Position numbers and translations under genes: made by a program
DNA from: a virus
Reading direction: 5' to 3' (one strand)
Virus record (IMG/VR): IMGVR_UViG_3300027833_000035
Coordinates: 8,896-72,895 of that record
DNA length: 64,000 nt
Shown here: positions 1-64,000 of the stretch, piece by piece
How the letters are laid out: every line of letters begins with the position of its first letter
How positions within the stretch are numbered: the stretch's first letter is position 1
Notes under the pieces: model-generated
Told to the model about the DNA's origin: nothing
The model's database searches: none
The model's input: only the letters and a program-made list of their open reading frames with translations

Positions 1-690
1 TGCAGTTTGAGCATCAGCAGCTTTTTTAAGCTCAACATTCTCAACAATCGCTTTATTAGCGTCTGCTTTTAATGTTTCAATTTCTTCTTCCAAGCCAGCA
101 ACAACGTCTAGAGTTTCCTCATCAACATCAATGTTGTGCTCTTCGAATAGGCCTTTAAGACCATCCATTAACGACTCCGCCATTTCTACCTTAATACCGG
201 CTTCAATAGCAATTTCGTTTTCTGACATCCACTCTTCTACAACGTAGTCAAGATATGAGTCAAGATTTTCTAACATCTGTTCAACTGATTCATCAAGTGC
301 AGTTTGCATTGATGTTTCTAAAACTTCTGTTTTCTCAACGATAACTGCATCAGCTTTTACTGTTGCCGCTTCGTTAACCGCAGCTTCGAATACCATAGTT
401 GCTTTAGCTGTAAATTCTTCTGACAAATCCATGCCTTCGAAAATAGTCGCGATTGACTCTGCTACTTCAATTACTTCTTCTACGATTTCATCAGTTTCTA
501 CTTCTGACTCTTCCGCTTGCATTGGTGCTGGTGCAACTTTATCGGCTGTTGGATCAACCTTTTTGTTTACATCAGCTTTCTTCTTTTTATGTACGCCGCC
601 TGCTGGTGTAGCAGGATCCATAATTTCTGCAGCAGGTACACCTGCTCCGCCAGATTTTTCGACGAACTTTTCGTCTAAGTCATTTGACAT
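1..690 (-). CDS. gp22: Prohead core scaffold protein (T4 gp22-like), runs off the window start
   Basis: Not in the ORF track; I translated it from ATG at 690: MSNDLDEKFVEKSGG...IFEGMDLSEEFTAKATMVFEAAV...DSYLDYVVEEWMSENEIAIEAGIKVEMAESLMDGLKGLFEEHNI. These are gp22-type motifs. AGGAG SD upstream; lies directly after gp21. Confidence 0.92.
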   Translation of the reverse strand, partial: MSNDLDEKFVEKSGGAGVPAAEIMDPATPAGGVHKKKKADVNKKVDPTADKVAPAPMQAEESEVETDEIVEEVIEVAESIATIFEGMDLSEEFTAKATMVFEAAVNEAATVKADAVIVEKTEVLETSMQTALDESVEQMLENLDSYLDYVVEEWMSENEIAIEAGIKVEMAESLMDGLKGLFEEHNIDVDEETLDVVAGLEEEIETLKADANKAIVENVELKKAADAQTA

Positions 691-730
691 ATGTTCTACT
701 CCTTTTATTAGATACTTTTTATCTAAGTAT

Positions 731-738
731 TATTTATA
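731..738 (-). promoter_or_regulatory. T4-type late promoter TATAAATA upstream of gp22
   Basis: Exact TATAAATA on the minus strand (tatttata on plus), 40 nt upstream of the ATG. Confidence 0.75.
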
Positions 739-744
739 ATAATA

Positions 745-1443
745 TTATTTTTCAGCTTTTCTAAGTGAGTTCACAAAACGCTCGAATAATTCAGACGCGG
801 TGCCTTCATCAATTTTAGTGACAACTCGTCTGATTTGCTTTTCTACTACTTGTTGTATTTCTTCAATAACCTGTTCAATAGGTTCCTGAGCAATCCAGTT
901 ACCTGAGGCTATATCGTAATAGTATTCAGCATTCTCCATAATACCATTTACAAAACATTGTGGTCCGGATGGGTCAGTTACGATGTCGACTGTGGCTAAG
1001 TGAAAGTCATTTTGTACTTCCATAATTCCTTGCGCCGTTGCTTTAACTGAACCTAATCCGCGGGTAGATACACCGATCTTAACACCCTCGTCCATAAATG
1101 TTTTGACTATCTCACCCATTGGTGTACCAAGAATTTTGGCTTTACCAGTAAAGTTTGATCCCTCTCGTTTCATCTCTGTAATAAGATGAGACACACGATC
1201 GCCATTAATTGTAGGTCCGTCTGGGTGACCTAATTCTCCTAGCGCTCGCTTTGTTTCTACAAAATCAGAATTATATCTGATCATTTCTTTTTCTAAAATC
1301 TGCGACGGATAAATTCTTCCGTTGCGGTTTTTAATATCACCTTGCATAAAGATACCTTCGATGAAATGAGTTTTCTTACCCGTTTCTTCGTTCATTTCTA
1401 CAGCAACGTTACATTCTTCTACAACTTCTGTTATTAATCTCAT
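745..1443 (-). CDS. gp21: Prohead core protease (T4 gp21-like)
   Basis: FIEGIFMQGDIKNRNGRIYP, ALGELGHP, GVSTRGLGS and DIVTDPS motifs; synteny. Confidence 0.96.
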   Translation of the reverse strand: MRLITEVVEECNVAVEMNEETGKKTHFIEGIFMQGDIKNRNGRIYPSQILEKEMIRYNSDFVETKRALGELGHPDGPTINGDRVSHLITEMKREGSNFTGKAKILGTPMGEIVKTFMDEGVKIGVSTRGLGSVKATAQGIMEVQNDFHLATVDIVTDPSGPQCFVNGIMENAEYYYDIASGNWIAQEPIEQVIEEIQQVVEKQIRRVVTKIDEGTASELFERFVNSLRKAEK

Positions 1444-1466
1444 ATCCTAGATCCTTTAGTTTTTTT

Positions 1467-1474
1467 TATTTATA
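1467..1474 (-). promoter_or_regulatory. T4-type late promoter upstream of gp21
   Basis: Exact TATAAATA on the minus strand, overlapping the upstream stop codon. Confidence 0.65.
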
Positions 1475-2348
1475 ACGCTTCACGGGCAAATCCAACGATT
1501 TCTTTAAACCCTGCTTCGTCTTTCATCATTACCTTTTCCATATCTCTACGGTTTTTAGCATTAAGGTTTTTATAAAAGTCGTTTAAAAGTTTAGCATCTT
1601 GTTTGGACACCTTTGCATTTTTACCATTCTTTAATTTCAAGTTACCCACTCTAATAGCTTCGTCTAATGTTCCAATAAAGCTTTCATTAGTTTTAATAAC
1701 ATCTTGGCCGCGATCGTCAGTTTTATTAGATCTAAGCTTTTTCATAACTGTACGTGTTTTACCATCTGGTCCTGTTTGAGTAACCATATGTTTCATCGCA
1801 GAGGAAGTCGTTTCAACTACGTCAACTTCCTCATTTGACTTTTTTCGCGTACGCATAATTGCGAAGTCGTGTCCGTCAATTTTCCCGTTTTTGTTATGGT
1901 CAAGTTTTTTCTGTTTACCTGATAAAGCTTCATTCCATTTAGCGAATGCTAAATCTGAAACCTTTTCGGAAACTTCTTCTTTTTTATCCCAAGGAGCTTT
2001 AGCTAGAGTAACTTTTTTCTTGCCTTCTTTTGATGCAGCAGTAGCTTTATCAAGTGCAGCCTGTGTAGCCATCTCTTTTGATTCGTTTGCTCTAAATTGG
2101 CTGAACTTACGACCTTTACGTAATACCGGCTCTTGATCTGGTTTATCACCATAAGCTTGATCGTAATTAGCATCGTCTTCTTGGTCAGCAGGACGTGCAG
2201 CTTTTGTCTTTCCAATATCACCACTGAATTGACTATCAGGTGCTACAGGATGTTGCCCAGGTTTTTGGTTGTGTTGATCTTTGAAAGCTTTTTCTTCCGA
2301 AGATTTCGGTTGAGCAACTTCGCTAAGGATATTCTTAAAACTTTTCAT
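1470..2348 (-). CDS. Putative prohead core/internal protein (position of T4 gp67/gp68)
   Basis: Lys/Glu-rich protein between portal and protease; contains the EF-hand-like loop DHNKNGKIDGHD. ATG at 2348 with AGGAG SD. Confidence 0.6.
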   Translation of the reverse strand: MKSFKNILSEVAQPKSSEEKAFKDQHNQKPGQHPVAPDSQFSGDIGKTKAARPADQEDDANYDQAYGDKPDQEPVLRKGRKFSQFRANESKEMATQAALDKATAASKEGKKKVTLAKAPWDKKEEVSEKVSDLAFAKWNEALSGKQKKLDHNKNGKIDGHDFAIMRTRKKSNEEVDVVETTSSAMKHMVTQTGPDGKTRTVMKKLRSNKTDDRGQDVIKTNESFIGTLDEAIRVGNLKLKNGKNAKVSKQDAKLLNDFYKNLNAKNRRDMEKVMMKDEAGFKEIVGFAREAL

Positions 2349-2375
2349 CACTTAACTCCTAATTTTGTTTGTATA

Positions 2376-2383
2376 TATTTATA
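2376..2383 (-). promoter_or_regulatory. T4-type late promoter
   Basis: Exact TATAAATA on the minus strand, in the gap after gp20. Confidence 0.7.
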
Positions 2384-2402
2384 TGAATTTGTTGTTCTCA
2401 TT

Positions 2403-3923
2403 TTATTCTTCTGCCTCTTCTGGAGGGTTTTCCTTGGCTTCAGCTTCAATTTGATCCTTCATGTCACCCATTTCTTCTTCTGACATGCGGAGAACATTGC
2501 GTAATACCCATTCTCTAGAATAGTATGTACCAACATGTTCTTCAACTTCACGTAGAGTACTGAGTCTTTCACGAGTAATTTCAGCTTCTTTAAGCTCTTG
2601 GAAATAGTTGTCTTGTACAAAATCATAACGAATGGCGTTTTTGATTTCTTTAAATTCTTCTGGCGTTAATATACCTTTAAGCACTAATTGTTTTTCAAGT
2701 AATGATGTAAAGATAGCTGTAAAACGCGATCTTATTCTTTTGATGAATTTACTAAATTTTAATTCATCACGAGTAATTTCTGAAACACGGCCAAACGAAT
2801 ACATTGTCTCTGGCTCTAAACGCGATAGCGGAACCTTTAAAGATTTGTATAGTTTACGTTGGAAGTATTGCATATTCGTATCATCTGTTAAACCACCAGC
2901 ATTTCCACCTGGCATAGTGTCAACTTCTGTTGTACGCTCACCACCACGTCGTGGGAACCAAAAGTCTTCGGTCATAGTCATCATTTTACGAGCATCATTG
3001 ATTTCTCCAGTAGATGAGTCATATTGTAGTTTGTTCTTATGACGAACCATCATATCTCTTATATACTGCTCAGCTTTTGATTTAGGTAAGTTGCCAACGT
3101 CAATGTAGAACACTCGTCTTTCAGGAGCTCGTGTAATAGTGTAAATAACTGTTGCATCTTCCAACATCCTTAACTGGTTGAGCGGTTTAATTGAAGGATG
3201 TAAATAAGATAATACTAATGAATTGTTTTCATTCATTACGCCTGAAGTAATTCTAGCGATAGAGTCCTTAGCAATCTTATATCCTTGAGCAGTACCACCA
3301 CTTGCTGAGCTCGATTTATTTGAGCCAAAACCTGTTTCAGAATACATATAATATTCTGCTTTTACTTTCTTAACTGGGATACCTGAATGTGGATCCTTTT
3401 CGCGTTTATCAACTTCACGGATGAGTTTTAGTTTGCGCGGATCTACATATCGTAATTCTTTAATCCCATCTGGGATATTATCCGGATCAATAATAACGTG
3501 ATAGTTTAAACGACCATCAACGTAGAATTTTTGAAACGTTTCATATGCTGTTGTAGAAAAATCTAATAATGATAATATGTTATCAAACTCTTCTATAACT
3601 ATTTTCTTAACTTTGTCTGGTAAATCTGTCTCGTCCAAAAGAACTTCAACAACTTTATCATCTGTATCTACACTAATCGCTTCGTTGATTACTTCGTCAA
3701 CAGCTTGTGCAATTTCTGGCTGGTGTGCTAAACCTCGGTATTTTGATACCAATTCTGATTCAGTTTTAGCAGTTCCTTCCATATCCAAGAGTGTACTATA
3801 GAAGCCACCCATTGCATTACCAACGGTGATAGCTCCATCGTCATTTTGAGGCTCAACAAAAGAGGAAGGTGTAAAACCCTCCTCTTCAGCGTCTCGTTTA
3901 ATATCAAAACCAAAAATCTTCAT
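2403..3923 (-). CDS. gp20: Portal vertex protein (T4 gp20-like)
   Basis: YVDGRLNYH, ELRYVDPRK, RAPERRVFYIDVGNLPKSKAEQY, EDFWFPRR and ITRDELKFSKFI motifs. Confidence 0.98.
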   Translation of the reverse strand: MKIFGFDIKRDAEEEGFTPSSFVEPQNDDGAITVGNAMGGFYSTLLDMEGTAKTESELVSKYRGLAHQPEIAQAVDEVINEAISVDTDDKVVEVLLDETDLPDKVKKIVIEEFDNILSLLDFSTTAYETFQKFYVDGRLNYHVIIDPDNIPDGIKELRYVDPRKLKLIREVDKREKDPHSGIPVKKVKAEYYMYSETGFGSNKSSSASGGTAQGYKIAKDSIARITSGVMNENNSLVLSYLHPSIKPLNQLRMLEDATVIYTITRAPERRVFYIDVGNLPKSKAEQYIRDMMVRHKNKLQYDSSTGEINDARKMMTMTEDFWFPRRGGERTTEVDTMPGGNAGGLTDDTNMQYFQRKLYKSLKVPLSRLEPETMYSFGRVSEITRDELKFSKFIKRIRSRFTAIFTSLLEKQLVLKGILTPEEFKEIKNAIRYDFVQDNYFQELKEAEITRERLSTLREVEEHVGTYYSREWVLRNVLRMSEEEMGDMKDQIEAEAKENPPEEAEE

Positions 3924-3942
3924 TTATTCACTTTCTCATTAT

Positions 3943-4476
3943 TTAAGTAGTTGGAATGCCGGTGTTACCCTCAACACGCCATAAGTCATATTGGAATGTT
4001 ACGTTGAATTCCTCAATCGTATCAGCTTGTCCCCAATCCATTTGGATACCGTCGATACCGACTGGATGCATGCCTTCAAAGATGTATGTTCTAAGAATTG
4101 AACCATCTTTACTAAACTGGGTAATTTGCCCAGTTGATTTATAGTCTTGTGGTAATGCTCTGGTGTTTGAGTCATGCGAGTTAATCGCGTTTGACCAAGC
4201 TTCCATTGCATTTCGTACTGCGAAATCTTCATCGTTGATTACGGTCACGGACCAATCTGCGAATGTTCTATCACCGGCATACTTGACCTGACGGCCGAAG
4301 TAAGGTACCACAAATTGCCCCACAGTGGATTCTGGGATGCCTGCTGAGCGTATCATAAACGGAGTTTTGATGTCAGCCTCTGGAGCAATTGGGTTAGTGA
4401 TTTGACATTGGAACAGGGTAGGACGTGCACCGCCACCGACGAGCTCTGATTTGAACTGGTTGATATTGAATGCCAT
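3943..4476 (-). CDS. gp19: Tail tube protein (T4 gp19-like)
   Basis: GGARPTLF, GRQVKYAGDRTFADWSVTVINDEDF and IEEFNVTFQYD motifs. Confidence 0.96.
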   Translation of the reverse strand: MAFNINQFKSELVGGGARPTLFQCQITNPIAPEADIKTPFMIRSAGIPESTVGQFVVPYFGRQVKYAGDRTFADWSVTVINDEDFAVRNAMEAWSNAINSHDSNTRALPQDYKSTGQITQFSKDGSILRTYIFEGMHPVGIDGIQMDWGQADTIEEFNVTFQYDLWRVEGNTGIPTT

Positions 4477-4507
4477 TTTGTTTCTCCTATTTTCTATTCT
4501 TATTTAT

Positions 4508-6460
4508 TTAAGTTAACTGACCGACAATTTCATCAAATTCAATACCGGTTCTAGTTGCAACGAATGTTAATTCGATTACGTTAATAGAACGAGCTGGTTT
4601 AATGAAGATGCTTGCGCGGAATTTATTTTGGTCAATTACCTCAGGAGTATTAACGGTTGAGTCACTGATTACTCGGTAATCAATAATACCACGTCTTCCT
4701 TGGATATCACGTAAGAATGGATCTACAATGTTTCTAAACTGTGTTTGAGTGAATTCGTCATTCAATTCAAACAAGAAGCTTTGAGCTGCAGTCGCAATTG
4801 ATTTTTCAACCGCAATAAACAACCTACGAACATTTAATCTATCAAACGCAGATGAAACACCTAATCCTGTTTTATCACCAAATAGTACAATACCTTGACC
4901 TACTTGTGATACAACTGGGTTGATGTCTGAGCCATACAATAAATCTCTCATTGCTTTGTTAGGGTTAAACGCTAACTTAACAACATTTTTGATTATACCT
5001 TTTCTAAAGCCAGCTGGTGATTCCCATGCTTCAACTCTAGCAGCCAAACCGGCCATATCACCGTTTAATGGTGTCCAACGATATACATCGTTATACTTAT
5101 CATAGCGGTATTTGTATCCAGAGTCAATGAATGTGTATGACGAATTTTGTACCTTGTTACGATATGCAATTGCATTAGTAAGTTTTGCATTTGTTTTTAG
5201 TTCGGTAACCACTGCTTCTTTAGATGGTGAGATAAACGCAACGCAATCTTTTCTTGTGTCACAGATATTAGAAACAATGTAGTTTGCTCTTACTGCAGCA
5301 TCATCACCTTTACCTTGTAATACGAACGCAATGTCGATTTCATTAGCACTTCTTAAAGTATCATATGCTGCGCCTAATTGAGCTAAGGTAGCTGTTTCTT
5401 CAGATAATGCAGTATTTCCATTAGGATTTCCACCTGAGAATGATTCATATTTAGCAATTGCCGTAGATGCAGTACCAATTGGAAGAGTGTTAGCGACTGA
5501 TACCCAAGATGAGAAGTTTTCAATCACTGTACCATAATAATTAGCGGTACCTTGTGGTGAAACTGCACCAACTGTTGTTGAAATGTTTTCGAATTTTTCT
5601 AGTATAAATCCTGCAGTACCAGAAATTTCTCCACCTGCGTCAATAACCGCTACGTGAATGTGGTTAGCGTCTGGCTTTTTGGAGAATGTTCCTCCATGTT
5701 GCCATTTCTTTTTCATTGATAGTGCAGCTAAGTCTGTTTCAGCTAATGTGTATTTGTTAAAGAACTCAATGTCATATGTACGTAGAGCTAAGAATGAAGT
5801 ATTTGCATCTCCTGGCGTTGCTTCAGCATTTACTTCTGTTTCTGTAAATGTCTTAATTCTCATTTCTTGGTAACCAACTGATTCATTACCAATTTCTAAT
5901 ACGTCGCCTGCAATTAAGTCTTGTAGGTTTTGAGTGTTAGCAGTTTCAAATTGAAGGATAGAAGAGTTAAATTCAATAACTTGATCTATTTGATTATTTG
6001 AAACTTTATTTGTTGGAATTCCTGCAACTGCAACGAATTCACTTTCAAAGCCTGTTGATGATACCCAAGCAACTTCTAATGAGTCACCAAGTCCACCTTT
6101 ATATTTAGCCTTGAATGCACCGTAATAACTATCGTCTGAGACGACATCGTTATTTGCATCAAGTGTGATGTCTAGTATTGTACTGTCAGCTTCAGTTGAA
6201 CCGTCGTCTGCACGAACAACATACAGTGCATTTGAGTACGATAAGTAATCTGCAGCTGTAAAAAATGTTTCGTAATTATCATCAGTAGGTGTTCCAAAAC
6301 GATCTACGAGTTGGTTTTCTGATGATAGCAATAATGGTTCGTTAGTCGGGCCCCACCTAAACACACCAGCTATAGCAGCAGGTGGATTTGAGATGGCTGG
6401 TACTGCCTGAGAAGCATCAACTTCCCGAACTATAACAGAGGGACTTACGGAAAAAGCCAT
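4508..6460 (-). CDS. gp18: Contractile tail sheath protein (T4 gp18-like)
   Basis: SPSVIVREVD, AGVFRWGP, YDKYND..RWTPLNGD, SPAGF, FDRLNVRRLF and IKPARSINVIELTFVATRTG motifs. Confidence 0.97.
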   Translation of the reverse strand: MAFSVSPSVIVREVDASQAVPAISNPPAAIAGVFRWGPTNEPLLLSSENQLVDRFGTPTDDNYETFFTAADYLSYSNALYVVRADDGSTEADSTILDITLDANNDVVSDDSYYGAFKAKYKGGLGDSLEVAWVSSTGFESEFVAVAGIPTNKVSNNQIDQVIEFNSSILQFETANTQNLQDLIAGDVLEIGNESVGYQEMRIKTFTETEVNAEATPGDANTSFLALRTYDIEFFNKYTLAETDLAALSMKKKWQHGGTFSKKPDANHIHVAVIDAGGEISGTAGFILEKFENISTTVGAVSPQGTANYYGTVIENFSSWVSVANTLPIGTASTAIAKYESFSGGNPNGNTALSEETATLAQLGAAYDTLRSANEIDIAFVLQGKGDDAAVRANYIVSNICDTRKDCVAFISPSKEAVVTELKTNAKLTNAIAYRNKVQNSSYTFIDSGYKYRYDKYNDVYRWTPLNGDMAGLAARVEAWESPAGFRKGIIKNVVKLAFNPNKAMRDLLYGSDINPVVSQVGQGIVLFGDKTGLGVSSAFDRLNVRRLFIAVEKSIATAAQSFLFELNDEFTQTQFRNIVDPFLRDIQGRRGIIDYRVISDSTVNTPEVIDQNKFRASIFIKPARSINVIELTFVATRTGIEFDEIVGQLT

Positions 6461-6522
6461 ATTTTTCTCCTTTATGTATTGAAAACGCGTTAATCTTGTT
6501 TTTTATATTTTCTTACTGTTGT

Positions 6523-6530
6523 TATTTATA
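6523..6530 (-). promoter_or_regulatory. T4-type late promoter upstream of gp18
   Basis: Exact TATAAATA on the minus strand in the gp17-gp18 gap. Confidence 0.75.
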
Positions 6531-6550
6531 AAAAATGGTATTCTATATAA

Positions 6551-8140
6551 TTACAGCACTAAGCCGTCATCTTCATAATAAAAATCTTCACCTGTATCGA
6601 CAAAGCCAAAAGGTAATAATTCTTCTTCAATTTGTTCTTCTGTCTTCTCTCGTAACTTAATAAGTGTATTTATGTCAGTCATATCTTTGAAATATGCCTG
6701 CTCAGTCATCCATGCAAACAAAACAAGGTTCATAACTAAATCGTCGTGGAATCCTGACTCTGCTTCGTATGAGTTTGCTTTTTTAGAAAAACGGCTAATT
6801 TCTTGTATAGTATCATAATCTTGTATAATAAGTTGGTTTTGTTCAATTAGCATTTTCAGCATGCTACATCCAACCGCCTTAACATTTTTAGTTGTTCTTA
6901 TTCCATTATCTACCTTTTTACCAAAACCGCCAGTAAGTATTTTACCAGCTCGGCCGTTGTTTGTAGTATATAATATATTTTCATAACCATAATCCATTAA
7001 GAGAACATCAGCAACCTGTTCTCCAATATCATTGACCTCAATCAAAATCCCAGCAGTATTATATATTTGTCCTATTCTGTGACAAACTGATGCAAAATCA
7101 ATTGGTCCTACCATGTTATCTCTAAACATTGCCACTTGTTTATATGGCATCTCTGTAATATCAATTACTGAAAAACATGAATAGTCTAAACCTTTACCGC
7201 GAGCAACATCGACCGTCATGCAATATTGTCTGTCTTTAATTGGCTTTTCGTATTGCATAAAGCCATCGTGTTGTGCTATTGGTGTTGCGTGTAATAATTC
7301 TTTTAATTTCCAACCCGCGATAAGAGTACCAGAACTACCTAGGAACTGACAACAATATTCTTGGTTGAATTTTTCTTCGTCGTGGTCTAATGCTTCGATT
7401 GTTTCCTTACGCCATTTTTCATCGCGACCCGGAACATCGTGCCACATAACTTCTTCGTATTCATAACCATTTGTACCTTCTCTTGCACCAGTACATGTTT
7501 TCCAAAAATGATTTAATCCATTTGGAGTAGAAGTCATTAAAAGTTTTGTTGACTCGCCAGACGAGATAGTAGGATAAACAGATGCGAAAAATTCGTCATA
7601 TCCTTCGATGAATGCAACCTCATCAAGGTATAGAAAATTAACAGACTTACCACGAATAGCACTTGACGACGTAGTACCAGCCAAAATTTGACAACCATTC
7701 TCAAGCGCAATGTTTCCTTTGTTCCATTCTTCAACTCCTTGCTGCAGCCATTTAGGTAACGATTCAAATGCAAGTTTGACTCGAGCCATTACTTCTCGGG
7801 CAGCATCACCCTTGTTAGCTAAGATAGCGACAGTTTTAAATTCATTAAACAAAACATAATGTAAAATAATAGCCATTGCAGTGGTTGTTTTACCAGACTG
7901 CCGAGCCGTTAAAACAGCCATACGTCTATTCTCGGTAATTTTTCGAGTAATGTTTTCTTGGTAATCATACATTTCAAATGGAACTAATCCCTTATCAACA
8001 TGTACAATTTTAATATAATTCTTGGCAAAATATATCGGATCTTGCGCACATTTCATATACTCTTTTAATAGGTCAGGAGACCATTCTATTTCTTCACCAA
8101 TCTTTTTAAGATGTTGGTTTCCTAAATAACCTTCACCCAT
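6551..8140 (-). CDS. gp17: Terminase large subunit (T4 gp17-like)
   Basis: Walker A ARQSGKTT, Walker B LYLDEVAF, STPNGLNHF, nuclease motifs DVARGKGLDYS and HDDLVM. Confidence 0.98.
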   Translation of the reverse strand: MGEGYLGNQHLKKIGEEIEWSPDLLKEYMKCAQDPIYFAKNYIKIVHVDKGLVPFEMYDYQENITRKITENRRMAVLTARQSGKTTTAMAIILHYVLFNEFKTVAILANKGDAAREVMARVKLAFESLPKWLQQGVEEWNKGNIALENGCQILAGTTSSSAIRGKSVNFLYLDEVAFIEGYDEFFASVYPTISSGESTKLLMTSTPNGLNHFWKTCTGAREGTNGYEYEEVMWHDVPGRDEKWRKETIEALDHDEEKFNQEYCCQFLGSSGTLIAGWKLKELLHATPIAQHDGFMQYEKPIKDRQYCMTVDVARGKGLDYSCFSVIDITEMPYKQVAMFRDNMVGPIDFASVCHRIGQIYNTAGILIEVNDIGEQVADVLLMDYGYENILYTTNNGRAGKILTGGFGKKVDNGIRTTKNVKAVGCSMLKMLIEQNQLIIQDYDTIQEISRFSKKANSYEAESGFHDDLVMNLVLFAWMTEQAYFKDMTDINTLIKLREKTEEQIEEELLPFGFVDTGEDFYYEDDGLVL

Positions 8141-8579
8141 TTTCAGTATCTTTCAACATTTTTAATAAATCAGCGGTGGATACAATCAAGTTATTATTTA
8201 CTGTGTTGGTTTGTGCAGCCTCTTTAGGTGCATTTATTTCTTCTTTAGCAAATTTCTTTTTAGTTGAAGCATCAGCAAAATCTTTATTTGCATCAAGTAA
8301 AGTTTTCATTAGAGTAGAAACAACCTCAAAGCTACGAGCTGATTCAGATTGTTTTGCAATCTCAAGCATTTCTCTTATTGCTTCATTTCCGATTTCAATA
8401 ACACCTTCTATATTTTCACGGACCTTAGCAAGGTCCTTAATGTTTTCGTCATCTTCATCGTTAGTTACTACGGCTGGAAGTATTTCTTCAACAATCTCAA
8501 CCGGCTTGGCAGCCAACTCTTCTTCTCTAATTTCTGAAAGCGGTCTCAGTCCAAGATTTTCAGCTATCTTATCATTCAT
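8133..8579 (-). CDS. gp16: Terminase small subunit (T4 gp16-like)
   Basis: ARSFEVVSTLMKTL and C-terminal NNNLIVSTADLLKML motifs; immediately upstream of gp17. Start placed at MNDKI. Confidence 0.88.
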   Translation of the reverse strand: MNDKIAENLGLRPLSEIREEELAAKPVEIVEEILPAVVTNDEDDENIKDLAKVRENIEGVIEIGNEAIREMLEIAKQSESARSFEVVSTLMKTLLDANKDFADASTKKKFAKEEINAPKEAAQTNTVNNNLIVSTADLLKMLKDTENG

Positions 8580-8580
8580 A

Positions 8581-10692
8581 TTATTCACTCACTATAGTTT
8601 TAATAATACCCCAGTTGTCATCAAACTCAATGTCTTGGTATGGAATTGATCCAAAGTCTGGAGACGATATAGTTATTGCAGGCGGATTTCTATATCCTAA
8701 ACCTGCGTCGGTTATTGTTATTGATTGAATATCCCCGTTATTACCAACATTTGCTATGGCAGTTGCCTGAGTCGACGTTGGTGCGGAGATGTTGATTGCA
8801 GGAGCGTTCGCGTAAAACTTACCTGCATTATTTATTGTAATTGAGTCTATGACTCCATTTACTAACGTTGGCGTTAATGAAGCAGCAAATGTTGACGGAA
8901 TATCGTCAGGTGGATCAATCGTAACAGTTGGTGCTGTGGTATACCCAGATCCACCAGAAGTAACATCAATAGAAATAACTTCGCCATCGGTCACGGTAAT
9001 TGCAGCTACTGGAAGATCCTTATCAAAGTTCTTAGTAAATAAATCACCAGTTCTTGCAGTCGTTGGGATCGTATATGGATCGCCACTAGAAGCCGTAGGC
9101 ATATCACCGGTTGTTTCCCAAGTTACGTTATCTAAATATCCAAGGAAGCTTCTGTTAGCTCCATCAAATACTGATTCATTACCTTGAGCATCACCAGCTC
9201 GATATGTATGTCCTGGGAATGCAACGTTGCCTGCTCCACGTGTTTCTTGCGTACCATATAAACCATTAACGTTAATACGAATAAGATTTGTGTAATGCTC
9301 TACCTCTACGTGGTTCCATTGGTTGAGGACCAAATCAGTATCAGAAGTAACAACAGGAGAACCACCATATTGGAACCTAACGTTACCTGTATCAGCGGTA
9401 AAGAATATTTTTGTAAATGGCGCAAAGAGTACTGACATTGGATTATTACCACCCGGAAATGATGTTGGGTAAATCCAAAACGATACTTTGTATCCAGTAT
9501 TAGAATTGAAATACGCAGAGAATGAATGTAAAGTCGTAACATCATTTTCACTACTATGAGCTAATGCATCATCACCAAACTTAAACTCTGCAGCCACGTT
9601 TGGAGGTGGAGCTATTGAAAACGTTGGATTATTATAGAAATTCCCTGGGTTTGATATAGATACGTTAGCAACAGAGCCGCTGTTTAATGTGGCAGTCCCC
9701 GTAGCAGTTGTTACAGGGCTGTCTGGAAGCCCTGCAGTGACCGTTGGTAAATTACTGAAGTATCCTCCACCATCATTGATTGTTATATCAGATACTGCCC
9801 CGTTTGTTATCGTAGATGTTATGTCTGCGTTCGCTACGTCAGGTGCGCCAATAGTAACAACCGTATTTGCATTATAGTTTTCACCATCATTAGTTAACGT
9901 GATACTCCCTACAGTTCCTGTCGTCAAGGCTGATACTGCGGTTGCTGTTACGCCGACTTCAGTTATTGGAGTATTTGCAGATGATAAACCGGGCTGAATA
10001 TCAATACCTTCTATGAATGGAGAATTAGTATCGGTACCATTAAACATATCAACATCAATAAACTTAATAATTTGTTTCTTTTTCTCTGGTCCAAAATAAT
10101 AACCTTTAAGCGTAAAGGTAAGGGTATGTAAAACCATTTGTCTTTCATCAAACGCACCTTCATAAAGATCCTCGATTGTTACGCTGTTTAAAATAACAGG
10201 TATATCAATAGGATCTAAATCTGGTATCATCTTGGCGCCAACGGTCCAATCTGGTGTAAAGAATGGTATAATTTGTTCTAATATTTTAGTAGCATCTTCT
10301 GAATACTTTGTCATAATGTATAGAGAAAAATCTAAATTATATGGAACAGGATTATATACGTAAGGTCGAGCATCATCTGTTTCTGATTTACCGCGTTTAA
10401 TCATTTTACCTGTTGTTGCTAATTTTCTCTGAGGATCATACATAATGTTTTGTATTTCAAAAGACATTCTTGGTAACGTCATAGCAGGTCTACGACTATT
10501 AATCAAATCAGGATCTGCAGCTACTCTTGCTAATATTTTTTGATATGGCGCATAGGCTAATGGTACAATCATTTCCTTTTTAAGTACACCAGCATTATCT
10601 TGTCTTTGGATCTTTAACTGATTAAACAGTGTTCCAAATAACGCTACGTATTTTCTCGTAGTTGAATTATAAAAATAATTTGCGATTGCCAT
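8581..10692 (-). CDS. gp15: Tail sheath stabilizer/terminator (T4 gp15-like) with a large inserted region including a LamG/ConA-like domain
   Basis: N-terminal YFYNSTTRKYVALFGTLF, VPLAYAP, LPRMSFE, PVPYNLDFSL and EQIIPFFTP are gp15 motifs. About 450 extra residues carry ITxxxGxxY-type repeats and a FWIYP...LNQWNHV...GYLDNV segment. Confidence 0.9.
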   Translation of the reverse strand: MAIANYFYNSTTRKYVALFGTLFNQLKIQRQDNAGVLKKEMIVPLAYAPYQKILARVAADPDLINSRRPAMTLPRMSFEIQNIMYDPQRKLATTGKMIKRGKSETDDARPYVYNPVPYNLDFSLYIMTKYSEDATKILEQIIPFFTPDWTVGAKMIPDLDPIDIPVILNSVTIEDLYEGAFDERQMVLHTLTFTLKGYYFGPEKKKQIIKFIDVDMFNGTDTNSPFIEGIDIQPGLSSANTPITEVGVTATAVSALTTGTVGSITLTNDGENYNANTVVTIGAPDVANADITSTITNGAVSDITINDGGGYFSNLPTVTAGLPDSPVTTATGTATLNSGSVANVSISNPGNFYNNPTFSIAPPPNVAAEFKFGDDALAHSSENDVTTLHSFSAYFNSNTGYKVSFWIYPTSFPGGNNPMSVLFAPFTKIFFTADTGNVRFQYGGSPVVTSDTDLVLNQWNHVEVEHYTNLIRINVNGLYGTQETRGAGNVAFPGHTYRAGDAQGNESVFDGANRSFLGYLDNVTWETTGDMPTASSGDPYTIPTTARTGDLFTKNFDKDLPVAAITVTDGEVISIDVTSGGSGYTTAPTVTIDPPDDIPSTFAASLTPTLVNGVIDSITINNAGKFYANAPAINISAPTSTQATAIANVGNNGDIQSITITDAGLGYRNPPAITISSPDFGSIPYQDIEFDDNWGIIKTIVSE

Positions 10693-10696
10693 ATTG

Positions 10697-11374
10697 TTAA
10701 TCCTGTATAGAAATGTTTTCGCTGAATGGGTCCATTTCAGAGAAGTCTAATATATCATCTGCTTGTTCCTCAAAATCAAGGTTATTAGCAAGTGGGTCAA
10801 CACCTTGTAATGATGTAAGAGATGTAACCGTGTTTGCTGATGTATCAATGTCTGCAAAATAATTATCAATTTCATAATAACCAGTATCAAACGTTTCACC
10901 AGAGTATTCAGCCAATTCGCATCTCATATCATATACTTGTAATGCACCTGTTTGGTAGAACACACTTTCATGTTCAACGTGTTGGATCTTATACATTTTT
11001 TGATTGAGTGGCATCCAAATCATTTCGCCTTCAAGCGGACGTAATCTCGTATCTTGTTCACGTGTAACGTATTGTTCAAAGGTACGTATAGCAACTGTAA
11101 ATGTAATTGAGTCACGAATTTGTAAACCAAACTTAGATAAGAAGTCGCCTTCGCCTTCAAATCCGTCAACGTTCTTAATGTATACTTCAAAATCATAATA
11201 CTTATCAAACGTTGGTAAGTCGTCTTCATTTAAAATTTTATCAATGTTTTCATGTAATCTTGTAATGAATTTAACATCTATACCATAAATCTTAATTGAC
11301 TCAATAACTAAATCGTCAATTAAATTTTGTTCGTATACATTGTCGTGGTTTCTAAAATATGCGTTCGTTGCCAT
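10697..11374 (-). CDS. gp14: Neck protein (T4 gp14-like)
   Basis: EQNLIDDLVIESIKIYG, GFEGEGDFLSKFGLQIRD, RPLEGEMI and FYQTG motifs. Confidence 0.94.
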   Translation of the reverse strand: MATNAYFRNHDNVYEQNLIDDLVIESIKIYGIDVKFITRLHENIDKILNEDDLPTFDKYYDFEVYIKNVDGFEGEGDFLSKFGLQIRDSITFTVAIRTFEQYVTREQDTRLRPLEGEMIWMPLNQKMYKIQHVEHESVFYQTGALQVYDMRCELAEYSGETFDTGYYEIDNYFADIDTSANTVTSLTSLQGVDPLANNLDFEEQADDILDFSEMDPFSENISIQD

Positions 11375-11377
11375 AAC

Positions 11378-12121
11378 TTATCCAATAAAATTGTAGGTAA
11401 GAGGTTGAAGTGATCGTATTGCGTCTTCTTCTATTCTTTCTCTGTCAGCTCTTGCCTCTGATAATATTTGCTCTCCGTTAAACTGTACTCCACCAACCAA
11501 AGTCATCTGATTAAATTTAGTAAGGTTCATACCCCATTGTTCTCTGACTAAAACTGCTGCGTAATTCTGCAGCCATCTGTCTGTCCATAATTCAGCATAT
11601 GCATCTTCGTCTAAAATGTCGTATGCTTCAATAATAATATAGTTTCCAACGACCCACTGTTTAGTGTCAGTGTCGATGTGTAATTTGTTTACATACTTAT
11701 TATAACGTATCATTGGTTTACCAACAAGTAATTCTTGCATAAACTCAATATGTTGCATTGTCATGTAATAAGTCTGCATAGAATAACTGGTCATATCTTG
11801 TATGTTATTTAAAACGAATTGATAATTAACATTAAACATACCAGTACCTGTAGAAATATTAGTATCAAAACCAAATATTTTTGAAATACCTAGCAGACCT
11901 TTTGGCAGAGGAACGTATCCGTTATCTTTATCGGCTTGAGTAATTTCATGCTTAAGATAAACTAATTGACTACCATTATAATGATAATCTCTCCAAAAAG
12001 AAATAGCTTCATCTACACGATCGTCAACTTGTTCATCAGCGACGTTAATCTGAATTACCGGCGCACCGATCTTTCTTAAAATAAAATCTTTAAAATCTTC
12101 TCTGGAATGAGGCAGTGCCAT
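11378..12121 (-). CDS. gp13: Neck protein (T4 gp13-like)
   Basis: ILRKIGAPVIQINV, WLQNYAAVLVREQWGMNLTKF and GGVQFNG motifs. Confidence 0.94.
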   Translation of the reverse strand: MALPHSREDFKDFILRKIGAPVIQINVADEQVDDRVDEAISFWRDYHYNGSQLVYLKHEITQADKDNGYVPLPKGLLGISKIFGFDTNISTGTGMFNVNYQFVLNNIQDMTSYSMQTYYMTMQHIEFMQELLVGKPMIRYNKYVNKLHIDTDTKQWVVGNYIIIEAYDILDEDAYAELWTDRWLQNYAAVLVREQWGMNLTKFNQMTLVGGVQFNGEQILSEARADRERIEEDAIRSLQPLTYNFIG

Positions 12122-12124
12122 ATC

Positions 12125-12457
12125 TTATCCTAACTCTTCTCTAATGATTATTTTGATATATCCTGAGTTAGGAAACGTTTCAATTTGACCATTAGTATAT
12201 GTTACTTGAAATTCAGCATTATGAATTCCTGTGTTTGATGTATCGCCTGTCTGCCAAGGATAAGATACAATACCCTTCGTAGCATTAATAATGGATGCAG
12301 TACCCAAATTAACTAAGCTTGAGCCTTCTTCTGTCGACATATTAAACTTAATTTGCGAGGCAAGTATCAATGATTTTGCTCGGCCAGTTGAGTCTGTTAA
12401 GACGGCTTCAATAGACGGGGCAGTGTCGTTTTGCTTTATGTAAAAATTTGCCGCCAT
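12125..12457 (-). CDS. BppU N-terminal-like virion adaptor protein
   Basis: FYIKQNDTAP...GIVSYPWQTGDT...AEFQVTY..G.IETFP pattern resembles BppU/DUF2479-type domains. Confidence 0.65.
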   Translation of the reverse strand: MAANFYIKQNDTAPSIEAVLTDSTGRAKSLILASQIKFNMSTEEGSSLVNLGTASIINATKGIVSYPWQTGDTSNTGIHNAEFQVTYTNGQIETFPNSGYIKIIIREELG

Positions 12458-12497
12458 GTGTTTATCTCCAAGGTTTACTTTTATTTATTAAAATAAA

Positions 12498-13088
12498 TTA
12501 GTTTCTTACTTCAGCATAAGTTAAACCAATATTTTTTAGTTTTATATCGTTCGGTTCTGATGCTCTACGTATGAGAACATTATTTTCTTTAGTATTTGCT
12601 AGTTCTATTGAATTAAAACCAGATCGTGCTCTGTTTGAAAGCGTATAATTAATTACTTTTGAATTAAGTGCAAACCCAAAAGCTCCTGTAGTTTGACCCA
12701 ACGAGAACTGAGCCATGGTACCAGATATTGTAATCGGAAATGTTATATCCGCAGTACCAGCAATTATTGAAAAACCACTCGAGGACGAGGTAAAGTTGAT
12801 TTCATTATTACCAGAATATAAGTAACTCTGAATACCAAACTCAATTCGAGCAGGCTCTGTTAATGTAAAGTCAATGTTACCGCTAAATTCGCCATATACC
12901 GTCGGCGTTACAATACCAGCCTGAACATCAAATGTTAGTGTTTGATCTAATTCAGCAAGTACTGGTACAAAAACATCAGAACTAAATATATAGTCAAATG
13001 TACTAGAAGCCCCTCCAGCAATAGTTGAATAACCACCGCCAAAGAAGCCGAAATCTAATGTTGATGTAAATACGCCATTTGCGGACAT
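12498..13088 (-). CDS. Hypothetical virion protein (beta-rich)
   Basis: 196-aa ORF rich in F/T/S/G, in a late operon. Confidence 0.55.
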   Translation of the reverse strand: MSANGVFTSTLDFGFFGGGYSTIAGGASSTFDYIFSSDVFVPVLAELDQTLTFDVQAGIVTPTVYGEFSGNIDFTLTEPARIEFGIQSYLYSGNNEINFTSSSSGFSIIAGTADITFPITISGTMAQFSLGQTTGAFGFALNSKVINYTLSNRARSGFNSIELANTKENNVLIRRASEPNDIKLKNIGLTYAEVRN

Positions 13089-13099
13089 TTATTTAGTCC

Positions 13100-13507
13100 T
13101 TATGCGCCACCGGCTGTAATTGAAAATGTTGTTATAGTAATCTGCTGACCAATAGCAATGTTAGTGTTATCTAACTGCATATCGCCACCAGCGCCTGATG
13201 CTGATATTGTACCTTGCATATGGCATACTGTTCCATCACTTTGGTGAATTCTAAAATAACCCGCTGTACCTGATGCATCAGCAGATAAGTCTTGCCAATT
13301 ACCAGATAACTGAATTACACCACCTGATGGTACTGCTAACCATTCGGTAGGCAATATCATAGTTGCAACAATGTTACCAGTGTTTGCTGATGAACATTCT
13401 GTTGGTGACGCACCTGTTGCGATAGTTAAAATGGGGTTTGCACCGACTGTTGTCTCTAATGACTGAAGTGTACCATTACGAGCTCCCGGCGATAACTGAA
13501 AAGCCAT
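13100..13507 (-). CDS. Putative small virion structural protein
   Basis: ADASGTAGYFRI...GDMQLDNTNIAIGQQITIT pattern typical of phage structural proteins; GGAG SD and late promoter upstream. Confidence 0.6.
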   Translation of the reverse strand: MAFQLSPGARNGTLQSLETTVGANPILTIATGASPTECSSANTGNIVATMILPTEWLAVPSGGVIQLSGNWQDLSADASGTAGYFRIHQSDGTVCHMQGTISASGAGGDMQLDNTNIAIGQQITITTFSITAGGA

Positions 13508-13540
13508 CTTTTTCTCCTTTGTTTCAATATTATTTTTATA

Positions 13541-13548
13541 TATTTATA
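13541..13548 (-). promoter_or_regulatory. T4-type late promoter for the neck/tail/terminase unit
   Basis: Exact TATAAATA on the minus strand, 33 nt upstream of the ATG at 13507. Confidence 0.75.
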
Positions 13549-13557
13549 AAAAAAGAG

Positions 13558-13585
13558 TTGACATATAATTCCAGTGTGATATAAT
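13558..13585 (+). promoter_or_regulatory. Consensus sigma70-type promoter with no sense gene downstream
   Basis: TTGACA (13558-63), 16-nt spacer, TATAAT (13580-85), with an extended -10 TG at 13577-78. Confidence 0.55.
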
Positions 13586-13612
13586 AGATTTATCTACTAA
13601 AAAACAATAATA

Positions 13613-14386
13613 TTATCTTCTTTCAATATCTTCTTCTGATAAGGTATTTCCCATCCATACTTCAATTACTTTGACTGGACAGTCTCCAACATTCGTTGCA
13701 TGGTGCCAACATTTGACTGGAATATCAATACTGTCACCAGTCTTATATACTTTAGATGTAGAGTAACCATTGTTAAACTGTAAATCCATTTTTAATTCAC
13801 CATCAACGATATGCCAGTGTTCAGAACGAACGAAATGTCGTTGGTCCGATAAAGATTTACCAACATCAACTGATAACTCTTTTACTTTCCAATGACCGTT
13901 TTGATCCAATTCTCTGTATTTACCCCATAGTCTTTGTGTTGTTGGCTTATCCCATTCCTTTAAGATCCATGAAGAACTATTCTTTTTATCATTACCGCCT
14001 ACACCAAACGCGAATGATATGTTACATTCATCACGTAATTCTTTAGCAAACTCAACCTCTGGTGTTGTTCCCTTTTTACGATCGCCACCATTAGCAAATA
14101 GAATTTCTGCGCCTCTAGGAGCTTGTTTTGCTACATATCGAATAGCATCACAGGCCGTATCATCTGAGTCATCAAAAGTAAATACGTGACCTACACAACC
14201 AATCTCTTTAATAATTGCCATACGTTCTTCAACAGACATAAATGGTTTACCCTTTTTACGAGTTAACCATTCATCACTATTAACGCCAACAAATAGAATT
14301 GAACCCATTTCCTTAGCCGCTTTAAAATATTCAATATGTCCGGAATGAATTGGATCAAATCCCCCGGTTACTAATACTGGTTTCAT
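13613..14386 (-). CDS. Cytidylyltransferase-like (HIGH) domain fused to a mannose-6-phosphate isomerase type II-like cupin
   Basis: VTGGFDPIHSGH, GVNSDEWL.RKKG and FANGGDR, then RLWG.Y...LSDQRHFVRSEHW...WH...VIEVWMG..LSEEDIER. Start MKPVLV overlaps the upstream stop (ATGA). Confidence 0.85.
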   Translation of the reverse strand: MKPVLVTGGFDPIHSGHIEYFKAAKEMGSILFVGVNSDEWLTRKKGKPFMSVEERMAIIKEIGCVGHVFTFDDSDDTACDAIRYVAKQAPRGAEILFANGGDRKKGTTPEVEFAKELRDECNISFAFGVGGNDKKNSSSWILKEWDKPTTQRLWGKYRELDQNGHWKVKELSVDVGKSLSDQRHFVRSEHWHIVDGELKMDLQFNNGYSTSKVYKTGDSIDIPVKCWHHATNVGDCPVKVIEVWMGNTLSEEDIERR

Positions 14387-15615
14387 CTTCTCTCCTTCAT
14401 CATATAATCCCAAGCAAAGTTGGTCTCTTTATTACTGCGCATGTCTGGTCTAACAAATCCAGGATGTACCCACCAATCTTCATACGCGTTAGTTTCATCA
14501 ATAGCAATATTTGGTACTAATAATATATATCCAATTTCTTGCAGTATTTTTCTAGTTTTATCTTTTAAGTCTGATCCCCACCAACACTCGTTATGTTGGA
14601 TTTGAATTACCGAAAACTCATATTCATTAAACGGTATATTTTCTAATGCTACTAAAGAAGCGTTATCTGAGTTGATACGTAAAAAATCTATTTGATTTTC
14701 TATACAGTTTTGTTTAAATAAATCTTTAAAACTAACTTGACCTGCGTCAGCGAGTACTGCGGTTGTATTACGTTTCCTACTAAAGATGGCACACATCCTT
14801 TCAGAAATATCAACCGATAAACCTTTCCAACCAAAGTCTTTCTCTAATAGATATGTATTATTAAATAGTGTTGGGTGACCTGATCCTATTTCAACAAAGG
14901 TGCCATTTCTTTTACCATTTAAAGTAGATAAAACAAACATATCTTGGAGATGGCGAGAATAATTCTTTGTTACTTTATCTAAACCATCAAACTTATATCT
15001 GTATTTGTTTTCTTCAGCTTCAGTATATGGCAGTGTACTAGGATACCCTACTTGACTAATCCACCAATCAACGCTTTCACGCATTTCTTTATTCATATCT
15101 AATTTGCGTTTATGTTTTAAATTAAAGAACAGATTTTTAGAGTCATCGCGTCCATCTGATTTCCATTTAGATATAGCATAACAATAATCTAAACCAACGC
15201 GCCCTGGATAGTTTAATTCAGAATTTGGTTCAACGTCTTCACAATCTAAACCCATCTTGGCGTACATCGCTGAGTCTCTAAAATTACTTTGGTCTATTGA
15301 ATATTTAGCTGCCCAATAATAAGCCTCTTGTCTTGTAGGTAAAACCGATATGGCAGCTTTGATTAAACCGTTAACCGTTTGATTTCTGGCTTCTGATCTG
15401 GCAAATAACGCTGAACCTAGGACCATACATTTATATTGAAGTTCTTTTTCTTCATATGTTTCGCCTTCAGAAAAATCAGCAGCACGTAAATACCAGCCAA
15501 ATGCTGCAGCGCCTTGTTTTAATTTATCATATTCTTTTGCCAACTCAAACATTTTAAAAGGATTATCGTAATCCATTATAACATCATGTAGTACTTGTTT
15601 ATTTTTAAATATCAT
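14383..15615 (-). CDS. TPR-like domain plus FkbM-like (Methyltransf_21) SAM-dependent methyltransferase
   Basis: Helical N-half (AFGWYLRAA, PTRQEAYY). C-half has QDMFVL...GTFVEIGS...NNTYLLEKDFGWKGLSVD...IDFL...EDWWVHP. Confidence 0.72.
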   Translation of the reverse strand: MIFKNKQVLHDVIMDYDNPFKMFELAKEYDKLKQGAAAFGWYLRAADFSEGETYEEKELQYKCMVLGSALFARSEARNQTVNGLIKAAISVLPTRQEAYYWAAKYSIDQSNFRDSAMYAKMGLDCEDVEPNSELNYPGRVGLDYCYAISKWKSDGRDDSKNLFFNLKHKRKLDMNKEMRESVDWWISQVGYPSTLPYTEAEENKYRYKFDGLDKVTKNYSRHLQDMFVLSTLNGKRNGTFVEIGSGHPTLFNNTYLLEKDFGWKGLSVDISERMCAIFSRKRNTTAVLADAGQVSFKDLFKQNCIENQIDFLRINSDNASLVALENIPFNEYEFSVIQIQHNECWWGSDLKDKTRKILQEIGYILLVPNIAIDETNAYEDWWVHPGFVRPDMRSNKETNFAWDYMMKERR

Positions 15616-16655
15616 ATTTCACCTAATTGTAAAAAGTTAGCGAATACTGTTTTAGGCAGTTTTAATACATAAGAAGCATTATCCTGCCATCCAAAGGATA
15701 TTAGAATATCATCGCCTACCATCGTAACACCAGTAACAAATTCAATATTATAATCCTGACCTTTTACGTGGTCGTAATACGTTCCCATAAAATGGAATTC
15801 TCTAGACTTGTGAACAATATTCCAATCATTATCCCATATGATTACGCGATGAGCGTAATTGCCGTCTTTTCTACCAAAAGAATCTCTTAATAAATTTGTT
15901 TCGTGGATAAAGGCCATACGCTGTTTATCATTAATACGAATGACTTGTGATCCACCTCTAAAGTCTTTGTTAGCTTCTATGTATTTTTCTTTGTCGTATA
16001 TTGCATCTTCAGTTGTACCTGTTTCAATATCGTATTTAACCACCTGTGTTGGATTAGTCCATTTAATAAAGTGGTATGGCATATCAAGTACAGGCATCCA
16101 ATTCTTTTCGCAATATGATTTATCGCCATTTGGAGAAGGAATAGGATTACGAGAAACCTCTGTCCATTCACCATCAATAAATTCAATCTCTGCCATTTCC
16201 ATACGTCCACGGCCTTTATCATCATAGCAATCTCTGCGTACACCGCAAAGAAACATCCTGTCTTCCCAACTAAATAGTCGGCAATCTTCGAGGCCAATAA
16301 AGTTCCATGTTGGTTTACCAGTATCTAAAGCCATATTAACACGCTGCGCGTTAACCATATTTAAATTACTATCAAGTTCACACATAACGTTATGGGTTGT
16401 AAGTGTTACATCATTTTCTGGATGTATGTATACTAAAGGACCCCACTGATGAGGAAACTTTTTACCTTCACTATGATACAGATAATAGTTAACGTGTCTT
16501 ACGTTAATAAAGAGTTTATCTTTGTGTTGAAAAATTGAGGGGTTCATAATCCCAGTTTCATTACCCAACACCTCAGTTGGAATGATAATAGGATGGATTG
16601 AACCACCTCGTTTTAAAGCATATGTGGCTAAACCACCCATGTGCAAATCGTGCAT
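15612..16655 (-). CDS. Beta-propeller glycoside hydrolase/phosphorylase-like protein (GH130/GH43-like)
   Basis: NPSI, GLEDCRLF, EKNWMP, RGGSQ and IEFVTG...ISFGWQD motifs. Confidence 0.65.
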   Translation of the reverse strand: MHDLHMGGLATYALKRGGSIHPIIIPTEVLGNETGIMNPSIFQHKDKLFINVRHVNYYLYHSEGKKFPHQWGPLVYIHPENDVTLTTHNVMCELDSNLNMVNAQRVNMALDTGKPTWNFIGLEDCRLFSWEDRMFLCGVRRDCYDDKGRGRMEMAEIEFIDGEWTEVSRNPIPSPNGDKSYCEKNWMPVLDMPYHFIKWTNPTQVVKYDIETGTTEDAIYDKEKYIEANKDFRGGSQVIRINDKQRMAFIHETNLLRDSFGRKDGNYAHRVIIWDNDWNIVHKSREFHFMGTYYDHVKGQDYNIEFVTGVTMVGDDILISFGWQDNASYVLKLPKTVFANFLQLGEI

Positions 16656-16684
16656 AATAACTCCATAATATAAAGTTTAATAAA

Positions 16685-17020
16685 TTACCAGTTAGGGGTA
16701 ATCATAGTCATTGTATTTTGTTCAACCTTTGAGTCTAGAATAGTATTTATAGTGACAACCTTATCGGCGCCTAATGCTTCTTCTACCCACTCGATAACGT
16801 TGGCTTTGGTAACATCGTCTAATGCAATGTAATCTGCAGCCGATGTAGTTGTTAAGTCAAGCTTCGTAGTCGAAACATAGCTTGCCTTTTTGTTTGCCTC
16901 GTTGGTTGCAATCTTTTTCCATTTAACAGAAATGATAGCATCTGATAAAACTTCGCCTGCACCATTAGTTTGGTCTAATGTACCAAGCTTTAGTATTTCC
17001 CAAGTGTAAGTCATGCTCAT
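16685..17020 (-). CDS. Small hypothetical phage protein, paralogue of 17025-17414
   Basis: TYTWEI..L...DQ.N.AGE.L..AI..V.W...YIALDDVTKANVIEWV aligns with the neighbouring gene. Confidence 0.7.
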   Translation of the reverse strand: MSMTYTWEILKLGTLDQTNGAGEVLSDAIISVKWKKIATNEANKKASYVSTTKLDLTTTSAADYIALDDVTKANVIEWVEEALGADKVVTINTILDSKVEQNTMTMITPNW

Positions 17021-17024
17021 ACTC

Positions 17025-17414
17025 TTATTCTACTGGTGCTTCAGGTTCTACACCCCAAGGCAATTCAGGACCAGAAATTTCTGTACTAATCGCAGCATCA
17101 ATTACTTTTTGAATTTCTCCGTCAATATGCTCTTTATATTGTTGGTCAGCGTTAATTACTGCAGCAATCCATGCTGTTACGTGTGCTTCTTCTAATTCTT
17201 CAAAGGCTGTGAAAGAACCAGCTGGTACATTAGCAGCTGAGAAAGGTGTAGCGCCAGAGAAAGTACCAACTTGCCCTGCTTCATTTGTACCTTGAATTTC
17301 CCAGTAAGTTTGAACTACTGCATTTGTTAAAGTTTCGCCTGCCGCGTTTACCTGATCTTGTACCTTCAGGTTACGGACAGTATAAGTATATGTAAATGAC
17401 ATTATTGTCTCCAT
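17025..17414 (-). CDS. Small hypothetical phage protein of a type often found near tail fibres
   Basis: TYTYTV.NL..QDQVNAAGETL.NAVVQTYW...FTAFEELEEAHVTAWI...LPW. The start may be MSFTY at 17402, which has a GGAG SD. Confidence 0.7.
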   Translation of the reverse strand: METIMSFTYTYTVRNLKVQDQVNAAGETLTNAVVQTYWEIQGTNEAGQVGTFSGATPFSAANVPAGSFTAFEELEEAHVTAWIAAVINADQQYKEHIDGEIQKVIDAAISTEISGPELPWGVEPEAPVE

Positions 17415-17461
17415 TTATTATTAGTGTTTGATTAATCTTACACTTGTTTAAAATCTATTTC

Positions 17462-17469
17462 TATTTATA
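17462..17469 (-). promoter_or_regulatory. T4-type late promoter for the 17414-13613 unit
   Basis: Exact TATAAATA on the minus strand. Confidence 0.7.
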
Positions 17470-17470
17470 A

Positions 17471-18034
17471 TTAACCACCACGGTACAGATATAAATCAAC
17501 TGGTACACATATTCTAAGACTAGAATAGTAGGGGTTAACATGGTGATATGTAAAGCTTGGGAATATCATATAATCCCCAGTTCTTGGTGTTATTGCTTTT
17601 TTATCAAATACATTATTCCACCAATCATCATAACCGCGATTAGCGTTTGTTCTTGGATCTGAGAAAACAATATCACCGCCAGAGTTTTGGTCCTCGGCTA
17701 ATATATAAAACACACCAGACAAATGAGCGCCCGAGTGATTATGTATAGTCATGTTATAATCTTTACCATGACCAGTAATCCACGCTTTCATTTCATGCGC
17801 TTTATAATCTTGGATATGTTTTCCGATACTTGCATAGAGATAGCGGTCAAAAGAGCTATACACCATGTCTTTAAATTTATTCATTTCAGGTGAATTATCT
17901 TTGAATATATTTCCACCGTTTACTTCACCTTCCATGTTATTTAAATCATAGTTAGCAAAGATGTATTCTATCAATCCATCAGTATCAAATTTACCTGAGC
18001 CAATCTTTGTTGGCCACATTTCATTAAATTCCAT
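17471..18034 (-). CDS. Putative 2OG-Fe(II) oxygenase (TIGR02466-like)
   Basis: AWIT...HNHSGAHLSGVFY...GGDIVFSDPR...PRTGDYMIFPSFTYHHVNP...R motifs. Confidence 0.8.
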   Translation of the reverse strand: MEFNEMWPTKIGSGKFDTDGLIEYIFANYDLNNMEGEVNGGNIFKDNSPEMNKFKDMVYSSFDRYLYASIGKHIQDYKAHEMKAWITGHGKDYNMTIHNHSGAHLSGVFYILAEDQNSGGDIVFSDPRTNANRGYDDWWNNVFDKKAITPRTGDYMIFPSFTYHHVNPYYSSLRICVPVDLYLYRGG

Positions 18035-18059
18035 AGCACCTCTCCATAATATATAAATC

Positions 18060-18067
18060 TATTTATA
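18060..18067 (-). promoter_or_regulatory. T4-type late promoter for the oxygenase
   Basis: Exact TATAAATA on the minus strand. Confidence 0.65.
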
Positions 18068-18079
18068 ACATATAAATGG

Positions 18080-18113
18080 TTGACAAATTTACTTCTATAT
18101 GTTATTATAAATA
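18080..18113 (+). promoter_or_regulatory. Overlapping sigma70-like and late promoters driving the plus-strand rSAM operon
   Basis: TTGACA (18080-85), 17-nt spacer, TATTAT (18103-08), overlapping TATAAATA (18106-13). Confidence 0.65.
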
Positions 18114-18139
18114 TATTAGTATATTATGATTGGAACACA

Positions 18140-18604
18140 ATGCTGTTTGAAAACTTTGAAAACTTCCTATTAACAGAAGAATGTTTTAATAACCACGACG
18201 TATCGCATATAGATAACGACGGCAACCAGCATTACCTAGAACATTCAGAATATATTTCTTACCTCGGTCAGGTTACAATTTTACTAGCTAACAGAGCTAC
18301 TATTAAAGTTGAACAAGCCGAGAAACTATTTGACTATAACGATAGGACAATACATTTATTTTATAATGATGTAGACGGTCCATCGTTTAAAGAACATACA
18401 GATCCTGTCGATGTTTTAATAGAATGTTTGGATGGTATAAAGGTTTTGGAAGTAGAAGGTGCTACAGTTATTCTGCAGCCAAACCAAAGCGTTTTTATAC
18501 CTGCAGGAACAAAGCATAGAGCACTTAATAACAAAAAGGCATTAATGATTTCACATGGCATTCGCGACACCGAAACACTTACTCGTATACGTAAAAACGA
18601 CTGA
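18140..18604 (+). CDS. Cupin/JmjC-like putative 2OG-dependent hydroxylase
   Basis: SFKEHTDPVDV...G.K...LQPNQSVFIPAGTKHRA gives an HxD...H triad. ATG 18140 preferred because the track's TTG start is the -35 box. Confidence 0.7.
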   Translation: MLFENFENFLLTEECFNNHDVSHIDNDGNQHYLEHSEYISYLGQVTILLANRATIKVEQAEKLFDYNDRTIHLFYNDVDGPSFKEHTDPVDVLIECLDGIKVLEVEGATVILQPNQSVFIPAGTKHRALNNKKALMISHGIRDTETLTRIRKND

Positions 18605-19583
18605 AACCTGCAATCTAAATTGCGCACACTGCTTTACGTCTGGTATCAATGGTAGAAAAATCTACTTTGATGCTGAGAAGACTGCTAACTGGTGCAATGA
18701 ATTATGCGATGGTAATAACGAAATACATTTTGAATACCACGGTGGCGAACCTATATTAGCTCCTATGGCAGACTTGATGAAGTTCTATAATATTACTAAA
18801 GAACATTGGGGTGACCGATGTACGCATGGTATTACAACTAACTTAGTTTATAAACTTACTGACGAAAGACTTGAGTTTTTAAAAATGTTAGACGGTGGTT
18901 CTGTTGGTACATCTTGGGATCCAAACATTCGTTTCTCTAATGAAAAGCAACGTAAACTATGGGAAGATAACGTCAAACGTTTGGTTGACGAAGGCTGCTT
19001 TGTTAAATGCTTTATATCAGTTTCAAAAGATGTGGTTAAAATGGATCCCATTGAAATTGCTGATTATATGCATTCGCTTGGTGTCGGCGCTATTAATTAT
19101 GAACGATTAACACATGACGGTAATGCAACAATCAACACTGATATTTTTCCACACAACTCTGAGCTTGATGCTTTTTGGATGGATATGCATGAAAAGACTG
19201 CTGACCATCCCGTTTATAATAGTTTCCTTAACACTGTATACGATAAGTTTAGTAAAGGTCAATTCTTTAATGGTACTTTCTGCAGAGACTGCGAGCAAAA
19301 GTTACATACCATCAACGCTGATGGAACTGTAGCCGGCTGCCCTAACACTGCGCCAACACAATGGTATGGTACGATTGATACTCCTGCAAAAGAGGTGCGC
19401 CAATCACCAAAACGTATGGAAGTTATATCATGTGAAATGCATGAAAGAGATCCACGCTGTTATGATTGCCCTGTGTTTATATATTGCCATTCTGATTGTC
19501 ATCAACTTCAATGGATGGGAGACGTCTGTCCAGCTCCTAAAACATTAATGATGAAACTTGCGAAGGATAAAGGATGGATTTAA
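18555..19583 (+). CDS. Radical SAM/SPASM protein (rSAM-1)
   Basis: CNLNCAHC, HGGEP, ITTN; C-terminal CRDC...GCPN...CYDCPVFIYCHSDC...C. Confidence 0.93.
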   Translation: MAFATPKHLLVYVKTTETCNLNCAHCFTSGINGRKIYFDAEKTANWCNELCDGNNEIHFEYHGGEPILAPMADLMKFYNITKEHWGDRCTHGITTNLVYKLTDERLEFLKMLDGGSVGTSWDPNIRFSNEKQRKLWEDNVKRLVDEGCFVKCFISVSKDVVKMDPIEIADYMHSLGVGAINYERLTHDGNATINTDIFPHNSELDAFWMDMHEKTADHPVYNSFLNTVYDKFSKGQFFNGTFCRDCEQKLHTINADGTVAGCPNTAPTQWYGTIDTPAKEVRQSPKRMEVISCEMHERDPRCYDCPVFIYCHSDCHQLQWMGDVCPAPKTLMMKLAKDKGWI

Positions 19584-20614
19584 TTATTAAGCCAACCGAG
19601 GCCTGTAACTTTAAATGTACCTTTTGTTCATCAACTGATATTGATGCTGACAAAGCTGGCTTACTTGATTTAGAATATGTTTATAAATTTCTAAAACGTT
19701 ATCCTGACACCAATACTATTATTGTAAATGGTGGTGATCCATTAATGGTTGATCCAAAATGGTATTGGGATTTGATTGCTCACCTTGACGAACATGATTA
19801 CCCTGCATCAATTAGTTTTACATCAAACCTCTGGCCATTCCTTATTAGACCAGAGAAATGGTTACCTTTATTTCAACACGAAAGATTTGGATGTACTACC
19901 TCATTTCAATATGGTGGTGGAAGATTAAAGGGTGATTACTCTGAGTTTACTGAAAAGGATTTTTGGCGAGTATCAGATGCTATGTTAAAACATACTGGCT
20001 CTCGACCAGATTTTATTTCTGTAATCGTTGATGAAAACTTTGATGATGCTATTAAAAATGTAGAATTAGCGAAAGAGATGGGAGTCGAGTGCAAACTTAA
20101 TTATGCAATGGCTTCTGGTGTTCAAGGCTCTACATTTAGGCTAAGTAAGATATATGAAACCTATATAAAGATATATGATATGGGTTTAGCTGAATACGAA
20201 TATAATACTAAACAAATGATGATAAGGTTAAATAAAAATAGTTGGACTACTTGTCCACAGAATAGACAATGCGATAGTGGTATACGCGCATTTAACCCAG
20301 GTGGTGATTACTATTCATGTGGTTCGTTTGCTGACGATTATGATTACCCTATTGATTTTGAGGAAGAAATGAATGGTGAAATGCAGACACCATTGCAGAA
20401 TGATCCAAATATACAGACAATGAAATCAGCTTGCTATACTTGTCCGATGTTTGATATATGTAATGGTTGTAAAAAGACTGTGCGTGATATGAAACGCGAA
20501 GGTCAAGCTGAGGATCATTGTTATCATATGAAAAAACTAGCACCAAGAATACTTGAAATAAACGGCATGGACCCAGGATTGGCAACACCTTATGTTAATG
20601 AATCTATCAATTAA
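19574..20614 (+). CDS. Radical SAM/SPASM protein (rSAM-2)
   Basis: CNFKCTFC, NGGDP, FTSN; CP...C...GDYYSC...CYTCPMFDICNGC...C. Confidence 0.93.
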   Translation: MDLIIKPTEACNFKCTFCSSTDIDADKAGLLDLEYVYKFLKRYPDTNTIIVNGGDPLMVDPKWYWDLIAHLDEHDYPASISFTSNLWPFLIRPEKWLPLFQHERFGCTTSFQYGGGRLKGDYSEFTEKDFWRVSDAMLKHTGSRPDFISVIVDENFDDAIKNVELAKEMGVECKLNYAMASGVQGSTFRLSKIYETYIKIYDMGLAEYEYNTKQMMIRLNKNSWTTCPQNRQCDSGIRAFNPGGDYYSCGSFADDYDYPIDFEEEMNGEMQTPLQNDPNIQTMKSACYTCPMFDICNGCKKTVRDMKREGQAEDHCYHMKKLAPRILEINGMDPGLATPYVNESIN

Positions 20615-21506
20615 TCCAACATACTATTGTAACTTCGCTTGCGATTTCTGTTACTTAACAACAGAGCAGCTAAACGATAGACATAAAATTACTCCTTTAT
20701 GGTTAGAGAATAGCCTACAACAAATTACTGACGAGGTTGGTCATGTTGATTTATATGGTGGAGAAATTGGTTTACTATCACCGGAGTATTATTATTCATT
20801 AAAGAAAGTAATACGTAATCATTACAAAGGCCCAATTAATATTAATACTAACTTGTCGGCATTCCCTGACTTTTTTAGAGATGAGGATGTAACGTTATCA
20901 GTATCATATGATTTCCATGCCAGAGAAAAAGAGCAGCATGTTTTAAATAATATGATGAATGCCAACAAGGATTTATCTGTATTGATATTAGCCTCGCCAA
21001 AAGTGTTAGAGATGGATGTAGAGTTTATGATTTTTACACTTAATATGATTTCTAATGTTAAATCAGTTGAGATTAAACCATATTCAGTTAATCAGGCAAA
21101 CCAACATAATGTAACTCATAAAGACTTTGAGGATTTCGTTATTAGGTTTGATGAAGCAAACACTGTAAAGAATTTTAATTTTCAAAACATTGATAACATA
21201 TACGATAGCATAGAAGGCAAGTATGACGCATTTAGTAATGACCATGTTTATATAACACCGCGTGGGAAATTTGGCGTCTTGGAATTCGATAAATACGACA
21301 GAGAGTACTTTAAAGAATACGACACTTACCATGAATATCAAACATGGGCACGTGAAGAACCTGAAAACAATTTGAGCGATATATGTAACGTATGTTCTTA
21401 TTATGGGAAATGCTTAACAGAACATTATCGGTATGTACACGACTTAACCAATAGTTGTAATGGATATAAAGGGTTATTAGAATATTATGAAAGAATGGAA
21501 AGCTAG
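20598..21506 (+). CDS. Radical SAM protein with a C-terminal Cys cluster (rSAM-3)
   Basis: CNFACDFC, YGGE, INTN; CNVCSYYGKC...C. Start MNLSINP assumed. Confidence 0.9.
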   Translation: MNLSINPTYYCNFACDFCYLTTEQLNDRHKITPLWLENSLQQITDEVGHVDLYGGEIGLLSPEYYYSLKKVIRNHYKGPININTNLSAFPDFFRDEDVTLSVSYDFHAREKEQHVLNNMMNANKDLSVLILASPKVLEMDVEFMIFTLNMISNVKSVEIKPYSVNQANQHNVTHKDFEDFVIRFDEANTVKNFNFQNIDNIYDSIEGKYDAFSNDHVYITPRGKFGVLEFDKYDREYFKEYDTYHEYQTWAREEPENNLSDICNVCSYYGKCLTEHYRYVHDLTNSCNGYKGLLEYYERMES

Positions 21507-21885
21507 ACAAAGCGCGTATCATTTAACAGCATCTTTATTTAAAGACGATTTAACTGATGTAGAAATTAATTGGCAGCCAGATAATATCGTTGAGGATGCA
21601 CTAACGCATTTCAGACAATATGTTGACGAATGGGTCTACCCTGCAAAATCGTATGTAGTTGCTATATGTTATGCCCATTGGTTAAATAGAGATTTTAAAG
21701 AACCATTCTTTGATGCTCTTAATGACGAAGCCTTATTGTTTAATAATGATCCACACTTTGTTCCATATTGGGCAGACAAAGAAACATATGACGATATACT
21801 ATTTAAATTAGACTTTAACGAAAAACTTGGTATGGTACCTGACATATACGAATATTATAAAGAGGAAATGTTATTTGGACTTTGA
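21487..21885 (+). CDS. Hypothetical protein within the rSAM operon
   Basis: 132-aa acidic/aromatic ORF overlapping both neighbours. Confidence 0.75.
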   Translation: MKEWKARQSAYHLTASLFKDDLTDVEINWQPDNIVEDALTHFRQYVDEWVYPAKSYVVAICYAHWLNRDFKEPFFDALNDEALLFNNDPHFVPYWADKETYDDILFKLDFNEKLGMVPDIYEYYKEEMLFGL

Positions 21886-22951
21886 AATAACAAAAACACT
21901 ATTAGAATCTAAACGTCCGGATATAGCCGAGATTGAGTTGACTTTATTTGAAAACTGTCATCTTAATTGTTCGTTCTGTCATCACGATAAAAAATCTACC
22001 GTAGGTTTGAGTAGGGAAGAGATATTCTCTAAATTGGATTTAGTTGAACAACATGTCATTAAGATGAAAGGCAGAGTTGATATAATCCAAATCAATATGG
22101 TTGGCGGTGAGTTATTCCAAGATAGAATATCAGAATGGGCTTACCCTGTTTACTTTGATTTCCTTGTAGCAATCAAAAAGGTATTTGACGAACATAAGCA
22201 AAAGATTAAAGTTGTGTGGGTAACATCGTTTCAATTTAGCAAACGTGAAAGAGTACAGAAACTACTCGACGACCTAAACGCTGAAGCAATCCCTTCATAT
22301 ATTATATGTTCATATGACTTTGACGGGCGACCAACAAAAGGTCCATACGCTAAAAATATAGAATACTTTGCTGACTATATCGTATCAATTAATATGGTTG
22401 CTACTACTTTGTCAATCAAAAAGTTTATGGCAGACGATGATGAGTATTTCCATTACTTATATGAAAAGTTTGACGAATTCTATTTTGATGATTATATTCC
22501 AGATCGTGGATATGATTATATGATACCATCAGATAGTGAGTACCTCGAGTTTTTAAAATTCGTATACCATAACTATCCAGACATTAATCCTATTAAGGAT
22601 CTCATATATAACGAGAGTAATCACATGCATTGCTTGGCTCTTAATAAGGTTACGATATTCCCAGATAACTCTACATCAAATTGCCGCTGGGATAGATACG
22701 ATCAACGAGATTTTAATACAGAATACAAACCTAAAGATAACGCCGGAATGATGCAAGCATATATGGATGAAAACGGTTGTCTATCTTGTCAGTGGTATAA
22801 TAAGTGTGGATTTAGATGCTATACCCAATGGGATTGGAAAAACAGAGAACGCGATTTACCTGACTGCATAATGAGAATGTGGTTTAATTATATGGACAAA
22901 ACAGGTCAAAATTTGATAACAGGATTTAATTATGATAAAGAAAAAACTTAA
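21875..22951 (+). CDS. Radical SAM protein with SPASM-like C-terminus (rSAM-4)
   Basis: CHLNCSFC, VGGE; C...C...CLSCQWYNKCGFRC...C. TTG start at 21875 after a GAGG SD (track start 21827). Confidence 0.9.
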   Translation: MDFEITKTLLESKRPDIAEIELTLFENCHLNCSFCHHDKKSTVGLSREEIFSKLDLVEQHVIKMKGRVDIIQINMVGGELFQDRISEWAYPVYFDFLVAIKKVFDEHKQKIKVVWVTSFQFSKRERVQKLLDDLNAEAIPSYIICSYDFDGRPTKGPYAKNIEYFADYIVSINMVATTLSIKKFMADDDEYFHYLYEKFDEFYFDDYIPDRGYDYMIPSDSEYLEFLKFVYHNYPDINPIKDLIYNESNHMHCLALNKVTIFPDNSTSNCRWDRYDQRDFNTEYKPKDNAGMMQAYMDENGCLSCQWYNKCGFRCYTQWDWKNRERDLPDCIMRMWFNYMDKTGQNLITGFNYDKEKT

Positions 22952-23651
22952 ACTTGATTTTTATACATCACACAAAACGCTTATAGAATTACAACCAATT
23001 CAATCTAGAACTAAACCACCATCATGGTGGAAGTCTATTAAGAATTCGTATAGCCAATTTAGGTCTAGGGCTGGTACTAAAGTTCCAACTCCAACGGTTA
23101 AAACTTGTCCTGGGATTGTTGATTATATTCGCAAACCTATTGTTCTTAAACTATGGTCGGATGGTATTTTTAAAGTAAAACCAAACGGTGATGTTGAATG
23201 TATTGAACCCTTACAAGGATCTGGCATACTTGATGGATCTCAACATGAACGTAGACAATTTGGTGATACATTATATCCAAACTGTACTGTATTTAAACTA
23301 CATGGTCCATGGTCAGTTAAATCAAGTGAACGTAAAGAGTTTATGATTACTGAATGTCATTACACTGAAGATTTGCGTAAGCATGGTATTTTAATCTCAC
23401 CTGGGATTACAAACTTTTATGACCAACATACTTTAAACTGTTTTTTAGTATTTCCAATTAAAGACGAAGAATATACTGTAACGCTTAAATATGGTACACC
23501 TATTATGTCAATATATCCAATGCACGAAATGGAACTTGATATTAAAATGCATGAGGTAGCTACACGTCAGGAATGGCAAGAAATACAAAACGTATTCCCA
23601 TCAACCTTTATCGGTCGTTATCACTCCCGGAAACACACACGCGGTAAGTGA
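22932..23651 (+). CDS. Hypothetical phage protein
   Basis: PSWWK...TVKTCPGI.DY...KLHGPW...ISPGI...GTPI pattern; last gene of the plus-strand operon. Confidence 0.7.
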   Translation: MIKKKLKLDFYTSHKTLIELQPIQSRTKPPSWWKSIKNSYSQFRSRAGTKVPTPTVKTCPGIVDYIRKPIVLKLWSDGIFKVKPNGDVECIEPLQGSGILDGSQHERRQFGDTLYPNCTVFKLHGPWSVKSSERKEFMITECHYTEDLRKHGILISPGITNFYDQHTLNCFLVFPIKDEEYTVTLKYGTPIMSIYPMHEMELDIKMHEVATRQEWQEIQNVFPSTFIGRYHSRKHTRGK

Positions 23652-24629
23652 ATGGTGTTCCATATAACTTAGTACACCTTTATCAATACATGTCATTAAA
23701 TTTTTACAATTGGCACAGTTATCAGATTTACTTGAATAAGCCAACTGTGACATGAACTTATTGTCTTTTACCTGAGTCCACGACTCAATATCATTTTCAT
23801 CCTTGACTACAAAATTATCTGTACCAATTAAAGCTATATCATATACGAATGGTGTCCAAAAGAAACGTTCGTTACAATAAGTATAATTTAATTCTAAAGA
23901 ACCACCTTGCGCTTGGTCAATAAATGTTTTAGGCATAAGATCGTCAGCAAAGTCATAGTTCTTCCATTTTTCAATAAGATGTTTTTGAACTTTAGATTTT
24001 GGCGCTCGGAAAAACGATGGATTTAAAGTAAGAATAGAATCAAACTGTTCTTCAACGAGTTTTGACATTTCGAGTACCTTATGGTTCTCAACATCATCAT
24101 TACCCATATTATATACCATATAATAATTTAAATCATCTGTCAACCCGTTTAATATATCTAATTTATATTTAAGTACATTCCAATTAACAGGTGGCTGCAA
24201 CGCTATATTACAATCATACATAAATCCATCAGCTTTTGGAATACTATTTAATAACTCAATAACATTATAATCAATCTTTTCCAATGTTGTAACGAATTGA
24301 ATAGTAGTTACTTTACTTAAACACTCTCGGAATGTTTCATCTTTTAATAACTCTGTAATATTATTATTACCAAATAAATCAGTTGGACCAATATTAATGG
24401 TTGACACGCGGTACCCATTGGTATTAAATAAATCAATGGCATTATTTAATCTATCAAACGATCCCATATTTGAACCGAGTTTATTAACAAAACAACCTTT
24501 GCATTTAAACTCGCAGCCAGATAATACCTCACAATTAAACTGTACTTTGATTTCATGTCCTTCATTAAAGGATAAATCAAAATCCTTATCGGCTTGAGCA
24601 GCACGTTTATTATTAGTAACTATTCCCAT
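23601..24629 (-). CDS. Divergent radical SAM protein, GPTD paralogue group (rSAM-9)
   Basis: EVLSGCEFKCKGCF, IGPTDLF; CANCKNLMTC...C. Start MGIVT assumed. Confidence 0.82.
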   Translation of the reverse strand: MGIVTNNKRAAQADKDFDLSFNEGHEIKVQFNCEVLSGCEFKCKGCFVNKLGSNMGSFDRLNNAIDLFNTNGYRVSTINIGPTDLFGNNNITELLKDETFRECLSKVTTIQFVTTLEKIDYNVIELLNSIPKADGFMYDCNIALQPPVNWNVLKYKLDILNGLTDDLNYYMVYNMGNDDVENHKVLEMSKLVEEQFDSILTLNPSFFRAPKSKVQKHLIEKWKNYDFADDLMPKTFIDQAQGGSLELNYTYCNERFFWTPFVYDIALIGTDNFVVKDENDIESWTQVKDNKFMSQLAYSSKSDNCANCKNLMTCIDKGVLSYMEHHSLTACVFPGVITTDKG

Positions 24630-25767
24630 GGTAAACCTCATCATCATATAAACCAATTACATCTTTATTTAAAATACATTCTTTTCTTCCATCAAATACG
24701 GTATCCATAATCATTGGAACCATTCTATTCACGCATATATTTAAATACTTACAATCGCCGCATTCTTTGCTTCCACTATTTTCAATCTGTTTAACAACGA
24801 TTTCGTCTTTCTTTTTTAGAATATAATCAGTTATATCCGCGTCAGGCAGCATCAACCAACCATTATCAACTTTAAAATCATCTGTATGGATCTGAGCATT
24901 CTCATATATGAATGGAGACAAATACATATCACCGTGGTATATACTGACTACCGAATAATGAAATGCTTTATGTGATACATCACCTTGTAAGAAATGGAAT
25001 TTGTTTTTAAACTTATGTGGATCTGCAGCCAACCGAGTTAGCATATCGTTCCATTCAAATAGTTTATTTCCATGTTTTGCACTATGATTAAAAGAACGTA
25101 CTACTGATGGCAATACTTCAATAACAGTTTCATACCTACTCCTAACAAACTCAATGGCAGGGAATAGTATATCCTCTACACCTTGTACGATATTAGTAGC
25201 CATACTTATTTCAAAGTTTAAAGAACTATTCTTAAACGTTTCAACTCTTTCGTCGAGTGCATCTAAGTATACTTGATCGTTCATTAATCTATTTAAATCC
25301 AAAGCGATTTGTACATCCCATGCTTCAACGACCTTACCCAGCGGTGAGTTTTCAATAGATTTTATCTTACCCTCAATATCCTTTTCAGATAATGATCCAA
25401 GTATAGAACAGTTATGTTGGATATTTCTATTATCCTCAGGCATCATTAATATAGCATCAGCAAGCCTTTGATTATTAATAATCTCTTCTAAATTTTGAGC
25501 ACCATAAAAGTCAGTAGGTCCGATTACAATATCGTCCAATACAACATCAGTTCTATCTTTTAATTCATACGCCAAGGAATGAAACGTTGCGATTGAGTTT
25601 GGGTTCCAATTACCTTTACGTTTAACAAAACAACCCGGACACATATATGAACAGCCTTCAAGTATTTCAAGGTTGACTTGTATTTTATATTCTTTCATAT
25701 TGTCGATTGAAGTAAATTCCTCACCACGTCCACCGTCTACAATATTTTTCCAATCATTATTTAACAT
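24613..25767 (-). CDS. Divergent radical SAM protein, GPTD paralogue group (rSAM-8)
   Basis: EILEGCSYMCPGCF, IGPTDFY, YLSPFIYE; CGDCKYLNIC...C. Confidence 0.85.
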   Translation of the reverse strand: MLNNDWKNIVDGGRGEEFTSIDNMKEYKIQVNLEILEGCSYMCPGCFVKRKGNWNPNSIATFHSLAYELKDRTDVVLDDIVIGPTDFYGAQNLEEIINNQRLADAILMMPEDNRNIQHNCSILGSLSEKDIEGKIKSIENSPLGKVVEAWDVQIALDLNRLMNDQVYLDALDERVETFKNSSLNFEISMATNIVQGVEDILFPAIEFVRSRYETVIEVLPSVVRSFNHSAKHGNKLFEWNDMLTRLAADPHKFKNKFHFLQGDVSHKAFHYSVVSIYHGDMYLSPFIYENAQIHTDDFKVDNGWLMLPDADITDYILKKKDEIVVKQIENSGSKECGDCKYLNICVNRMVPMIMDTVFDGRKECILNKDVIGLYDDEVYHGNSY

Positions 25768-26914
25768 ATGATATATCCTTTAAACGTTTTAGTTCTGGGT
25801 CGTCGTCATCAGTAACCAAAAACTTTTTACGATAACCATTCTTATCGTTTTCAACTGAATAGCCATCCCATTCATACATTGTTTGAGCAGGACCATTATA
25901 GTTGTTTATATTATTTAGCATATTCTCTTTAGGAGCAATGCAGCGATCTACTCCGAGGTAATCCCTTAACATTATTATTTTTCTATTATAACAACTAAAG
26001 AACAACGGACAATCCTCACACTCAGTTCCTTTTGCTCTTTCAATTTGATGTTCAACCATTGGAACAACGTCATTAAAAGATTTTACTTTAAACATATCAT
26101 CGTATATAGCCATGTTCTCATACATGAATGGACTTAAATACCATTCACCACGTTTATAGTTTAACACAGTGTAATTAATACCTGCATGAGAATGGTCTAC
26201 CATAATATTGTTTAGCTTTGACTCTTGGTGCCATGTGCTAAAGTATTCATTAAACTCATCGAGTGTCTTTAAGATTATGTTTGCTTTATGAGAACGAGAT
26301 ACTGACGGAATAAAATCCAATATAGTATCAAAACGTTTTACTGCTTGATCGTGTAATGCTTCATAATCTAATCCATAATCTTTAATATTAACAACAAACG
26401 TATAAGTAACCTCATGCATAATATGTTTATCTATATAAGCTAACATATCTGATATATGTTTCGTGTATTCATCAGTAAAGAATTTATGTGGATTTGTAGC
26501 GATACCAATTTCTATTTCAGTATCGAGGTTAATGTTATCCATAAGAAAATTACAGAACTTTTTAATATCACCATCAATAAGAGTTGACACAAAAGCTAGG
26601 ATAGGAGAGTTTTCATTAATAATATCTACGAGTTCTGGCATTACTTCATAGAAATTTTCTGATGCCAAAAAGTCTGTTGGACCGATTAATATTTCATCAA
26701 CAAGTATTCCTTGGTCAGTAATCGAACGTATAAACTCTTTTGCCATAAATATTTGGCTTTTATCGCTAGCGTTCCCCCGTCTATGTACAAAGCACCCAGG
26801 GCACTTGTGGTGACAACCGTCTAGTATATCCATTTGAATTTTGACGGCACTGACGGGCTTAGTTTGGGTCTCTGTGGTCATCTCATAATAGAGATTATTT
26901 TTAATCAGAGGCAT
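25757..26914 (-). CDS. Divergent radical SAM protein, GPTD paralogue group (rSAM-7)
   Basis: DILDGCHHKCPGCF, IGPTDFL, YLSPFMYE; CEDCPLFFSC...C. Confidence 0.85.
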   Translation of the reverse strand: MPLIKNNLYYEMTTETQTKPVSAVKIQMDILDGCHHKCPGCFVHRRGNASDKSQIFMAKEFIRSITDQGILVDEILIGPTDFLASENFYEVMPELVDIINENSPILAFVSTLIDGDIKKFCNFLMDNINLDTEIEIGIATNPHKFFTDEYTKHISDMLAYIDKHIMHEVTYTFVVNIKDYGLDYEALHDQAVKRFDTILDFIPSVSRSHKANIILKTLDEFNEYFSTWHQESKLNNIMVDHSHAGINYTVLNYKRGEWYLSPFMYENMAIYDDMFKVKSFNDVVPMVEHQIERAKGTECEDCPLFFSCYNRKIIMLRDYLGVDRCIAPKENMLNNINNYNGPAQTMYEWDGYSVENDKNGYRKKFLVTDDDDPELKRLKDISYVK

Positions 26915-27923
26915 ACATATATTCCTTCAATGCGACGCAGTTATCTAATCCTCGCGACTCCATATATAAATGTATATTACGTTCAGCACAGCTCATCATA
27001 TATTTGCAGCCATTACAATCATCAACCTGTTGAGCATATTCAATATTATCATATAAAGTATTTGCATCCATCGTTGTTTCAAAATTTGGAGTTCTTTGAA
27101 TAATAACATCATATAAGAATGGATTTAAATATAGTTTATTATTATAAAAGCTATAGTTTTGGCAGCCATATCCATTAAACTTTGCATCAAAGAATGTATA
27201 AAGATTAAGCCATTTTTTATCAATGTTTTGCTCAACCATTTCGCGTCTAAAGTTTGCTAGGTGCTGTTCCACCTTACCGCGTGCATTCCTATCTGTTAGA
27301 AACGACGGCGTAATTATAACTGGTGCATTATAATCATCAAATATTCGTTGACATAAATCATTATAGCCGATACGTTTAAATACATCTTTATGGTAATTAA
27401 CTCTAAATTGAACTGAACCTAATTCAAACATTTTGAGTTTACGGTTCCAATCGTCTAGTTCTCCATCAAGGTACTTATCTATATCTAAAACGATTTTAAA
27501 ATCAATATCAGGTACTCTGTGAATGCCTTCGTATAAACTCCAAATCTTATCGAGCTTATCCTTTATTTCAGCATATGGTTGAAGTAACGTTGATGTAAAT
27601 CCAACTGCCGATATTTCATAAAGCTTTTTCATATATGGATGGTTCATAATCTCGTAGAAGTTCTCTGCGTCAAAAATGTCAGTAGGACCAACCGTTATTT
27701 CGTCAGGATAATAAGAACCATTAATTAAAAGATTATAAAGCGTTTCTAAATTATCAGCCTTAGTAAGGTTCTTACGTGGAATAAAACAACCTGGGCACGA
27801 CTGAGCGCAGCCATGTAATATGTCTAAGTTTATTTCAGTACGTAAAAAGTCTGTATTAATAGGGCTTTTATTTTCATCATACGTATAGTAACCTGCGTAT
27901 GTTTTATTCAGTTTCACTGTCAT
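26901..27923 (-). CDS. Divergent radical SAM protein, GPTD paralogue group (rSAM-6)
   Basis: DILHGCAQSCPGCF, VGPTDIF, YLNPFLYD; CNGCKYMMSC...C. Start MTVKL assumed. Confidence 0.85.
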   Translation of the reverse strand: MTVKLNKTYAGYYTYDENKSPINTDFLRTEINLDILHGCAQSCPGCFIPRKNLTKADNLETLYNLLINGSYYPDEITVGPTDIFDAENFYEIMNHPYMKKLYEISAVGFTSTLLQPYAEIKDKLDKIWSLYEGIHRVPDIDFKIVLDIDKYLDGELDDWNRKLKMFELGSVQFRVNYHKDVFKRIGYNDLCQRIFDDYNAPVIITPSFLTDRNARGKVEQHLANFRREMVEQNIDKKWLNLYTFFDAKFNGYGCQNYSFYNNKLYLNPFLYDVIIQRTPNFETTMDANTLYDNIEYAQQVDDCNGCKYMMSCAERNIHLYMESRGLDNCVALKEYMYASD

Positions 27924-28740
27924 TAGTATTGGCCTCGGCTTCCGATTGAATATCAGCTTTAATGTCAGCCTCGATTTCCTCTTCAGTTTTTGGTTTTGGA
28001 ATATCAACACTAATAATAAATCCAGGAGGCATCATTGATAAAATGTTATTTGTAATATTAGCTTGTGTCAATACATAAAACAAATCTTTACCAAAGTATG
28101 CTGGCTTATCGTTATACATTTGTTTATTATATTGCATTTTAAATCCAAGCATAGAACAAACTAATAGGAAACCATCCCAACCGTCAGTAAGGAGACGCGC
28201 AACGTTTGGACCACACACTGTTGGTTTATCAACTACTGTAATTTGGTCAACTGCGTCTTTTACTTCAATTTCAATTGCTTTGTTTTCATCTGATAAATTT
28301 TCGTGGAATTTACAGATTACGAATGGAATAAGTTCAGCCATGTTATTACAAACTTCATCAATCAAATCAATATGTTTATCAACAAAATCGTGTAACTGAT
28401 CTTTACTAAATATGTCAAGTAATTGCTGTTCTAAACCATTAAACTCATATCTATATCTAGCTTTAATAGCCATCACAACAAACCGTGATAGGAAAGGGCT
28501 ATCAATAATAAAGTCTGATTTAATATATTCCAACAACAAGTCTTCATCGACTTGAGCAAAAGTTGTTTTAAAGTTAGTGTTTGCTAAATAAATTAGAATA
28601 TGTTTAGCTGACAGCTTTTCTTTAGATGCCAAATAATCTACCCATAAAACAAAATCTTCATCTTCTTCTTTTACCTTATAGATCTCAACTAAATTCTGAG
28701 GTGCTAATGGTAAAGTATATATATTTTTTTCTTCACTCAT
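27904..28740 (-). CDS. Hypothetical protein within the rSAM operon
   Basis: 278-aa helical-looking ORF with an acidic tail, overlapping the downstream rSAM gene. Confidence 0.75.
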   Translation of the reverse strand: MSEEKNIYTLPLAPQNLVEIYKVKEEDEDFVLWVDYLASKEKLSAKHILIYLANTNFKTTFAQVDEDLLLEYIKSDFIIDSPFLSRFVVMAIKARYRYEFNGLEQQLLDIFSKDQLHDFVDKHIDLIDEVCNNMAELIPFVICKFHENLSDENKAIEIEVKDAVDQITVVDKPTVCGPNVARLLTDGWDGFLLVCSMLGFKMQYNKQMYNDKPAYFGKDLFYVLTQANITNNILSMMPPGFIISVDIPKPKTEEEIEADIKADIQSEAEANTNDSETE

Positions 28741-28755
28741 AATAAAATCACTTTC

Positions 28756-29859
28756 TTATATCAATGGGTATTTATGAATTAAATATGGTATTCTGTTTTG
28801 GCGTTTTGAAAAGAACTGAACATCTGTATTGATTAACGCTAAGTCTTCTCTAATATTATCTGTGTTAAAGTTTCTTTCTAAAACCTTTTTAACGATAGGG
28901 AACACATTATTGATTTCAGTATATAGATCCATGTATTCCCAACCATCCGCTGTAGTATCAGCTTTGTTTTGGTGAACCGCAATAAAATCAGCATCGTCTT
29001 TAACTTTATTCCATAACTCTTCTAATAAGTAAAACGCAAGTGTGTAGTTAGATTTATTAGCAGCATTTACATATACATCTTTAAAGAATTGTTTTTTGTC
29101 TGTAGCCCAATCATTCGCGTCAGTTGCATTGGCATTCATATAATCAATGACTGACATAATGTATGCTGAATAGTGACGACGTGAAGTAAAGTGTTCCATA
29201 ACATCTCTTGCCATAACTGGTGAATGGATAGTAAACTTCTCAACGATTAATTCTGAAATCGGTGTACATGGATAAAAATCATTTAAGAAGAACAATAAGT
29301 CATAACTAAAGTTTTTACCATTTTGATATGTAATTACCCAAGGTGTTTCGCCTTCAGCATTTAATAAAGTATTCGTGTGGTTTCTAACATCGTTATAAAC
29401 TGTTGAGTCACTCATTAATGATAATACTAAATCTTGGTTAATCACTGCTTCCATATAATGGGCAGTCATAGAATTAATTGTTGTTGCATCGGCATCAGGG
29501 TAGAAACCAGAGGCTGTTAATAATCCAGCGGTATATTTAGCAAATACTTTAATCATATCCTCTTCGTCTGTAAACATAAGGATACGTTTATCACTGTTTT
29601 GAATATAGTCAGCATTAGCAACGTCTTCCCATTGCTCAAAATCCAATAGTGAAGCAGCATTAGAACGTGCGTTATTTGCCAACAATTCGTATTCAGCAGG
29701 CTGAAGGAATGCATCTTCAATATCAGGATGAACGATTGTAATTCTTCTTGGCTCAGCAGTATGATAAAAAGAATTTAATTCACCAATTACTGTTTCAACG
29801 TTTTGCGTATTTGTAATATACTTTTTATTATTTAAGTAATATAAACTCTGTCCAATCAT
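28756..29859 (-). CDS. Hypothetical protein within the rSAM operon
   Basis: About 367 aa; start MIGQSL overlaps the upstream stop (ATGA). No motif recognised. Confidence 0.75.
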   Translation of the reverse strand: MIGQSLYYLNNKKYITNTQNVETVIGELNSFYHTAEPRRITIVHPDIEDAFLQPAEYELLANNARSNAASLLDFEQWEDVANADYIQNSDKRILMFTDEEDMIKVFAKYTAGLLTASGFYPDADATTINSMTAHYMEAVINQDLVLSLMSDSTVYNDVRNHTNTLLNAEGETPWVITYQNGKNFSYDLLFFLNDFYPCTPISELIVEKFTIHSPVMARDVMEHFTSRRHYSAYIMSVIDYMNANATDANDWATDKKQFFKDVYVNAANKSNYTLAFYLLEELWNKVKDDADFIAVHQNKADTTADGWEYMDLYTEINNVFPIVKKVLERNFNTDNIREDLALINTDVQFFSKRQNRIPYLIHKYPLI

Positions 29860-31031
29860 AATTTTGCTCCTAATTTTTCTATTGCGTCGTCGTTCCAAGT
29901 GAAATCGTATGGATTATATTCAGCAAGAACATCTTTGTTCAATACACAGCCATTAACATTTAATGATTCTTGGGCTTCAAAGATCAGTCTACTTGCGCAG
30001 GCAACTGCGAATTTACAGTCAGCACAGTCTTTTACTTTACTCGACTTATTTATACCTTTTGTTACTAATTCATTTTTACGATCTAATATTTCTTCGAATG
30101 TTAAACCAGTAACATCTAAATTTTTATTACCTAAGAAAAACGCTTGTTCATGTAGCATTACATTTAGGTGTGTGGTTGGACCATTTTCTCCTGGAACAAT
30201 TGTAAGTCCAACAAAGTTAATTGAGTTACAATAAAGATTAGCCATTGACATAACAGTTTCTTGTGCGTTATCTTTATCAATAACTCTACCAAGGAAATCG
30301 TTCCATCCAAACAAATTCTTTCTTTGAACCAATTGTGAGTTTGCCCTAGAAAAAGCAGGGTTCATTTCTACGATTGTTTCATATTCATTTACAGATTTTT
30401 GGATAATCTTATTGTATGTTTCTTTATCAATCTTTTTGCCAACAACGTTAGAAGCCTGAAGTGTCCACGACCAATCCATTTGTTTTGGCGTATTGTTTTT
30501 AAAGAACTCTACCTTTTCCATAACGTTATCAAAGTATTCATCATCATTTAACATCTGCTCTACTCTGCCGATTGGCATAATAAATTCGATAATCATTTCG
30601 CGGCGATACTTATCTTCATCGTCAAGTACAGCAAAGATTTCTTTTACTTTATCCATAGTTGCTAAATCAAATTTAGCAGGTGCCGCGATACGAGCTCCGG
30701 TATGTTCTCTCATAATCTCTTGGACTACTGAGTTATTTAATACTGACTCTGTATTCTTGGCAGTGAAAAAGTCTGTTGGTCCAATAACGAATTCTCTTAG
30801 GTTAAGGCCAGTTCTTTTTACACCATCGGCAAGTTCTTTTGCTCTATCAATAATTTGTTGGTTCATAGCAGGGTCAATGTTTTTATCAACGAAACAACCT
30901 AGGCAGCCGTGATTACATCCAGCCAAAACTTCCATTTGAATTAAAACATCAAACTTAGTAGCATCCGAAGGTGTTAGACTTTCTGGTCCTGAGTACCTCA
31001 TTTGCTTACAATATGATTTTTGCATTGACAT
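29856..31031 (-). CDS. Divergent radical SAM protein, GPTD paralogue group (rSAM-5), adjacent to the putative substrates
   Basis: EVLAGCNHGCLGCF, IGPTDFF; CADCKFAVAC...C. Start MSMQKSY lies 1 nt after the stop of 31033-31413. Confidence 0.85.
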   Translation of the reverse strand: MSMQKSYCKQMRYSGPESLTPSDATKFDVLIQMEVLAGCNHGCLGCFVDKNIDPAMNQQIIDRAKELADGVKRTGLNLREFVIGPTDFFTAKNTESVLNNSVVQEIMREHTGARIAAPAKFDLATMDKVKEIFAVLDDEDKYRREMIIEFIMPIGRVEQMLNDDEYFDNVMEKVEFFKNNTPKQMDWSWTLQASNVVGKKIDKETYNKIIQKSVNEYETIVEMNPAFSRANSQLVQRKNLFGWNDFLGRVIDKDNAQETVMSMANLYCNSINFVGLTIVPGENGPTTHLNVMLHEQAFFLGNKNLDVTGLTFEEILDRKNELVTKGINKSSKVKDCADCKFAVACASRLIFEAQESLNVNGCVLNKDVLAEYNPYDFTWNDDAIEKLGAKL

Positions 31032-31032
31032 G

Positions 31033-31413
31033 TTATCTTCTTCCTCTCGAACTGTGACAACTACTATGGCAGCTGGCATGACAGTAATAAGCATTGATTG
31101 TTCGGTTACTCATTCTGCCTTCTATTAAGTCGACTGTTCTTCTAGTTAAATCTTCTAATGTATCAACAATATCTTGTGCGTAAATTATCTGACCTGAATT
31201 AATGCCACCATCTACATAGTTATTATATACATAATAGTTTGCATTCACAAATTCAAATCTATGATAATGCCATTGGCCTGTGGTATAACTTGTAACACCT
31301 GTACCATTAACATATGCGTTAACATAAATTCCAACATTTCTATCAAACGTTCTTAATTGTTGTCCACCATACGTCATTACATACGAATTAACGTCACCTC
31401 TATCCATAGTCAT
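31033..31413 (-). CDS. Putative rSAM substrate/precursor B (126 aa, C-terminal YYCHASCHSSCHSSRGRR)
   Basis: Paralogue of the upstream gene; TAATG overlap with it; Tyr-rich with a CHxS repeat tail. Confidence 0.8.
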   Translation of the reverse strand: MTMDRGDVNSYVMTYGGQQLRTFDRNVGIYVNAYVNGTGVTSYTTGQWHYHRFEFVNANYYVYNNYVDGGINSGQIIYAQDIVDTLEDLTRRTVDLIEGRMSNRTINAYYCHASCHSSCHSSRGRR

Positions 31414-31793
31414 TAGCGGCGACCTCGCGAGCTATGACACGATGAGTGACAACTTGAATGGCAGTAATATGCGTTAATAGTTCTATTTGATAATCTTCCT
31501 TCAACCAAATCAACAGTCCTCCGTACGACGTTACGAATTGAATCAATAACATTACCTGAACGAATAATTCCGCCGGTGTATATACCACTAGACATATACC
31601 CATTATAATAAGAATATGAAGCGTTTACAAACTCGAACCGTGTATAATGCCATTGGCCTGTGGTATAACTGTATCGTCCACCGTTTGCATATACATAAGC
31701 ATTAATATAAAACCCAACGGTCTTATCAAAGGTTCGTAATTGTCGACCACATTGAGTCTGTAAACTACTATTTAACTGTGCATAACTTGGCAT
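31413..31793 (-). CDS. Putative rSAM substrate/precursor A (126 aa, C-terminal YYCHSSCHSSCHSSRGRR)
   Basis: Starts 1 nt after the tail-fibre stop codon; three tandem CHSS units. Confidence 0.8.
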   Translation of the reverse strand: MPSYAQLNSSLQTQCGRQLRTFDKTVGFYINAYVYANGGRYSYTTGQWHYTRFEFVNASYSYYNGYMSSGIYTGGIIRSGNVIDSIRNVVRRTVDLVEGRLSNRTINAYYCHSSCHSSCHSSRGRR

Positions 31794-31794
31794 A

Positions 31795-34700
31795 CTATAC
31801 TTTAACCTCTACTTCACCATTTTCACTATCACTTATCGCGATACCAATTATTTCATAGCTATTTATACCCGGAGTACCATAGTCAACTCCCTTAGCTTTA
31901 CCATCACCAGCAGGGATTACCCATTGGCCTTTCTTAACATCTTCACTTACTAAACATGGGATCCGACCTTTAAGAGCAATGAACGGATTCATTAATGCTT
32001 TTGTAGAAGTAGATCCAGGCTCAATTCCCATGTCGTTCATTTGAACAGCAGGGTTTGTTGATATGACACCAGCAAGAGGCATGCCCGGTTCCCATTTAGT
32101 AACTTCTGAGTCACCTTCAATGTTAATACCCATAACAGTAGCATTTTCATATACAGCATCTGCAGAATATCTCTCTGCAAGGTCAGCCCATCTTGCTGAC
32201 GTAGCTGTACCAACATATAAACCACCATTATCAATATACGATCTATCAGAACCATTTTGTCTAAACTGACAAATACGGTTTGAGTTACCACCAGAAGTAA
32301 TATAGAAACGGTTTGAGTGGTATTCAATTTTACCAACATCGTTTCCTGGGTTACCTGTCCAAGATTCGTTACCAGATTCTTCAAATCTAATACATGGTGA
32401 ATAACCATCTTGGTGTCGTGTTCTTAACTGCCATTGACCCGCAGCATTCAAATCGCCTGACCATGTTCTGTCACCATACATCCAACGACACATTGTACCG
32501 TTATATGTTGCTCTAAGTTGTAGAGACATAGACGAAGAGTTATTGTTACCAGTGATAGCATAATACTGACCTTGGTAAGAATAAGCGTGTACACCGGTTT
32601 GCTGGTTGTAAATACCCTCACGTTGACCGTCGTTACGGAACCAATTACGAGCATATATTTCATTGGCACGAACATAATCATTGAAGTTAGAACCTGATGA
32701 TGGATTACAATAATAACCAGTATTATCTCTGTCGTAGAAGATTGGCGCACGGAATGAGGATGATGCATAAGAGTTGCCATCACACATTGCTTGGAAGTAC
32801 CAACCTGAAATACTATCAGTAGCATTACCGTGCATCCCAACATAGAAACCTGTTGACCCTGTAGTGTTATTATTATTTGAGTCAAGGTTAAAGAATATGT
32901 CGTGGTATGAGTTAAATCGTAAATCGTCTGATACACCTCCACCACTGTCTCTGGAAGATATAGAGTGATAAGTACTGTCGTTACCATAGAATGTAATAAA
33001 GTCACCACGATCTCTTGCGTTTAACTGATCCCATTCAATCGTACTCATTTGCGAAGTAGATGCTGGGTTTGTATAACGATTTGTATCGTTTGAGTCGTAG
33101 AAGATTGGAGCTCTTAATGAACTACCAGCTTGTAATGAGTTATTTACATAAACGTCGTTAGCACCAAGTGGATCAGAACCGTTATTGATTGACATGACCT
33201 GAGTATTCATTGTATAGTCATCGTAGAAACGCATACCATTATAACTAGCATTTGCACCCATCTTAATACCAGTGTGGAAAGCAATTCTTAGATCCGGGTA
33301 TGGGTAAGTCCAACCACCACCTTCACGATAGATAGCGTAAGCAGTTGATTCATTACTTCCAAAGTACAAACCAAATTGGTCATTTTGTGAAACATCATCT
33401 TTGTGTACAAATCTATTTGCTCTAATGTCGCCAGCAAAATTGTTATCACCGGCTGGATTTAAAAAGTATGCAGAGTTGTTACGATCGTAATAAGTATTGG
33501 CATATATATCACCATATACTTCAGTTGTACCACTTCGAGTTCTTAGTGCCCAGCTACCAGATTGATTAAGGAAACCAATATCATTTGAGTTGTTTGCATA
33601 TACATAGCCTCGAATAGTACTTCCATTATCATCTCTAAATCGTATACCATTAGCAGAGCCACCGCCTGCAACGTTCCAATAGTCATCGTTGTCTGAATAG
33701 AAATGCTGACCTGTTGCAGTGTTATATAAACCACGACCATTTGTATCGTTACGGAACCAACCATCGTTATAAACTTCTGAACGAATATCAAGTGTATGCA
33801 TTACTGATGTTGAAGCAAAGTCACCGTAATAACCTGTACTGTCACGGTCATAATATCGTCCAGAGTAAGTTCCACCTGTTACGAATATGTTACCATCACC
33901 ACGAACAAGAAGATTTGTTGTACCTGATAAGCCGCCATCTCTAAACGCAATGTCTTCACCGCCTGATGTAGCAATAATTAAGTGAGCATCATTAGTATCA
34001 GTAGCTTGGATATAACCACGAACATTGCCAGCATTTGTAATAAACTGAGCTTCACCACCGTCAGCAAACTGAATAACATCTACTTTTGATGTACTTGATG
34101 GATCGACGTAGAAAGATGTATCGTCTGAGTCAACTAATCTACTTGCATAGAAGTATGAACTTGTACCGCCGCCTGGGTTTGCGTTATAGATAGCAATATC
34201 AGAATAAGAAGAATAGGCTGTACCTGAGTTCCATGACTGTTGCCATAGACGCATACCACGACCAGACTTTTTAAACATCAATAAGTTATCTGAACCGCCA
34301 GAAGAGTCTGTGTAAGATCTTAAGTGTAAGTAATCGGCATATGGTGCAGTGTTATTATTGTTCCAAGATGTGAAACCAAACGTTAATCGACCTGCAGTAT
34401 CTTCGTTAGGTTCAATAATACGGTTATCTTTGCGTAATAATGATCCTGCATAACCATTAACATTACCTTGGATTACGTTATCAACTTGTAATGTTAATAG
34501 TCTCGAAGTACCATTACCGTCAATTTTGTATGCAGTATTGTCACTGTCATACCAAATTGGTGAACGTAACTGATTAACACCTAGGAAGAAACCATCTTTA
34601 GTAGACGCTTGTTCTTCACCATTATAATAAAGTTCAACATCGCCATTTTGACGGAAGATTTGTGCCCATTCGTCGTTAGTATCATTAAAGATACCAGCAA

Positions 34701-37700
34701 CGCCAGCTCCACTTGACATGAATACCCAGTCATCGTTAATAGCATAACCTGCATAACCACCTTTATTACCAGTTACACTGATTGAGCCATATGTACCAGT
34801 AGTTGCATCTAATTGATATGTTGCTCCACCAAACTGAACAGCGTTTGCACGAAGAATATTTGTAAGAGATGTTGAGGCTGGATCTAAGTAATAAGCGTTA
34901 TCGTCTGAGTCATAGAACCTGCTTGCATAAGAACCGTTAAGCGCTGTATGCGTACCCGATACAACAACATTACGAGACATTGCCCAGTCACCGTTAGCAT
35001 CAGTCCAGTTACTATCTGTAACAAATCTTAGTCTGTCTGGGTTAGTACCCTCTGCCATTCTAAGCATTTGAGTTCCACCAGCAACCAACTGCATATCGTC
35101 AGCACCAATAAATCTGATATATGTATCAGTATCGCCATTATGTCTAATATATTCGTTAGCACGTATTTCGTTAAATACAGATGTTGAAGCCGGATCAGCA
35201 TAGTAAGCTGAGTTGTTAGAGTCATAGAACCGTTGAGCATATGAATAACGTCCAGCCCAAACATCACCGTCAGACTCGACACGTAAACGATATACACCAT
35301 TACCAGCACCAGTTGTGAATTGTAAATTACCGCCTACGTTAGTTGCGAAGTCATTTGGTGACTCATAAATTTGCCATAGGTTTCCGCCGTTCCATGCTAG
35401 ACCTTCAGATGGTCCTGGATCGTTGAATGTTAATTTGTTTACGTTATTAATATTACCGTTTGTCCAATCCCAGTTACCTCCGACTTTAGATGGACCTTTT
35501 GGTTCAATGTAATAGTTAGTGTCGTTAAGGTCTCTAAACCTACCAGCATCAATAATATTTGCTGAGATGTTATCTGCAGAAATATCACCAGTAACAGTAA
35601 GATCGTTACCGATTGTGGCATCGTTAACAATAGTTAATCCTGCAGCTTTTAAGCTTGATTGAGCATCAGTTCTTTTTAGAATTGGTGGACCAAACTCACG
35701 TGTTGCACCATTTGGAGCATAATTCATTAATGAGATTAATCTAACAAAACGAACGCCTTCACCATCTGAACCATTATATGGTGTGTGAGTTGTTGGTACA
35801 ACGTGTTCACCTGAATATTGAGTCCAGCCTGTGGCGGTATGATTGATAGCAGATGCCGCAAAGTATGAAATACCATCATTAGTAGCAATTGGATTTTTGT
35901 TTTTATCGTATCGTCTAACACCTAAGTAGAATAAACCGCCAGTACCACTAATGCGTCGAACAGCTTGTTCTGCGTAAATTGTTTCGCCAGGTTCTACAGG
36001 AATAAAATCAGAGTCAAAGCTTCTATAACCATTTGATCTTAATGCGTAACTTGATGCGAATGGACCGTCACCGTTTAAAACATATTCACCGGTACTAGTT
36101 GTTGCATTATTTTCAACACCCTGCATTGGTTGAATAACACGTTTATCCCAGTAGTCTGAAGCATCAAACATTTTGAGATCAGCAAGGCCGGCGCCATATG
36201 ATTTAAGTAATCCAAGGTTCTCATTACCACCGTTAAGAGCAAGAGATCCAAATATACCAGCGCCATAAGCTTGTATATCACCATTTTCTGAGAACCAAAA
36301 ACGTTCACCAATATTATTAAACGAAATACCCATCGCAGAACGAGAGTTTCTTGTTTTATGGAATATAGATGGGAAGTTAGCATCAGCAGCTGTATTTTGT
36401 AAAACAATTAAACGTTGTTGAGTAGACTTAACCTCTAATGGATAAGTTGTATTATTAAAGATTGCGCTATCACCAGCTTTAACTGATTTAAGTCTGGATT
36501 GACCAGCAAGATCGGCATAGAATGCAGAGTTATCTAAATCATAGAATATTGGAGAACGCATACTGTTTGGAGCAGAACCATAACCATTTTCAGCACCAAT
36601 TTGATGAATGTTATTAGAATATAATCTTGTGAAGTTATTTCTGTTAGCAACCAATGACCATTCGTTATCTGTTTCGTTATACAGACCCATCTCTGTAGCA
36701 CCACTGGATATAAAGCCCCAGTCATTACTAATCATATAACCTGCATAGCCATCTCTTTCGCCTTCAACCATGATAGTCCCTTTAGGACCTGATGGTGAGT
36801 CGATAGTTAGGGAACTGCCGTCCATTTGGATTTGATTTGTTCGAACAACATTTAAAATAGATGTTGAAGCAGGATCTAAATAATAAGCATTATTGCCTGA
36901 GTCATAATAACGTGGAGCATAAACATCAAGGTTAAAATCAGCAGAGTTATCATCAATGTTTAATCTCTCTGTATTATTGATAAACAATTTATAAATGCCA
37001 GCTGCAGAGAAACCAAAGTATGTATCTGCATCACCGTTATGTCTAATGTAATCGTCAATGTCAATTCTATTCATTACTGATGTACCAGCAAAGTCACCAT
37101 AGTATGCGTTATTATTATAATCGTAATAAGTAGGGAAGTATGCCATGTCATTGGCATCAGCAGCTGATATGCCGCCATTGAAATTCACTCTCTTATTGAA
37201 TAAGAATAAAGCTCTATCAGTATCAAATTGTGCTGAACCAGCAACCTTAGATCCAATATCTAAATAACCAGTTGGTGTTGTGAACCTATGAGCATTACTT
37301 GTATTTGGTTCAAACTTAAAAGTTCCACCAGCATCAGAGAATATTGGGGATCGCATATCTGTAGCAGCTTCTGCATATGTTGTATATACATCAAGCTGCG
37401 CGGTTCCGCCGGCAGTAAATATAATTTGGTCAGCGCCAAATCCAATTTTAGTATTAGTATCACCGTCGTGTATAATTTCACCGACGAGACTTATGTTATT
37501 CATTCGCGATGTACTAGCAAAGTCACCGTAATATAAAACATCATTTGCATCTAGGTACTGAGCGAATGAAGCATTACCTGTTGACGTAAGTGTTTTATTA
37601 TTTCTAACTCTAAGATTGTTGGCATCGTTCATGTAGAAACCGCCGCCTTGACCAAAGCCAAGTTCATCCATTCTTAGGAATGTAGCAGTTCCATTACCAA

Positions 37701-40173
37701 CAACATATGCATCATCAGTACCATTAAGTTGTAATGATCCATCTATGTGAAGTTTACTATCTGTTTTTGTACCACTATTTAATAACGGAGTATTATCGTG
37801 TTGAGTATATGCAACTGAGTCATTACCAATTGTAATATCCCCAGTACTTAACATTGCTAATCTTGTTGATGCACCACTATCGTAGAAGTAAACTCCTTGG
37901 TCTGCATCAGATACAAAGTACGCATTCTTTGAACTATCACCTCTAATAGAGAACGCCGCTGCGCCATCTGCTAAGAATTCTGACCAATATCCATTTTTAC
38001 CTGAGAATGGATTACCACCCATATCAATTCTGTTAAGTGATAATAGTGATAGTCCACCAGTATTACCAGCAATTGAAATTGTAGGGTTAGTAGTCGCACC
38101 TAATCCAGCATATGGCGCGATCATAATTCCGCCAGTACCTGAGTTATTATCTACAAGGTTAAAGTCTGTACCTGCGCCAACATTAATACGTCCACCAACT
38201 CTAAGCGAGTCAGCAGCACCAGTTTGACCAAGATCCAAGAAGTTTGTTGTTCCTGATGTATCATAATATACTGGTGCTTTCATATTGTCAACGGCTGTTA
38301 CGCCAGTATCTCTTACGAATAATCTATCACTACCACCAGTTCTAACTTTAAACTCGTTTGCGGAAGAGAATGTAATTAATGTATCAGCATCACCTTGGTG
38401 AATAATGTCACCTTGTAAACTGATGTTGTTCATTACTGATGTACCAGCAAAGTCGCCGTAATATGAGTTATTATCAGAGTCAACAAACTGTGGTGCAAGA
38501 ACATTATATGTAAATGTCGCGTTTGTAGCATTAAGAGTTAATCGTGCAACCCCATTTGTTGTAAATGTCTGTACATCTGTACCAAAAGAAATTTTATTAT
38601 TAGTATCACCATTATGGAATAAGTCGTCATTAATACCAAGGCTATTAAATACTGATGAACCAGCTGGATCGGCATAAAAGTTATTATCGCTTGAGTCAAG
38701 GAACCTTGGTGCGATTAAATCAACTGATGATGTAACTGCTGTATCAGTGATTGATAATCTAACTGAGCCACCCGTTGCTAAATCAATTTGATTAGTACCA
38801 AATGATAACTTAGTATCGGTATCACCGTTATGGAAAAGATCGCTATCAATTCCAATTGTATTCATTACTGATGTACCAGCAAAGTCACCAAGATACGCAT
38901 TATTGCCACTATCTAAATAACGAGGAGCTTTTACATCAACTAACGCTTCAACTGCAGTGTTATTAATTAATAGCCTTTGCCCTGCACCAGTATATACTTC
39001 GAATTGATTAGCAGCTGGGAAATTAATATACGTATCAGCATCGCCATCGTGTGATATAGTTCCAACAAGTTCAATATTATTTAACCTTGATGTATCGGAC
39101 GGCCAAGACAAATATGTATTATCATCAGAGTCTAAAAATTTATCAGCAATAAGATTACGGCCAACAGTCCAATCACCATTTAAATCTGAATATGTTTGAT
39201 AAGCAAAGACTCCATCAAGGAAACCAATTTTACCGTTATCAGAAGAAAGAACTCTATTGTTACCCGCACCGCGCATAGTAAGTAGGGCCGAACCAGTTCC
39301 GTTACCGATAGCAACCGTTCCTTCAAACTCTAAATTACCCGTAGCAATGTCATTAACATCTGAGCGAATAAACTGTGAAGCTTCTAATCCGTCAACGGTA
39401 TCAGCATCAAAGTTATTACCAGAACCTTCGTCGTCTGTTGTAATAATACGACCAATGTCTGTACCATTTGATATTAGTTTAAACCAATCGTCTGTCTCGT
39501 CCCATTGTAAAGATGATGTTGCTAAACCTCCACGAAGAACTTCCCAACCAGCGTTTTCTGTTGGTGTACCAGTAGTAAAGTTTGAATTGAGTGTAATAAT
39601 ATTATCAGCAATTAAAACCGTTTCTGATTGAACCTCGACGCGTGTACCTTGTACTGTAAGGTTACCAGTGATAATATAATCACCGTCCATCGTATCATTT
39701 TGATCCGACCTTACAAAACTTCCACTATCAATTCCATCAAGTAAATCGGCATCTAAACCAGATCCTGTGCCGTCGTTTCCAGCGTACCAAATATCTTCGC
39801 CATTAACTGTTGGAGCACGTTTAAAATCAATACCAGTTGACGTAAATGCTAAATCAATAGAACCACTATATGTAACAGCAATTCCATCAGTACCATTATT
39901 AAATGTAATACCGTTATTGCCATTGTCTATTGAATAATCATTTGGTGTTGGATTTGAAACATTTAAACTGTTTGCGTTACCAATAAAGCTGGTAATTACT
40001 GAACCATTGCCGCCATCGTTTGTTATTGTAACTGGTATACCTGAAGAATTACTAAAATCAGCTGTTCCTGATACTTGTAATTTATTTGTGCCGTCGTCGG
40101 ATGTTGTGCCGATTAGAACGTTATTCTCAGATTGAAGTCCGTTCTTTACTATGAATTTCTTATCATTTGCCAT
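31795..40173 (-). CDS. Long tail fibre/adhesin with repeated modules and a C-terminal autocleaving chaperone-like domain
   Basis: GSGLDADLLDG fibre motif; about 19 copies of an AP.FYDS.N..YY.DPASTS module; C-terminal SARWADLAERY...GVISTNP...IALKGRIPC resembles the peptidase G2/phi29 gp12-type domain. Start MANDKK with SD. Confidence 0.85.
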   Translation of the reverse strand: MANDKKFIVKNGLQSENNVLIGTTSDDGTNKLQVSGTADFSNSSGIPVTITNDGGNGSVITSFIGNANSLNVSNPTPNDYSIDNGNNGITFNNGTDGIAVTYSGSIDLAFTSTGIDFKRAPTVNGEDIWYAGNDGTGSGLDADLLDGIDSGSFVRSDQNDTMDGDYIITGNLTVQGTRVEVQSETVLIADNIITLNSNFTTGTPTENAGWEVLRGGLATSSLQWDETDDWFKLISNGTDIGRIITTDDEGSGNNFDADTVDGLEASQFIRSDVNDIATGNLEFEGTVAIGNGTGSALLTMRGAGNNRVLSSDNGKIGFLDGVFAYQTYSDLNGDWTVGRNLIADKFLDSDDNTYLSWPSDTSRLNNIELVGTISHDGDADTYINFPAANQFEVYTGAGQRLLINNTAVEALVDVKAPRYLDSGNNAYLGDFAGTSVMNTIGIDSDLFHNGDTDTKLSFGTNQIDLATGGSVRLSITDTAVTSSVDLIAPRFLDSSDNNFYADPAGSSVFNSLGINDDLFHNGDTNNKISFGTDVQTFTTNGVARLTLNATNATFTYNVLAPQFVDSDNNSYYGDFAGTSVMNNISLQGDIIHQGDADTLITFSSANEFKVRTGGSDRLFVRDTGVTAVDNMKAPVYYDTSGTTNFLDLGQTGAADSLRVGGRINVGAGTDFNLVDNNSGTGGIMIAPYAGLGATTNPTISIAGNTGGLSLLSLNRIDMGGNPFSGKNGYWSEFLADGAAAFSIRGDSSKNAYFVSDADQGVYFYDSGASTRLAMLSTGDITIGNDSVAYTQHDNTPLLNSGTKTDSKLHIDGSLQLNGTDDAYVVGNGTATFLRMDELGFGQGGGFYMNDANNLRVRNNKTLTSTGNASFAQYLDANDVLYYGDFASTSRMNNISLVGEIIHDGDTNTKIGFGADQIIFTAGGTAQLDVYTTYAEAATDMRSPIFSDAGGTFKFEPNTSNAHRFTTPTGYLDIGSKVAGSAQFDTDRALFLFNKRVNFNGGISAADANDMAYFPTYYDYNNNAYYGDFAGTSVMNRIDIDDYIRHNGDADTYFGFSAAGIYKLFINNTERLNIDDNSADFNLDVYAPRYYDSGNNAYYLDPASTSILNVVRTNQIQMDGSSLTIDSPSGPKGTIMVEGERDGYAGYMISNDWGFISSGATEMGLYNETDNEWSLVANRNNFTRLYSNNIHQIGAENGYGSAPNSMRSPIFYDLDNSAFYADLAGQSRLKSVKAGDSAIFNNTTYPLEVKSTQQRLIVLQNTAADANFPSIFHKTRNSRSAMGISFNNIGERFWFSENGDIQAYGAGIFGSLALNGGNENLGLLKSYGAGLADLKMFDASDYWDKRVIQPMQGVENNATTSTGEYVLNGDGPFASSYALRSNGYRSFDSDFIPVEPGETIYAEQAVRRISGTGGLFYLGVRRYDKNKNPIATNDGISYFAASAINHTATGWTQYSGEHVVPTTHTPYNGSDGEGVRFVRLISLMNYAPNGATREFGPPILKRTDAQSSLKAAGLTIVNDATIGNDLTVTGDISADNISANIIDAGRFRDLNDTNYYIEPKGPSKVGGNWDWTNGNINNVNKLTFNDPGPSEGLAWNGGNLWQIYESPNDFATNVGGNLQFTTGAGNGVYRLRVESDGDVWAGRYSYAQRFYDSNNSAYYADPASTSVFNEIRANEYIRHNGDTDTYIRFIGADDMQLVAGGTQMLRMAEGTNPDRLRFVTDSNWTDANGDWAMSRNVVVSGTHTALNGSYASRFYDSDDNAYYLDPASTSLTNILRANAVQFGGATYQLDATTGTYGSISVTGNKGGYAGYAINDDWVFMSSGAGVAGIFNDTNDEWAQIFRQNGDVELYYNGEEQASTKDGFFLGVNQLRSPIWYDSDNTAYKIDGNGTSRLLTLQVDNVIQGNVNGYAGSLLRKDNRIIEPNEDTAGRLTFGFTSWNNNNTAPYADYLHLRSYTDSSGGSDNLLMFKKSGRGMRLWQQSWNSGTAYSSYSDIAIYNANPGGGTSSYFYASRLVDSDDTSFYVDPSSTSKVDVIQFADGGEAQFITNAGNVRGYIQATDTNDAHLIIATSGGEDIAFRDGGLSGTTNLLVRGDGNIFVTGGTYSGRYYDRDSTGYYGDFASTSVMHTLDIRSEVYNDGWFRNDTNGRGLYNTATGQHFYSDNDDYWNVAGGGSANGIRFRDDNGSTIRGYVYANNSNDIGFLNQSGSWALRTRSGTTEVYGDIYANTYYDRNNSAYFLNPAGDNNFAGDIRANRFVHKDDVSQNDQFGLYFGSNESTAYAIYREGGGWTYPYPDLRIAFHTGIKMGANASYNGMRFYDDYTMNTQVMSINNGSDPLGANDVYVNNSLQAGSSLRAPIFYDSNDTNRYTNPASTSQMSTIEWDQLNARDRGDFITFYGNDSTYHSISSRDSGGGVSDDLRFNSYHDIFFNLDSNNNNTTGSTGFYVGMHGNATDSISGWYFQAMCDGNSYASSSFRAPIFYDRDNTGYYCNPSSGSNFNDYVRANEIYARNWFRNDGQREGIYNQQTGVHAYSYQGQYYAITGNNNSSSMSLQLRATYNGTMCRWMYGDRTWSGDLNAAGQWQLRTRHQDGYSPCIRFEESGNESWTGNPGNDVGKIEYHSNRFYITSGGNSNRICQFRQNGSDRSYIDNGGLYVGTATSARWADLAERYSADAVYENATVMGINIEGDSEVTKWEPGMPLAGVISTNPAVQMNDMGIEPGSTSTKALMNPFIALKGRIPCLVSEDVKKGQWVIPAGDGKAKGVDYGTPGINSYEIIGIAISDSENGEVEVKV

Positions 40174-40211
40174 TCGGTTCACTCTCCCCAGTTAGGCTTT
40201 ATTCTTAAATC

Positions 40212-40219
40212 TATTTATA
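40212..40219 (-). promoter_or_regulatory. T4-type late promoter upstream of the fibre-precursor-rSAM unit
   Basis: Exact TATAAATA on the minus strand, 38 nt upstream of ATG 40173. Confidence 0.75.
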
Positions 40220-40223
40220 ACGA

Positions 40224-42329
40224 TTATTTAATCAGTGTGCCAGCAATTTTATATACGTGTGATGATGCAGAACTTGATGTTACGTTTAACTTAACAACTG
40301 GTCCGTCAATTTCAACTTCAAACGTCGCTAACTCTGTATTCGTAAATACCACACCATATTCAGTAGCAATCGCGGTTGAACCGTCATGTGTAACCAACAA
40401 TTTAGTTATTTGACGATCAGATCCTTCGGTTACTGTGACTGTATATTCTGCACCAGTAAAACTACTATGTGGGAATGCGTGTACATTAGTAGAGCTTGTA
40501 GACGTCGTTGTAGTCGTAGCTGATATAAACGTAGAATAATTTAAACTTAAATTACCCTCAACCGTTAAGTTACCTGTAATTGTATCACCAGTAACATTAA
40601 CAAATCTGTTATCAGCTTCGGTTTCAGTATAATATCGACTATCTAACTGACCACCATCTAATTCTGTTTCAGTATAATATCTGCTATCTAATTGGCCGTT
40701 ATCTAATTCAGTCTCTGTGTAATAAAGGCTATTAAGTTGACCGCCGTCTAGCTCAGCCTCTGTATAATAAAGGCTATTAAGTTGACCTGCATCTAATTCT
40801 GTTTCAGTATAATAACGACTATCAAGTTCACCAGCATCTAACTCTGATTCAGTGTAGTATCTGTTATCGAGTTGACCTGCGTCTAATTCTGTTTCAGTGT
40901 AATAAAAATCATCAAAGTGTGTAGTTGCTGTACCCGTAACGTGACCATATGTATCAAACGTTAAACCGGTAATTGCTCTGCCTGTAGCCAAAGAAATATC
41001 AACAACTGAAGATGTATCATCGTGGTTTATTGTAATTGTTGTTGGAGTAGAATCATTTAAGTTAAAACTACCAGAACCATCTAACCCAGTTCCACCTTGA
41101 ACTGTAACTGAAGCATTACCAATTTGATTTGCCGCGGTATTTGCTGCTTGAGATAAAATATCTGATGCATGTAAACCATCCAATAAGTCAGCATCAAGTG
41201 AAGAACCCGTACCATCATTTGAAGTATCAAAGAAACCAAGTGTTCTAATATCGGCAGCATCCTGATCCGCGGTAGCACCGGCCTCGATTAAATCAAGCTT
41301 TGCACCATCAACAGAAAGATCCCTGCCATCAACAGTTCCAGCGGTCGTAATATCACCTGTCGTAATATCAGTAAATGTATTTAATAAAGTATTATAATCT
41401 GTTGTACTTGTGCTAAGAACTAACGTGTTGTTTGCTGAATACCATTGAAAATCAGAAACACCTGACACAGCAGCTTCACCTGCTACGGTTAATCGTCCAT
41501 CCTCATCAACAGTAAATGTTGGGATTGCGGTAGATGAACCATACGATCCTGCAGTTACACCAGTATTTGCAAGCTCAGTTGTTACTGTCATTACGCCAGT
41601 ATTTGAACTTGCTGTACCTGTAACTTTACCAGTTAATGTAAGATCCAATCCATCTTCTAATAAATCTAACTTTGCACCATCAGTAGCAATATCTCGTCCA
41701 TCTACCAAACCTGTTACTGTAATATTTCCAATAACACCAAGGCCTGTAAATGTATTAATAAGAGTATCATAATAATTCCCATCAGCAGTACCAATGGTAA
41801 AAGTATTATTTGCGATAGTCCATGTGGTGTTTGCTACACCTGCAACTGAAACCGTACTAGCAGTCGTAATTCGTCCATCTTCATCAACCGAGAAAACGGG
41901 AACAAGAGAAGCCGAACCATATGACCCTGCGGTTACGCCAGTGTTTGCCAACTCTGTTGTGAGCGTCATAACACCAGTATTTGAGAATGCGTTACCTGTT
42001 ACTTTACCATTTAATGTTAGGTCTAAAGTTGCAGGTGGTACATTCGTAAAATTATTATAATCTAAATAGTATGCACCTGACTCACCATCAAAAAGGTCAG
42101 CATCAAGGCCTGAACCTGCGCCGTCAACTGTTTTGATAAGGGTGAGAATTGCATTGGCATCTAAGTCTGCCGATACATCAATAATTGATTCGGTGTTTGC
42201 AACGGCGTCGTATTTTTTAAAATATAGTTTACCATCAGCTGTGTTGATAGCGATTTCGCCAAGTTCCAACTGTGCAATTGTAGGTACGCGTCCCGCAACC
42301 GAACTGCGTCGTAATTTTATTGTTGACAT
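40224..42329 (-). CDS. Tail fibre-like structural protein
   Basis: IKLRRSSVAGRVP...LELGEIAINTADGKLY N-terminus; two GSxLDADLxDG motifs; two GVTAGSYGS...VDEDGR motifs; two VDGRD...DGAKLD motifs; YYTETELD repeats. Confidence 0.8.
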   Translation of the reverse strand: MSTIKLRRSSVAGRVPTIAQLELGEIAINTADGKLYFKKYDAVANTESIIDVSADLDANAILTLIKTVDGAGSGLDADLFDGESGAYYLDYNNFTNVPPATLDLTLNGKVTGNAFSNTGVMTLTTELANTGVTAGSYGSASLVPVFSVDEDGRITTASTVSVAGVANTTWTIANNTFTIGTADGNYYDTLINTFTGLGVIGNITVTGLVDGRDIATDGAKLDLLEDGLDLTLTGKVTGTASSNTGVMTVTTELANTGVTAGSYGSSTAIPTFTVDEDGRLTVAGEAAVSGVSDFQWYSANNTLVLSTSTTDYNTLLNTFTDITTGDITTAGTVDGRDLSVDGAKLDLIEAGATADQDAADIRTLGFFDTSNDGTGSSLDADLLDGLHASDILSQAANTAANQIGNASVTVQGGTGLDGSGSFNLNDSTPTTITINHDDTSSVVDISLATGRAITGLTFDTYGHVTGTATTHFDDFYYTETELDAGQLDNRYYTESELDAGELDSRYYTETELDAGQLNSLYYTEAELDGGQLNSLYYTETELDNGQLDSRYYTETELDGGQLDSRYYTETEADNRFVNVTGDTITGNLTVEGNLSLNYSTFISATTTTTSTSSTNVHAFPHSSFTGAEYTVTVTEGSDRQITKLLVTHDGSTAIATEYGVVFTNTELATFEVEIDGPVVKLNVTSSSASSHVYKIAGTLIK
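40606..40913 (-). repeat. 45-bp/15-aa coding tandem repeat, 7 copies (YYTETELDxGQLDxR)
   Basis: Seven YYTE units spaced 15 aa apart in the 701-aa protein. Confidence 0.9.
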
Positions 42330-42382
42330 ATGTATGTCCTTCTGTTATAATAGATATATATCTTAATAATTAATAATATAGT

Positions 42383-45300
42383 TTAAAACGTTCCACCGTC
42401 AATTTCATTAATCGCAATCGCGACATTACCCGCGGTTACTGTAGTATCAACCCCATCAGTACCTGTAAAGGTTAGATTAGTACCTAGAGATATATCAGAT
42501 GTTGCACCACTTTCATCAATAACTGTGAATGTTGGATTTTCTAATTTAGCATTAGTGATGTCACCATCTGTTATAGAAAATTCAGTACCAGTTAATGTTA
42601 ACGCACTTCCAGCAGAGTATGTACCCGCGCCAGAGAATTGATACCAAATAACATCATCAGTACCAAGAGCAAAAGTTTCAGCATCTGTTACCGTAGCAAC
42701 GTAACCAGTACTGTTATTTACAGCACCATCAGTTACGAATTGGAAAGCACCTGGAATTTCTGAGGTTTCATTAAAGTATTCGCCTCGTGTGATTACCCAG
42801 TCAGTGGATGCACCACCGATTGTAGTAAGTTCATAAGAACCATTTTCAAGTGAGTTTGTTTGATCCTTAACAAGTATTCTATCTCCAAGAGACCACGCAG
42901 CTACACCATCAATGTCAAGTATAATATTAGCAGGAATAGTAAGAGTACCATTTCCATTATTATACGTAGCACCCAAATCGGCTGTTGTCGCCGCAAGCGC
43001 TGAAGGAATAACTCTTAATCCTTGAGCTGTACTATCAACATAACCTTTAGTTGCGGCATCTTGTATACTAACAGGGTCAACAAGGTCTTTAATTCGATTA
43101 TTACTTACACTTATTTCATTTGTATCAGAATTAAGAGTTAAGTCGTGTCCAGTTGAGACGGCCGTAGAAATTGTTCTATTAGTTATTAATACTGAACCTG
43201 ATTTTAAATCGCCATCAACTTCAAGTGCTTTAAATACAGAGTCTGTACCACCTGGATGTAAGAAGTAAGATGTAGCATCAGTATCAACAAATTTCTTAGC
43301 TCTTACTTCATTGCCTACAATCCAGTTACTAGTGGATCTTTCTGCATAAGCAGAGAAGTTAAACGTATTATTAAGGAAACCAATTTTACCTTGACCGGCA
43401 TAAAGCGTTGACTGAGAACCTGGACCGTCAGCCATTCCAATTTGTGAGAATGTTAAACCATAACCAACTCTTAGACCATTAAGTCTTGTTTCACCAGCAA
43501 AATCACCATAGTAGTTATTATTATCTGAGTCAAAATATCTTGGAGCAAATACGTTACCAGAAAATGTAGCACCATTTGTTGTGGCGTATAGAGTATCTAA
43601 GAAAGAGTAATCAATTCCAATTAAAACATCAGCTGCCGCGCCTGCGCTTTGCGTGATTGTTAAACCAGAGTTTGCAGAAGCACCTATAACGTTTTCAACA
43701 TAATCAGCTGTAATTGTCGCATTAATCGTCGTATCAGTTAGCCTTGTAACTTCTGCAGTACCAGATAAATCACCACCTAATGTAATGTTGAAGTTATCTG
43801 CAAAGAGGCTCATTACATCGTTAGGATCATCGTTTACTGCAAATACACCCCCACCATTTGCATTACCGTCTGTAAACATTAAGGCAATAATATCACGTGA
43901 TGTTTCAGTAAAGTTTGGAATCGCGTTAGCTTGTAATTCTAATGGAATGTCTGTAGCAAAATCAATACGACCATCTTCAGTAATTCTGATACGAGGAGTA
44001 AATCCATCAGTACCATACATTTCAGCAGAAACGCCAGTAACATCAAGTCCAATTTTTAATTCGTTGTTTGCGCTATCAATTTCCTGAAGTTCTAAACCAC
44101 GACCAAGATTTAATGTTGGATTTTGTAGTAAATCAATATCTGTTAAATGTGTATTGGCACCGTCTTCAATCTGTAACTTAGATGAGAACTGTCCGCCAAG
44201 ATAGTTAAGAGTAACTACATCACTAAGATTAACTGGGTCAGCAACATTAGTAATTGTATTATTTGCAGCATCAATATTTCCAGTAGGATCAAGTACTAAG
44301 TTAGCGTTTGAAACAATTTTGGTATTGACTTCTAAATTACCTGTGTTATAATTAAGTATAACTTCGTTAAGATTTTGGCCAAAGTTTAAATTACCAAGCT
44401 CATCAATTTGCATTCTTTGAGTATTGGCAGTATAGAAATCTAAATCATTATTGTCAACGCCAGCAGCGGTTTCAGCAATGATATATGTATTTCTGTCGAG
44501 ATCCATAACTGAACCAGCAAGACCAGCCCAAGCAGTACCATCGTAACCTTCAAACCGAGCATCTTCAGTATTATAACGTAATCCACCAACGATACCAACT
44601 GGTCTTTCTGCAGTCGTACCTTTTGGCATAACCAATGCGCCATTAGTATCAATTCTAATTAACTCATCGTCTGAACCAAGTTTACCTGTAAAGATTTTAT
44701 CAAAGTTATAATTTGCCGCACCAAGTGTTAAAGTGCCAGTTGCATTTGGTCTTAGAGAAGTTGATATGACAGGAACATTAACATCACCATAAAAAGTGGT
44801 AACGTTATTTGCATTCATCATAGCAACTCTAGAACCGCCAGTAAAGAATTGTAATTGATCGTCGTCAGACCCTGGACTATTCTCTGCTATAACCTTCGTG
44901 TCTTGGTCAACATCAACAGTACCACCCAGTCCTGCCCACGCAACACCATCATAACCTTCGAATTGGCTATCCTGAGTATTAAAGCGAATTTGACCAGTTG
45001 CTTCGGTTGGTCTTTCTAATGTTGTACCTTGTGGTAACCTAACTGCGGTTGTACCTGAGATTATTAAATCATCACCGATTGGATTGATTTGATCCAATGG
45101 CAGAGTTTGTGAAACACTAAATTGAGTTCCATTAAGATTTAAACCAGCGCCAGCTGTAAATGTACCTTCACCTTGGAACTGAGCCCAATCAACAGGATCA
45201 GTATTAAGATTAAAGTTAGCGGCATCAAGAACTGTAGAAACCCAACCTGTACCACCATTGATTGTACCATCGGTAACAAACTCATATGATCCTGGAAGAT

Positions 45301-46258
45301 TTTCGCTTGTATTGAAATCAGCTCTTTGGAATATCCATTCAGTATTGGCAGAACCAACTTGGATTACATCATAAGAACCGTTTTGTGTTTTGTCTGTTTG
45401 GTCTTTAACAAGAAGGTTTTCACCAAGTGTCCATGTAGTAACATCATCAATATATAAAAAGTTAACTGGTGGAATAATAAGAGTATCACGTACAGTTGAG
45501 TTTCCTGTTTCAAACGTGGCACCTAAATCTTCTGTCGTCGCAGCAAGAGCTTGTGGTCTAACCACGAAACCTTGTACTAAATTATCAACATATCTTTTGT
45601 TGGTAGCATCTGTAGGAAGAATAGGATCTTCAAAAACTTTAATAGATGTTTCAACTCTATCTAATTCAAACTCGAGGTATGTTTTGTTAATTCCGTCAAA
45701 TCCATCAATAGGATCAAGTACACCAGTAATTCTATGGAAAGACATATCAATAACATTATTAGAACCTGGGTTAAATGTAATGTCACCGTTTGCAGTGTAT
45801 GTTTTATTAAATAGTTCAACACCGCCTGCTTCAAGAGTCGTAAGTCCAATTATATTATTTGAGGTCTCACCAAGAGTTAAGGCTGTTGTACCGAGTGTAA
45901 TATCGTCTGTTGTAATTACATTATTAGCATAAGAAAAATTATCTTCACTAAATGAACGAGTATTGAATTGAGTAATGTGACCATATTGGTCTATATCAAT
46001 ATTACCAGCAAATACTAAACCGGCGTTATTAGAACTTATTTCTGTTGATGTAGCTGCGTGTGATATGACAAGATTTGCATTTTCTACATTAAGTTCCGGC
46101 GTAACAATAATACCTGAACCTGCATCAATCTTTGCAACGTATTGACCAACTGTATCAATACCGAGCGTAATGGAATCTGGCGTAATGAGTGGTTTTTTCT
46201 CAGCAGCAGCGACAATCCTAATCTTACCCGGGGCGCCTACTTTTACTTTAATGCTCAC
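42383..46258 (-). CDS. Large virion structural/fibre protein with internal duplications
   Basis: Two P.GTT.ERP...RxNTxD..FEGYDG.AW.GL modules; two ALAATT.DLGAT...LVKDQT...NGSY modules; DP....DAxxKxYVD motifs. Confidence 0.8.
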   Translation of the reverse strand: MSIKVKVGAPGKIRIVAAAEKKPLITPDSITLGIDTVGQYVAKIDAGSGIIVTPELNVENANLVISHAATSTEISSNNAGLVFAGNIDIDQYGHITQFNTRSFSEDNFSYANNVITTDDITLGTTALTLGETSNNIIGLTTLEAGGVELFNKTYTANGDITFNPGSNNVIDMSFHRITGVLDPIDGFDGINKTYLEFELDRVETSIKVFEDPILPTDATNKRYVDNLVQGFVVRPQALAATTEDLGATFETGNSTVRDTLIIPPVNFLYIDDVTTWTLGENLLVKDQTDKTQNGSYDVIQVGSANTEWIFQRADFNTSENLPGSYEFVTDGTINGGTGWVSTVLDAANFNLNTDPVDWAQFQGEGTFTAGAGLNLNGTQFSVSQTLPLDQINPIGDDLIISGTTAVRLPQGTTLERPTEATGQIRFNTQDSQFEGYDGVAWAGLGGTVDVDQDTKVIAENSPGSDDDQLQFFTGGSRVAMMNANNVTTFYGDVNVPVISTSLRPNATGTLTLGAANYNFDKIFTGKLGSDDELIRIDTNGALVMPKGTTAERPVGIVGGLRYNTEDARFEGYDGTAWAGLAGSVMDLDRNTYIIAETAAGVDNNDLDFYTANTQRMQIDELGNLNFGQNLNEVILNYNTGNLEVNTKIVSNANLVLDPTGNIDAANNTITNVADPVNLSDVVTLNYLGGQFSSKLQIEDGANTHLTDIDLLQNPTLNLGRGLELQEIDSANNELKIGLDVTGVSAEMYGTDGFTPRIRITEDGRIDFATDIPLELQANAIPNFTETSRDIIALMFTDGNANGGGVFAVNDDPNDVMSLFADNFNITLGGDLSGTAEVTRLTDTTINATITADYVENVIGASANSGLTITQSAGAAADVLIGIDYSFLDTLYATTNGATFSGNVFAPRYFDSDNNNYYGDFAGETRLNGLRVGYGLTFSQIGMADGPGSQSTLYAGQGKIGFLNNTFNFSAYAERSTSNWIVGNEVRAKKFVDTDATSYFLHPGGTDSVFKALEVDGDLKSGSVLITNRTISTAVSTGHDLTLNSDTNEISVSNNRIKDLVDPVSIQDAATKGYVDSTAQGLRVIPSALAATTADLGATYNNGNGTLTIPANIILDIDGVAAWSLGDRILVKDQTNSLENGSYELTTIGGASTDWVITRGEYFNETSEIPGAFQFVTDGAVNNSTGYVATVTDAETFALGTDDVIWYQFSGAGTYSAGSALTLTGTEFSITDGDITNAKLENPTFTVIDESGATSDISLGTNLTFTGTDGVDTTVTAGNVAIAINEIDGGTF

Positions 46259-46261
46259 TGG

Positions 46262-46588
46262 TTAAACCTCCGTGATCGTTGGAATAACTATCGCTAGTCC
46301 TTCAACAATTTTAGACATCTCACCACTGGATTTTCTCATTAAAACATCATATTCATATTTCCCTGGCCTTAGATTAGCAGTAACATCCGCCTCTAAAACG
46401 AGTGTAATGTCGTTTTCGTTTTTCTCTACAACAAATTCTGCTGCGCGCTTTGATGAATACATTTTTCTTAAGTCTGCGAAAAAACTAAATGTGCTTATCA
46501 CCAAATCATCATCGTCTCCGTCGAACATTTCCAACGTGATACGAAAATCAGTACCTTGATCTATATAGATATTTGCTTTGGATCCCAT
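46262..46588 (-). CDS. Small virion structural protein
   Basis: ANIYIDQGTDF...LRPGKYEYDVL...KIVEG..IV.P pattern typical of T4-like phage fibre-adjacent proteins. Confidence 0.7.
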   Translation of the reverse strand: MGSKANIYIDQGTDFRITLEMFDGDDDDLVISTFSFFADLRKMYSSKRAAEFVVEKNENDITLVLEADVTANLRPGKYEYDVLMRKSSGEMSKIVEGLAIVIPTITEV

Positions 46589-46614
46589 CTTCTCATCTCT
46601 TTATTAATTTAATC

Positions 46615-46622
46615 TATTTATA
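46615..46622 (-). promoter_or_regulatory. T4-type late promoter
   Basis: Exact TATAAATA on the minus strand, just past the terminator. Confidence 0.72.
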
Positions 46623-46655
46623 AAAAATAAGGGGATACAATTGCTTGACCCCCTC
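46622..46655 (-). terminator. Rho-independent terminator after the collagen-like fibre gene
   Basis: Minus strand reads GAGGGGGTCAA-GCAA-TTGTATCCCCTT-ATTTTTT: an imperfect stem with a GNRA loop and a U-tract. Confidence 0.7.
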
Positions 46656-46681
46656 ACTTATCATGGTTGAGATATGCAAAA

Positions 46682-49600
46682 TTATTGACCTTTAATTTCG
46701 TCAACCTCATCTTTTAAATCTTTAATAGCTTCAACTAAAAGTCCAATTAACGAGGCGTATGCAACTGATTTAATCTTATCTTCAGTTTTATCTTCAATTA
46801 CAACCTCAGGAATAATTCTTTCAACTTCCTGAGCAATTAGACCAATTTTTCTAGTATCAGGATTTGTTTTCTTATTAAAATATACACCACGTAATTCTGT
46901 AACTTTTGAAAGCGCGTTATCAACAGTAATAACATTTTCTTTAAGTCTTTCATCAGAGTTAGTAGTAATATCACCGGTTGCAGTAAATTCACCAGTTGTT
47001 GTATCAAAAGTAAATACCGCAGTACCGCCAGCTCTTTCTTCAATTCTAATTGATGTCGCTGTGGTCGTATCAGCATCCATTAAGAATGCGCCAGTACCTG
47101 TTTCAAATCCAAGTTTCATTGCATTACCAGTACCGAAGCCCATATAGACGTCGTCAGGTAAATTCATATCAGATGTAATACCAGTAAGGTTGCCAGCGGT
47201 TAATGTACCACCAACAGTCATGTTGCCATTAACATCCATGTTTTCTAAACTAAGTTCATCATCACCAGATGTATAGAAGAAGTTTTGCTCACCACCTGGG
47301 TTAGGACCTAGTGTAGCCATCAATGGTCGTTGGTCTGCACCAGCTTCAAAGAATGGAATGAATAATGCAGTATCTTGTAATGGAGATGTGTGGATGTTTT
47401 GTAAGTTACCAACACCACCTTCGTTACCTGGGCCCTGTACACCTTGTAAACCTTGGAAACCGTAATCCCCTTGGATACCAGTAGTACCTTGTGAACCTTG
47501 AACACCTGCACCGATGGCACCTTGAAAACCTAAATTACCTTGTATACCTTGAGTACCTTGTGAACCCTGCGCACCAAATCCTATCGCGCCTTGTACACCT
47601 TGCCAACCGTTAAAGCCTTGAGCACCTTGGAAACCTTGAGTACCAGCTCCACCAACTGAGCCTGCTTCACCTTGAACACCTTGTTGTCCTTGGAAACCTT
47701 CATAACCTTGAATACCACCTTCGCCTGACTCACCAGAAATACCCTGTGGACCTGATGGACCGTTATTACCTTGGAGACCAGTATCACCGATACCAGCCGC
47801 ACCTTGGAAGCCCTGTACACCTTGTTGACCCGAACCATTTGGTCCTTGGAAACCTAATCCACCTTGGAAGCCTTGGAAACCATTACCACCTTGGGCACCT
47901 TGATTACCTTCACCAGCTGTACCTTGGTTACCACCAAATCCTTGGAAACCCTCAGATCCTTGGAAGCCTTGCATACCCTGTACGCCTTGAGTACCAAATC
48001 CAATTGGACCAGTACCACCTTGGATACCTTGAGCAGCTTGAGGACCTTGTGTACCTTGGAAACCATCGTTACCTTGGAAACCGGCAGCGCCTGGGGCTCC
48101 AACACCTTGAGTACCTTGGAAACCCTGCATACCTTGGAAGCCATCGCCACCTTGTAGTCCAAAGTCACCTTGTACACCTTGTGGACCTTCGCCACCAACT
48201 TCACCTTCGTCACCTTGTTCTCCGTCAGTACCTTGTGGACCGGTTGCTCCTTGGAAACCAGTAGCACCTTGAGCACCAATACCGTCTAAGCCTTGCAGGC
48301 CTTGTAAACCTTGTGTACCTTGAGCACCAACCGTACCAATTCCACCGTCTAAACCTTGAATACCAGTATCACCTTGGATACCAGTAGTACCTTGTAAACC
48401 AGTAGCACCGAGGTCACCAGTTCTTGCAAAGGTAATTACGACATCTTCTGCATCAGCAAAGGTTGTGACTGAACCGTTTACATATGAACAAATTATATTA
48501 AAATAACCTGCAACTTCCTGAACACTAGTAATAGTGAATACCGCGAAATTCTCTGGCGAACCATTTTGAGATATTTTAAAGTGACCTTTGATAGGGCTTG
48601 TTGAATCATCAATAGTTCTAAGGAACGGTTGAATGTCCGTAAAATTATCATCTCTATCATCCATATACAGGTTACCGGCAGAGCTGAACGAAGCATTATT
48701 AAACTTAAGTGTACCAACCCCTGGATCCGATGTAGCAGTATTTGTGCTAAACGTATAATCAAAAGTAACCCCACCGAACGAACCAGTTTGACCTTGAACA
48801 CCTGATCCACCTTGTAGACCATCAGTTCCTTGAGTACCTTGTGGACCAAGCAGCCCTGGGAAACCTTGAACACCTTGGAAGCCAAGATCGCCTTGGAAAC
48901 CGTCAGTACCTTGAATTGATTGTGGTCCTTGCGTACCTTGATTACCTAGTAATCCTTGAATACCCTGTACTCCTTGGACACCTTGAACTCCTTGAGTACC
49001 TTGAGGACCAAGATCAGAAGTAACAATAACTCCACCCATTGCAGCGTGGATAGTACATTGATAATAAAGAGATGCAGGAGCATCAAACGGTACTCGGAAT
49101 ACAATTAAACCAGTCGCTGATGCGTTACCTGTTACACCAGTATTATAAGCAGCTCCACCTTGAGCAACTCTAATTTCAAACGGGTGACCTGCAGCGCTTA
49201 CATCAAAGATATAAGTAAATCCACGGATAAGGTGAATTGTTGGATCAGCAACACCATCAATTAGGTAATCACTTGTTCCATTGTTTGTTACGATAAACGT
49301 ACGAGCGCCTTCTTGTCCTTGTAGACCTTGAGCACCTTGGATACCAGTAGTACCTTGAATTGATTGTGGTCCTTGAGTACCTTGCAGACCTTGTAAGCCT
49401 TGAGTACCCTGTAAACCTTGAACGCCTTGTACACCTTGAGTACCAGCTTCGCCGCGTGGTACAAAGTTAATTAATGTCTTAGCAGGGTGTAATGTATCAA
49501 TAACATCTGTTTGCCATGAATTATTTGGTAATCCATATGAGCCAACATAAGTAACGTCGAACCAACCAAATGTTTTTCCTACGCCATCCCATGTAAAGTT

Positions 49601-51382
49601 TGTAAATTCATATACAACTTGGTGGTGACCAGACGGACCATTACCATCGTCGAATGATTCAACAACGATTAAGCCTTTTGAACCTGAACCTTGTGGTATT
49701 GTTTGTAACCAATCAAATACTTCATCAACGTCGTTAGTATAATTATTTAAAGGAATATCATCAAGTGTTAAAACAGTAGCCAATGTAACATCAGCGTTGT
49801 TTATTTTCCATTTGCTAGTTCCTGGGAATGTTGAAGCAGTTGAGTTATTAAGGAAATCCCACTCATAAGTTAAACCACCGTAATGGCCAACCGCACCCTG
49901 CACTCCTTGAGTACCTTGGTCGCCTTGTGTACCTTGATAACCCTGTAGACCTTCGCCGCCTTGTAAACCTTGAATACCTTGAACAGACTGAGTACCTTGA
50001 ATACCCTGTACACCAACTCCGCCTTGTAGACCCTGTAAGCCTTGAATACCTTGAACAGATTGTGTACCCTGTATGCCTTGTAAACCTTGTGTTCCTTGGC
50101 TGCCTTGAATACCTTTTTGTCCTTGGATACCTTGAAAACCTTCAGTACCTTGAATTGATTGCGGACCTTGTACACCTTGGCTACCTAGTACGCCTTGAAT
50201 ACCTTGTGTTCCTTGAAGTCCTTGTAATCCTTGAGTACCTTGAATACCTTGATCGCCAGCTAAGCTAAACGCTACGAGAGTAGGAAGCATAGTTGTAGTG
50301 CCTACAGTCGGAGTATCAAGTTGAACAAAGTCACCTTTAACACCATCACCAGAAAGATAAGTAACATCTAATTCCCAATAACCCGTTCTATCTGTTGCGC
50401 CTGTAATTTGGAATATTACATAGTCGCTAGGGGTATTACGAAGAGTTACTTTCATAATTCCTTTATTATTAGTAGATACAGCCGCGATTGCAGTAAATAA
50501 ACCTTCTAAGTTTACACCGTAGAAAGCTTCATCGTCAATCCATATTTTTGTAACTGCGCTGAAATTATCTGTAGGTAAAGCTGCACCATTAAATATCATA
50601 TCGCCTGTGCCCGGATCGGCTTCTACGATAGGATCTGTAAGTCTGTATTCTACTACATGGCCAGCATCATCACCGCTAAAGCCTTGGAAACCTAAGTCAC
50701 CTTGGATACCAGTAGTACCTTGAATTGATTGTGGTCCTTGCGTACCTTGATTACCTAATAACCCTTGGACGCCTTGTGTACCTTGAGTACCCTGCGTGCC
50801 TTGTGGACCTTGGACGCCTTGGTTACCTTGAATACCCTGCATACCTTGAATACCGGTATCACCTTGTACACCCTGAGTACCTTGGTAACCGCGGAAACCA
50901 CGTGAACCTTGGATACCTTCATCACCGATTGTACCTTGAGTTCCCTGTAAACCTTGGTTACCATCAAAACCTTGTACACCACGGAATGAACCAACGTTAA
51001 CCCATACCGCACCGTCATAAACCCATAACTCATCATCGGCGTTATCAATAACACCTTGACCAACTACGGCTGAAGGGAATGCTGTATTAAGAGTAGCTTG
51101 TTGATCGCCACCTGTGTCAACATCAGTGACAGAACCAATAACGTTAAACCCTGGGCCGTATGTACCTTGAGTACCCTGCGCGCCCTCATCACCTTGAAGT
51201 CCTGTTGTACCTTGAATTCCTGCACCAACTGCGTTCCATGCTGTACCATTAGAAACATAAATTAACCCGTCGGAACCATAAGCAATGGCACCTTTGTACG
51301 GGGCTGGATCTAATTGAATAGGGACTGCTTGAGGCGTACCCTTTCCAATTATTCGTGAACCGCTAATTGATTTGAAAGCCAT
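46682..51382 (-). CDS. Collagen-like tail fibre with a C-terminal peptidase S74 intramolecular chaperone
   Basis: Several long (Gly-X-Gln)n tracts separated by globular domains; C-terminal SDERLKENV...IGLIAQEVE..IPEVV...SVAY..L..LLVEAIKDL. Confidence 0.88.
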   Translation of the reverse strand: MAFKSISGSRIIGKGTPQAVPIQLDPAPYKGAIAYGSDGLIYVSNGTAWNAVGAGIQGTTGLQGDEGAQGTQGTYGPGFNVIGSVTDVDTGGDQQATLNTAFPSAVVGQGVIDNADDELWVYDGAVWVNVGSFRGVQGFDGNQGLQGTQGTIGDEGIQGSRGFRGYQGTQGVQGDTGIQGMQGIQGNQGVQGPQGTQGTQGTQGVQGLLGNQGTQGPQSIQGTTGIQGDLGFQGFSGDDAGHVVEYRLTDPIVEADPGTGDMIFNGAALPTDNFSAVTKIWIDDEAFYGVNLEGLFTAIAAVSTNNKGIMKVTLRNTPSDYVIFQITGATDRTGYWELDVTYLSGDGVKGDFVQLDTPTVGTTTMLPTLVAFSLAGDQGIQGTQGLQGLQGTQGIQGVLGSQGVQGPQSIQGTEGFQGIQGQKGIQGSQGTQGLQGIQGTQSVQGIQGLQGLQGGVGVQGIQGTQSVQGIQGLQGGEGLQGYQGTQGDQGTQGVQGAVGHYGGLTYEWDFLNNSTASTFPGTSKWKINNADVTLATVLTLDDIPLNNYTNDVDEVFDWLQTIPQGSGSKGLIVVESFDDGNGPSGHHQVVYEFTNFTWDGVGKTFGWFDVTYVGSYGLPNNSWQTDVIDTLHPAKTLINFVPRGEAGTQGVQGVQGLQGTQGLQGLQGTQGPQSIQGTTGIQGAQGLQGQEGARTFIVTNNGTSDYLIDGVADPTIHLIRGFTYIFDVSAAGHPFEIRVAQGGAAYNTGVTGNASATGLIVFRVPFDAPASLYYQCTIHAAMGGVIVTSDLGPQGTQGVQGVQGVQGIQGLLGNQGTQGPQSIQGTDGFQGDLGFQGVQGFPGLLGPQGTQGTDGLQGGSGVQGQTGSFGGVTFDYTFSTNTATSDPGVGTLKFNNASFSSAGNLYMDDRDDNFTDIQPFLRTIDDSTSPIKGHFKISQNGSPENFAVFTITSVQEVAGYFNIICSYVNGSVTTFADAEDVVITFARTGDLGATGLQGTTGIQGDTGIQGLDGGIGTVGAQGTQGLQGLQGLDGIGAQGATGFQGATGPQGTDGEQGDEGEVGGEGPQGVQGDFGLQGGDGFQGMQGFQGTQGVGAPGAAGFQGNDGFQGTQGPQAAQGIQGGTGPIGFGTQGVQGMQGFQGSEGFQGFGGNQGTAGEGNQGAQGGNGFQGFQGGLGFQGPNGSGQQGVQGFQGAAGIGDTGLQGNNGPSGPQGISGESGEGGIQGYEGFQGQQGVQGEAGSVGGAGTQGFQGAQGFNGWQGVQGAIGFGAQGSQGTQGIQGNLGFQGAIGAGVQGSQGTTGIQGDYGFQGLQGVQGPGNEGGVGNLQNIHTSPLQDTALFIPFFEAGADQRPLMATLGPNPGGEQNFFYTSGDDELSLENMDVNGNMTVGGTLTAGNLTGITSDMNLPDDVYMGFGTGNAMKLGFETGTGAFLMDADTTTATSIRIEERAGGTAVFTFDTTTGEFTATGDITTNSDERLKENVITVDNALSKVTELRGVYFNKKTNPDTRKIGLIAQEVERIIPEVVIEDKTEDKIKSVAYASLIGLLVEAIKDLKDEVDEIKGQ

Positions 51383-51804
51383 TATACATCATCCTCCTCG
51401 GATTGACCAAGTGTGAAGGATAACGTAGCGTGTACTGCTAAGTTTGTATCGCATTTTAGTTCTAATAAATCACCTGACTTAAAGAACTGGCCATTAAGTG
51501 GTAATGGAATAGTATCATATCCCGGGATTTGCAAATTCCTAATTAAATAAAATTCTGCGTTAACATCTTCTCTATGTACCCTTACATCAGCGTTAACTGT
51601 GTTTGCTGTAATGTTACATAAAATGAGTGGTGAAATAACTTCGCCGACGCCCGGTTCTACTGTTGTTGAACCACCGAAGACTAGCTCCGGTACTTCATAG
51701 TTTGGTACCTCAATCATTGTCTGCCAGTTGGTTGTCAATGTAAAGGATTTGGCGACCGGCTTCGCGTCGGGTGCCTGTGTTGTTGCTATTGTGTAAATTG
51801 TCAT
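51382..51804 (-). CDS. Hypothetical virion-associated protein
   Basis: 140-aa ORF coupled by TAATG overlaps to the giant genes on both sides. Confidence 0.7.
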   Translation of the reverse strand: MTIYTIATTQAPDAKPVAKSFTLTTNWQTMIEVPNYEVPELVFGGSTTVEPGVGEVISPLILCNITANTVNADVRVHREDVNAEFYLIRNLQIPGYDTIPLPLNGQFFKSGDLLELKCDTNLAVHATLSFTLGQSEEDDV

Positions 51805-54800
51805 TATAGAGCTGCCCTACTGTTCGATGCACGTCTTGCAAGTTTTCTAACTGATGAAGTGAATGGTCGACCTTCAATTCGACCTGTTCTACCGTTAATC
51901 TTTAGACCTCTTGCGAAGTACTGGTTATTTAATTCGTCTGATCCTGACCATCTAATTCTACCACCACCTTCTGATAATACAGAGGCATTAGCACCAATTG
52001 CCGCGCCAACGTTTCTGAAGTTCAGAGGTAAGGCGTTTCTGTTAACACCTGCCGAAGCACCGTTAAACTGGTGAGCAATGGACTCAACGAGCGATCCGAA
52101 GACTAAGAAGTCTGGTCGAATAACACTTTCTGTAATAAGATTGTCTATCAATTCAGTTACCATTGTTGAGTGATCCACATCAGGAGCGATATTGTTATTT
52201 ATATAAGTTTTCATACGTGACCAAGCACCTGTGAATGAGTCAAGTAAATCAGTATTGTTAGCACCGACGTTGTTCCAAACTGCTGCGCCGTCATATACGT
52301 AAATGTTACCTGTGTAACGATTTGCATTTGGATCTGTTGAAACAATACGAGTATCCCATTTCTTAGAAGTCGCGTTAAGCGCCGCTAATGCAGGTACGTT
52401 ATTAACTGTACCTTTAAATCGTAATCTTCTCCAATCAACATATGATTCTGGTGGATTGAATACTGGGAATACGTGTTGTGCGTCAATATTAAACAATGCG
52501 CCAACGAAGGATCGTGATGCTTTATCGGAACCAACAGTTCCAACAACCGGATCAATAACTCTACCTTTGAAATCGTTCATAAGAACTTTAATGAGGTTAC
52601 CACCGTCACGATATGTTTTCGGTAAGTCAATAAACTTATATTCAGAAGTAATAAATCGTTGTACTTCTCTTTGTAATTTGTTTCTGTTATTGTTAAGGAT
52701 ATCCTTAGCAAAGTTGAATGTTTTATCAGTTTCCCATTCGAAGTTAGGCTCTTCTTTTGGTCCAAGTGATTTTGGTGTGTTATAGAACATTACGTTATGT
52801 AATATGTCACCAAGTCTTATTGCTTGAGCCTCTTGAGTAGTTGTACCTAATTCAGAACGTATAGCTTGATTTGGTAACTTACCAATAACAACTTGGCTTA
52901 CAATTTTACCAAGTTGACGATATGCTTTTGCTGTTGCGACTCTTGTATCCTCAGGAATACGTAATTCGTTATTCCAATAATAGAAGTCTGCGTTCCAATG
53001 AGTAGCTAAGTTACCACCATAGTTAAGATCCCAAGACATCGCATCAATAATATACCCTGCGTCTCTGCGACACTTAGCTTTAGAGTAATCAATAATTGTA
53101 AATGTATCTTTAAGGAATTTAGTAACATCATCTGCAAGTTCGTCAAGGTTATCATCAATAATTTTTGAAGCTTCGATTTTACCAGCATCAACCCAGCTTG
53201 TGTTAGGTTCAATAATATCTGGTAGACCGTCAATGTTATCTCTTCTGATTGCGTCTTCAACGATACGAACTAGATCAGCAACCTCTTCACCTTCAACTGA
53301 TGTTGCGGCAGTGATTGATGTATCTTGTGTTGTCCAAGTTCTAACTGCTTTCTTCAATCCGCCTTCAATTGCACTTACGAATGTATGAGCACCTGAGTAT
53401 GTAGCCGCTGCGCCAACCCACATTGTAATTACGTTACCTTCAACGTAAAGGACTGGACAAGGAACATCGTAATATGGATGATGTGCCTCAGGTACCGCGT
53501 GGTCAGTTGGACCTGCGCCAGTATCACATGAGAATGTAAAGCTTTCAGGTTCAAACGATACATAATCACCAATTTCTAAACCGTGATCAGCATCAATAGT
53601 TGCAGTAAAGTAACCTGTGTCAGCATCATATGTTGCATCAGTTGAAGTAAATCCTCTCTGATATGCAGTCTCATTTTGAACTACTGATTTAACAACGCCG
53701 GCCATCTCTGTAAAGAAGTGAGCAGTCTGTTGTCTTTGGTCAGCTGGTAATATTGAATGAGCGCCTTCGAAGTATAGACCTGCAGTCATTATCATCGCGT
53801 AGTTAGTTGTATAGTTAACATCGTGTGATATAGCATCAATCATTACACCAACATCTCTACGACATTTCTCTTTTGAGTATGATATGCCATTATATTCATT
53901 AGCAATATGGATCTGTAAATCCTTAGCCATTTGAATTGAGTTATCATCAACTGCGCCTTTAGCAACCATTAAATCATCTTGTACCCAAGTAATATCTGGA
54001 TCAATCCTTGATGGAATATTTGCTGGGCTATTATCATCTGCGACTTTTGCCAACATCGTTGCTAATGATTTTGCTTCATCTGCAATTGTACGTCTAGCAG
54101 CTCTAAATTTCATCTCTTGTCTAACAGTGTTACCAGTGATATGAGTGATTGAATTTAATGTTGAACTTACGAATGTATGAGCACCGCCACCTTTACCGTA
54201 TGGAACCTTACCAACATTCATAGTGATTGTTGTACCAGTCCTAGACAGAATTTTCATTGGTGCGTTATAATATGGATCACCTGATTGTGGGCTTGGGTGT
54301 AATGCAATATCACCATCCATAGAACATGTAAAGTTAATACTCTCTGGTGCAATCATTACATAATCGCCAACTTTAAGATTGTGGTTCGCCATAGTTGCAG
54401 TGAATACGCCTGTATCAGGATCGTATGTTGCAGTCGATGGTGTAAACTTACGACCTTCTTTACGTGGTACCATTTCGTTACGAGTTACCCAACGAACTAC
54501 TTTACCAAGATATTCAAACGCTTCTCTAGTTGATTGACGTTGGTCAATTGGTAGAATATTTACCGCATTTTTGAAGTAAAGTTCAGCAGTACCATGCATT
54601 GCAGAGTTACCACCATATTGAATATCGTGTGAAATTGCATCAACAATATAACCTGTATCTCTTCTGCATCGTGCTTCATCGTACTCAAGGTAATCAAAGT
54701 TATCTCTTAGGTATTGAGTAATCGTACCTTGTAGATTATCTTTACGTCCTGCAATCAATGTAGCTTCTGGATCGTATAAGTAGTTTTCAGCGCCAACAGT

Positions 54801-57800
54801 ATTTGTAGCAATTTCAGAAACATCAGGCATATTGATTAATGAGTCGTCAGCAATTAAGTCTCCAACTATTTTCCATAGTGATGTGATATGCTGCGCGATT
54901 GGAACAGTAACTACGCCGAATGAGGTATTTTGAGTAACGGTATTACCAGCTGATCGACCTACTGTTTGTTTCAGAACAATTTGACTTGCTACGGCACTTA
55001 AGTGGGTATATAATGCAGCGGTTGGTGCCCTTTGAGCTGAACTCAATGTGGACAGACCATTCTCAAAATATAGTTTAGCGACATCAAGCATTGCAGTATT
55101 TGACTCATGTTGAGTATCATATGATACCGCGTCAACCATAATACCTGTGTCACGTTTACATTTATTTACATCATATGATAATCCGCCATAGTTTGCGTTG
55201 ACCCATGCTGTTGCTTCTTCTTTTAAGAATTCTCTATTAAGTTGAAGCGCTTCACGAGCAAATACGTGGTTATCAGAAATTTGACCAGCACCGTAGTTAT
55301 AGTTTGTACCATCTGGTGTGTAATCATTAATCATAGATGTAATAATGTTATTGAAGGAATCCTGAGTTCTAGTAAGTGCTACACCGGAAAGCTGTGCTTC
55401 GATGTCTTTTTGTACATATCTGATTCCTTCAATTGTTTCGGCAAGTTGGTCCTCAATAACCTTATCAGCACCTACTGTACCAATACGATATGATTTACCG
55501 ATATACTTACCATTGTATGTTGAACCTGTTTGAACATCTCTTCTAACCGCATCGATAATGAAGCCTGCGTCTCTAGCACATTTTGCTTCATCGAATGTAT
55601 AGTTATTATCTCGTACGAATTGAATAAGCTCTTCTTGGATAAACGTTCTGTTCCATTGTAGAGATTTACGTGCGAATGTTCTAGCAGGATCTGCTTTTGG
55701 TTTAGTTAATAAGTTCTCCGTAGGCAGTGGCTTAGGAGTTCTTTGACTAATATCTAATGAACCTCTGTAATCTGGGATTACCAATCTATCGTCAACAATA
55801 TTTGCTATAACCATTGCTAGGTCAGATGCGATAGTTCCTGTTGCAGTATCAGCAGCTTGTAGTGATACGTTTTGGTATAGAAGGTTACCATTAATTTCTG
55901 AGATACCATCAGCTAATGCAGATACGAATGTATGAGCACCAGTATATGCTCCAGCATTACCTACCCACAATGTAATCGTTGTTGCATCAGCACCAATAAT
56001 TGGACACGCTTTGTTAAAGAAGCGATGATGTGCTTCAGGGCTTGCGTGGTTAGTTGGACCGGAACCAGTATCACAAGAGAATGTAATTGCATTTGGCTTG
56101 AACCAAACGTGATCGGCTGTTGTTAATGTGTGAGTACCGATGGTAGCAACCATGATACCTGTAACAGGATCGTATGTTGCGCCAGTTGGAGTAAATCTTG
56201 CTCCAAAGATTGGATCTTGTACTTCGTTTTTAACAACCTTTTGCATTACACTCGCTAGGTGAGTAAATGCTAATCTTGTTGGTTCTCTCTGATATTGTGG
56301 TAATACGTTAATAGCACCTTCAAAGTAATATCTTGCGTTGAATATTGTAGCAGAGTCTCCGCCATATTCTAAGTCTTCTGAAATCGCGTCAACAATGTAA
56401 CCCGTATCTCTTGGGCATTTCTCTAAGCTATATGCTAAGCCATTATATGTGTCTGCGATATATTCATTGATTTCAGTTTGATACTTAACAGCTTGACCTT
56501 TGATTGACTCAAACTCTGCGCCTAATGTATAGTTTGCAGTGAAAGTATCAAATGCTGGTTCAACAATCGCTGGGATTGTACCATCATTTTCTCTGATAAC
56601 ACCACCAACATCTGCGAATAATTTTTCAGCGTGTTGAGCAACTGCAGGTTTAATGGATCTTCTAACACCGTCAGCTAATGCGCTTACGAATGAGTGGGCT
56701 TTATCAACTCTAGCTTCACCAACTTGTAATGTAATAGTTGTTGGAGTAACTGAGTCAATTCTAACTGGTTTGTTGTAAATTGGATCAGTTGGTCTAGGGT
56801 GTGATATGTTAATTGGTGTGGCATCAGTTGGTGATGTTGGGCAAGATAGTGTAATTGCATTCTCTGCAAAGATTACATAATCTCTTTCAGTAAATGAGTG
56901 AGTACCCAATGTCATTGTCATAACACCAGAGTTATGATTGTATGCAACGTTTGTTGGTGTATAAGCCTCTGCCATATTTGCTACATTAACCGCATCAGCA
57001 GTAACCGATACGAATGTATGTACAGTTTGTGGCTCATGTTTCATTGCATTGGCTGTTGCACTTACGAATGTATGTACTGAACCTGACGCACTTCCTGCAT
57101 CACCAACATTGAATGTCATTGTACCAGTTTGACGTCTGATTGAATTAGCCGTCGCGCTTACAAATATATGAGCACCATTATATGGTGATGGTCCAACATT
57201 TAATTTGAATGTATCAGTTGTAACATCTGAGATTTCCAACCAACGGTTAGAAGCGAAATCAGTAGCTCTTGGATAACCTTTTTCAACCGTGTTACCATCA
57301 AGTACGCATGTATATACTAATCCGTAATCAGCGATCATTACATAATCACCATTACTAAATCCGTGACCAGCTACTGTGATTGTTGTATCACCACTTGATG
57401 GGCTATGAACCGCGTTTGTTGGAGTATGTTGAGTTTCACCAACTGCAGTAATTGATAATGATTTACCAGTTAATGGATCTCCAACTCTTGGATATGTATG
57501 TTGAGTTGCGTTACCATCTTGGTCACAAGTGAATGTAAAAGAGTTATCTTCTAAAACAATACCGTTACCAACTCTTAAACCATGTTGACCAACATTAACA
57601 ATCATTACACCTGATGCCGCATCATAGTTAGCAGACGTTGGTGTGAAGTATTTGTTAGGACCTGATGCCGCGGCGTCTAGTGTAACTGTATTTGCACTTA
57701 CTTCTTTAACCAAGTATGTTTTCAATGCGTATGGATCAAGTCCTGCACGAGGATATGTTTTCGCAGCATCGTCACCGTCCATTGTACATGTAAACGTAAA

Positions 57801-60800
57801 GCTATTTGGTTCCAATGTAACTCTATCGTTAAGAGAAACAGTATGTCCAGGCATAGTCATTACAAAGTCGCCATTTGCTGGATCGTATGTTGCAGTTGTT
57901 GGTGTATATGTTGTTGTTTCAACAATAGTTTGAGTTACAACACCTTGAAGTGGAGTAACAACTTCGTTTCTAACAATTTGACCAACTAAATCTGATGCAA
58001 AGAAGAATGCCTCTGATGTTGGAACAACTTCTTCATCATCTAATACTGGGATAGCATTTTCAAAATATAGTTTCGAGTTAGTTGCACTTAATGCATTCGA
58101 ACCGTTTTGTGTATCCCATGCGATTAGATCAACGAAGATACCCATATCTCTTTCACACGCAGCAGTGTTATATACAAAGTTTGGATAGTTAGCTGTGATA
58201 AACGCGATGATTTCTTTTTGGATAAACGCTTTGTTAGTAAGTATTGCTTTACCTGCTTGACGATGTTCTGGTGAAATTGTCAAGTCACCGTATACTGGTA
58301 AATCAGCACCTGCGATACCATTTGACATAATATCAATGATAGTATCAAACGCAGTATTTGACCTTGTAATTGCTGTAGCATCAGTCAATACGTCAGTTGC
58401 GATTTTACCTTTGAGCCAAGTAATAGCGCCAACTGTTTGAGTTAACTGATCGTTGATTACCGCGTTAGCGCCAACCGTACCAATTGTATAACCTTTACCT
58501 ACATAGTAAGCGTTAACAGTTGAGTCTGTTAGAATATCTCTAGCAACTGCATCTAAAATTAAACCTGTATCTCTTGAGCATTTGTTATTGTCATAGACGA
58601 AGTAAGTATTTTCCATCCATTCTTTAACTTCATTTTGAAGATAAGCTTTATTTTTCTGTAGGATACGAGAAGCATATGTACCTTGCTCTTTAGCACCAAC
58701 CTGTACAACCGCACCTTCATCAGCACTTACGAATGTATGTGGATCAGTATTAGTTCCTGCATTTCCGCAGTTTACCGTGATTGTATTTGATGTTGTTGAA
58801 GTAATTTCTAATGGTAATTGATAAGCCTTATCACCAATACGTGGTGAGTAATCAGTACCACCACCATTGTGAGCACAACTGAATGCAAAGCTTAATGGTT
58901 GTAATTCAATGTGATCGCCAGTTGTCATACCGTGGTCAGTAATAGTAATAACCATCTCGCCACTTACTGGGTCGTATGTAGCAGTTTCTGGTGTAAAGGC
59001 TTTTATAACTCTAGCAGAGTCTGAGAAGAATAATGCGTTTGAGTCGATTGAGTCTTCAGTCGCCGATACGAATGTATGGTTATTAGCATGTCCACCAGCA
59101 TTACCAACATTAACAGTAATTGTGTCTGATGTTGTTCCAGTAACTCTTACCGGTTCTTTATATGCAGGGTGATCGTTTAATGGTGAAAGGTCTGTACCTG
59201 TTACGCCACCAACATCACAACTGAATACCATTGACTCAGGAGCAATTTGGATCCATTTACCAACCGGTAAATCGTGTTGTCCGATAGTAATTTCTAATTC
59301 ACCAGTTACTGGGCTGTATGTTGCAGTCTGAGGAGTAAATTTACCAGTCCACATTCCTGCTTCACGTATTGCGTTATTAGTTGCTGATACGAAAGTATGT
59401 AGTGATGTATCGCTTGACTCACCAACATTAACAGTAATAGTTGTTGAAGTTCTTGCAGAAATTGTAACTGGCTTTTTATATGCAGGGTGCATTTTTTCAG
59501 CTTGGATACAGTTATCAGATGCAGATACGAATGTATGAGCACCACCGCCATCAGCAATTCCACCTACATTCATATAGATTTTTGTTGCATCAACTTTTTC
59601 AATAGTAATTTGTTTCTTATAGAATGGGTGATGTGATTCTGGTGCAGGGTGGTTTGTTATATCACCGTCAAGTTGACAAGTAAAGATAATTGAACTTGGT
59701 TTAAATTCAACCTTATCACCAACCTTCAGTGTATGTGTACCAATAGTTGCGCTAAACTCTCCAGTAGCAACATCGTATGAAGCATCAGTTGGAGTAAAGT
59801 TTAAGAATTGATTTGCAGGATAAGCATGTTTAGTTGCATTGTTATCAAGTGCACATGTAAACACTAAACTGTGTGGTTCAATATAAATTTCATCACCGAT
59901 GTTAAAGTCATTAGAACCGATCGTCATAACGACTGAGCCTATTGCAGGATCGTATACTGCGTTAGTCGGTGTATATTTTTTACCATTGTTATTTAGTAAT
60001 CTCGACATTTCGTCGAAAGAAGCATTTGTTCTATCAATGGCAATTGAGTTATCGCCAATAAACGTAGCAGCTCTTGCTTTTAAATAATCAATAGAACCAA
60101 CGGTTTGCTCTAACTGTTCAGTAACACTTACCTCACCAGATTTAGTACGGTAAGCAGCTCCAGTTTGAATTGCGTTATAGTTTGTTCCAAGAATTAAATC
60201 ACGTTGTACTGCAGGTAAAATATACTCTTCAGTATCTCTGTGACATTTTTTGCTATCGTAGAAGTACCATTCGTTGTCGGCCCATTCCATCATATAGTCT
60301 TGGATGTATTCTTTATTTGATTGTAGAATTTTACGTGCGTTACGTTTGTCAACTGATATACCAGTGTTATCAGAGTATGTCAATAGCGAACCGATTACTG
60401 ATACCGCATTAGCAGATGCTTCAACAAATCTATGTTCGAAGTTAGCAGCCGTTAATCCTGGGTTAACCGTAATAGTTTTTGCTGATACCGCAACGATTGG
60501 AAGCGCAGCCAAGTAAGCCTTTTCTGATTTACGCGGATGGCTAATTTTTGTTTTAAAGTTATCACTTGAACATGTGAATGTAAATGATTCTTCACCAAGG
60601 TTAACATAACGTCCAACTGTTAAATCGTGTGTACCGATAGTAATAACCATCATACCAGTTGTTGGTTCGTATGTTGCTTTAGTTGGCGTATATTTTTCGC
60701 CTGAGTTTGCAATCGTATCAATAACGTTATTAAATGCAGAGTAAGCAGATGTTGCCGCAGGAGCAGAGTTAGCTTGAATTAATTCATCAGTTGTTTTTCG

Positions 60801-63800
60801 TAATCTCTTAAACGAAGCAACAGTTTCATTTCTTTGGTTTTCAAGGCTTGTTCTTGCAGTGTTAACATAATATGCTAATCCAGCGTTTTCAGTATTATAA
60901 TTTGTATCTAACATCATGTCATATTTGACAGCAGGTAAGATATATTCCTGAACATCTCTTTCACACTTAGCGCTATCGTAAGCGTAGAAATCATCGTTGT
61001 TATCAATCCAATCAACAAAATCGTTGATGATTAATTCTCTGTTAGACTGAACAAGTTCTCTAGCAGCAGTCTGATCTGATTTACCAGTATCTGAGAATAT
61101 AATAGGGTTCGCCGCAGCTTCACCATTTTCTAAGATGTTTAACGTTTCATTAAGTGAAGAGTTAACTCGAGATATTAATTCAGAACCTGCGTTACCAAAG
61201 ATACCACCATTTGTACTAACAATAGAGTCCTTAAGGTGATTAATAGATCCAGTAGTTTCTGTTAATTGTTCGTTAACAACAAGGTATGAAATTGGTGAAC
61301 GATATGAAATACCATTTAATCGGCCCCAGTAGTTACCCTTTGTAGCAACATCGAAACCAGTGTTGTCAACAATAATTCCTGTATCTCTGAAACATTTATC
61401 AGCATTATAACCTTGATAACCTAAACCACCATCAGAAGCAGGTGACGTTAAGTAGTAAACCATGTCATCAACGATTTCATCTGATTTTGTTTCTAGCACA
61501 TCGGCAAACGCAGAGTTAGCAATTAAGTTTCCAGCAGTGCCTTCAGCTGGTCTAATAATAACTGTTGAACCTCTTGCTCTCATTGATATGTCACCAAACT
61601 GAGAACCTGAGTTGTTCAATGTCATTTGGCCGCCATCAAGAGCAAAGAACGCTTGGCGAGTAAAGATTGATAATGAACCAATACCGTTAACACCCGCGCC
61701 GTTTTTAGCAACGTAACCTGTACCGTTTTGAGTACGAGGTGTGAAACCAAAACATAATACGTATGTATATAGTGAGTCTGTATCTAGTACCGCTCTATCT
61801 GCCAATAGACAACCACCGCCACGACCAACTAGTCTGTTAGGGAAATCATCAATTCCGATTGACTCGATAGTACCTGTACCACCACGTTGTGCGTATAGTA
61901 CATCGCCAACTTCAACATTACCTTTAAGGTTACGAACATAAATTTGTCTGTTAGCATCAATATCATTAATATATGAAATATAACCTGATGCACCAGATGA
62001 GAATGTTACTTCATCATCAACTTCAAATTGAGTTTGAACAGAGTGACCTGCAACTAAATAGAATTCTTGACCTAAATCAAGGATGGTACCTTTTGAGTTA
62101 AACGGATTTAACGGAGGTTCAACATCAAGTCTATTAAAGTTTGAAAGCTGAGTGGAGTCACGAAGATATGGTGAACGTCTTAGTAGAGCGCCTGGTCTGT
62201 AGGCGATAGCAAAACCACCTTCAGGTTGGTCAAAGTTATCAACTTCGAAGTTCATGTAAGAGAAACCTTGGACATAACAACCGGATCCAACTAGAATACC
62301 GTTTGTTTTTTCCCAACCCTTTTTCTTTTGAATAAGTGTGGCATACTGACCACTGGTCGATGTCATTGATGTATCATCAGGTAACATAACTGGTTCATCA
62401 ACGTAGTACGTACCAGGGCCTACTGAGATGTGAACCGCGTTATTAATATCGTTACGATCATATGAACCACCAGCTTTTTCTAAAGCAAGTAACCCAGCAC
62501 GTTTTAATGTTTTAACTGGTTGTAAAATAGTTCCTGGGTATTTGTCGTCACCATCAGAAGCAACGTGGATCTTAAGTGATTTTTCTGTTTGTTTAGAGAA
62601 TTCGTTATACAGTTGACGATAAGTCATCTTCTCTGTTTCACCAGTCTTAACATTTTTCAATGCAAAGTAACTATCTTCGTCGAGCATTGGCTCAAACTCT
62701 TTAGTGATATTCATATCAAAGTCTACAAGAGTACTATCCTCGATTGTAGAATTAGCTATGGCACCATCTTTAAATTCTGAATTTTCAATAACTGATTTTT
62801 GTTGACCAAGGCCATCAGTTGATGAACTTGTAATTGTCATATTCTGAGCAGTTACATTATCAAGTGTACCTTGGAAAGATGAATTTGTAATAACGTTATT
62901 AGCAAGTGTACCATCTTGGATTGTAGTATTAGTAAATACGTTATTGTTACCAGTTCCATCAGAGAAATCTGAGTTAGTAATCTGAACGTTATTTGCAGTG
63001 CTATCATTTAATACTGAGTTAGTAATAACAATGTTGTTTGCAGTCGAGTCAATGATAGATGAATTACTTGTTGTAGTATCCCAAATTAAACCATTAGCAA
63101 ATCTTGAGTTTGTAATCGTTACATTATCTAAATCAGTATCACGGATATCAGAATTAGAAATATCTGTATCAACAATAGTAACATTTGATACTGCAGTGTC
63201 TCGGATCGTACCATTGCTAAAGTCAGTAGTAATAATTACTGAGTTTGACATTAACGCATCTTCGAGAACAATTTCATCAATCGTAATGTTAGTAAGGATT
63301 AAACCGTTCGCAGTACCTTGCTCAATAGCAACGTTCGCAAAGGATGAATTATCAACCTGCGAATTAGTAAAGATGTTGTTATTGCCGGTTCCATTAGAAA
63401 AATCGGAATTATCAATCGCCATGTTATTGGCAGAACTATCAAGTATTGTTGAATCGTCAATAGTTGAATTCGTTAGAATAACGTTATTACCAGTACCATC
63501 ATTAAATTCAGAATCAGTAATTACTGAATTCGTCATTGTCATGTTATTGGCAGTTGACTCTTCAATGGCTACCGTGCTAAGCGCCGTCCCAGCCATTGTT
63601 CCGTTGGATATAGTAGAGTCGTTTATTTCAACATTGTTGAGAGTTGAAACCGACATAATGACGTTTTGAATTGAACCGCCGGTAATTTTTATATTGTTGA
63701 AAATTTCGAATTGTAATGCTTGAACCAGTTCCTTACGTGTGATGTTTTTTGTTCCATCATCACCTTGGATCAAGTTAACAATAACGAAAAGATCCTCAGA

Positions 63801-63848
63801 TCTTGTATTGGCGCCTGTTATCGGACCGAGTTCTGAAATCAATGACAT
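51804..63848 (-). CDS. Giant (4014 aa) repetitive virion structural protein
   Basis: N-terminal S/N/T/I-rich short-period repeats; HVASDGDD...PVKTLKRA motif; about 11 C.RD.G.I.DA helical repeats; about 12 TPT.A.Y...FTC...HTFVSA modules. Confidence 0.82.
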   Translation of the reverse strand: MSLISELGPITGANTRSEDLFVIVNLIQGDDGTKNITRKELVQALQFEIFNNIKITGGSIQNVIMSVSTLNNVEINDSTISNGTMAGTALSTVAIEESTANNMTMTNSVITDSEFNDGTGNNVILTNSTIDDSTILDSSANNMAIDNSDFSNGTGNNNIFTNSQVDNSSFANVAIEQGTANGLILTNITIDEIVLEDALMSNSVIITTDFSNGTIRDTAVSNVTIVDTDISNSDIRDTDLDNVTITNSRFANGLIWDTTTSNSSIIDSTANNIVITNSVLNDSTANNVQITNSDFSDGTGNNNVFTNTTIQDGTLANNVITNSSFQGTLDNVTAQNMTITSSSTDGLGQQKSVIENSEFKDGAIANSTIEDSTLVDFDMNITKEFEPMLDEDSYFALKNVKTGETEKMTYRQLYNEFSKQTEKSLKIHVASDGDDKYPGTILQPVKTLKRAGLLALEKAGGSYDRNDINNAVHISVGPGTYYVDEPVMLPDDTSMTSTSGQYATLIQKKKGWEKTNGILVGSGCYVQGFSYMNFEVDNFDQPEGGFAIAYRPGALLRRSPYLRDSTQLSNFNRLDVEPPLNPFNSKGTILDLGQEFYLVAGHSVQTQFEVDDEVTFSSGASGYISYINDIDANRQIYVRNLKGNVEVGDVLYAQRGGTGTIESIGIDDFPNRLVGRGGGCLLADRAVLDTDSLYTYVLCFGFTPRTQNGTGYVAKNGAGVNGIGSLSIFTRQAFFALDGGQMTLNNSGSQFGDISMRARGSTVIIRPAEGTAGNLIANSAFADVLETKSDEIVDDMVYYLTSPASDGGLGYQGYNADKCFRDTGIIVDNTGFDVATKGNYWGRLNGISYRSPISYLVVNEQLTETTGSINHLKDSIVSTNGGIFGNAGSELISRVNSSLNETLNILENGEAAANPIIFSDTGKSDQTAARELVQSNRELIINDFVDWIDNNDDFYAYDSAKCERDVQEYILPAVKYDMMLDTNYNTENAGLAYYVNTARTSLENQRNETVASFKRLRKTTDELIQANSAPAATSAYSAFNNVIDTIANSGEKYTPTKATYEPTTGMMVITIGTHDLTVGRYVNLGEESFTFTCSSDNFKTKISHPRKSEKAYLAALPIVAVSAKTITVNPGLTAANFEHRFVEASANAVSVIGSLLTYSDNTGISVDKRNARKILQSNKEYIQDYMMEWADNEWYFYDSKKCHRDTEEYILPAVQRDLILGTNYNAIQTGAAYRTKSGEVSVTEQLEQTVGSIDYLKARAATFIGDNSIAIDRTNASFDEMSRLLNNNGKKYTPTNAVYDPAIGSVVMTIGSNDFNIGDEIYIEPHSLVFTCALDNNATKHAYPANQFLNFTPTDASYDVATGEFSATIGTHTLKVGDKVEFKPSSIIFTCQLDGDITNHPAPESHHPFYKKQITIEKVDATKIYMNVGGIADGGGAHTFVSASDNCIQAEKMHPAYKKPVTISARTSTTITVNVGESSDTSLHTFVSATNNAIREAGMWTGKFTPQTATYSPVTGELEITIGQHDLPVGKWIQIAPESMVFSCDVGGVTGTDLSPLNDHPAYKEPVRVTGTTSDTITVNVGNAGGHANNHTFVSATEDSIDSNALFFSDSARVIKAFTPETATYDPVSGEMVITITDHGMTTGDHIELQPLSFAFSCAHNGGGTDYSPRIGDKAYQLPLEITSTTSNTITVNCGNAGTNTDPHTFVSADEGAVVQVGAKEQGTYASRILQKNKAYLQNEVKEWMENTYFVYDNNKCSRDTGLILDAVARDILTDSTVNAYYVGKGYTIGTVGANAVINDQLTQTVGAITWLKGKIATDVLTDATAITRSNTAFDTIIDIMSNGIAGADLPVYGDLTISPEHRQAGKAILTNKAFIQKEIIAFITANYPNFVYNTAACERDMGIFVDLIAWDTQNGSNALSATNSKLYFENAIPVLDDEEVVPTSEAFFFASDLVGQIVRNEVVTPLQGVVTQTIVETTTYTPTTATYDPANGDFVMTMPGHTVSLNDRVTLEPNSFTFTCTMDGDDAAKTYPRAGLDPYALKTYLVKEVSANTVTLDAAASGPNKYFTPTSANYDAASGVMIVNVGQHGLRVGNGIVLEDNSFTFTCDQDGNATQHTYPRVGDPLTGKSLSITAVGETQHTPTNAVHSPSSGDTTITVAGHGFSNGDYVMIADYGLVYTCVLDGNTVEKGYPRATDFASNRWLEISDVTTDTFKLNVGPSPYNGAHIFVSATANSIRRQTGTMTFNVGDAGSASGSVHTFVSATANAMKHEPQTVHTFVSVTADAVNVANMAEAYTPTNVAYNHNSGVMTMTLGTHSFTERDYVIFAENAITLSCPTSPTDATPINISHPRPTDPIYNKPVRIDSVTPTTITLQVGEARVDKAHSFVSALADGVRRSIKPAVAQHAEKLFADVGGVIRENDGTIPAIVEPAFDTFTANYTLGAEFESIKGQAVKYQTEINEYIADTYNGLAYSLEKCPRDTGYIVDAISEDLEYGGDSATIFNARYYFEGAINVLPQYQREPTRLAFTHLASVMQKVVKNEVQDPIFGARFTPTGATYDPVTGIMVATIGTHTLTTADHVWFKPNAITFSCDTGSGPTNHASPEAHHRFFNKACPIIGADATTITLWVGNAGAYTGAHTFVSALADGISEINGNLLYQNVSLQAADTATGTIASDLAMVIANIVDDRLVIPDYRGSLDISQRTPKPLPTENLLTKPKADPARTFARKSLQWNRTFIQEELIQFVRDNNYTFDEAKCARDAGFIIDAVRRDVQTGSTYNGKYIGKSYRIGTVGADKVIEDQLAETIEGIRYVQKDIEAQLSGVALTRTQDSFNNIITSMINDYTPDGTNYNYGAGQISDNHVFAREALQLNREFLKEEATAWVNANYGGLSYDVNKCKRDTGIMVDAVSYDTQHESNTAMLDVAKLYFENGLSTLSSAQRAPTAALYTHLSAVASQIVLKQTVGRSAGNTVTQNTSFGVVTVPIAQHITSLWKIVGDLIADDSLINMPDVSEIATNTVGAENYLYDPEATLIAGRKDNLQGTITQYLRDNFDYLEYDEARCRRDTGYIVDAISHDIQYGGNSAMHGTAELYFKNAVNILPIDQRQSTREAFEYLGKVVRWVTRNEMVPRKEGRKFTPSTATYDPDTGVFTATMANHNLKVGDYVMIAPESINFTCSMDGDIALHPSPQSGDPYYNAPMKILSRTGTTITMNVGKVPYGKGGGAHTFVSSTLNSITHITGNTVRQEMKFRAARRTIADEAKSLATMLAKVADDNSPANIPSRIDPDITWVQDDLMVAKGAVDDNSIQMAKDLQIHIANEYNGISYSKEKCRRDVGVMIDAISHDVNYTTNYAMIMTAGLYFEGAHSILPADQRQQTAHFFTEMAGVVKSVVQNETAYQRGFTSTDATYDADTGYFTATIDADHGLEIGDYVSFEPESFTFSCDTGAGPTDHAVPEAHHPYYDVPCPVLYVEGNVITMWVGAAATYSGAHTFVSAIEGGLKKAVRTWTTQDTSITAATSVEGEEVADLVRIVEDAIRRDNIDGLPDIIEPNTSWVDAGKIEASKIIDDNLDELADDVTKFLKDTFTIIDYSKAKCRRDAGYIIDAMSWDLNYGGNLATHWNADFYYWNNELRIPEDTRVATAKAYRQLGKIVSQVVIGKLPNQAIRSELGTTTQEAQAIRLGDILHNVMFYNTPKSLGPKEEPNFEWETDKTFNFAKDILNNNRNKLQREVQRFITSEYKFIDLPKTYRDGGNLIKVLMNDFKGRVIDPVVGTVGSDKASRSFVGALFNIDAQHVFPVFNPPESYVDWRRLRFKGTVNNVPALAALNATSKKWDTRIVSTDPNANRYTGNIYVYDGAAVWNNVGANNTDLLDSFTGAWSRMKTYINNNIAPDVDHSTMVTELIDNLITESVIRPDFLVFGSLVESIAHQFNGASAGVNRNALPLNFRNVGAAIGANASVLSEGGGRIRWSGSDELNNQYFARGLKINGRTGRIEGRPFTSSVRKLARRASNSRAAL

Positions 63849-63884
63849 TATTGAGTACCTTCGTATGTTTCTACTATTTCTTTT

Positions 63885-63892
63885 TATTTATA
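63885..63892 (-). promoter_or_regulatory. T4-type late promoter upstream of the giant gene
   Basis: Exact TATAAATA on the minus strand, 36 nt upstream of ATG 63848. Confidence 0.75.
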
Positions 63893-63930
63893 AAAAATAG
63901 TATGATTATTCGTGTCTAATTATATTTTAT

Positions 63931-63999
63931 TTACTCTGCTTTCCAGAGTACAAAATCGTCTATGGTATCTTTATCAACATATTTTCTTTCGCGTAAAAT
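63931..63999 (-). CDS. Possible 3' end of an upstream gene (partial)
   Basis: Open frame ...ILRERKYVDKDTIDDFVLWKAE* enters from the window edge; too short to assign. Confidence 0.4.
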   Translation of the reverse strand: MLRERKYVDKDTIDDFVLWKAE

Positions 64000-64000
64000 A

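What the first reader, a model, noticed from the sequence alone, without database searches (positions are those of the whole stretch)
17471..31793. Phage-encoded RiPP-like maturation island: nine radical SAM proteins, two oxygenases and two CHSS-repeat substrates attached to the tail-fibre operon
Seen: nine ORFs with CxxxCxxC and C-terminal Cys clusters, two 2OG/cupin oxygenases, four unknown ORFs and two paralogous 126-aa genes ending in (CHxS)3-RGRR, all within ~14 kb in the middle of a T4-like structural module. Established: rSAM/SPASM enzymes next to short Cys-rich or His-x-Ser-repeat proteins are the hallmark of RiPP maturase loci (ranthipeptide/sactipeptide thioethers, triceptide cyclophanes, His-Xaa-Ser and CXXX-repeat systems). 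Inference: the phage post-translationally modifies its own late proteins, probably virion or fibre-tip components, with an unusually large enzyme set. I know of no characterised system of this kind, but I cannot exclude annotated homologues.
Basis: partly seen in the sequence, partly recalled or inferred. Interest (0 to 1): 0.95.

Follow-up and report, generated by a model that had tools for sequence, protein, structure and literature searches.

The report
Phage radical-SAM kit for Cys-His-tailed proteins
A marine T4-like phage carries, behind its giant tail fibre, nine radical-SAM enzymes and two iron oxygenases built around two small proteins that end in the same nearly unchangeable 16-residue Cys-His tail, a virus-only gene kit found in hundreds of phages that probably rebuilds that tail chemically and that no paper I found describes.

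Summary
All 17 genes are at the stated coordinates: 9 of 9 candidate enzymes carry CxxxCxxC plus a C-terminal CxxCx5C...C cluster.

The five enzymes without a Pfam match fold like SPASM peptide and protein maturases in a model of one of them, rB5 (ChlB Z 14.0, anSME 13.8).

The two 126-aa proteins end in (C-H-x-S)3-RGRR. Their tails differ at 20 of 48 nucleotides but at only 1 of 16 residues.

The tail always travels with the enzymes:
- 47 of 47 IMG/VR loci found with the tail protein hold the enzymes.
- 5 of 5 loci from genome bins do too.
- 12 of 12 cultured phages that hold the enzymes (RSL2, Atu_ph07, Phosso and others) hold a tail protein.
- 18 of 18 enzyme-seeded loci that reach the expected place hold the tail gene.

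A tail profile finds 566 protein clusters. Their bodies differ, but 149 of the best 150 have three repeats.

The bodies evolve as fast as the fibre (53-57% identity), the enzymes slowly (68-86%).

My best reading (0.55) is that the tails are dedicated substrates of a late, multi-enzyme maturation linked to the fibre. No modification has been shown. Virion location was not verified here.

The kit is not a member of the HXS, ranthipeptide or anSME families.

This scan has found the same kit before on other DNA.

The parts
17471..18034 (-). 2OG-Fe(II) oxygenase (TIGR02466-like)
   Evidence: PF13759 E 2.7e-13, 50.6 bits against cut-off 27. phrog_81 E 3.1e-25. TIGR02466 39.8 bits, below its cut-off of 62.5. 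TATAAATA at 18060-18067 (-) lies just upstream.
18080..18604 (+). Small cupin with an HxD...H triad, a probable Fe(II) oxygenase. It is always paired with rA1. The likely start is ATG 18140.
   Evidence: Cupin_2 32.2 bits against cut-off 27.2, and a weak JmjC_2 match. The cupin-rA1 pair sits directly beside the tail gene in L040-L049, RSL2, Phosso, DT01 and Atu_ph07. TATAAATA at 18106-18113 (+).
18555..19583 (+). rA1, a SPASM-type radical SAM enzyme and the most constant neighbour of the tail gene
   Evidence: CNLNCAHC motif. NCBIfam best matches are DarE 1.9e-14, CbpB, DynA, HxsB and anSME, all far below their family cut-offs; SPASM domain 25.7 bits against 27. The profile hits anSME 4k37 at 1.9e-9, then CteB, ChlB, TigE and YydG.
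19574..20614 (+). rA2, a SPASM-type radical SAM enzyme and the most conserved enzyme of the kit
   Evidence: PF04055 39.7 bits, which passes the cut-off. DynA 1.9e-12 and anSME 1.9e-10. 54-61% identical in 15 cultured-phage records.
20592..21506 (+). rA3, radical SAM enzyme
   Evidence: CNFACDFC motif and C-terminal CxxCx5C...C. PF04055 25.7 bits, below the cut-off. Orthologues in RSL2 gp077, Phosso, DT01 and Atu_ph07.
21487..21885 (+). u132, a conserved small protein of unknown function and part of the core kit
   Evidence: phrog_20737 E 3.3e-33. Orthologues in 27 distinct locus sequences and in RSL2 gp081, Phosso, DT01 and Atu_ph07. No NCBIfam family, only one spurious Pfam match below its cut-off, and no Atlas hit.
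21827..22951 (+). rA4, radical SAM enzyme
   Evidence: CHLNCSFC motif and a C-terminal Cys cluster. Median 86% identity across related loci.
22932..23651 (+). u239, a fast-evolving unknown protein
   Evidence: phrog_7084 E 3.4e-18. Median 49% identity.
23601..28010 (-). rB1 (23601-24656), rB2 (24613-25767), rB3 (25757-26914) and rB4 (26901-28010): four paralogues of a divergent radical SAM family with GPTD in place of GGE
   Evidence: CxxxCxGC, GPTD and C-terminal CxxCx5C...C are invariant in all five rB paralogues. All match phrog_31457. No Pfam family passes its cut-off.
27904..28740 (-). u278, a fast-evolving unknown protein with an acidic C-terminus
   Evidence: No family in Pfam, PHROGs or NCBIfam. 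Syntenic in all marine loci; median 49% identity.
28756..29898 (-). u380, a fast-evolving unknown protein
   Evidence: No Pfam or PHROGs family, and only one chance-level NCBIfam match far below its cut-off. No Atlas hit. hhalign against the rB profile gave nothing. Median 56% identity.
29856..31094 (-). rB5, a divergent SPASM-type radical SAM enzyme directly downstream of the tail genes. The likely start is ATG 31031.
   Evidence: AlphaFold pLDDT 81.1, pTM 0.83. VIA-align: ChlB Z 14.0 (rmsd 4.8, 306 aligned), anSME 13.8, SuiB 13.5, CteB 13.2, TigE 12.6; viperin 11.6 and MoaA 11.4. Foldseek: CteB 8.9e-6.
31033..31413 (-). chssB, a 126-aa protein ending in CHASCHSSCHSSRGRR
   Evidence: phrog_35144 matches through the C-terminal half only.
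31413..31793 (-). chssA, a 126-aa protein ending in CHSSCHSSCHSSRGRR
   Evidence: 190 relatives at E <= 0.01. The tail is invariant in 27 of 27 aligned. The model has a helix, a long hairpin, a helix and a disordered tail. No fold match.
31795..32235 (-). C-terminal ~145 residues (2650-2795) of the 2795-aa fibre protein, a domain that co-travels with the kit
   Evidence: It is the only part of the fibre that matches the gene upstream of the kit in L036-L041 and L048, and in Phosso and Atu_ph07 at 32-33% identity. No Pfam or PDB match.
40212..40219 (-). T4-type late-promoter-like TATAAATA upstream of the fibre-tail-rB gene string. A second copy at 31860-31867 (-) lies 67 nt before chssA.
   Evidence: The motif is not enriched overall: 15 found against 9.9 expected, and 9 of 100 shuffles reach 15. 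However, 14 of 15 lie on the coding strand, most of them just upstream of ORF starts.

Best explanation
The island is one copy of a conserved, virus-borne maturation cassette. Its centre is a small protein, here in two tandem copies, whose body evolves fast. Its last 16 residues, (Cys-His-x-Ser)x3-Arg-x-Arg-Arg, hardly change.

I read that tail as the dedicated substrate of the neighbouring enzymes. These are a cupin-type Fe(II) oxygenase plus rA1 as the core pair. They are joined by rA2, rA3 and rA4, one to five rB-type SPASM radical SAM enzymes, and one to three 2OG oxygenases.

The enzymes would abstract hydrogen atoms and rebuild the Cys, His and Ser side chains. Candidate chemistries are thioether or carbon-carbon cross-links, a Cys-to-formylglycine type oxidation at the last C-x-x-x-R unit, and hydroxylation. 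The result would be a rigid, chemically unusual C-terminal knob.

The genes appear to be late genes. The finished protein most likely works with the tail fibre, as a tip or accessory component that meets the host.

Shown here: the anatomy, the strict genetic linkage, the enzyme class and the selection pattern. Inferred: that the tail is the substrate, which chemistry applies, and where the protein ends up.
For: 1. Linkage from the tail side. 47 of 47 IMG/VR loci found with the tail protein hold radical SAM homologues next to it. So do 5 of 5 loci from genome bins.

2. Linkage from the enzyme side. rA1 and rA2 hit the same 15 of 50,697 phage records, which are 12 phages. All 12 encode a tail protein: 9 by tblastn and 3 by ORF scan; RSL2 was also checked by hand. 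Of 80 rA2-seeded IMG/VR loci, 18 contain the tail gene. The other 62 end before its expected place.

3. The tail is selected as protein. The two window copies differ at 20 of 48 nucleotides and 13 of 16 codons, but at 1 residue. Of the best 150 of 566 cluster representatives, 149 have three repeats; the endings are RGRR 137, RSRR 7, RIRR 3 and RNRR 1.

4. The same tail sits on different bodies of 58-453 aa, median 191. It is therefore a portable module.

5. Enzyme class. rA1's best profile and structure matches are peptide and protein maturases. rB5's best fold matches are ChlB, anSME, SuiB, CteB and TigE at Z 12.6-14.0, against viperin 11.6 and MoaA 11.4.

6. Rates. Tail proteins have median 53-57% identity and the fibre 58%, while the radical SAM enzymes have 68-86%. 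That is the pattern expected of host-facing proteins served by conserved enzymes.

7. Fibre link. The tail genes directly follow the fibre gene here. The fibre's last ~145 residues recur in the gene upstream of the kit in L036-L041, L048, Phosso and Atu_ph07. One tail-bearing protein, P0240, has a Gly_rich_2 domain (43 bits against cut-off 24.3) and a 'tail fiber assembly' PHROG match.

8. Precedents for radical SAM enzymes maturing folded proteins: HxsA by HxsB/C/D (PMC13128918; abstract and section 9 read) and CrpA by CrpC (PMC13692751; abstract read).

9. Weak support for expression. Contigs of four seawater metatranscriptome libraries cover most of 16500-32100 at 90-99% identity. DNA carry-over is not excluded.
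Against: No modification has been observed; everything rests on gene neighbourhood and family resemblance.

Three Cys plus three His is also what a metal or Fe-S site looks like.

No RRE domain, leader peptidase or exporter was found in the cassette.

Similarity of the enzymes to characterised maturases is low: all NCBIfam scores are far under the family cut-offs.

The Z scores of rB5 for peptide maturases exceed those for viperin and MoaA by only 1 to 2.6 units.

The fibre link is not universal: L044-L049 have no fibre gene beside the tail gene.

In RefSeq, RSL2 gp065 is labelled 'virion structural protein', but the tail protein gp068 is only 'hypothetical protein'.

The late-promoter motif is not statistically enriched.
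Confidence: 0.55

Rival explanations
1. The tail is a metal- or iron-sulfur-binding module and is not covalently modified. The tail proteins would then be cluster carriers or scaffolds that feed the many Fe-S enzymes next door. Alternatively they would be metal-stapled structural knobs, like the His-metal sites known in T4 fibre tips (recalled). The radical SAM enzymes would act on something else.
For: Three Cys and three His at fixed spacing, invariant across 149 of 150 representatives. The tail is disordered on its own in the model, as a metal site without its metal would be. Nine enzymes that each need two or three clusters create a real demand. Nishimura et al. noted that marine T4-like genomes rich in radical SAM genes also carry Fe-S assembly genes (PMC5332604, passage read).
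Against: The fourth position of each repeat is Ser in 399 of 449 repeat units, and the R-x-R-R end is kept. A plain Cys/His metal site does not need either. Carrier proteins are not expected to have bodies that evolve as fast as a tail fibre, or several unrelated bodies. No match to IscU, NfuA or A-type carrier families appeared for the tail proteins at E <= 0.1.
Confidence: 0.2
2. The enzymes modify another protein, such as the fibre's conserved C-terminal domain or u278/u380. The Cys-His-tailed proteins would be adaptors or chaperones that bring the enzymes to that target, or that help the fibre fold, as T4 gp38/gp57-type helpers do (recalled).
For: The fibre C-terminal ~145-residue domain co-travels with the kit in several lineages. 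The tail genes sit where T-even phages keep fibre-assembly or adhesin genes (recalled). P0240 matches a 'tail fiber assembly' PHROG. u278, u380 and u239 are as fast-evolving as the fibre.
Against: Nothing in a chaperone role explains a 16-residue end that is invariant across phages whose rA1 enzymes share only 36-46% identity with the window's. L044-L049 keep the kit and the tail protein without an adjacent fibre gene.
Confidence: 0.12
3. The folded protein is only a scaffold. Its C-terminal residues would be converted into a small diffusible product, such as a cofactor, metal chelator or toxin, and then cut off. This is how mycofactocin and PQQ are made from peptide ends (recalled).
For: The core lies at the extreme C-terminus. 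The enzyme set of several SPASM radical SAM enzymes plus oxygenases resembles cofactor pathways. The number of enzymes is large for a structural finishing step.
Against: No peptidase or exporter was found in the cassette. The bodies are diverse and fast-evolving, which is odd for a mere scaffold. The gene position behind fibre genes and the late-promoter-like motifs fit a structural role better.
Confidence: 0.08
4. The radical SAM genes serve nucleotide, DNA or cofactor metabolism, for example DNA hypermodification or general Fe-S 'auxiliary metabolism'. Their closeness to the Cys-His proteins would then be incidental.
For: Phage radical SAM enzymes are known in thymidine hypermodification (PMC8989533, search listing only). 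rA3 and rA4 give only unspecific N-terminal matches to viperin and MoaA. RSL2 has a dihydrofolate reductase gene inside its island.
Against: The linkage with the tail gene holds in every informative locus and phage. The best matches of rA1 and rA2 and the best fold matches of rB5 are peptide and protein maturases. The island lies in the structural-gene region, not the replication region.
Confidence: 0.03

Closest known systems
HXS antiphage system (HxsA effector with His-Xaa-Ser repeats, matured by radical SAM enzymes HxsB and HxsC with HxsD; Li et al., Nat Commun 2026, PMC13128918; abstract and section 9 read)
   Same: Several radical SAM enzymes mature a folded protein, not a short peptide. 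The target region is a run of short His-x-Ser repeats rich in basic residues. In HxsA a +8 Da change was mapped to one SHRSS unit. The window's tail also contains three H-x-S units and ends in Arg residues.
   Different: HXS is bacterial and works against phages; this kit is phage-borne. The repeats here carry an invariant Cys before each His and lie at the extreme C-terminus. There are 4-9 enzymes plus oxygenases instead of two. The family models fail: HxsB 33.8 bits against cut-off 370, HxsC 23.3 against 267.9, and no HxsA or HxsD match at E <= 0.1.
Crp system of Methanococcus voltae (SPASM radical SAM enzyme CrpC installs ranthionine thioethers on the Cys-rich protein CrpA; PMC13692751; abstract read) and ranthipeptide/sactipeptide maturases (CteB, PapB)
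   Same: SPASM radical SAM enzymes cross-link Cys residues spaced a few residues apart, in Crp on a protein-sized substrate. CteB is among the best fold matches of rB5 (Z 13.2) and among the sequence matches of rA1.
   Different: PapB scores 28.8 bits against a cut-off of 340. No RRE domain was found. The tail has only three Cys, each fixed next to His. Oxygenases are part of the kit. It occurs in viruses.
Anaerobic sulfatase-maturating enzyme (anSME/AtsB), which converts Cys or Ser in the C/S-x-P/A-x-R motif of a folded sulfatase to formylglycine (motif recalled)
   Same: It is the best solved-structure match by sequence for rA1 (4k37, E 1.9e-9) and second by fold for rB5 (Z 13.8). Like rA1, it has no N-terminal recognition domain and acts on a whole protein. 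The last tail unit, C-H-x-S-R, has Cys and Arg at the same spacing as the sulfatase motif.
   Different: Scores are far under the family cut-off: 33.6 and 40.3 bits against 349. There is no sulfatase in the island. The first two repeats have Cys, not Arg, at +4. Many enzymes serve one tail.
Radical-SAM-rich marine T4-like viral genomes noted by Nishimura et al. 2017 (PMC5332604; passage read), and the cupin/radical SAM/2OG genes listed in the RSL2-like jumbo phages FLC6 and S13 (PMC8066314, PMC11898562; passages read)
   Same: For FLC6 and S13 these are the same genes: the papers' cupin (gp70) and Fe-S oxidoreductase/radical SAM (gp71) genes match the cassette found in those two records. For Nishimura's genome I infer it, because a T4-like marine genome with 12 radical SAM genes fits; that genome was not examined here.
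   Different: Those papers read the genes as Fe-S-related auxiliary metabolism or as accessory genes of unknown function. In the passages I read, none mentions the Cys-His-tailed protein or links the enzymes to it.

Membership tests
Radical SAM superfamily | CxxxCxxC cluster motif near the N-terminus | tested here: met
   9 of 9 candidates.
Radical SAM superfamily | Pfam PF04055 at or above the gathering score | tested here: inconclusive
   Only 1 of 9 passes (rA2, 39.7 against 29.5 bits). rA1 22.2, rA3 25.7, rA4 17.3 and rB3 17.1 are below it. rB1, rB2, rB4 and rB5 have no PF04055 hit.
Radical SAM superfamily | Partial TIM-barrel fold like solved members (tested on rB5 as the stand-in for the five rB paralogues) | tested here: met
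   Model pLDDT 81, pTM 0.83. Z 12.4-14.0 over 288-306 residues to ChlB, anSME, SuiB, CteB and TigE. GGE is replaced by an invariant GPTD.
SPASM/twitch subfamily | C-terminal auxiliary-cluster Cys motif; TIGR04085 at or above 27 bits | tested here: inconclusive
   CxxCx5C...C is invariant in both paralogue sets. TIGR04085 scores 25.7 bits for rA1 and 23.1 for rA2, just under the cut-off of 27. The best fold matches of rB5 are SPASM enzymes.
HXS / His-Xaa-Ser system (HxsA-D) | Matches to the HxsB and HxsC equivalog models, and to the HxsA and HxsD models | tested here: not met
   HxsB 33.8 bits against cut-off 370. HxsC 23.3 (rA2) and 16.5 (rA3) against 267.9. No HxsA or HxsD model matched the tail proteins or the small unknown proteins at E <= 0.1.
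Ranthipeptide/sactipeptide (SCIFF, CteB/PapB) systems | PapB/CteB-family maturase with an RRE domain, and a short Cys-rich precursor | tested here: not met
   PapB 28.8 bits against cut-off 340. No PqqD/RRE family appeared in any island protein. The precursors are folded proteins of 126 aa or more. Only the fold resembles these systems.
Anaerobic sulfatase maturase (anSME) | TIGR03942 at or above 349 bits, and a sulfatase substrate with C/S-x-P/A-x-R | tested here: not met
   33.6 bits (rA1) and 40.3 (rA2). There is no sulfatase gene in the island. The C-H-x-S-R spacing of the last repeat is only a resemblance to a motif that I recall.
Classical RiPP pathway | Short precursor with leader and core, a leader-recognition (RRE) element, and proteolytic release of the product | tested here: not met
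   The precursors have structured bodies and range over 58-453 aa. No RRE and no protease family was found. Whether the tail is ever released was not testable.
CXXX-repeat peptide system (NCBIfam; recalled) | Precursor and maturase match the family models | tested here: inconclusive
   No such model matched the tail proteins at E <= 0.1. For rA1 only the best 25 of 45 matching families were shown, so a weak maturase match cannot be excluded.
Crp (CrpA/CrpC) protein-thioether system | Sequence relationship to CrpC and CrpA | not tested
   No Crp model or sequence was available in the libraries used. Only the abstract was read.
Virion / tail-fibre component | Protein detected in purified particles | not testable with these tools
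   The Atu_ph07 virion proteome (131 proteins) is in Supplementary Table S5, which is closed. The RSL2 paper is not held. Earlier notes of this scan say that a relative is in virions; I could not check that.

The most novel reading that the evidence does not exclude
Large phages run their own multi-step radical-SAM and oxygenase pathway to turn the end of a virion protein into a cross-linked Cys/His 'warhead'. It would be mounted at or near the fibre tip and would take a direct part in infection, for example as a metal-dependent or covalently reactive (aldehyde or thioether) contact with the host envelope. This would be the first enzymatically built non-canonical chemical group on a virus particle. 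It would also be the viral mirror image of the bacterial HXS defence, which uses radical-SAM-matured His-x-Ser repeats to stop phage DNA entry.
Probability: 0.25. Interest if true: 0.95.

Novelty: new variant of a known kind. Interest (0 to 1): 0.85.

Why it matters
Enzymatic post-translational chemistry on phage particles is almost unexplored. Here a phage spends about 14 kb on it, and distant phages keep the same 16-residue target unchanged. That argues for an important and so far unknown step in making or using the infection apparatus.

The kit is common: 566 tail-protein clusters and 336 rA2 stretches in IMG/VR. It is present in cultured phages of harmless hosts, such as Sinorhizobium phage Phosso, so the question can be tested directly.

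It would enlarge the small set of radical SAM enzymes known to act on whole proteins. It would also give new cross-linking chemistries, and explain the 'radical SAM-rich' marine T4-like genomes that were read as Fe-S auxiliary metabolism.

Tried and rejected
Searches with the window's own sequence:
- Megablast of the island against 50,697 phage records gave no match.
- tblastn with chssA against the same records gave no match. The low-complexity filter and divergent bodies probably hide the cultured homologues, which I found through the enzymes instead.

Fold and family of the tail protein:
- Foldseek against the PDB and BFVD, and VIA-align against 48,161 chains, gave nothing usable (best E 0.033, best Z 5.2).
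- The profile against PDB sequences gave only a chance hit at E 0.22.

Other proteins of the island:
- Pfam and PDB searches of the fibre's last 201 residues found nothing.
- hhalign of u380 against the rB profile found nothing.
- rB against rA1 profiles gave only probability 6.9%, so I tested the rB family by fold instead.
- The ESM Atlas gave no usable hit for u132 or u380.

Fused forms: the 'longer' protein search found only two tail-bearing proteins of 224 and 234 aa, and no fusion to a long fibre.

Complex prediction: rA1 with chssA, SAM and three 4Fe-4S clusters gave no verdict (score 0.19, mark 0.32; controls not run). This is neither for nor against binding.

RNA libraries: contigs leave some bins thin or empty, for example 18303-18903 and parts of 32126-34500. 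Contigs cannot rank genes, so I draw nothing from this.

Late promoter: TATAAATA is not enriched over shuffles, so I use its positions only as a hint.

Literature:
- Seven searches found no paper on the Cys-His tail or on a function for the kit. The motif-string search returned only unrelated German text and chemistry.
- The RSL2/RSF1 paper (Virology 2016) is not held.
- Supplementary tables, including Atu_ph07 Table S5, are closed, so the virion status claimed in earlier notes of this scan could not be checked.
- Counting annotated features suggests the Atu_ph07 tail gene lies near gp170-178, at the edge of a gene block that the paper calls rich in virion proteins. That is my count, not a finding.

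Full report
WHAT IS THERE

The window is part of a 72.9-kb IMG/VR viral contig estimated to be about one third complete. It belongs to an uncultured marine T4-like myovirus. Portal, terminase, sheath and sheath-stabiliser genes lie at 2403-10692. The sheath is 39-42% identical to those of cultured T4-like phages. Four giant fibre-like genes fill 31795-63848.

- A divergent promoter region near 18050-18120 separates a 2OG oxygenase on the - strand from a + strand string: cupin, rA1, rA2, rA3, u132, rA4, u239.
- From the other side, the fibre gene is followed on the - strand by chssA, chssB, rB5, u380, u278, rB4, rB3, rB2 and rB1. Their gaps or overlaps are a few bases.

ARE THEY RADICAL SAM ENZYMES?

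All nine candidates have CxxxCxxC, and all nine have a C-terminal CxxCx5C...C cluster.

Pfam by itself is weak. One of nine passes the PF04055 cut-off, four score below it, and four have no PF04055 hit.

rA1 and rA2 resemble peptide and protein maturases. Their NCBIfam matches are DarE, DynA, CbpB, HxsB, anSME and PapB, with E values from 1e-14 to 1e-6, always far under the family cut-offs. A profile of 16 rA1 orthologues hits anSME, CteB, ChlB, TigE and YydG among solved structures.

The five rB paralogues share an invariant GPTD where GGE is usual. They match only phrog_31457, a family of unknown function. I therefore modelled rB5 from 36 sequences (pLDDT 81, pTM 0.83). Its best structural matches are ChlB (Z 14.0, 306 residues), anSME (13.8), SuiB (13.5), CteB (13.2) and TigE (12.6). 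These lie ahead of viperin (11.6) and MoaA (11.4). Foldseek agrees.

The nearest relatives are enzymes that act on peptides and proteins, not on nucleotides or cofactors. rA3 and rA4 give only unspecific N-terminal matches.

THE TAIL PROTEINS

chssA and chssB are 62% identical. Their last 16 residues differ at one residue, yet at 20 of 48 nucleotides and 13 of 16 codons. The identity is therefore kept by selection on the protein, not by recent gene conversion.

The family is large. 190 proteins match at E <= 0.01 in the near-length search. Among 27 diverse members, 13 of the 16 tail positions (Cys, His, Ser and the RGRR end) are invariant and only the x of each repeat varies.

A profile of the C-terminal 63 residues from 36 sequences finds 566 clusters at 50% identity with E <= 0.001, and 86 with E <= 1e-10. 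Among the best 150:
- 149 have exactly three C-H-x-x repeats.
- The endings are RGRR 137, RSRR 7, RIRR 3 and RNRR 1; two look truncated or frameshifted.
- Position 4 of the repeat is Ser in 399 of 449 units, Asn in 33 and Ala in 14.
- Lengths run from 58 to 453 aa, median 191.

The 126-aa marine form is therefore a minority. The common form is the ~190-aa protein typified by RSL2 gp068.

The bodies differ between classes. Only the last ~60 residues, a helix plus the tail, are alignable. One locus has four repeats (L054).

The model of chssA is a helix, a long hairpin with a variable tip, a helix and a disordered tail (pLDDT 81). It has no fold match.

No fusion of the tail to a long fibre protein was found.

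LINKAGE

This is the core result.

From the tail side:
- 47 of 47 IMG/VR loci have radical SAM homologues next to the tail gene.
- A scan of one genome from each of 185,579 species found only 5 loci, all on metagenome-bin contigs. All 5 have the enzymes. The kit is essentially virus-borne. I did not resolve whether the Bdellovibrio-type bins are phage DNA or cellular DNA.

From the enzyme side:
- rA1 and rA2 hit exactly the same 15 of 50,697 phage records. These are 12 phages: RSL2, RSF1, RsoM3USA, FLC4-4C, FLC4-5C, FLC4-11C, FLC6, FLC8, S13, Phosso, pPa_SNUABM_DT01 and Atu_ph07.
- All 12 encode a tail protein. In the four I inspected, it lies directly after cupin and rA1.
- 336 IMG/VR stretches encode an rA2 relative. 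Of the best 80 loci, 18 contain the tail gene. The other 62 stop inside the island, or too close to its edge, on the side where the tail gene is expected. No informative exception was seen.

The constant core is: cupin, rA1, tail protein, two unknown proteins, rA4, rA2, rA3, u132, and at least one rB-type enzyme in most lineages inspected. The marine lineage of this window has expanded this to five rB enzymes and two tail proteins.

WHERE THE PRODUCT WORKS

This part is inference.
- The tail genes directly follow the fibre gene here and in all near relatives.
- In more distant loci (L036-L041, L048), and in Phosso and Atu_ph07, the gene before the kit shares only one thing with the window's fibre: its last ~145 residues. 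That domain has no Pfam or PDB match.
- Across 29 related loci the tail proteins (median 53-57% identity), u380 (56%), u278 (49%) and u239 (49%) evolve like the fibre (58%). The radical SAM enzymes stay at 68-86%.
- One tail-bearing protein has a glycine-rich domain and a 'tail fiber assembly' PHROG match.

Against a universal fibre link, L044-L049 have the kit without a neighbouring fibre gene.

T4-type late-promoter motifs stand before the oxygenase, before the cupin string, before the fibre gene, and 67 nt before chssA. The motif is not enriched overall.

Contigs from four seawater metatranscriptome libraries cover most of the island at 90-99% identity. This fits expression but does not exclude DNA carry-over.

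MECHANISM

I commit to this reading: the tail is the substrate of the enzymes (0.55).

The reasons are the strict two-way linkage, a portable and invariant 16-residue module on changing bodies, enzymes of the peptide- and protein-maturase kind, and two recent precedents for radical SAM enzymes maturing whole proteins. The precedents are HxsA with His-x-Ser repeats (PMC13128918) and CrpA with ranthionine cross-links (PMC13692751).

Which bonds are made is open. Options are Cys thioethers, His-to-Ser type carbon-carbon links, formylglycine at the last C-x-x-x-R unit, and hydroxylation by the cupin or 2OG enzymes.

The main rival (0.20) is a metal or Fe-S binding tail without covalent change. It explains the Cys and His, but not the conserved Ser, the R-x-R-R end or the fast-evolving bodies.

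Further rivals:
- An adaptor or chaperone role, with another protein as the target (0.12).
- A scaffold for a small released product (0.08).
- Nucleotide or cofactor metabolism (0.03).

COMPARISON AND NOVELTY

The kit works like a protein-directed, RiPP-like maturation system. It fails the membership tests for HXS, ranthipeptide/PapB, anSME and classical RiPP pathways.

Published genome papers list the enzymes as accessory genes of unknown function, or as Fe-S metabolism. In the passages I read, none mentions the tail protein. Seven literature searches found no description.

This scan has met the same kit repeatedly on other DNA. Those notes gave me the HXS and Crp papers, which I read. They also claim that a cultured relative of the tail protein is in virions. 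I could not verify that, because the supplements are closed and the RSL2 paper is not held.

I rate the kit a new variant of a known kind, namely radical SAM maturation of proteins. The new setting is viral, multi-enzyme and probably virion-directed.

Noticed in passing
window 13613-16655: Just outside the island lie a 266-aa fusion of a cytidylyltransferase-like domain with a mannose-6-phosphate-isomerase cupin, and two unknown proteins of 410 and 347 aa. These two are syntenic with the island in many loci (p410, p347). This may be a sugar-nucleotide pathway that travels with the kit.
   Followed up: partly
window 16685-17414: Two tandem small DUF7936 proteins (111 and 129 aa) sit between the sugar genes and the oxygenase. 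They are conserved in the same place in L044-L049 and in many rA2-seeded loci.
   Followed up: no
window 31795-63848: A run of giant fibre-like ORFs (2795, 701, 1291, 1566 and 4014 aa) takes up half the window. None of the two tested (2795 and 701 aa) has a Pfam family.
   Followed up: no
L053 and L055 (genome-bin contigs labelled Bdellovibrio/Bdellovibrionaceae), L054 (Bacteriovoracia): The kit occurs on contigs binned with predatory bacteria. There the tails end in CH-G-A-RGRR, or have four repeats. I did not determine whether these are phage contigs mis-binned or a cellular version.
   Followed up: partly
L050 18941-19477 (RSL2 gp073): A dihydrofolate reductase gene is inserted in the middle of the RSL2 version of the kit, between the rA4-like and rA2-like genes.
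   Followed up: no
P0240 (453 aa, metagenomic): This is a tail-bearing protein whose body is a Gly_rich_2 domain (43 bits against cut-off 24.3) with a 'tail fiber assembly' PHROG match. It is the only tail protein with a named domain among the 10 tested.
   Followed up: partly
window 29856-31094 and 18080-18604: The mechanical ORF starts are probably too early. rB5 likely begins at ATG 31031, one base after the chssB stop. The cupin likely begins at ATG 18140, after the TATAAATA at 18106.
   Followed up: partly
PhiRP12/PhiRP31 (paper PMC5468394): Other Ralstonia jumbo phages are reported to carry a cluster of radical SAM, Fe-S oxidoreductase, MoaA-like and MgoB-like genes. They were not hit by rA1 or rA2, so this may be a different radical SAM island.
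   Followed up: no

Follow-up and report, generated by a model that had tools for sequence, protein, structure and literature searches.

Five paralogous genes on the minus strand of the window (the whole 64,000-nucleotide stretch of viral DNA analysed here, from a marine T4-like phage) encode a distinct radical-SAM subfamily, the GPTD family, and lie in a cassette centred on a conserved protein tail. On balance, sequence comparison and structural modelling lead us to favour the reading that all five are active, site-specific accessory maturases of this tail (the CHxS tail). In the mechanism that we infer, the CxxxCxGC loop of a (beta/alpha)6 partial TIM barrel would hold the SAM-cleaving [4Fe-4S] cluster, and GPTD, at the end of strand beta2, would take the position of the canonical GGE motif with the acidic residue retained. 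Reductive cleavage of SAM would generate a 5'-deoxyadenosyl radical that takes a hydrogen from a residue in the protein acted on. For the four cysteines (CxxCx5C...C) of a C-terminal SPASM-like domain we expect a single, fully ligated auxiliary [4Fe-4S] cluster, which would serve as electron carrier. As substrate, the likeliest candidate is the (Cys-His-x-Ser)x3-Arg-Gly-Arg-Arg tail of two small proteins encoded upstream of the array, behind a giant fibre gene. The family may represent an optional tailoring layer on a conserved cassette, its five copies probably acting at differing positions, steps or substrates. We found no paper that describes the GPTD radical-SAM family or its cassette.

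The paralog array and its surroundings

All five genes share (E/D)(I/V)LxGCxxxCxGCF, (I/V)GPTD(F/L/I) and CxxCx5C with a further Cys after it, as the sequence-only reading had stated; PFxY(E/D), which it had placed in four of them, is replaced by GPTTHLN in paralog 5 (Table 1). When the genome record was searched with paralog 3, exactly these five proved mutually related, the other four being recovered at E 4.6e-27 to 1.2e-15, which indicates homology and not chance; they are 23-28% identical to paralog 3. Besides the five paralogs, the interval 23601-31031 contains two unrelated ORFs that interrupt the array. These two gave no GPTD-family, Pfam or PHROG match and one sub-threshold NCBIfam match, and in loci L038-L045 paralog 5 directly adjoins paralog 4. 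Four of the array's genes form head-to-tail overlaps. The start of paralog 5, M-S-M-Q, lies two bases beyond the stop of the upstream CHxS_b gene and is kept as M-[STA]-M-Q in the 47 orthologs listed. The true start of paralog 1 is probably a Met codon a few residues inside the TTG start, and for paralog 4 an ATG at ~27923 is a likelier start than the GTG.

Table 1. Features of the cassette and of the paralog array in the window. Paralogs 1 to 5 belong to the GPTD radical-SAM family; the cassette core has Pfam/NCBIfam matches.
Feature	Position	Strand	Remarks	Motifs	Family HMM E	Separate clade: rows (SH-aLRT)
2OG-Fe(II) oxygenase	17471..18034	-	of cassette; PF13759 E 2.7e-13
Cupin	18080-18604	+	cassette core
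rSAM_A	18555-19583	+	cassette core
rSAM_B	19574-20614	+	cassette core
rSAM_C	20592-21506	+	cassette core
132-aa protein	21487-21885	+	cassette core
rSAM_D	21827-22951	+	cassette core
Paralog 1	23601..24656	-	351 aa from TTG	CEFKCKGC, IGPTDL, PFVYD, CANCKNLMTC...C	1.3e-74	19 (99)
Paralog 2	24613..25767	-	384 aa	CSYMCPGC, IGPTDF, PFIYE, CGDCKYLNIC...C	1.2e-74	15 (99)
Paralog 3	25757..26914	-	385 aa; copy used for modelling	CHHKCPGC, IGPTDF, PFMYE, CEDCPLFFSC...C		16 (100)
Paralog 4	26901..28010	-	369 aa from GTG	CAQSCPGC, VGPTDI, PFLYD, CNGCKYMMSC...C	5e-70	15 (100)
Unrelated ORF	27904-28740	-	278 aa
Unrelated ORF	28756-29898	-	380 aa
Paralog 5	29856..31031	-	391 aa; full ORF 29856-31094	CNHGCLGC, IGPTDF, GPTTHLN, CADCKFAVAC...C		11 (100)
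CHxS_b	31033..31413	-	126 aa, ends CHASCHSSCHSSRGRR; candidate substrate
CHxS_a	31413..31793	-	126 aa, ends CHSSCHSSCHSSRGRR; candidate substrate
TATAAATA	31860-31867	-	67 nt upstream of CHxS_a start

The cassette core (18080..22951) is encoded on the strand opposite to the paralogs. As a whole, the cassette comprises four SPASM-type radical-SAM enzymes, the 132-aa protein, a cupin, a 2OG oxygenase and a protein ending in (CHxS)3R[GS]RR. The four plus-strand enzymes carry CxxxCx[H/F]C and GGE/GGD and are near-canonical, in agreement with their earlier description. The CHxS tail was unchanged in 38 of 38 aligned homologs, with the body of the protein down to 29% identity.

Predicted fold and relation to characterised enzymes

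The AF2 model of paralog 3 (pLDDT 91.5, pTM 0.91) has six beta-alpha units, after which come a hairpin and a helical domain. The partial TIM barrel, a fold that had been named beforehand as a check on the assignment, is thus predicted with high confidence. With this model, Foldseek retrieved 49 matches in the PDB at E<=0.001; among the matches listed, most are radical-SAM enzymes (CteB, viperin, anSME, EpeE, SuiB, ChlB), while rank 1 (6e1j) and four other rows (three LeuA-type synthases and NahE) are not. With VIA-align the best match was anSMEcpe (4k36_A; Z 15.2, 302 aligned residues, rmsd 4.5, model residues 22-348), followed by ChlB (9gm3_A, 14.4), TigE (13.2), CteB (5wgg_A, 13.1), SuiB (11.5), SkfB (11.2) and PqqE (11.1), with MoaA (10.0), BtrN (7.6), SpeY (7.5) and PFL activase (7.5) lower. 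We therefore assign to paralog 3, with high confidence as far as a model allows, a radical-SAM barrel and a C-terminal SPASM-like domain.

Sequence models recognise this relationship poorly. The three-Cys CxxxCxxC of the Radical SAM superfamily (PF04055) is present in all five paralogs, but none reaches the gathering cut-off of 29.5 bits, two scoring 17.1 and 14.9 bits and three having no PF04055 match; a few close homologs bear a precomputed PF04055 label. Two paralogs lack any Pfam match and none of the five exceeds a Pfam or NCBIfam cut-off. The SPASM/anSME models PF13186, TIGR04085 and TIGR03942 are matched at E<=1 by none of the five paralogs, and are matched by the plus-strand rSAM_A and rSAM_B. 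Pfam, NCBIfam and the PDB sequence set hold no characterised family that takes the paralogs in, in keeping with the proposal that they form a distinct subfamily. All five match phrog_31457 of PHROGs v4 by HMM (E 7e-8 to 2.7e-5; PHROGs have no curated cut-off), two of them only partially (residues 254-369 and 96-196), so that the GPTD family has already been clustered among phage proteins under an entry without name or function.

Like the paralogs, anSMEcpe (PDB 4K36-4K39), ChlB, TigE, CteB, SuiB and PqqE combine a partial TIM barrel with a subsequent C-terminal Cys-rich Fe-S domain. anSMEcpe and the SPASM-domain maturases, the best structural matches to paralog 3, act on proteins or peptides, yet their identity to paralog 3 is just 9-12%. 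In comparison with canonical SPASM maturases, the family replaces the aromatic residue ahead of the third Cys by Gly and GGE by GPTD, and has no recognisable leader-binding (RRE) domain, the AF2 model having ~25 residues ahead of strand beta1. Whereas the SPASM motif has seven Cys and two auxiliary clusters, the GPTD family has four conserved C-terminal Cys. The family's CxxCx5C...C aligns with the same part of rSAM_A, and the subsequent xxxC is absent from the family. Judged by the cluster ligands of anSME, the four-Cys pattern would presumably correspond to a single auxiliary cluster, equivalent to AuxII. The twitch-domain enzymes SkfB, BtrN, MoaA and SpeY likewise have one auxiliary cluster and a shortened C-terminal domain. 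Twitch domains retain the first (AuxI) cluster site, while the Cys pattern of the family points to the second site, in a comparison based on motif pattern and on the general organisation of twitch domains rather than on a residue-level structural alignment.

The AF2 model places GPTD at the end of strand 71-78, with Pro-Thr in place of the two Gly of GGE. The acidic residue of GGE-type motifs binds the amino group of SAM. An hhalign comparison of the family profile with T4 NrdG (probability 72.8%, E 3.2e-5) placed P-T-D on G-G-D and N87 on an Asn, so the acidic residue appears to be retained and a loss of GGE is not supported. T4 NrdG (156 aa) bears the annotation of small subunit of the anaerobic RNR and is known as the radical-SAM enzyme that activates this reductase. 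It contains CLHKCEGC and TGGDP; its CxxxCxGC is identical to that of the paralogs, so that the view of the Gly before the third Cys as abnormal is not supported.

The likeness to NrdG (TIGR02491; T4 NrdG), which takes in the CxxxCxGC loop, PTD aligned on GGD and the subsequent Asn, raises the alternative that the paralogs are NrdG-like glycyl-radical activases, or that their substrate is a nucleotide, DNA or a small molecule and not a protein. NrdG models are indeed the best curated matches for four of the five (E 3.3e-4 to 0.053, from the cluster loop through beta2), and phage radical-SAM enzymes acting in DNA hypermodification are on record, as far as the available portions of two reports describe them (PMC5889632, PMC8989533). 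Against TIGR02491, however, the paralogs score just 12-20.6 bits, over model positions 22-93 only, versus a cut-off of 126.1 bits, and PFL activase is a much poorer structural match than anSMEcpe. NrdG proteins are ~155 aa long and lack a C-terminal Fe-S domain, whereas the paralogs have 351-412 aa and a Cys-rich C-terminal domain. Moreover, the target of NrdG is a glycyl-radical enzyme, and neither this cassette nor the window ORFs scanned showed one; the family is located in a cassette centred on a conserved protein tail. We consider this alternative very improbable.

Conservation and selection

A profile search of 1.84 billion proteins, of the kind that the sequence-only reading had proposed, retrieved 216 representatives at E<=1e-3; the motifs are thus not peculiar to this phage. 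Across 137 aligned family sequences the SAM-cluster cysteines C34, C38 and C41 are each present in all 137, the GPTD Asp (D81) in 136, N87 in 133, and P79 and T80 in 125. C299, C302, C308 and C325 are each found in 136 of the 137, and no other Cys of the C-terminal region reaches 60%. Conserved residues also mark the strand ends of the barrel (E/D29 on beta1, T111 on beta3, N176 on beta5), with R207 just past beta6. As judged from these alignments, GPTD and CxxxCxGC are a family signature and not decay.

Each paralog forms its own ortholog clade of 11-19 marine T4-like rows (SH-aLRT 99-100) on a stem of 1.1-2.6 changes/site; by this phylogeny the five copies go back to old duplications and are non-redundant, an arrangement that fits site- or step-specific enzymes. 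All five are under purifying selection at the sequence level, the median pairwise dN/dS of each being 0.062-0.080, with dS close to saturation and 4-15 usable pairs per paralog. The expansion had been called lineage-specific; in the sample examined this applies to the increase to five copies, which is restricted to marine T4-like phages, but not to GPTD and CxxxCxGC, which are family-wide and extend to jumbo phages and Bdellovibrionota contigs.

These data bear on the suggestion that the paralogs have lost SAM cleavage and serve as non-catalytic or hetero-oligomeric Fe-S subunits, whether as scaffold, electron carrier or substrate chaperone. The missing canonical aromatic residue, the missing Gly-Gly of GGE and the weak Radical_SAM model scores would suit such a role, and the head-to-tail overlap of four genes is compatible with stoichiometric co-production. 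The invariance of the cluster Cys and the near-invariance of the GGE-equivalent Asp, the conserved residues at the C-terminal strand ends of the barrel, the low dN/dS (~0.06-0.08) and the presence of CxxxCxGC and GGD in T4 NrdG all argue against it, and a hetero-oligomer of paralogs is impossible in single-copy lineages such as RSL2. Such a role seems to us very improbable, and the original interpretation as a whole is partly supported.

The cassette in other genomes and the candidate substrate

The family is linked to the cassette: 76 of the 91 loci examined, which are not independent since most of the marine ones were collected with a single motif and are closely related, bear the family, each with an ORF having a (CHxS)3R[GSA]RR tail (64), homologs of core rSAM A-D (67), or both. 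The cassette recurs, with the same CHxS tail, in Ralstonia phage RSL2, viral contig L066, Pseudomonas phage pPa_SNUABM_DT01 and Bdellovibrionota contigs. Its core relatives are 29-56% identical in RSL2 and L066, and 27-63% identical in Bdellovibrionota-titled and phage-like genome-collection contigs (L068-L089); 2OG oxygenase homologs lie within the RSL2, L066 and pPa_SNUABM_DT01 cassettes. A divergent family member comes immediately after rSAM_A at eight loci with Bdellovibrionota titles (L071, L073, L082-L084, L086-L088), and a CHxS gene is listed right after that member in seven of them, none being listed for L082.

Across jumbo phages and Bdellovibrionota contigs the cassette is sometimes present without the GPTD family. 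No family member lies within the fetched flanks of seven loci that bear a CHxS gene; five of these loci (L068, L069, L074, L075, L081) cover at least 18 kb. The tail can thus be matured without the family, whose target could be something else. The paralogs might be active within the cassette on a giant fibre or other virion protein, on a core-enzyme intermediate elsewhere on the CHxS protein, or on an in-array ORF. In favour of another target, the cassette manages without the family at no fewer than five well-flanked loci, the copy number of the family (0, 1, 2, 3, 5, 6) does not follow the count of CHxS proteins or of their repeats, and the array sits among genes for fibre proteins of 2795 aa, 1291 aa (T7 tail-fibre N-terminal domain) and 1566 aa (collagen/Peptidase_S74). 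Yet the CHxS tail and the core enzymes are the only protein feature that accompanies the family through four or five lineages unrelated to each other, the neighbours in RSL2 and pPa_SNUABM_DT01 otherwise differ, and the family directly adjoins CHxS genes both in the window and at Bdellovibrionota loci. We rate another target as unlikely, if by no means negligible.

Maturation of the CHxS tail, the reading preferred here, can be extended to a bolder proposal, which we put forward tentatively as possible though doubtful. The paralogs would represent a new radical-SAM architecture, combining an NrdG-like SAM site with half a SPASM domain (second auxiliary cluster only), and every one of the five copies would add its own kind of radical modification to the (Cys-His-x-Ser)3-RGRR tail, carried by a virion protein associated with the fibre. 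If this is true, up to nine radical-SAM enzymes build one cross-linked or metal-binding structure of an undescribed kind, shared with predatory bacteria.

A partial parallel is offered by the HXS antiphage system, in which, according to the available part of the source, HxsA is matured by the radical-SAM enzymes HxsB/HxsC with HxsD, and a +8 Da change was mapped to its SHRSS motif (PMC13128918). As described there, several radical-SAM enzymes mature a folded protein with His-x-Ser repeats, and the CHxS tail has three His-x-Ser units. HXS is, however, a bacterial defence with a periplasmic effector, whereas the CHxS tail consists of Cys-His-x-Ser repeats placed at the very C-terminus and ending in RGRR. 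The HxsB/HxsC models (TIGR03978, TIGR03977) are not matched at E<=1 by any of the five paralogs. Among the core enzymes, and with scores far under the cut-offs, rSAM_A matches HxsB at E 1.6e-8, and rSAM_B and rSAM_C match HxsC at 2.6e-5 and 0.0029, respectively.

A radical-SAM subfamily with CxxxCxGC and GPTD

The five minus-strand paralogs belong to a so far undescribed subfamily of radical-SAM enzymes, in which the SAM site deviates from the canonical one and the SPASM domain is apparently reduced. ORF prediction and motif alignment recovered the genes and their shared motifs as the sequence-only reading had described them. All five share (E/D)(I/V)LxGCxxxCxGCF, (I/V)GPTD(F/L/I), and CxxCx5C followed by a final Cys, and four contain PFxY(E/D), which is absent from the fifth (29856-31031). 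The proposed start of this fifth ORF, at 31031, coincides with the M-[STA]-M-Q conserved in its orthologs. Paralog 3 is 23-28% identical to the other four, with 20 invariant columns, and a query with one paralog against the genome record retrieved exactly these five. The 239-aa protein at the end of the plus-strand operon converges on paralog 1 and matches phrog_7084 (E 3.4e-18, unknown function).

Positions of the genes and proteins discussed (window coordinates unless a locus is named)
Feature	Positions	Strand	Remarks
GPTD paralog 1	23601-24656	-
GPTD paralog 2	24613-25767	-
GPTD paralog 3	25757-26914	-	modelled copy
GPTD paralog 4	26901-28010	-
GPTD paralog 5	29856-31094	-	
Unrelated ORF	27904-28740	-	breaks the paralog array; not GPTD family
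Unrelated ORF	28756-29898	-	breaks the paralog array; not GPTD family
CHxS-tailed proteins CHxS_b and CHxS_a	31033-31793	-	(Cys-His-x-Ser)n-R-G/S-R-R; bodies divergent
CHxS-tailed protein, fetched locus L006	9128-9691		as above
CHxS-tailed protein, viral contig L066	2918-3625		as above
CHxS-tailed protein, fetched locus L097	6068-6604		as above
239-aa protein	22932-23651	+	phrog_7084
DUF7936 protein	16685-17020	-	PF25590
DUF7936 protein	17025-17414	-	PF25590
266-aa protein	13613-14413	-	phage structural region
1566-aa collagen-repeat protein	46682-51382	-	Peptidase_S74 chaperone domain
4014-aa protein	51804-63848	-	single ORF
TATAAATA	63885-63892	-	ahead of the 4014-aa ORF

Pfam yielded only sub-threshold Radical_SAM and Fer4_12 matches for three paralogs and no match for two, and NCBIfam nothing but weak NrdG matches (13.4-20.6 bits; cut-off 126.1). 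All five matched phrog_31457 (unknown function) in PHROGs, and a profile of the five found two chance matches only among PDB sequences (E 0.29 and 1). A five-paralog profile searched against 1.84 billion representative proteins retrieved 216 at E<=1e-3, of which 84 reached E<=1e-30; a functional name was attached to none of the sampled clusters of relatives. When the five paralogs were aligned with 132 full-length matches, the three loop Cys were invariant throughout the 137 sequences, and G40, P79, T80, D81, N87, R207 (paralog 3 numbering) and four C-terminal Cys were conserved in at least 90%. The two motifs are thus not peculiar to this phage or its lineage.

The AF2 model of paralog 3 (pLDDT 91.5, pTM 0.91) comprises six beta-alpha units, with PFxYE on a beta hairpin, and a helical, Cys-bearing C-terminal domain. 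Radical-SAM enzymes made up most of the Foldseek matches listed, rank 1 being methylthioalkylmalate synthase (6e1j). VIA-align, run independently of Foldseek, gave Z scores of 15.2 for anSMEcpe, 14.4 for ChlB, 13.2 for TigE, 13.1 for CteB, 11.5 for SuiB, 11.2 for SkfB and 11.1 for PqqE. The predicted fold is a radical-SAM barrel, and the structures nearest to the model are SPASM/twitch protein- and peptide-modifying enzymes; SPASM, twitch and RRE features were compared with the descriptions in an excerpt of PMC8326336. With a TIM barrel predicted, and no characterised family in Pfam, NCBIfam or the PDB sequence set that takes the paralogs in, the earlier proposal of a distinct subfamily with a radical-SAM fold stands.

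SAM site and C-terminal domain

In the canonical enzymes, the GGE carboxylate binds the amino group of SAM. GPTD occupies this position in the model of paralog 3, sitting exactly where strand beta2 (residues 71-78) ends. For comparison we used phage T4 NrdG, a radical-SAM enzyme known to activate the anaerobic reductase. Its sequence, taken from NC_000866, reads CLHKCEGC and TGGDP, and is annotated there as the anaerobic reductase small subunit. A Gly preceding the third Cys, which had been considered abnormal, therefore occurs in a known activating enzyme. When the family profile was aligned to T4 NrdG (probability 72.8%, E 3.2e-5), P-T-D coincided with G-G-D, and N87 with an Asn; the acidic residue of the motif, conserved as Asp in 136 of the 137 family sequences, is therefore retained, and Gly-Gly is replaced by Pro-Thr. 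The sequence-only reading was thus right in part: the distinct radical-SAM subfamily remains, but not the lineage-specific motifs, the abnormal Gly or the lost GGE. If our reading holds, the textbook aromatic residue and the Gly-Gly of the SAM site would be replaceable without loss of constraint.

Just four Cys are conserved in the C-terminal domain across the 137-sequence alignment. In a weak alignment they match the CxxCx5C...C of the neighbouring SPASM enzyme rSAM_A, the next xxxC being absent; rSAM_A itself had no match in the PDB by phmmer. Comparison of the family profile with single plus-strand rSAMs by hhalign was weak, with a probability of 22.5% over the cluster loop and of 3% over the C-terminal Cys motif, the latter being used for the Cys pattern alone. 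Judged by the cluster ligands of anSME, the conserved four-Cys site is presumably the second auxiliary site. From this assignment and the Cys pattern, we infer that the domain is a half-SPASM holding a single, fully ligated cluster. If the reading holds, the combination of CxxxCxGC and GPTD with a half-SPASM domain of four Cys would mark a new and easily recognised rSAM subfamily.

Selection and history of the five copies

The window encodes a T4-type terminase, tail sheath, gp15-like and neck proteins together with very large fibre-type proteins (2795 aa; 1291 aa with a T7 tail-fibre N-terminal domain; 1566 aa with collagen/Peptidase_S74; 4014 aa), and the phage is therefore an uncultured T4-like myovirus. 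Its 72.9-kb IMG/VR record is about 33% complete (CheckV), the G+C content of the window is 32-43%, and seawater data are the main source of related sequences; Megablast with the complete paralog interval found no match in the phage collection. The 266-aa protein of the structural region combines a cytidylyltransferase-like domain with a mannose-6-phosphate isomerase/cupin C-terminal domain.

Compared pairwise with orthologs that are 70-93% identical, all five paralogs had a median NG86 dN/dS of 0.062-0.080, calculated from 4/26, 11/26, 15/28, 6/6 and 8/21 usable pairs, few because dS is near saturation. Conserved residues gather at the C-terminal ends of beta1, beta2, beta3 and beta5 and directly after beta6, as expected of a barrel active site. 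Low dN/dS and this clustering argue against decayed or purely structural proteins.

A tree was built from 93 rows, picked from 249 family ORFs by 85%-identity clustering, with the own-genome loci (L001-L005) excluded. The window paralogs fell into separate clades, each made up of 11-19 sequences of marine T4-like origin (SH-aLRT 99-100; stems of 1.1-2.6 changes/site). Sequences from the Ralstonia phage RSL2, the viral contig L066 and Bdellovibrionota formed a separate clade (SH-aLRT 95), and a second, very divergent Bdellovibrionota group stood apart from the other clades, the deep branching order being unsure in this 'quick' tree with long branches. Among 60 viral loci (L007-L066), 32 carry five copies and one carries six, and most of the remainder are truncated by contig ends; well-flanked viral loci with fewer copies have two (L036, L039, L061, L064) or three (L048, L050). 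By these separate clades and copy counts, the five-copy expansion is old and, within the sample, restricted to marine T4-like phages. The array offers a natural experiment on how sites or steps are divided among paralogs. Nine columns are fixed inside every clade yet differ among at least three clades (66/93 tree rows); these were considered too few to be read as specificity determinants.

The cassette and its candidate substrate

The paralogs belong to a protein-maturation cassette conserved in phages and Bdellovibrionota, the latter represented by contigs so titled, whether chromosomal or phage-derived, that were retrieved with rSAM_B as the single query. In the window, its core (17471-22951) comprises a 2OG oxygenase, a cupin, a 132-aa protein and the four SPASM-type enzymes rSAM_A to rSAM_D. 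Relatives of rSAM_A, B, C and D and of the 132-aa protein occur in RSL2, L066 and the full-length Bdellovibrionota loci, and relatives of the cupin and the 2OG oxygenase in RSL2, L066 and some other loci. Identities of core-cassette relatives are 29-56% in RSL2/L066 and 27-63% in the Bdellovibrionota-titled and phage-like contigs (L068-L089). In Pseudomonas phage pPa_SNUABM_DT01 the cassette, as annotated in the deposited record, includes six radical SAM proteins along with a cupin-like protein and two 2OG oxygenases. For P0017, no relative was found among viral contigs.

The GPTD family was present in 76 of 91 examined loci, four of which are re-fetches of contigs already included, and each of the 76 also has a CHxS-tailed ORF (64), homologs of the core rSAMs (67) or both. 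In the 12 family-bearing loci that lack a tail ORF the core rSAM genes are always present, and the sequence of several starts within the paralog array or immediately ahead of it. Conversely, seven tail-bearing loci, five of them spanning at least 18 kb, lack the family, which is thus an optional layer on the core cassette.

Three contigs filed under Marinovum, Methanobacteriota and Rickettsiales MAGs (L068, L069, L074) carry the phage cassette and fibre-gene homologs, and appear to be phage contigs placed in cellular bins. ORFs of ~350 aa resembling the 1566-aa collagen/S74 protein (28-38% identity) lie close to the cassette in several Bdellovibrionota-titled loci (L071-L089). In the window, two tandem DUF7936 proteins (E 8.7e-13 and 3.4e-9) adjoin the 2OG oxygenase gene. 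Contigs of four seawater RNA-seq runs covered 29-30 of 30 bins across 17400-31800 at 90-99% likeness, with phage DNA carry-over possible; this coverage was rejected as evidence of expression, as contigs cannot show transcripts.

Two 126-aa proteins, encoded behind the 2795-aa fibre gene and directly upstream of paralog 5, terminate in CH[AS]SCHSSCHSSRGRR. All 38 aligned homologs keep this CHxS tail unchanged, the remainder of the protein falling to 29% identity. The tail has three units in most and about eleven in L066, and recurs in RSL2 (ORF068), the 250-kb contig L066, pPa_SNUABM_DT01 (PA10_00065) and Bdellovibrionota-titled contigs. The AF2 model of CHxS_b (pLDDT 80.5; tail <60) had no clear fold match (best PDB Z 5.6; no BFVD match at E<=0.001). 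A tblastn search of the phage collection with CHxS_a returned two chance-level matches only, both in a single Lactobacillus phage; low-complexity filtering probably masks the tail.

The CHxS tail is most likely the substrate of the paralogs. Each paralog would cleave SAM at its CxxxCxGC cluster and abstract a hydrogen atom from a residue of the protein substrate, the auxiliary cluster serving electron transfer, and the five copies may share out positions, steps or the two substrates. Candidate chemistries are a cross-link (thioether or other), oxidation to an aldehyde in the manner of anSME, and epimerisation. A predicted complex that combined paralog 5 with the C-terminal 52 residues of CHxS_b, SAM and two 4Fe-4S clusters scored 0.02 against a mark of 0.32, which weighs neither way.

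Radical-SAM maturases of peptides are well known; our literature search found no paper on the GPTD family (motif set) or the cassette, nor on a phage with nine radical-SAM genes for one small protein tail. The nearest described analogy is the bacterial defence system HXS (PMC13128918), where a protein carrying His-x-Ser repeats is matured by two rSAM enzymes and a +8 Da change was localised to SHRSS. Nishimura et al. (PMC5332604) report 12 radical-SAM genes in one marine T4-like genome, and the paper on Burkholderia phage FLC6 (PMC8066314) names genes for a cupin, an Fe-S oxidoreductase, radical-SAM proteins and 2OG oxygenases that FLC6 and RSF1 have in common, with no function given. If the proposed reading holds, the cassette would perform a post-translational chemistry not yet described, on what is probably a virion protein, and this chemistry would be conserved across marine T4-like phages, Ralstonia/Pseudomonas jumbo phages and Bdellovibrionota.

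Both CHxS proteins end in Ser-Arg-Gly-Arg-Arg (last five residues; given as the 31118-31126 region), and some Bdellovibrionota loci in Ser-Arg-Ser-Arg-Arg. The formylglycine motif of sulfatases is (C/S)-x-(P/A)-x-R, which these ends loosely resemble, and the enzymes have anSME as their closest structural match; we regard this as a lead only.

The T4-type late-promoter word TATAAATA lies 67 nt ahead of CHxS_a and also ahead of the fibre gene and the 2OG gene. It is not enriched overall (15 found against 9.9 expected; at least 15 in 9 of 100 shuffles), and its placement is a hint only. The same word precedes the 4014-aa ORF.

Follow-up and report, generated by a model that had tools for sequence, protein, structure and literature searches.

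Putative radical-SAM substrates with an invariant Cys-His tail are encoded behind the tail-fibre gene of a marine T4-like phage

Gene layout of the fibre and radical-SAM unit

The DNA analysed here (the window) is a 64,000-nt stretch of the viral record IMGVR_UViG_3300027833_000035, positions 8,896 to 72,895, from a marine T4-like phage. Its minus strand carries a fibre-like gene of 2795 aa (31795..40182) with a PHROG tail-fibre match. The open reading frame starts with GTG at 40182, has an in-frame ATG at 40173 and stops with TAG at 31797-31795. A gap of one base (31794) separates it from the ATG of preA at 31793. The preA gene (31413..31793, minus strand) encodes a 126-aa protein with a folded body and an invariant disordered tail, and its TAA stop (31415-31413) overlaps the ATG of preB (31413-31411) as TAATG. 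The product of preB (31033..31413, minus strand), also 126 aa, is a paralogue of preA with 62% identity and the same tail.

The preB stop (31035-31033) and a single base (31032) are followed by the ATG of rS5 at 31031. This gene (29856..31031, minus strand) encodes a divergent radical-SAM (rSAM)-like enzyme with CxxxCxGC, GPTD and a C-terminal CxxCx5C...C. Its stop is overlapped by the ATG, at 29859, of X380 (28756..29859, minus strand), a conserved protein of unknown family within the cassette; 15 nt further on lies X278 (27904..28740, minus strand), likewise conserved and of unknown family. Four further rS5 paralogues with 20–25% identity, rS4, rS3, rS2 and rS1 (23601..28010, minus strand), follow head to tail, with overlaps at X278/rS4, rS4/rS3 (14 nt), rS3/rS2 (11 nt) and rS2/rS1, and the final gene ends at 23601. 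A convergent cassette on the plus strand (18080..23651) encodes a cupin (probable ATG at 18140), the rSAM/SPASM-type proteins pR1–pR4, and p132 and p239; in some relatives this cassette and the pre/rS one are collinear. All fibre/pre/rSAM junctions were verified on the minus strand, which confirmed the order fibre, preA, preB, rSAM genes and the coordinates given in an initial annotation of this DNA.

Late-promoter motifs and transcription

The motif TATAAATA, which we take to be the T4-type late-promoter consensus, occurs 15 times in the window (9.93 expected; 15 reached in 9 of 100 shuffles), and 14 of these copies are on the minus strand. Compared with the list of open reading frames, 12 of the 15 lie 24–89 nt upstream of a start codon, and by this position ahead of late genes we predict the copies to be T4-type late promoters. 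The copy at 40212..40219 (minus strand) lies 30 nt before the fibre GTG and 39 nt before its ATG, and relatives with a whole fibre gene have the motif at the matching place. The plus-strand copy at 18106-18113 is upstream of the cupin.

The initial annotation had placed the unit under one late promoter, a reading not supported in view of two further motifs inside the fibre/pre/rSAM unit. The first (31860..31867, minus strand) is in the 3' coding end of the fibre gene, at the codons for G-I-N-S, and precedes the preA ATG by 67 nt; the second (30054-30047, minus strand) is inside rS5, 149–188 nt before X380. Of 47 related loci, 17 have a counterpart of the motif near preA, at -72 to -77 relative to the first pre gene. 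Synonymous codon choice retains the motif in relatives: 14 of their 15 distinct sequence contexts have it as GGT/GAT-ATA-AAT-A, even though this phage uses ATA for only 18% of its Ile codons and AGY for only 22% of its Ser codons. We regard it as a candidate for the pre/rSAM cassette's own late promoter.

Terminator-like sites between 23000 and 42500 were no more frequent than chance (9 versus 10.1 expected from shuffles) and none fell at any gene junction, in keeping with the earlier statement that no terminator lies between the genes. Several putative late promoters without intervening terminators suggest late co-expression of fibre and cassette from more than one promoter. Contigs from RNA libraries, which hold no strand information and may include DNA carry-over, cross the fibre/preA junction of relatives with 95–97% identity in two of four runs. 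One of them (X15 record 3) spans X380-rS5-preB-preA and ends at 31825, a weak hint of an internal promoter. Contig depth in the RNA libraries dips at 32114-33415; we did not take depth as evidence of expression.

A variable folded body with an invariant tail

Both preA and preB end in CHxSCHxSCHxSRGRR, that is, three CHxS units and a C-terminal RGRR. The Cys, His, Ser and RGRR positions are fixed in 24 aligned homologues and near-fixed in 95, and the tail is present in 47 of 47 viral loci, in RSL2 ORF068 and in Atu_ph07 gp170. In the AF2 model of preA (pLDDT 85; tail 53–57), a body of ~105 aa is folded as helix, beta-hairpin and helix, and the tail is disordered. The N- and C-terminal helices of the body are conserved; variability in the family is centred on the hairpin (residues 25–48), with insertions after residues 38–40.

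Database searches gave little indication of function. At E ≤ 0.01, preA and preB matched 0 Pfam families, and their sole PHROG match, phrog_35144, is of unknown function. Fold searches with the preA model returned a best Foldseek E of 0.27 against the PDB and 0.095 against BFVD, and the best Z in a wide VIA comparison was 5.6, to an unrelated protein. No adhesin was among the Foldseek or VIA matches to the body; the variable hairpin is compatible with an adhesin. Against the phage collection, blastn with the region and tblastn with preA and with a 195-aa tail protein found no match; RSL2 and Atu_ph07 were probably missed in these searches because of the low-complexity filter and the short shared tail. 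When we looked for preA fused into longer proteins, a single weak match came up (E 1.7e-3). Speculatively, the C-x-x-x-R in the last repeat of the tail could be an anSME-type formylglycine site.

A tail-bearing homologue in virions

Agrobacterium phage proteomics offers a view of one tail-bearing protein in particles. Atu_ph07 gp170 (31.89 kDa as recomputed) was found in virions with 8 unique peptides and 35% coverage (PMC6102473, Supplementary Table S5), so that the body is included among the virion peptides. It was seen in gel fragments 1–9, with a peak in fragment 1 alongside 127–139-kDa proteins; gp176 and gp177 are also on the virion list, and gp165, gp168, gp169, gp171 and gp172 are absent from it (PMC6102473). 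The rSAM enzymes encoded next to gp170 were not detected in virions. The preparation was PEG-purified, and the list includes RecA-like, SSB, terminase and RNR proteins (PMC6102473). preA resembles gp170 in the tail and in gene context alone, so the virion evidence carries over to preA only by inference.

The fibre ends in a predicted autochaperone

On the basis of a structural model, the last ~129 residues of the fibre (from ~2667, W-A|D-L-A-E) are predicted to be a phi29-gp12-type C-terminal autochaperone, a Peptidase_G2 IMC domain. The model had pLDDT 81–97 across residues 101–230 of the last 230. VIA aligned the fibre end with 3gqh_A at Z 12.8 (rmsd 2.7 Å, 110 residues aligned, 24% identity; next best Z 10.2), and Foldseek matched the same structure with E 5.1e-4. 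PF11962 was matched by 16 of 28 aligned fibre homologues (best E 5.2e-6). The fibre thus shares the autochaperone fold of phi29 gp12 (PF11962; PDB 3gqh, 3suc) in its last ~129 residues, but differs in that the window's own copy has no PF11962 match at E ≤ 1, and searches of PDB sequences with the fibre end, both as single sequence and as profile, found nothing. We know of no rSAM system beside phi29 gp12.

The VIA match begins at residue 692, where the solved phi29 fragment starts, and a conserved W-[AS]-D-L-A-E in the fibres aligns with this point. By analogy with phi29 gp12, which we take to cleave itself, the fibre autochaperone is probably cleaved off at W-A|D-L-A-E.

Linkage to the fibre across relatives

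To judge how constant this arrangement is, we surveyed related loci. Of 46 readable loci, 38 have the tail-protein gene straight after a gene that ends in this C-terminal domain, with gaps of -1 to +12 nt. Seven close relatives lack direct succession, and in all seven the rSAM cassette still abuts the fibre 3' end, convergently or collinearly. Searched from the fibre end, the linkage was found in 49 of 74 readable loci, plus those seven close relatives. The order A-type then B-type pre gene is kept in related loci, and the fibre-end linkage survives four different gene orders. The earlier proposal that substrate and enzyme genes are tied to the fibre therefore holds, through direct succession in most loci and an abutting cassette in the seven close relatives.

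In a wider census, an autochaperone-ended gene directly preceded the tail gene, or a cupin-pR1-tail arrangement, in 47 of 80 loci. No such gene was visible upstream in the other 33, of which 23 have <440 nt of upstream sequence and ~10 have room for one. For the 93 tail proteins whose upstream neighbour could be read, this neighbour was a pR1-type rSAM (44), an autochaperone-ended fibre (21), a sister pre gene (21) and other genes (7). The constant partner across the whole tail-protein family is thus the pR1-type rSAM, with the cupin, and not the fibre, whose autochaperone end is absent from the jumbo phages.

The tail motif occurs in ~180 stretches of the viral collection, and a protein search returned 170 relatives. 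Carriers of the module range from abundant T4-like phages of the sea to jumbo phages of soil, and in them it lies within host-recognition islands. A motif scan of genome contigs gave three real matches, all in one metagenome bin and probably on phage contigs; two additional short matches were judged spurious. Gene cassettes of the same kinds in the same genomic island have been noted before: the available text of Zaragoza-Solas et al. 2020 (PMC7029224) describes radical-SAM gene cassettes in the pelagimyophage host-recognition cluster, and cupin, rSAM and 2OG accessory genes are listed for RSL2-, FLC6- and S13-type jumbo phages (PMC8066314, PMC11898562). In the portions available of these three reports the genes are only listed, and a substrate, the Cys-His tail or the fibre link is not named. 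The island also bears metabolic genes, both in the window and in the available text of PMC7029224. Sugar-nucleotide genes lie in it at 13613-14413.

In T-even phages the distal fibre gene is followed by gene 38, whose product is a chaperone in T4 and a tip adhesin in T2, T6 and S16, and the initial annotation had assigned preA and preB to this slot. The positional part of that assignment stands, with the 1-nt gap here and the direct succession in most loci, and preA and preB further resemble gp38 in being small, in their motif-based late expression and in a locally hypervariable loop. The rest of it is not supported: preA and preB have no Pfam match, hence none to gp38 either, no solved gp38 adhesin is among the Foldseek and VIA matches, and they differ from gp38 as a paralogue pair with a putative rSAM-target tail behind a fibre that has its own autochaperone. 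With that domain in the fibre, a separate gp38-like chaperone role would be unnecessary.

A related explanation is that preA and preB are non-virion assembly factors like T4 gp38/gp57, which fold or trimerise the fibre and are then discarded. Their place right after the fibre gene and the tight coupling would fit such a role. However, the fibre already terminates in an autochaperone, known fibre chaperones show no similarity to preA or preB, Atu_ph07 gp170 is in virions, and such a role gives no reason for as many as nine rSAM enzymes; we consider this explanation improbable.

The linkage also bears on whether the locus makes a small molecule. Here the body would be a long leader or scaffold, as in RiPP or cofactor biosynthesis, the heavily tailored tail would be excised as a small molecule, for example a metal-binding or redox-active one, and adjacency to the fibre would be incidental to the hypervariable host-recognition island. 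An invariant core with a varying remainder is what such a pathway would show, the tailoring-type enzymes are unusually many (nine rSAM-like proteins, a cupin and a 2OG oxygenase), and the island holds metabolic genes too. Yet the fibre-end linkage holds through those four gene orders, the body is confidently modelled as folded and has conserved terminal helices, and peptides from the body of gp170 come from virions. Classical RiPP precursors have a short unstructured leader plus core, with a protease or exporter, and preA and preB do not conform to this description. Neither a protease nor an exporter was found by Pfam in the unit or the partner cassette, and an immunity gene was not found. We therefore think this pathway unlikely, if somewhat less so than a discarded assembly factor. 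The suggestion of the initial annotation that the product is not a secreted peptide agrees with these results, and with the presence of a tail-bearing homologue in Atu_ph07 virions without its rSAM neighbours.

Candidate maturation enzymes

The five rS proteins all have an invariant CxxxCxGC and keep the CxxCx5C...C, with GPTD where GGE is usual. Their Pfam scores are below the cut-offs (Radical_SAM 17.1 bits, cut-off 29.5; Fer4_12 17.8 bits, cut-off 22). The alignment of rS with pR proteins is confined to the cluster stretch (hhalign 87%). Among PDB sequences the nearest match to the rS profile had only E 0.052, and pR1 had none. The pR enzymes, too, have a conserved CxxCx5C...C; pR2 exceeds the Radical_SAM cut-off of 29.5 with 39.7 bits, pR1, pR3 and pR4 fall under it, and the SPASM domain model scored 25.7 and 23.1 bits, slightly under its cut-off of 27. 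Family models matched by pR1/pR2 were DarE (1.9e-14), DynA (1.9e-12), anSME (1.9e-10) and HxsB (1.6e-8), all below curated cut-offs. pR1 and pR2 share CxxxCxxC and a SPASM-type C-terminal Cys cluster with rSAM/SPASM maturases (among them DarE, DynA, anSME, PapB and CbpB). The pR and rS proteins differ from these in scoring far under the family cut-offs and in having no fused RiPP-recognition domain, the cluster beginning at residues 17–39. An ESM Atlas search with X380 and X278 gave no usable match; a relative of X278 is directly 3' of the tail protein in 23 of 132 unique census tail proteins.

Judged from gene neighbourhood, with pR1 next to the tail protein across the family, the radical-SAM enzymes of the phage probably modify the CHxS tail. 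The tail might instead only bind a metal or Fe-S cluster, for example as a rSAM scaffold or carrier, with the true substrate elsewhere, such as the fibre or a host-envelope sugar or lipid. Metal ligands typically show this kind of Cys/His spacing, sugar-nucleotide genes lie in the island, and no modification is on record for any member. Against this, Ser and RGRR are as invariant as Cys and His, pR1/pR2 resemble SPASM peptide/protein maturases and not sugar-modifying rSAMs, and in 44 of 93 readable cases pR1 is the gene right before the tail gene. We give a purely metal-binding tail little credence.

A further comparison is with the HXS antiphage system (Li et al., Nat Commun 2026, PMC13128918). 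As described in the available text, HxsA is matured by the rSAM enzymes HxsB/HxsC with HxsD, carries a +8 Da modification on SHRSS and depends on tandem His-x-Ser repeats, one of which is covalently modified, and the system blocks phage DNA entry (PMC13128918). As far as that text goes, the two systems are alike in a whole protein with tandem H-x-S, dedicated rSAM enzymes and small partner proteins. preA and preB differ in an invariant Cys ahead of each His and in exactly three C-terminal repeats followed by RGRR, and the module here is phage-encoded, has late promoter motifs and adjoins fibre genes. By this likeness the matured protein could be a superinfection exclusion effector that blocks DNA entry of competing phages. 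The tandem H-x-S repeats with basic residues, the several rSAM enzymes, the small partners and weak HxsB/HxsC matches all point that way. However, pR1 scored 33.8 bits against HxsB (cut-off 370) and pR2 23.3 bits against HxsC (cut-off 267.9), far under the cut-offs and also lower than the DarE and DynA matches, and preA and preB had no NCBIfam match at E ≤ 0.01 to the HxsA model TIGR03979. On reading their sequences, we found neither the signal peptide nor the peptidoglycan-binding domain of HxsA. Late promoters beside structural genes fit exclusion poorly, and Atu_ph07 gp170 was found in virions. An exclusion effector is accordingly a very unlikely reading.

Proposed mechanism

The reading we favour, at a probability of roughly 0.55, is that preA and preB are late-expressed virion accessory proteins matured by the phage rSAM enzymes and forming one module with the fibre. 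It draws on the gene layout, the conservation of the motif, synteny, the fold of the fibre end, the folded body with its disordered tail, and one homologue in virions; from these we infer the action of the enzymes on the tail, the type of chemistry and the seat of preA and preB on this fibre.

Following this logic, several T4-type late promoters would drive transcription through the unit, and preA and preB would be packed behind the fibre gene for translational coupling. The 2795-aa fibre would fold by means of its own phi29-gp12-type C-terminal autochaperone. The (Cys-His-x-Ser)x3-Arg-Gly-Arg-Arg tail would be the substrate of the radical-SAM enzymes, with the cupin and pR1–pR4 as the core enzymes and rS1–rS5, with X380 and X278, as accessory ones; together they would presumably make cross-links or side-chain conversions at Cys, His or Ser. 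The matured preA and preB would then enter the virion, most likely on or near the fibre, and the enzymes would remain in the cell.

A more specific version, possible but clearly more tentative, is that the modified (Cys-His-x-Ser)3 tail fixes these adhesin-like proteins with their hypervariable hairpin to the fibre end after release of the autochaperone, by covalent cross-links or a metal-binding staple. Phages would in this case chemically complete part of the host-recognition apparatus by means of radical-SAM enzymes of their own. Such fixation would account for the gel behaviour of Atu_ph07 gp170, a 32-kDa tail protein found mostly in the top fragment, and would make this the first viral receptor-binding device known to be cross-linked by enzymes. 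A complex prediction for three copies of the fibre's last 230 aa with preA scored 0.00 and was uninformative on binding.

Radical-SAM maturation is known for secreted peptides and cofactors, to which one bacterial defence protein was added in 2026; for a virus-particle protein it has not been described before. Our results point to an undescribed enzymatic finishing step for such a protein. Should the tail protein prove to be a modified part of the fibre, enzyme chemistry would be a new layer in building or stabilising receptor-binding structures, and there would be new rSAM reactions with a defined nine-residue pattern of Cys, His and Ser as their target. One point against a place in the virion is the annotation of RSL2, in which the tail-bearing ORF068 is only a hypothetical protein and ORF065 a virion structural protein. 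Cultured phages that carry the system, for example Atu_ph07, already have virion proteomics, which makes the question open to direct test.

Gene layout and late-promoter motifs

On the minus strand, a copy of TATAAATA at 40219-40212 precedes the 2795-aa fibre gene (40182-31795), which is followed by preA (31793-31413) after a 1-nt gap, by preB (31413-31033) through a TAATG overlap and, after a further 1-nt gap, by rS5 (31031-29856), a radical-SAM-like enzyme. The genes for X380, X278, rS4, rS3, rS2 and rS1 then overlap or lie 15 nt apart down to 23601. All junctions that the initial annotation named between the fibre and 23601 are present on this strand, and its claim that no terminator lies between them agrees with 9 terminator-like hairpins found against 10.1 expected from shuffles. 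The RGRR codons of preA (CGA GGT CGC CGC, 31416-31427, minus) and preB (AGA GGA AGA AGA, 31036-31047, minus) each form a GAGG Shine-Dalgarno-like element 9-12 nt 5' of the next start, and the fibre's conserved E-V-K-V end (GAG GTT AAA GTA) likewise forms one for preA. The last minus-strand gene, rS1, and the last plus-strand gene, p239, share 51 nt at their 3' ends (23601-23651), where no terminator-like site was found.

The annotation's observation is sound except for its single late promoter, which fails because further copies of TATAAATA lie inside the fibre 3' end and inside rS5. The motif, which we take to be the T4 late consensus, occurs 15 times in the window (9.93 expected); since 12 of the 15 copies stand 24-89 nt 5' of a start codon in the ORF list, this suggests a late-promoter signal in this phage. 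The fibre-end copy (31867-31860, minus) falls within the last codons of the gene, 67 nt before preA, and 17 of 47 related loci have it too, at -72 to -77; in distant loci the motif stands 34-45 nt 5' of the tail gene. It is spelled by codons GGT/GAT-ATA-AAT-A(GY/CN) and kept exactly in 14 of 15 distinct sequence contexts, while in this phage's genes ATA serves only 18% of Ile, AAT 56% of Asn, GGT 65% of Gly and AGY 22% of Ser. As the sequences are related, the figures are no probability, but they point to selection on DNA as well as protein. A third copy (30054-30047, minus), again on G-I-N codons, lies inside rS5; 24 of the 37 loci L001-L037 share it, ~1740-1808 nt past the start of their first pre gene. 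In the convergent cassette, a plus-strand copy at 18106-18113 lies 27 nt before an in-frame ATG of the cupin gene; over 17471-18140, a 2OG-Fe(II) oxygenase gene diverges from the cupin gene across a 105-nt spacer, in which that copy stands back to back with one at 18067-18060 (minus).

Six metatranscriptome runs share 32-37% of sampled words of 29000-33000. Four of these runs, each from a different study, were compared over 23000-42500, and in them 28-30 of 30 bins are covered by RNA-library contigs of 95-97% relatives. The fibre/preA junction is crossed by two contigs (X17 record 17, 31119-32070; X18 record 24, 31111-32257), and one comprising X380-rS5-preB-preA ends at 31825, 35 nt beyond the internal motif. 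Such contigs, unstranded and possibly including DNA carry-over, fit both read-through and an internal start. Within the fibre gene they become sparse over 32114-33415 and break off there in unlike sequence, which fits a strain-variable segment immediately before the conserved end.

The fibre end

The proposed tie to the fibre was borne out: the first tail gene (encoding the C-terminal (CHxS)3RGRR) is preceded in 38 of the 46 readable loci by a gene with one and the same ~130-residue domain at its end (...W-A/S-D-L-A-E-x-Y...A-L-K-G-R...E-V-K-V). The remainder of that gene's protein measures 258 to 3196 aa, and -1 to +12 nt separate it from the tail gene. Searching from the fibre end gave 78 loci, 74 with readable downstream DNA; the tail gene lies directly behind the fibre in 49 of the 74 and after cupin-X-pR1 in one. 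Where close relatives have no tail gene behind the fibre, the pR cassette converges on the fibre 3' end (6/6), and distant matches (14 of 18 inspected) have the domain alone in common, without the cassette. Among 80 census loci, 24 run fibre-to-tail and 23 fibre-to-cupin-to-pR1-to-tail; no domain-ended gene was seen upstream in 33, 23 of them with <440 nt of upstream sequence.

Pfam Peptidase_G2 (IMC autoproteolytic domain) matched 16 of 28 aligned homologues, with no match for the window's own copy. A model of the fibre's last 230 residues was confident over 101-230; its best structural match was the C-terminal fragment of phi29 gp12, whose chain 692-853 aligned with model residues 102-230 (VIA Z 12.8; 110 residues aligned at 24% identity, rmsd 2.7 A; Foldseek E 5.1e-4). 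In phi29 gp12 the C-terminal domain acts as an autochaperone and is removed by cleavage. A fibre with such an end supplies its own folding aid; this weakens the chaperone half of the suggested analogy to gp38, the T-even adhesin or chaperone, and the analogy holds in gene position only. A second fibre (1566 aa, 46682-51382), with many collagen-like repeat matches, has a long-tail-fibre distal-subunit-like end, different in kind from this autochaperone end.

Tail-bearing proteins and their radical SAM partners

A census with a degenerate DNA pattern for the tail found 121 stretches, with ~180 estimated in the whole viral collection. The stretches found yielded 132 unique tail proteins, which fall into two size classes (124-140 and 170-309 aa). 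For 93 of the 132 the upstream neighbour was readable: a pR1-type rSAM for 44 tail proteins, an autochaperone-ended fibre gene for 21, a sister tail gene for another 21 and a different gene for the remaining 7. As the commonest neighbour, pR1 is therefore the family-wide partner; the order of fibre and small pre pair is the habit of one clade. Ralstonia phage RSL2 ORF068 and Agrobacterium phage Atu_ph07 gp170 end in the same tail, each directly after a cupin and a pR1 homologue (44% identity). The window's cupin, rSAM and 2OG set is also that of RSL2-, FLC6- and S13-type jumbo phages, where the available text of the papers merely lists these as accessory genes (PMC8066314, PMC11898562). In one contig (L177/L178) cupin-pR1 is followed by a tandem pair of long tail proteins, 309 and 260 aa, so duplication of the putative substrate in tandem also occurs in the long class.

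The plus-strand cassette encodes the cupin, four rSAM proteins (pR1-pR4), p132 and p239. pR1 and pR2 are similar to rSAM/SPASM maturases of peptides or proteins (DarE 1.9e-14, DynA 1.9e-12, anSME 1.9e-10, HxsB 1.6e-8), all matches far under curated cut-offs. rS1-rS5 are paralogues (20-25% identity) sharing G-C-x3-C-x-G-C-F, GPTD and a C-terminal CxxCx5C...C, and every database match was under cut-off. The pre/rS and cupin/pR cassettes are collinear in six loci (L008, L027, L029, L034, L036, L037), and therefore belong together.

Virion proteomics of Atu_ph07 bears on the tail protein itself. In Supplementary Table S5 of PMC6102473, gp170 (31.89 kDa) is listed as virion-associated, with 8 unique peptides and 35.16% coverage; it appears in gel fragments 1-9, most in fragment 1, where 127-139-kDa proteins run, an anomalous position that fits a high-mass species stable to SDS and heat. 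The recomputed mass of the tail-bearing ORF is 31.89 kDa and those of gp176 and gp177 match too, so the table's numbering agrees. The table also has gp176 and gp177, encoded upstream, but lacks the cupin (gp172), the rSAM proteins gp171, gp168 and gp165, and gp169. The phage stock had been purified with PEG, and some non-structural proteins are among those listed; even so, virion MS, a check that the initial annotation itself proposed, is already positive for a homologue. With this virion listing and a predicted folded body, the initial view that no secreted peptide is made was upheld.

In preA that body was modelled confidently by AlphaFold with an alignment (mean pLDDT 85; helix 4-19, hairpin 23-34/43-54, helix 79-100), and the tail at low confidence (53-57). 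The hairpin is the main place of variation, with insertions after residues 38-40. Across 24 aligned sequences, the C, H and S of the three C-H-x-S units, the final RGRR and an L-R-T-F near the N-terminus are invariant, nearly unchanged in 95. No family was found for preA or preB in Pfam or NCBIfam, their sole PHROG match was a family of unknown function, and a search for a fold match to the preA model gave none. Of 457 candidates, 170 were relatives at E<=1e-3, nearly all from marine metagenomes. In related loci the first pre gene is always closest to preA and the second to preB, so the pair is old and both copies have been kept. Three contigs (L127-L129) of one metagenome bin labelled Rhodobacteraceae have pre genes 49-64% identical; differing coverage suggests phage contigs binned with a bacterium.

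The nearest system in the literature seen is the bacterial defence HXS, whose HxS-repeat protein HxsA is matured by the rSAM enzymes HxsB and HxsC together with HxsD and bears a +8 Da change on SHRSS (PMC13128918). The phage module failed HXS membership tests, and differs in a Cys before each His, the C-terminal position of the tail, the lack of export signals and a late structural gene context. By analogy, it may nevertheless apply rSAM chemistry to a repeat within a whole protein. Our search on phage radical SAM, jumbo phages and HXS, as far as the texts were available, found no paper on this tail or its fibre link.

Genomic setting

The 64-kb window is part of a 72,895-bp viral contig and contains T4-like genes for head, neck, sheath, tube and terminase, followed by a large island of fibre-like genes; its portal shares 53% identity with Sinorhizobium phiM12-type phages and 49% with cyanomyoviruses. 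This layout fits the pelagimyophage 'host recognition cluster', whose radical-SAM cassettes are mentioned without explanation in the portion of PMC7029224 available. A 4014-aa structural protein (51804-63848), with PHROG matches to giant virion and fibre proteins, probably corresponds to the VrlC-like baseplate protein at the boundary of the pelagimyophage host-recognition island. Within the structural region, 13613-14413 encodes a cytidylyltransferase-like domain fused to a mannose-6-phosphate isomerase/cupin C-terminal domain.
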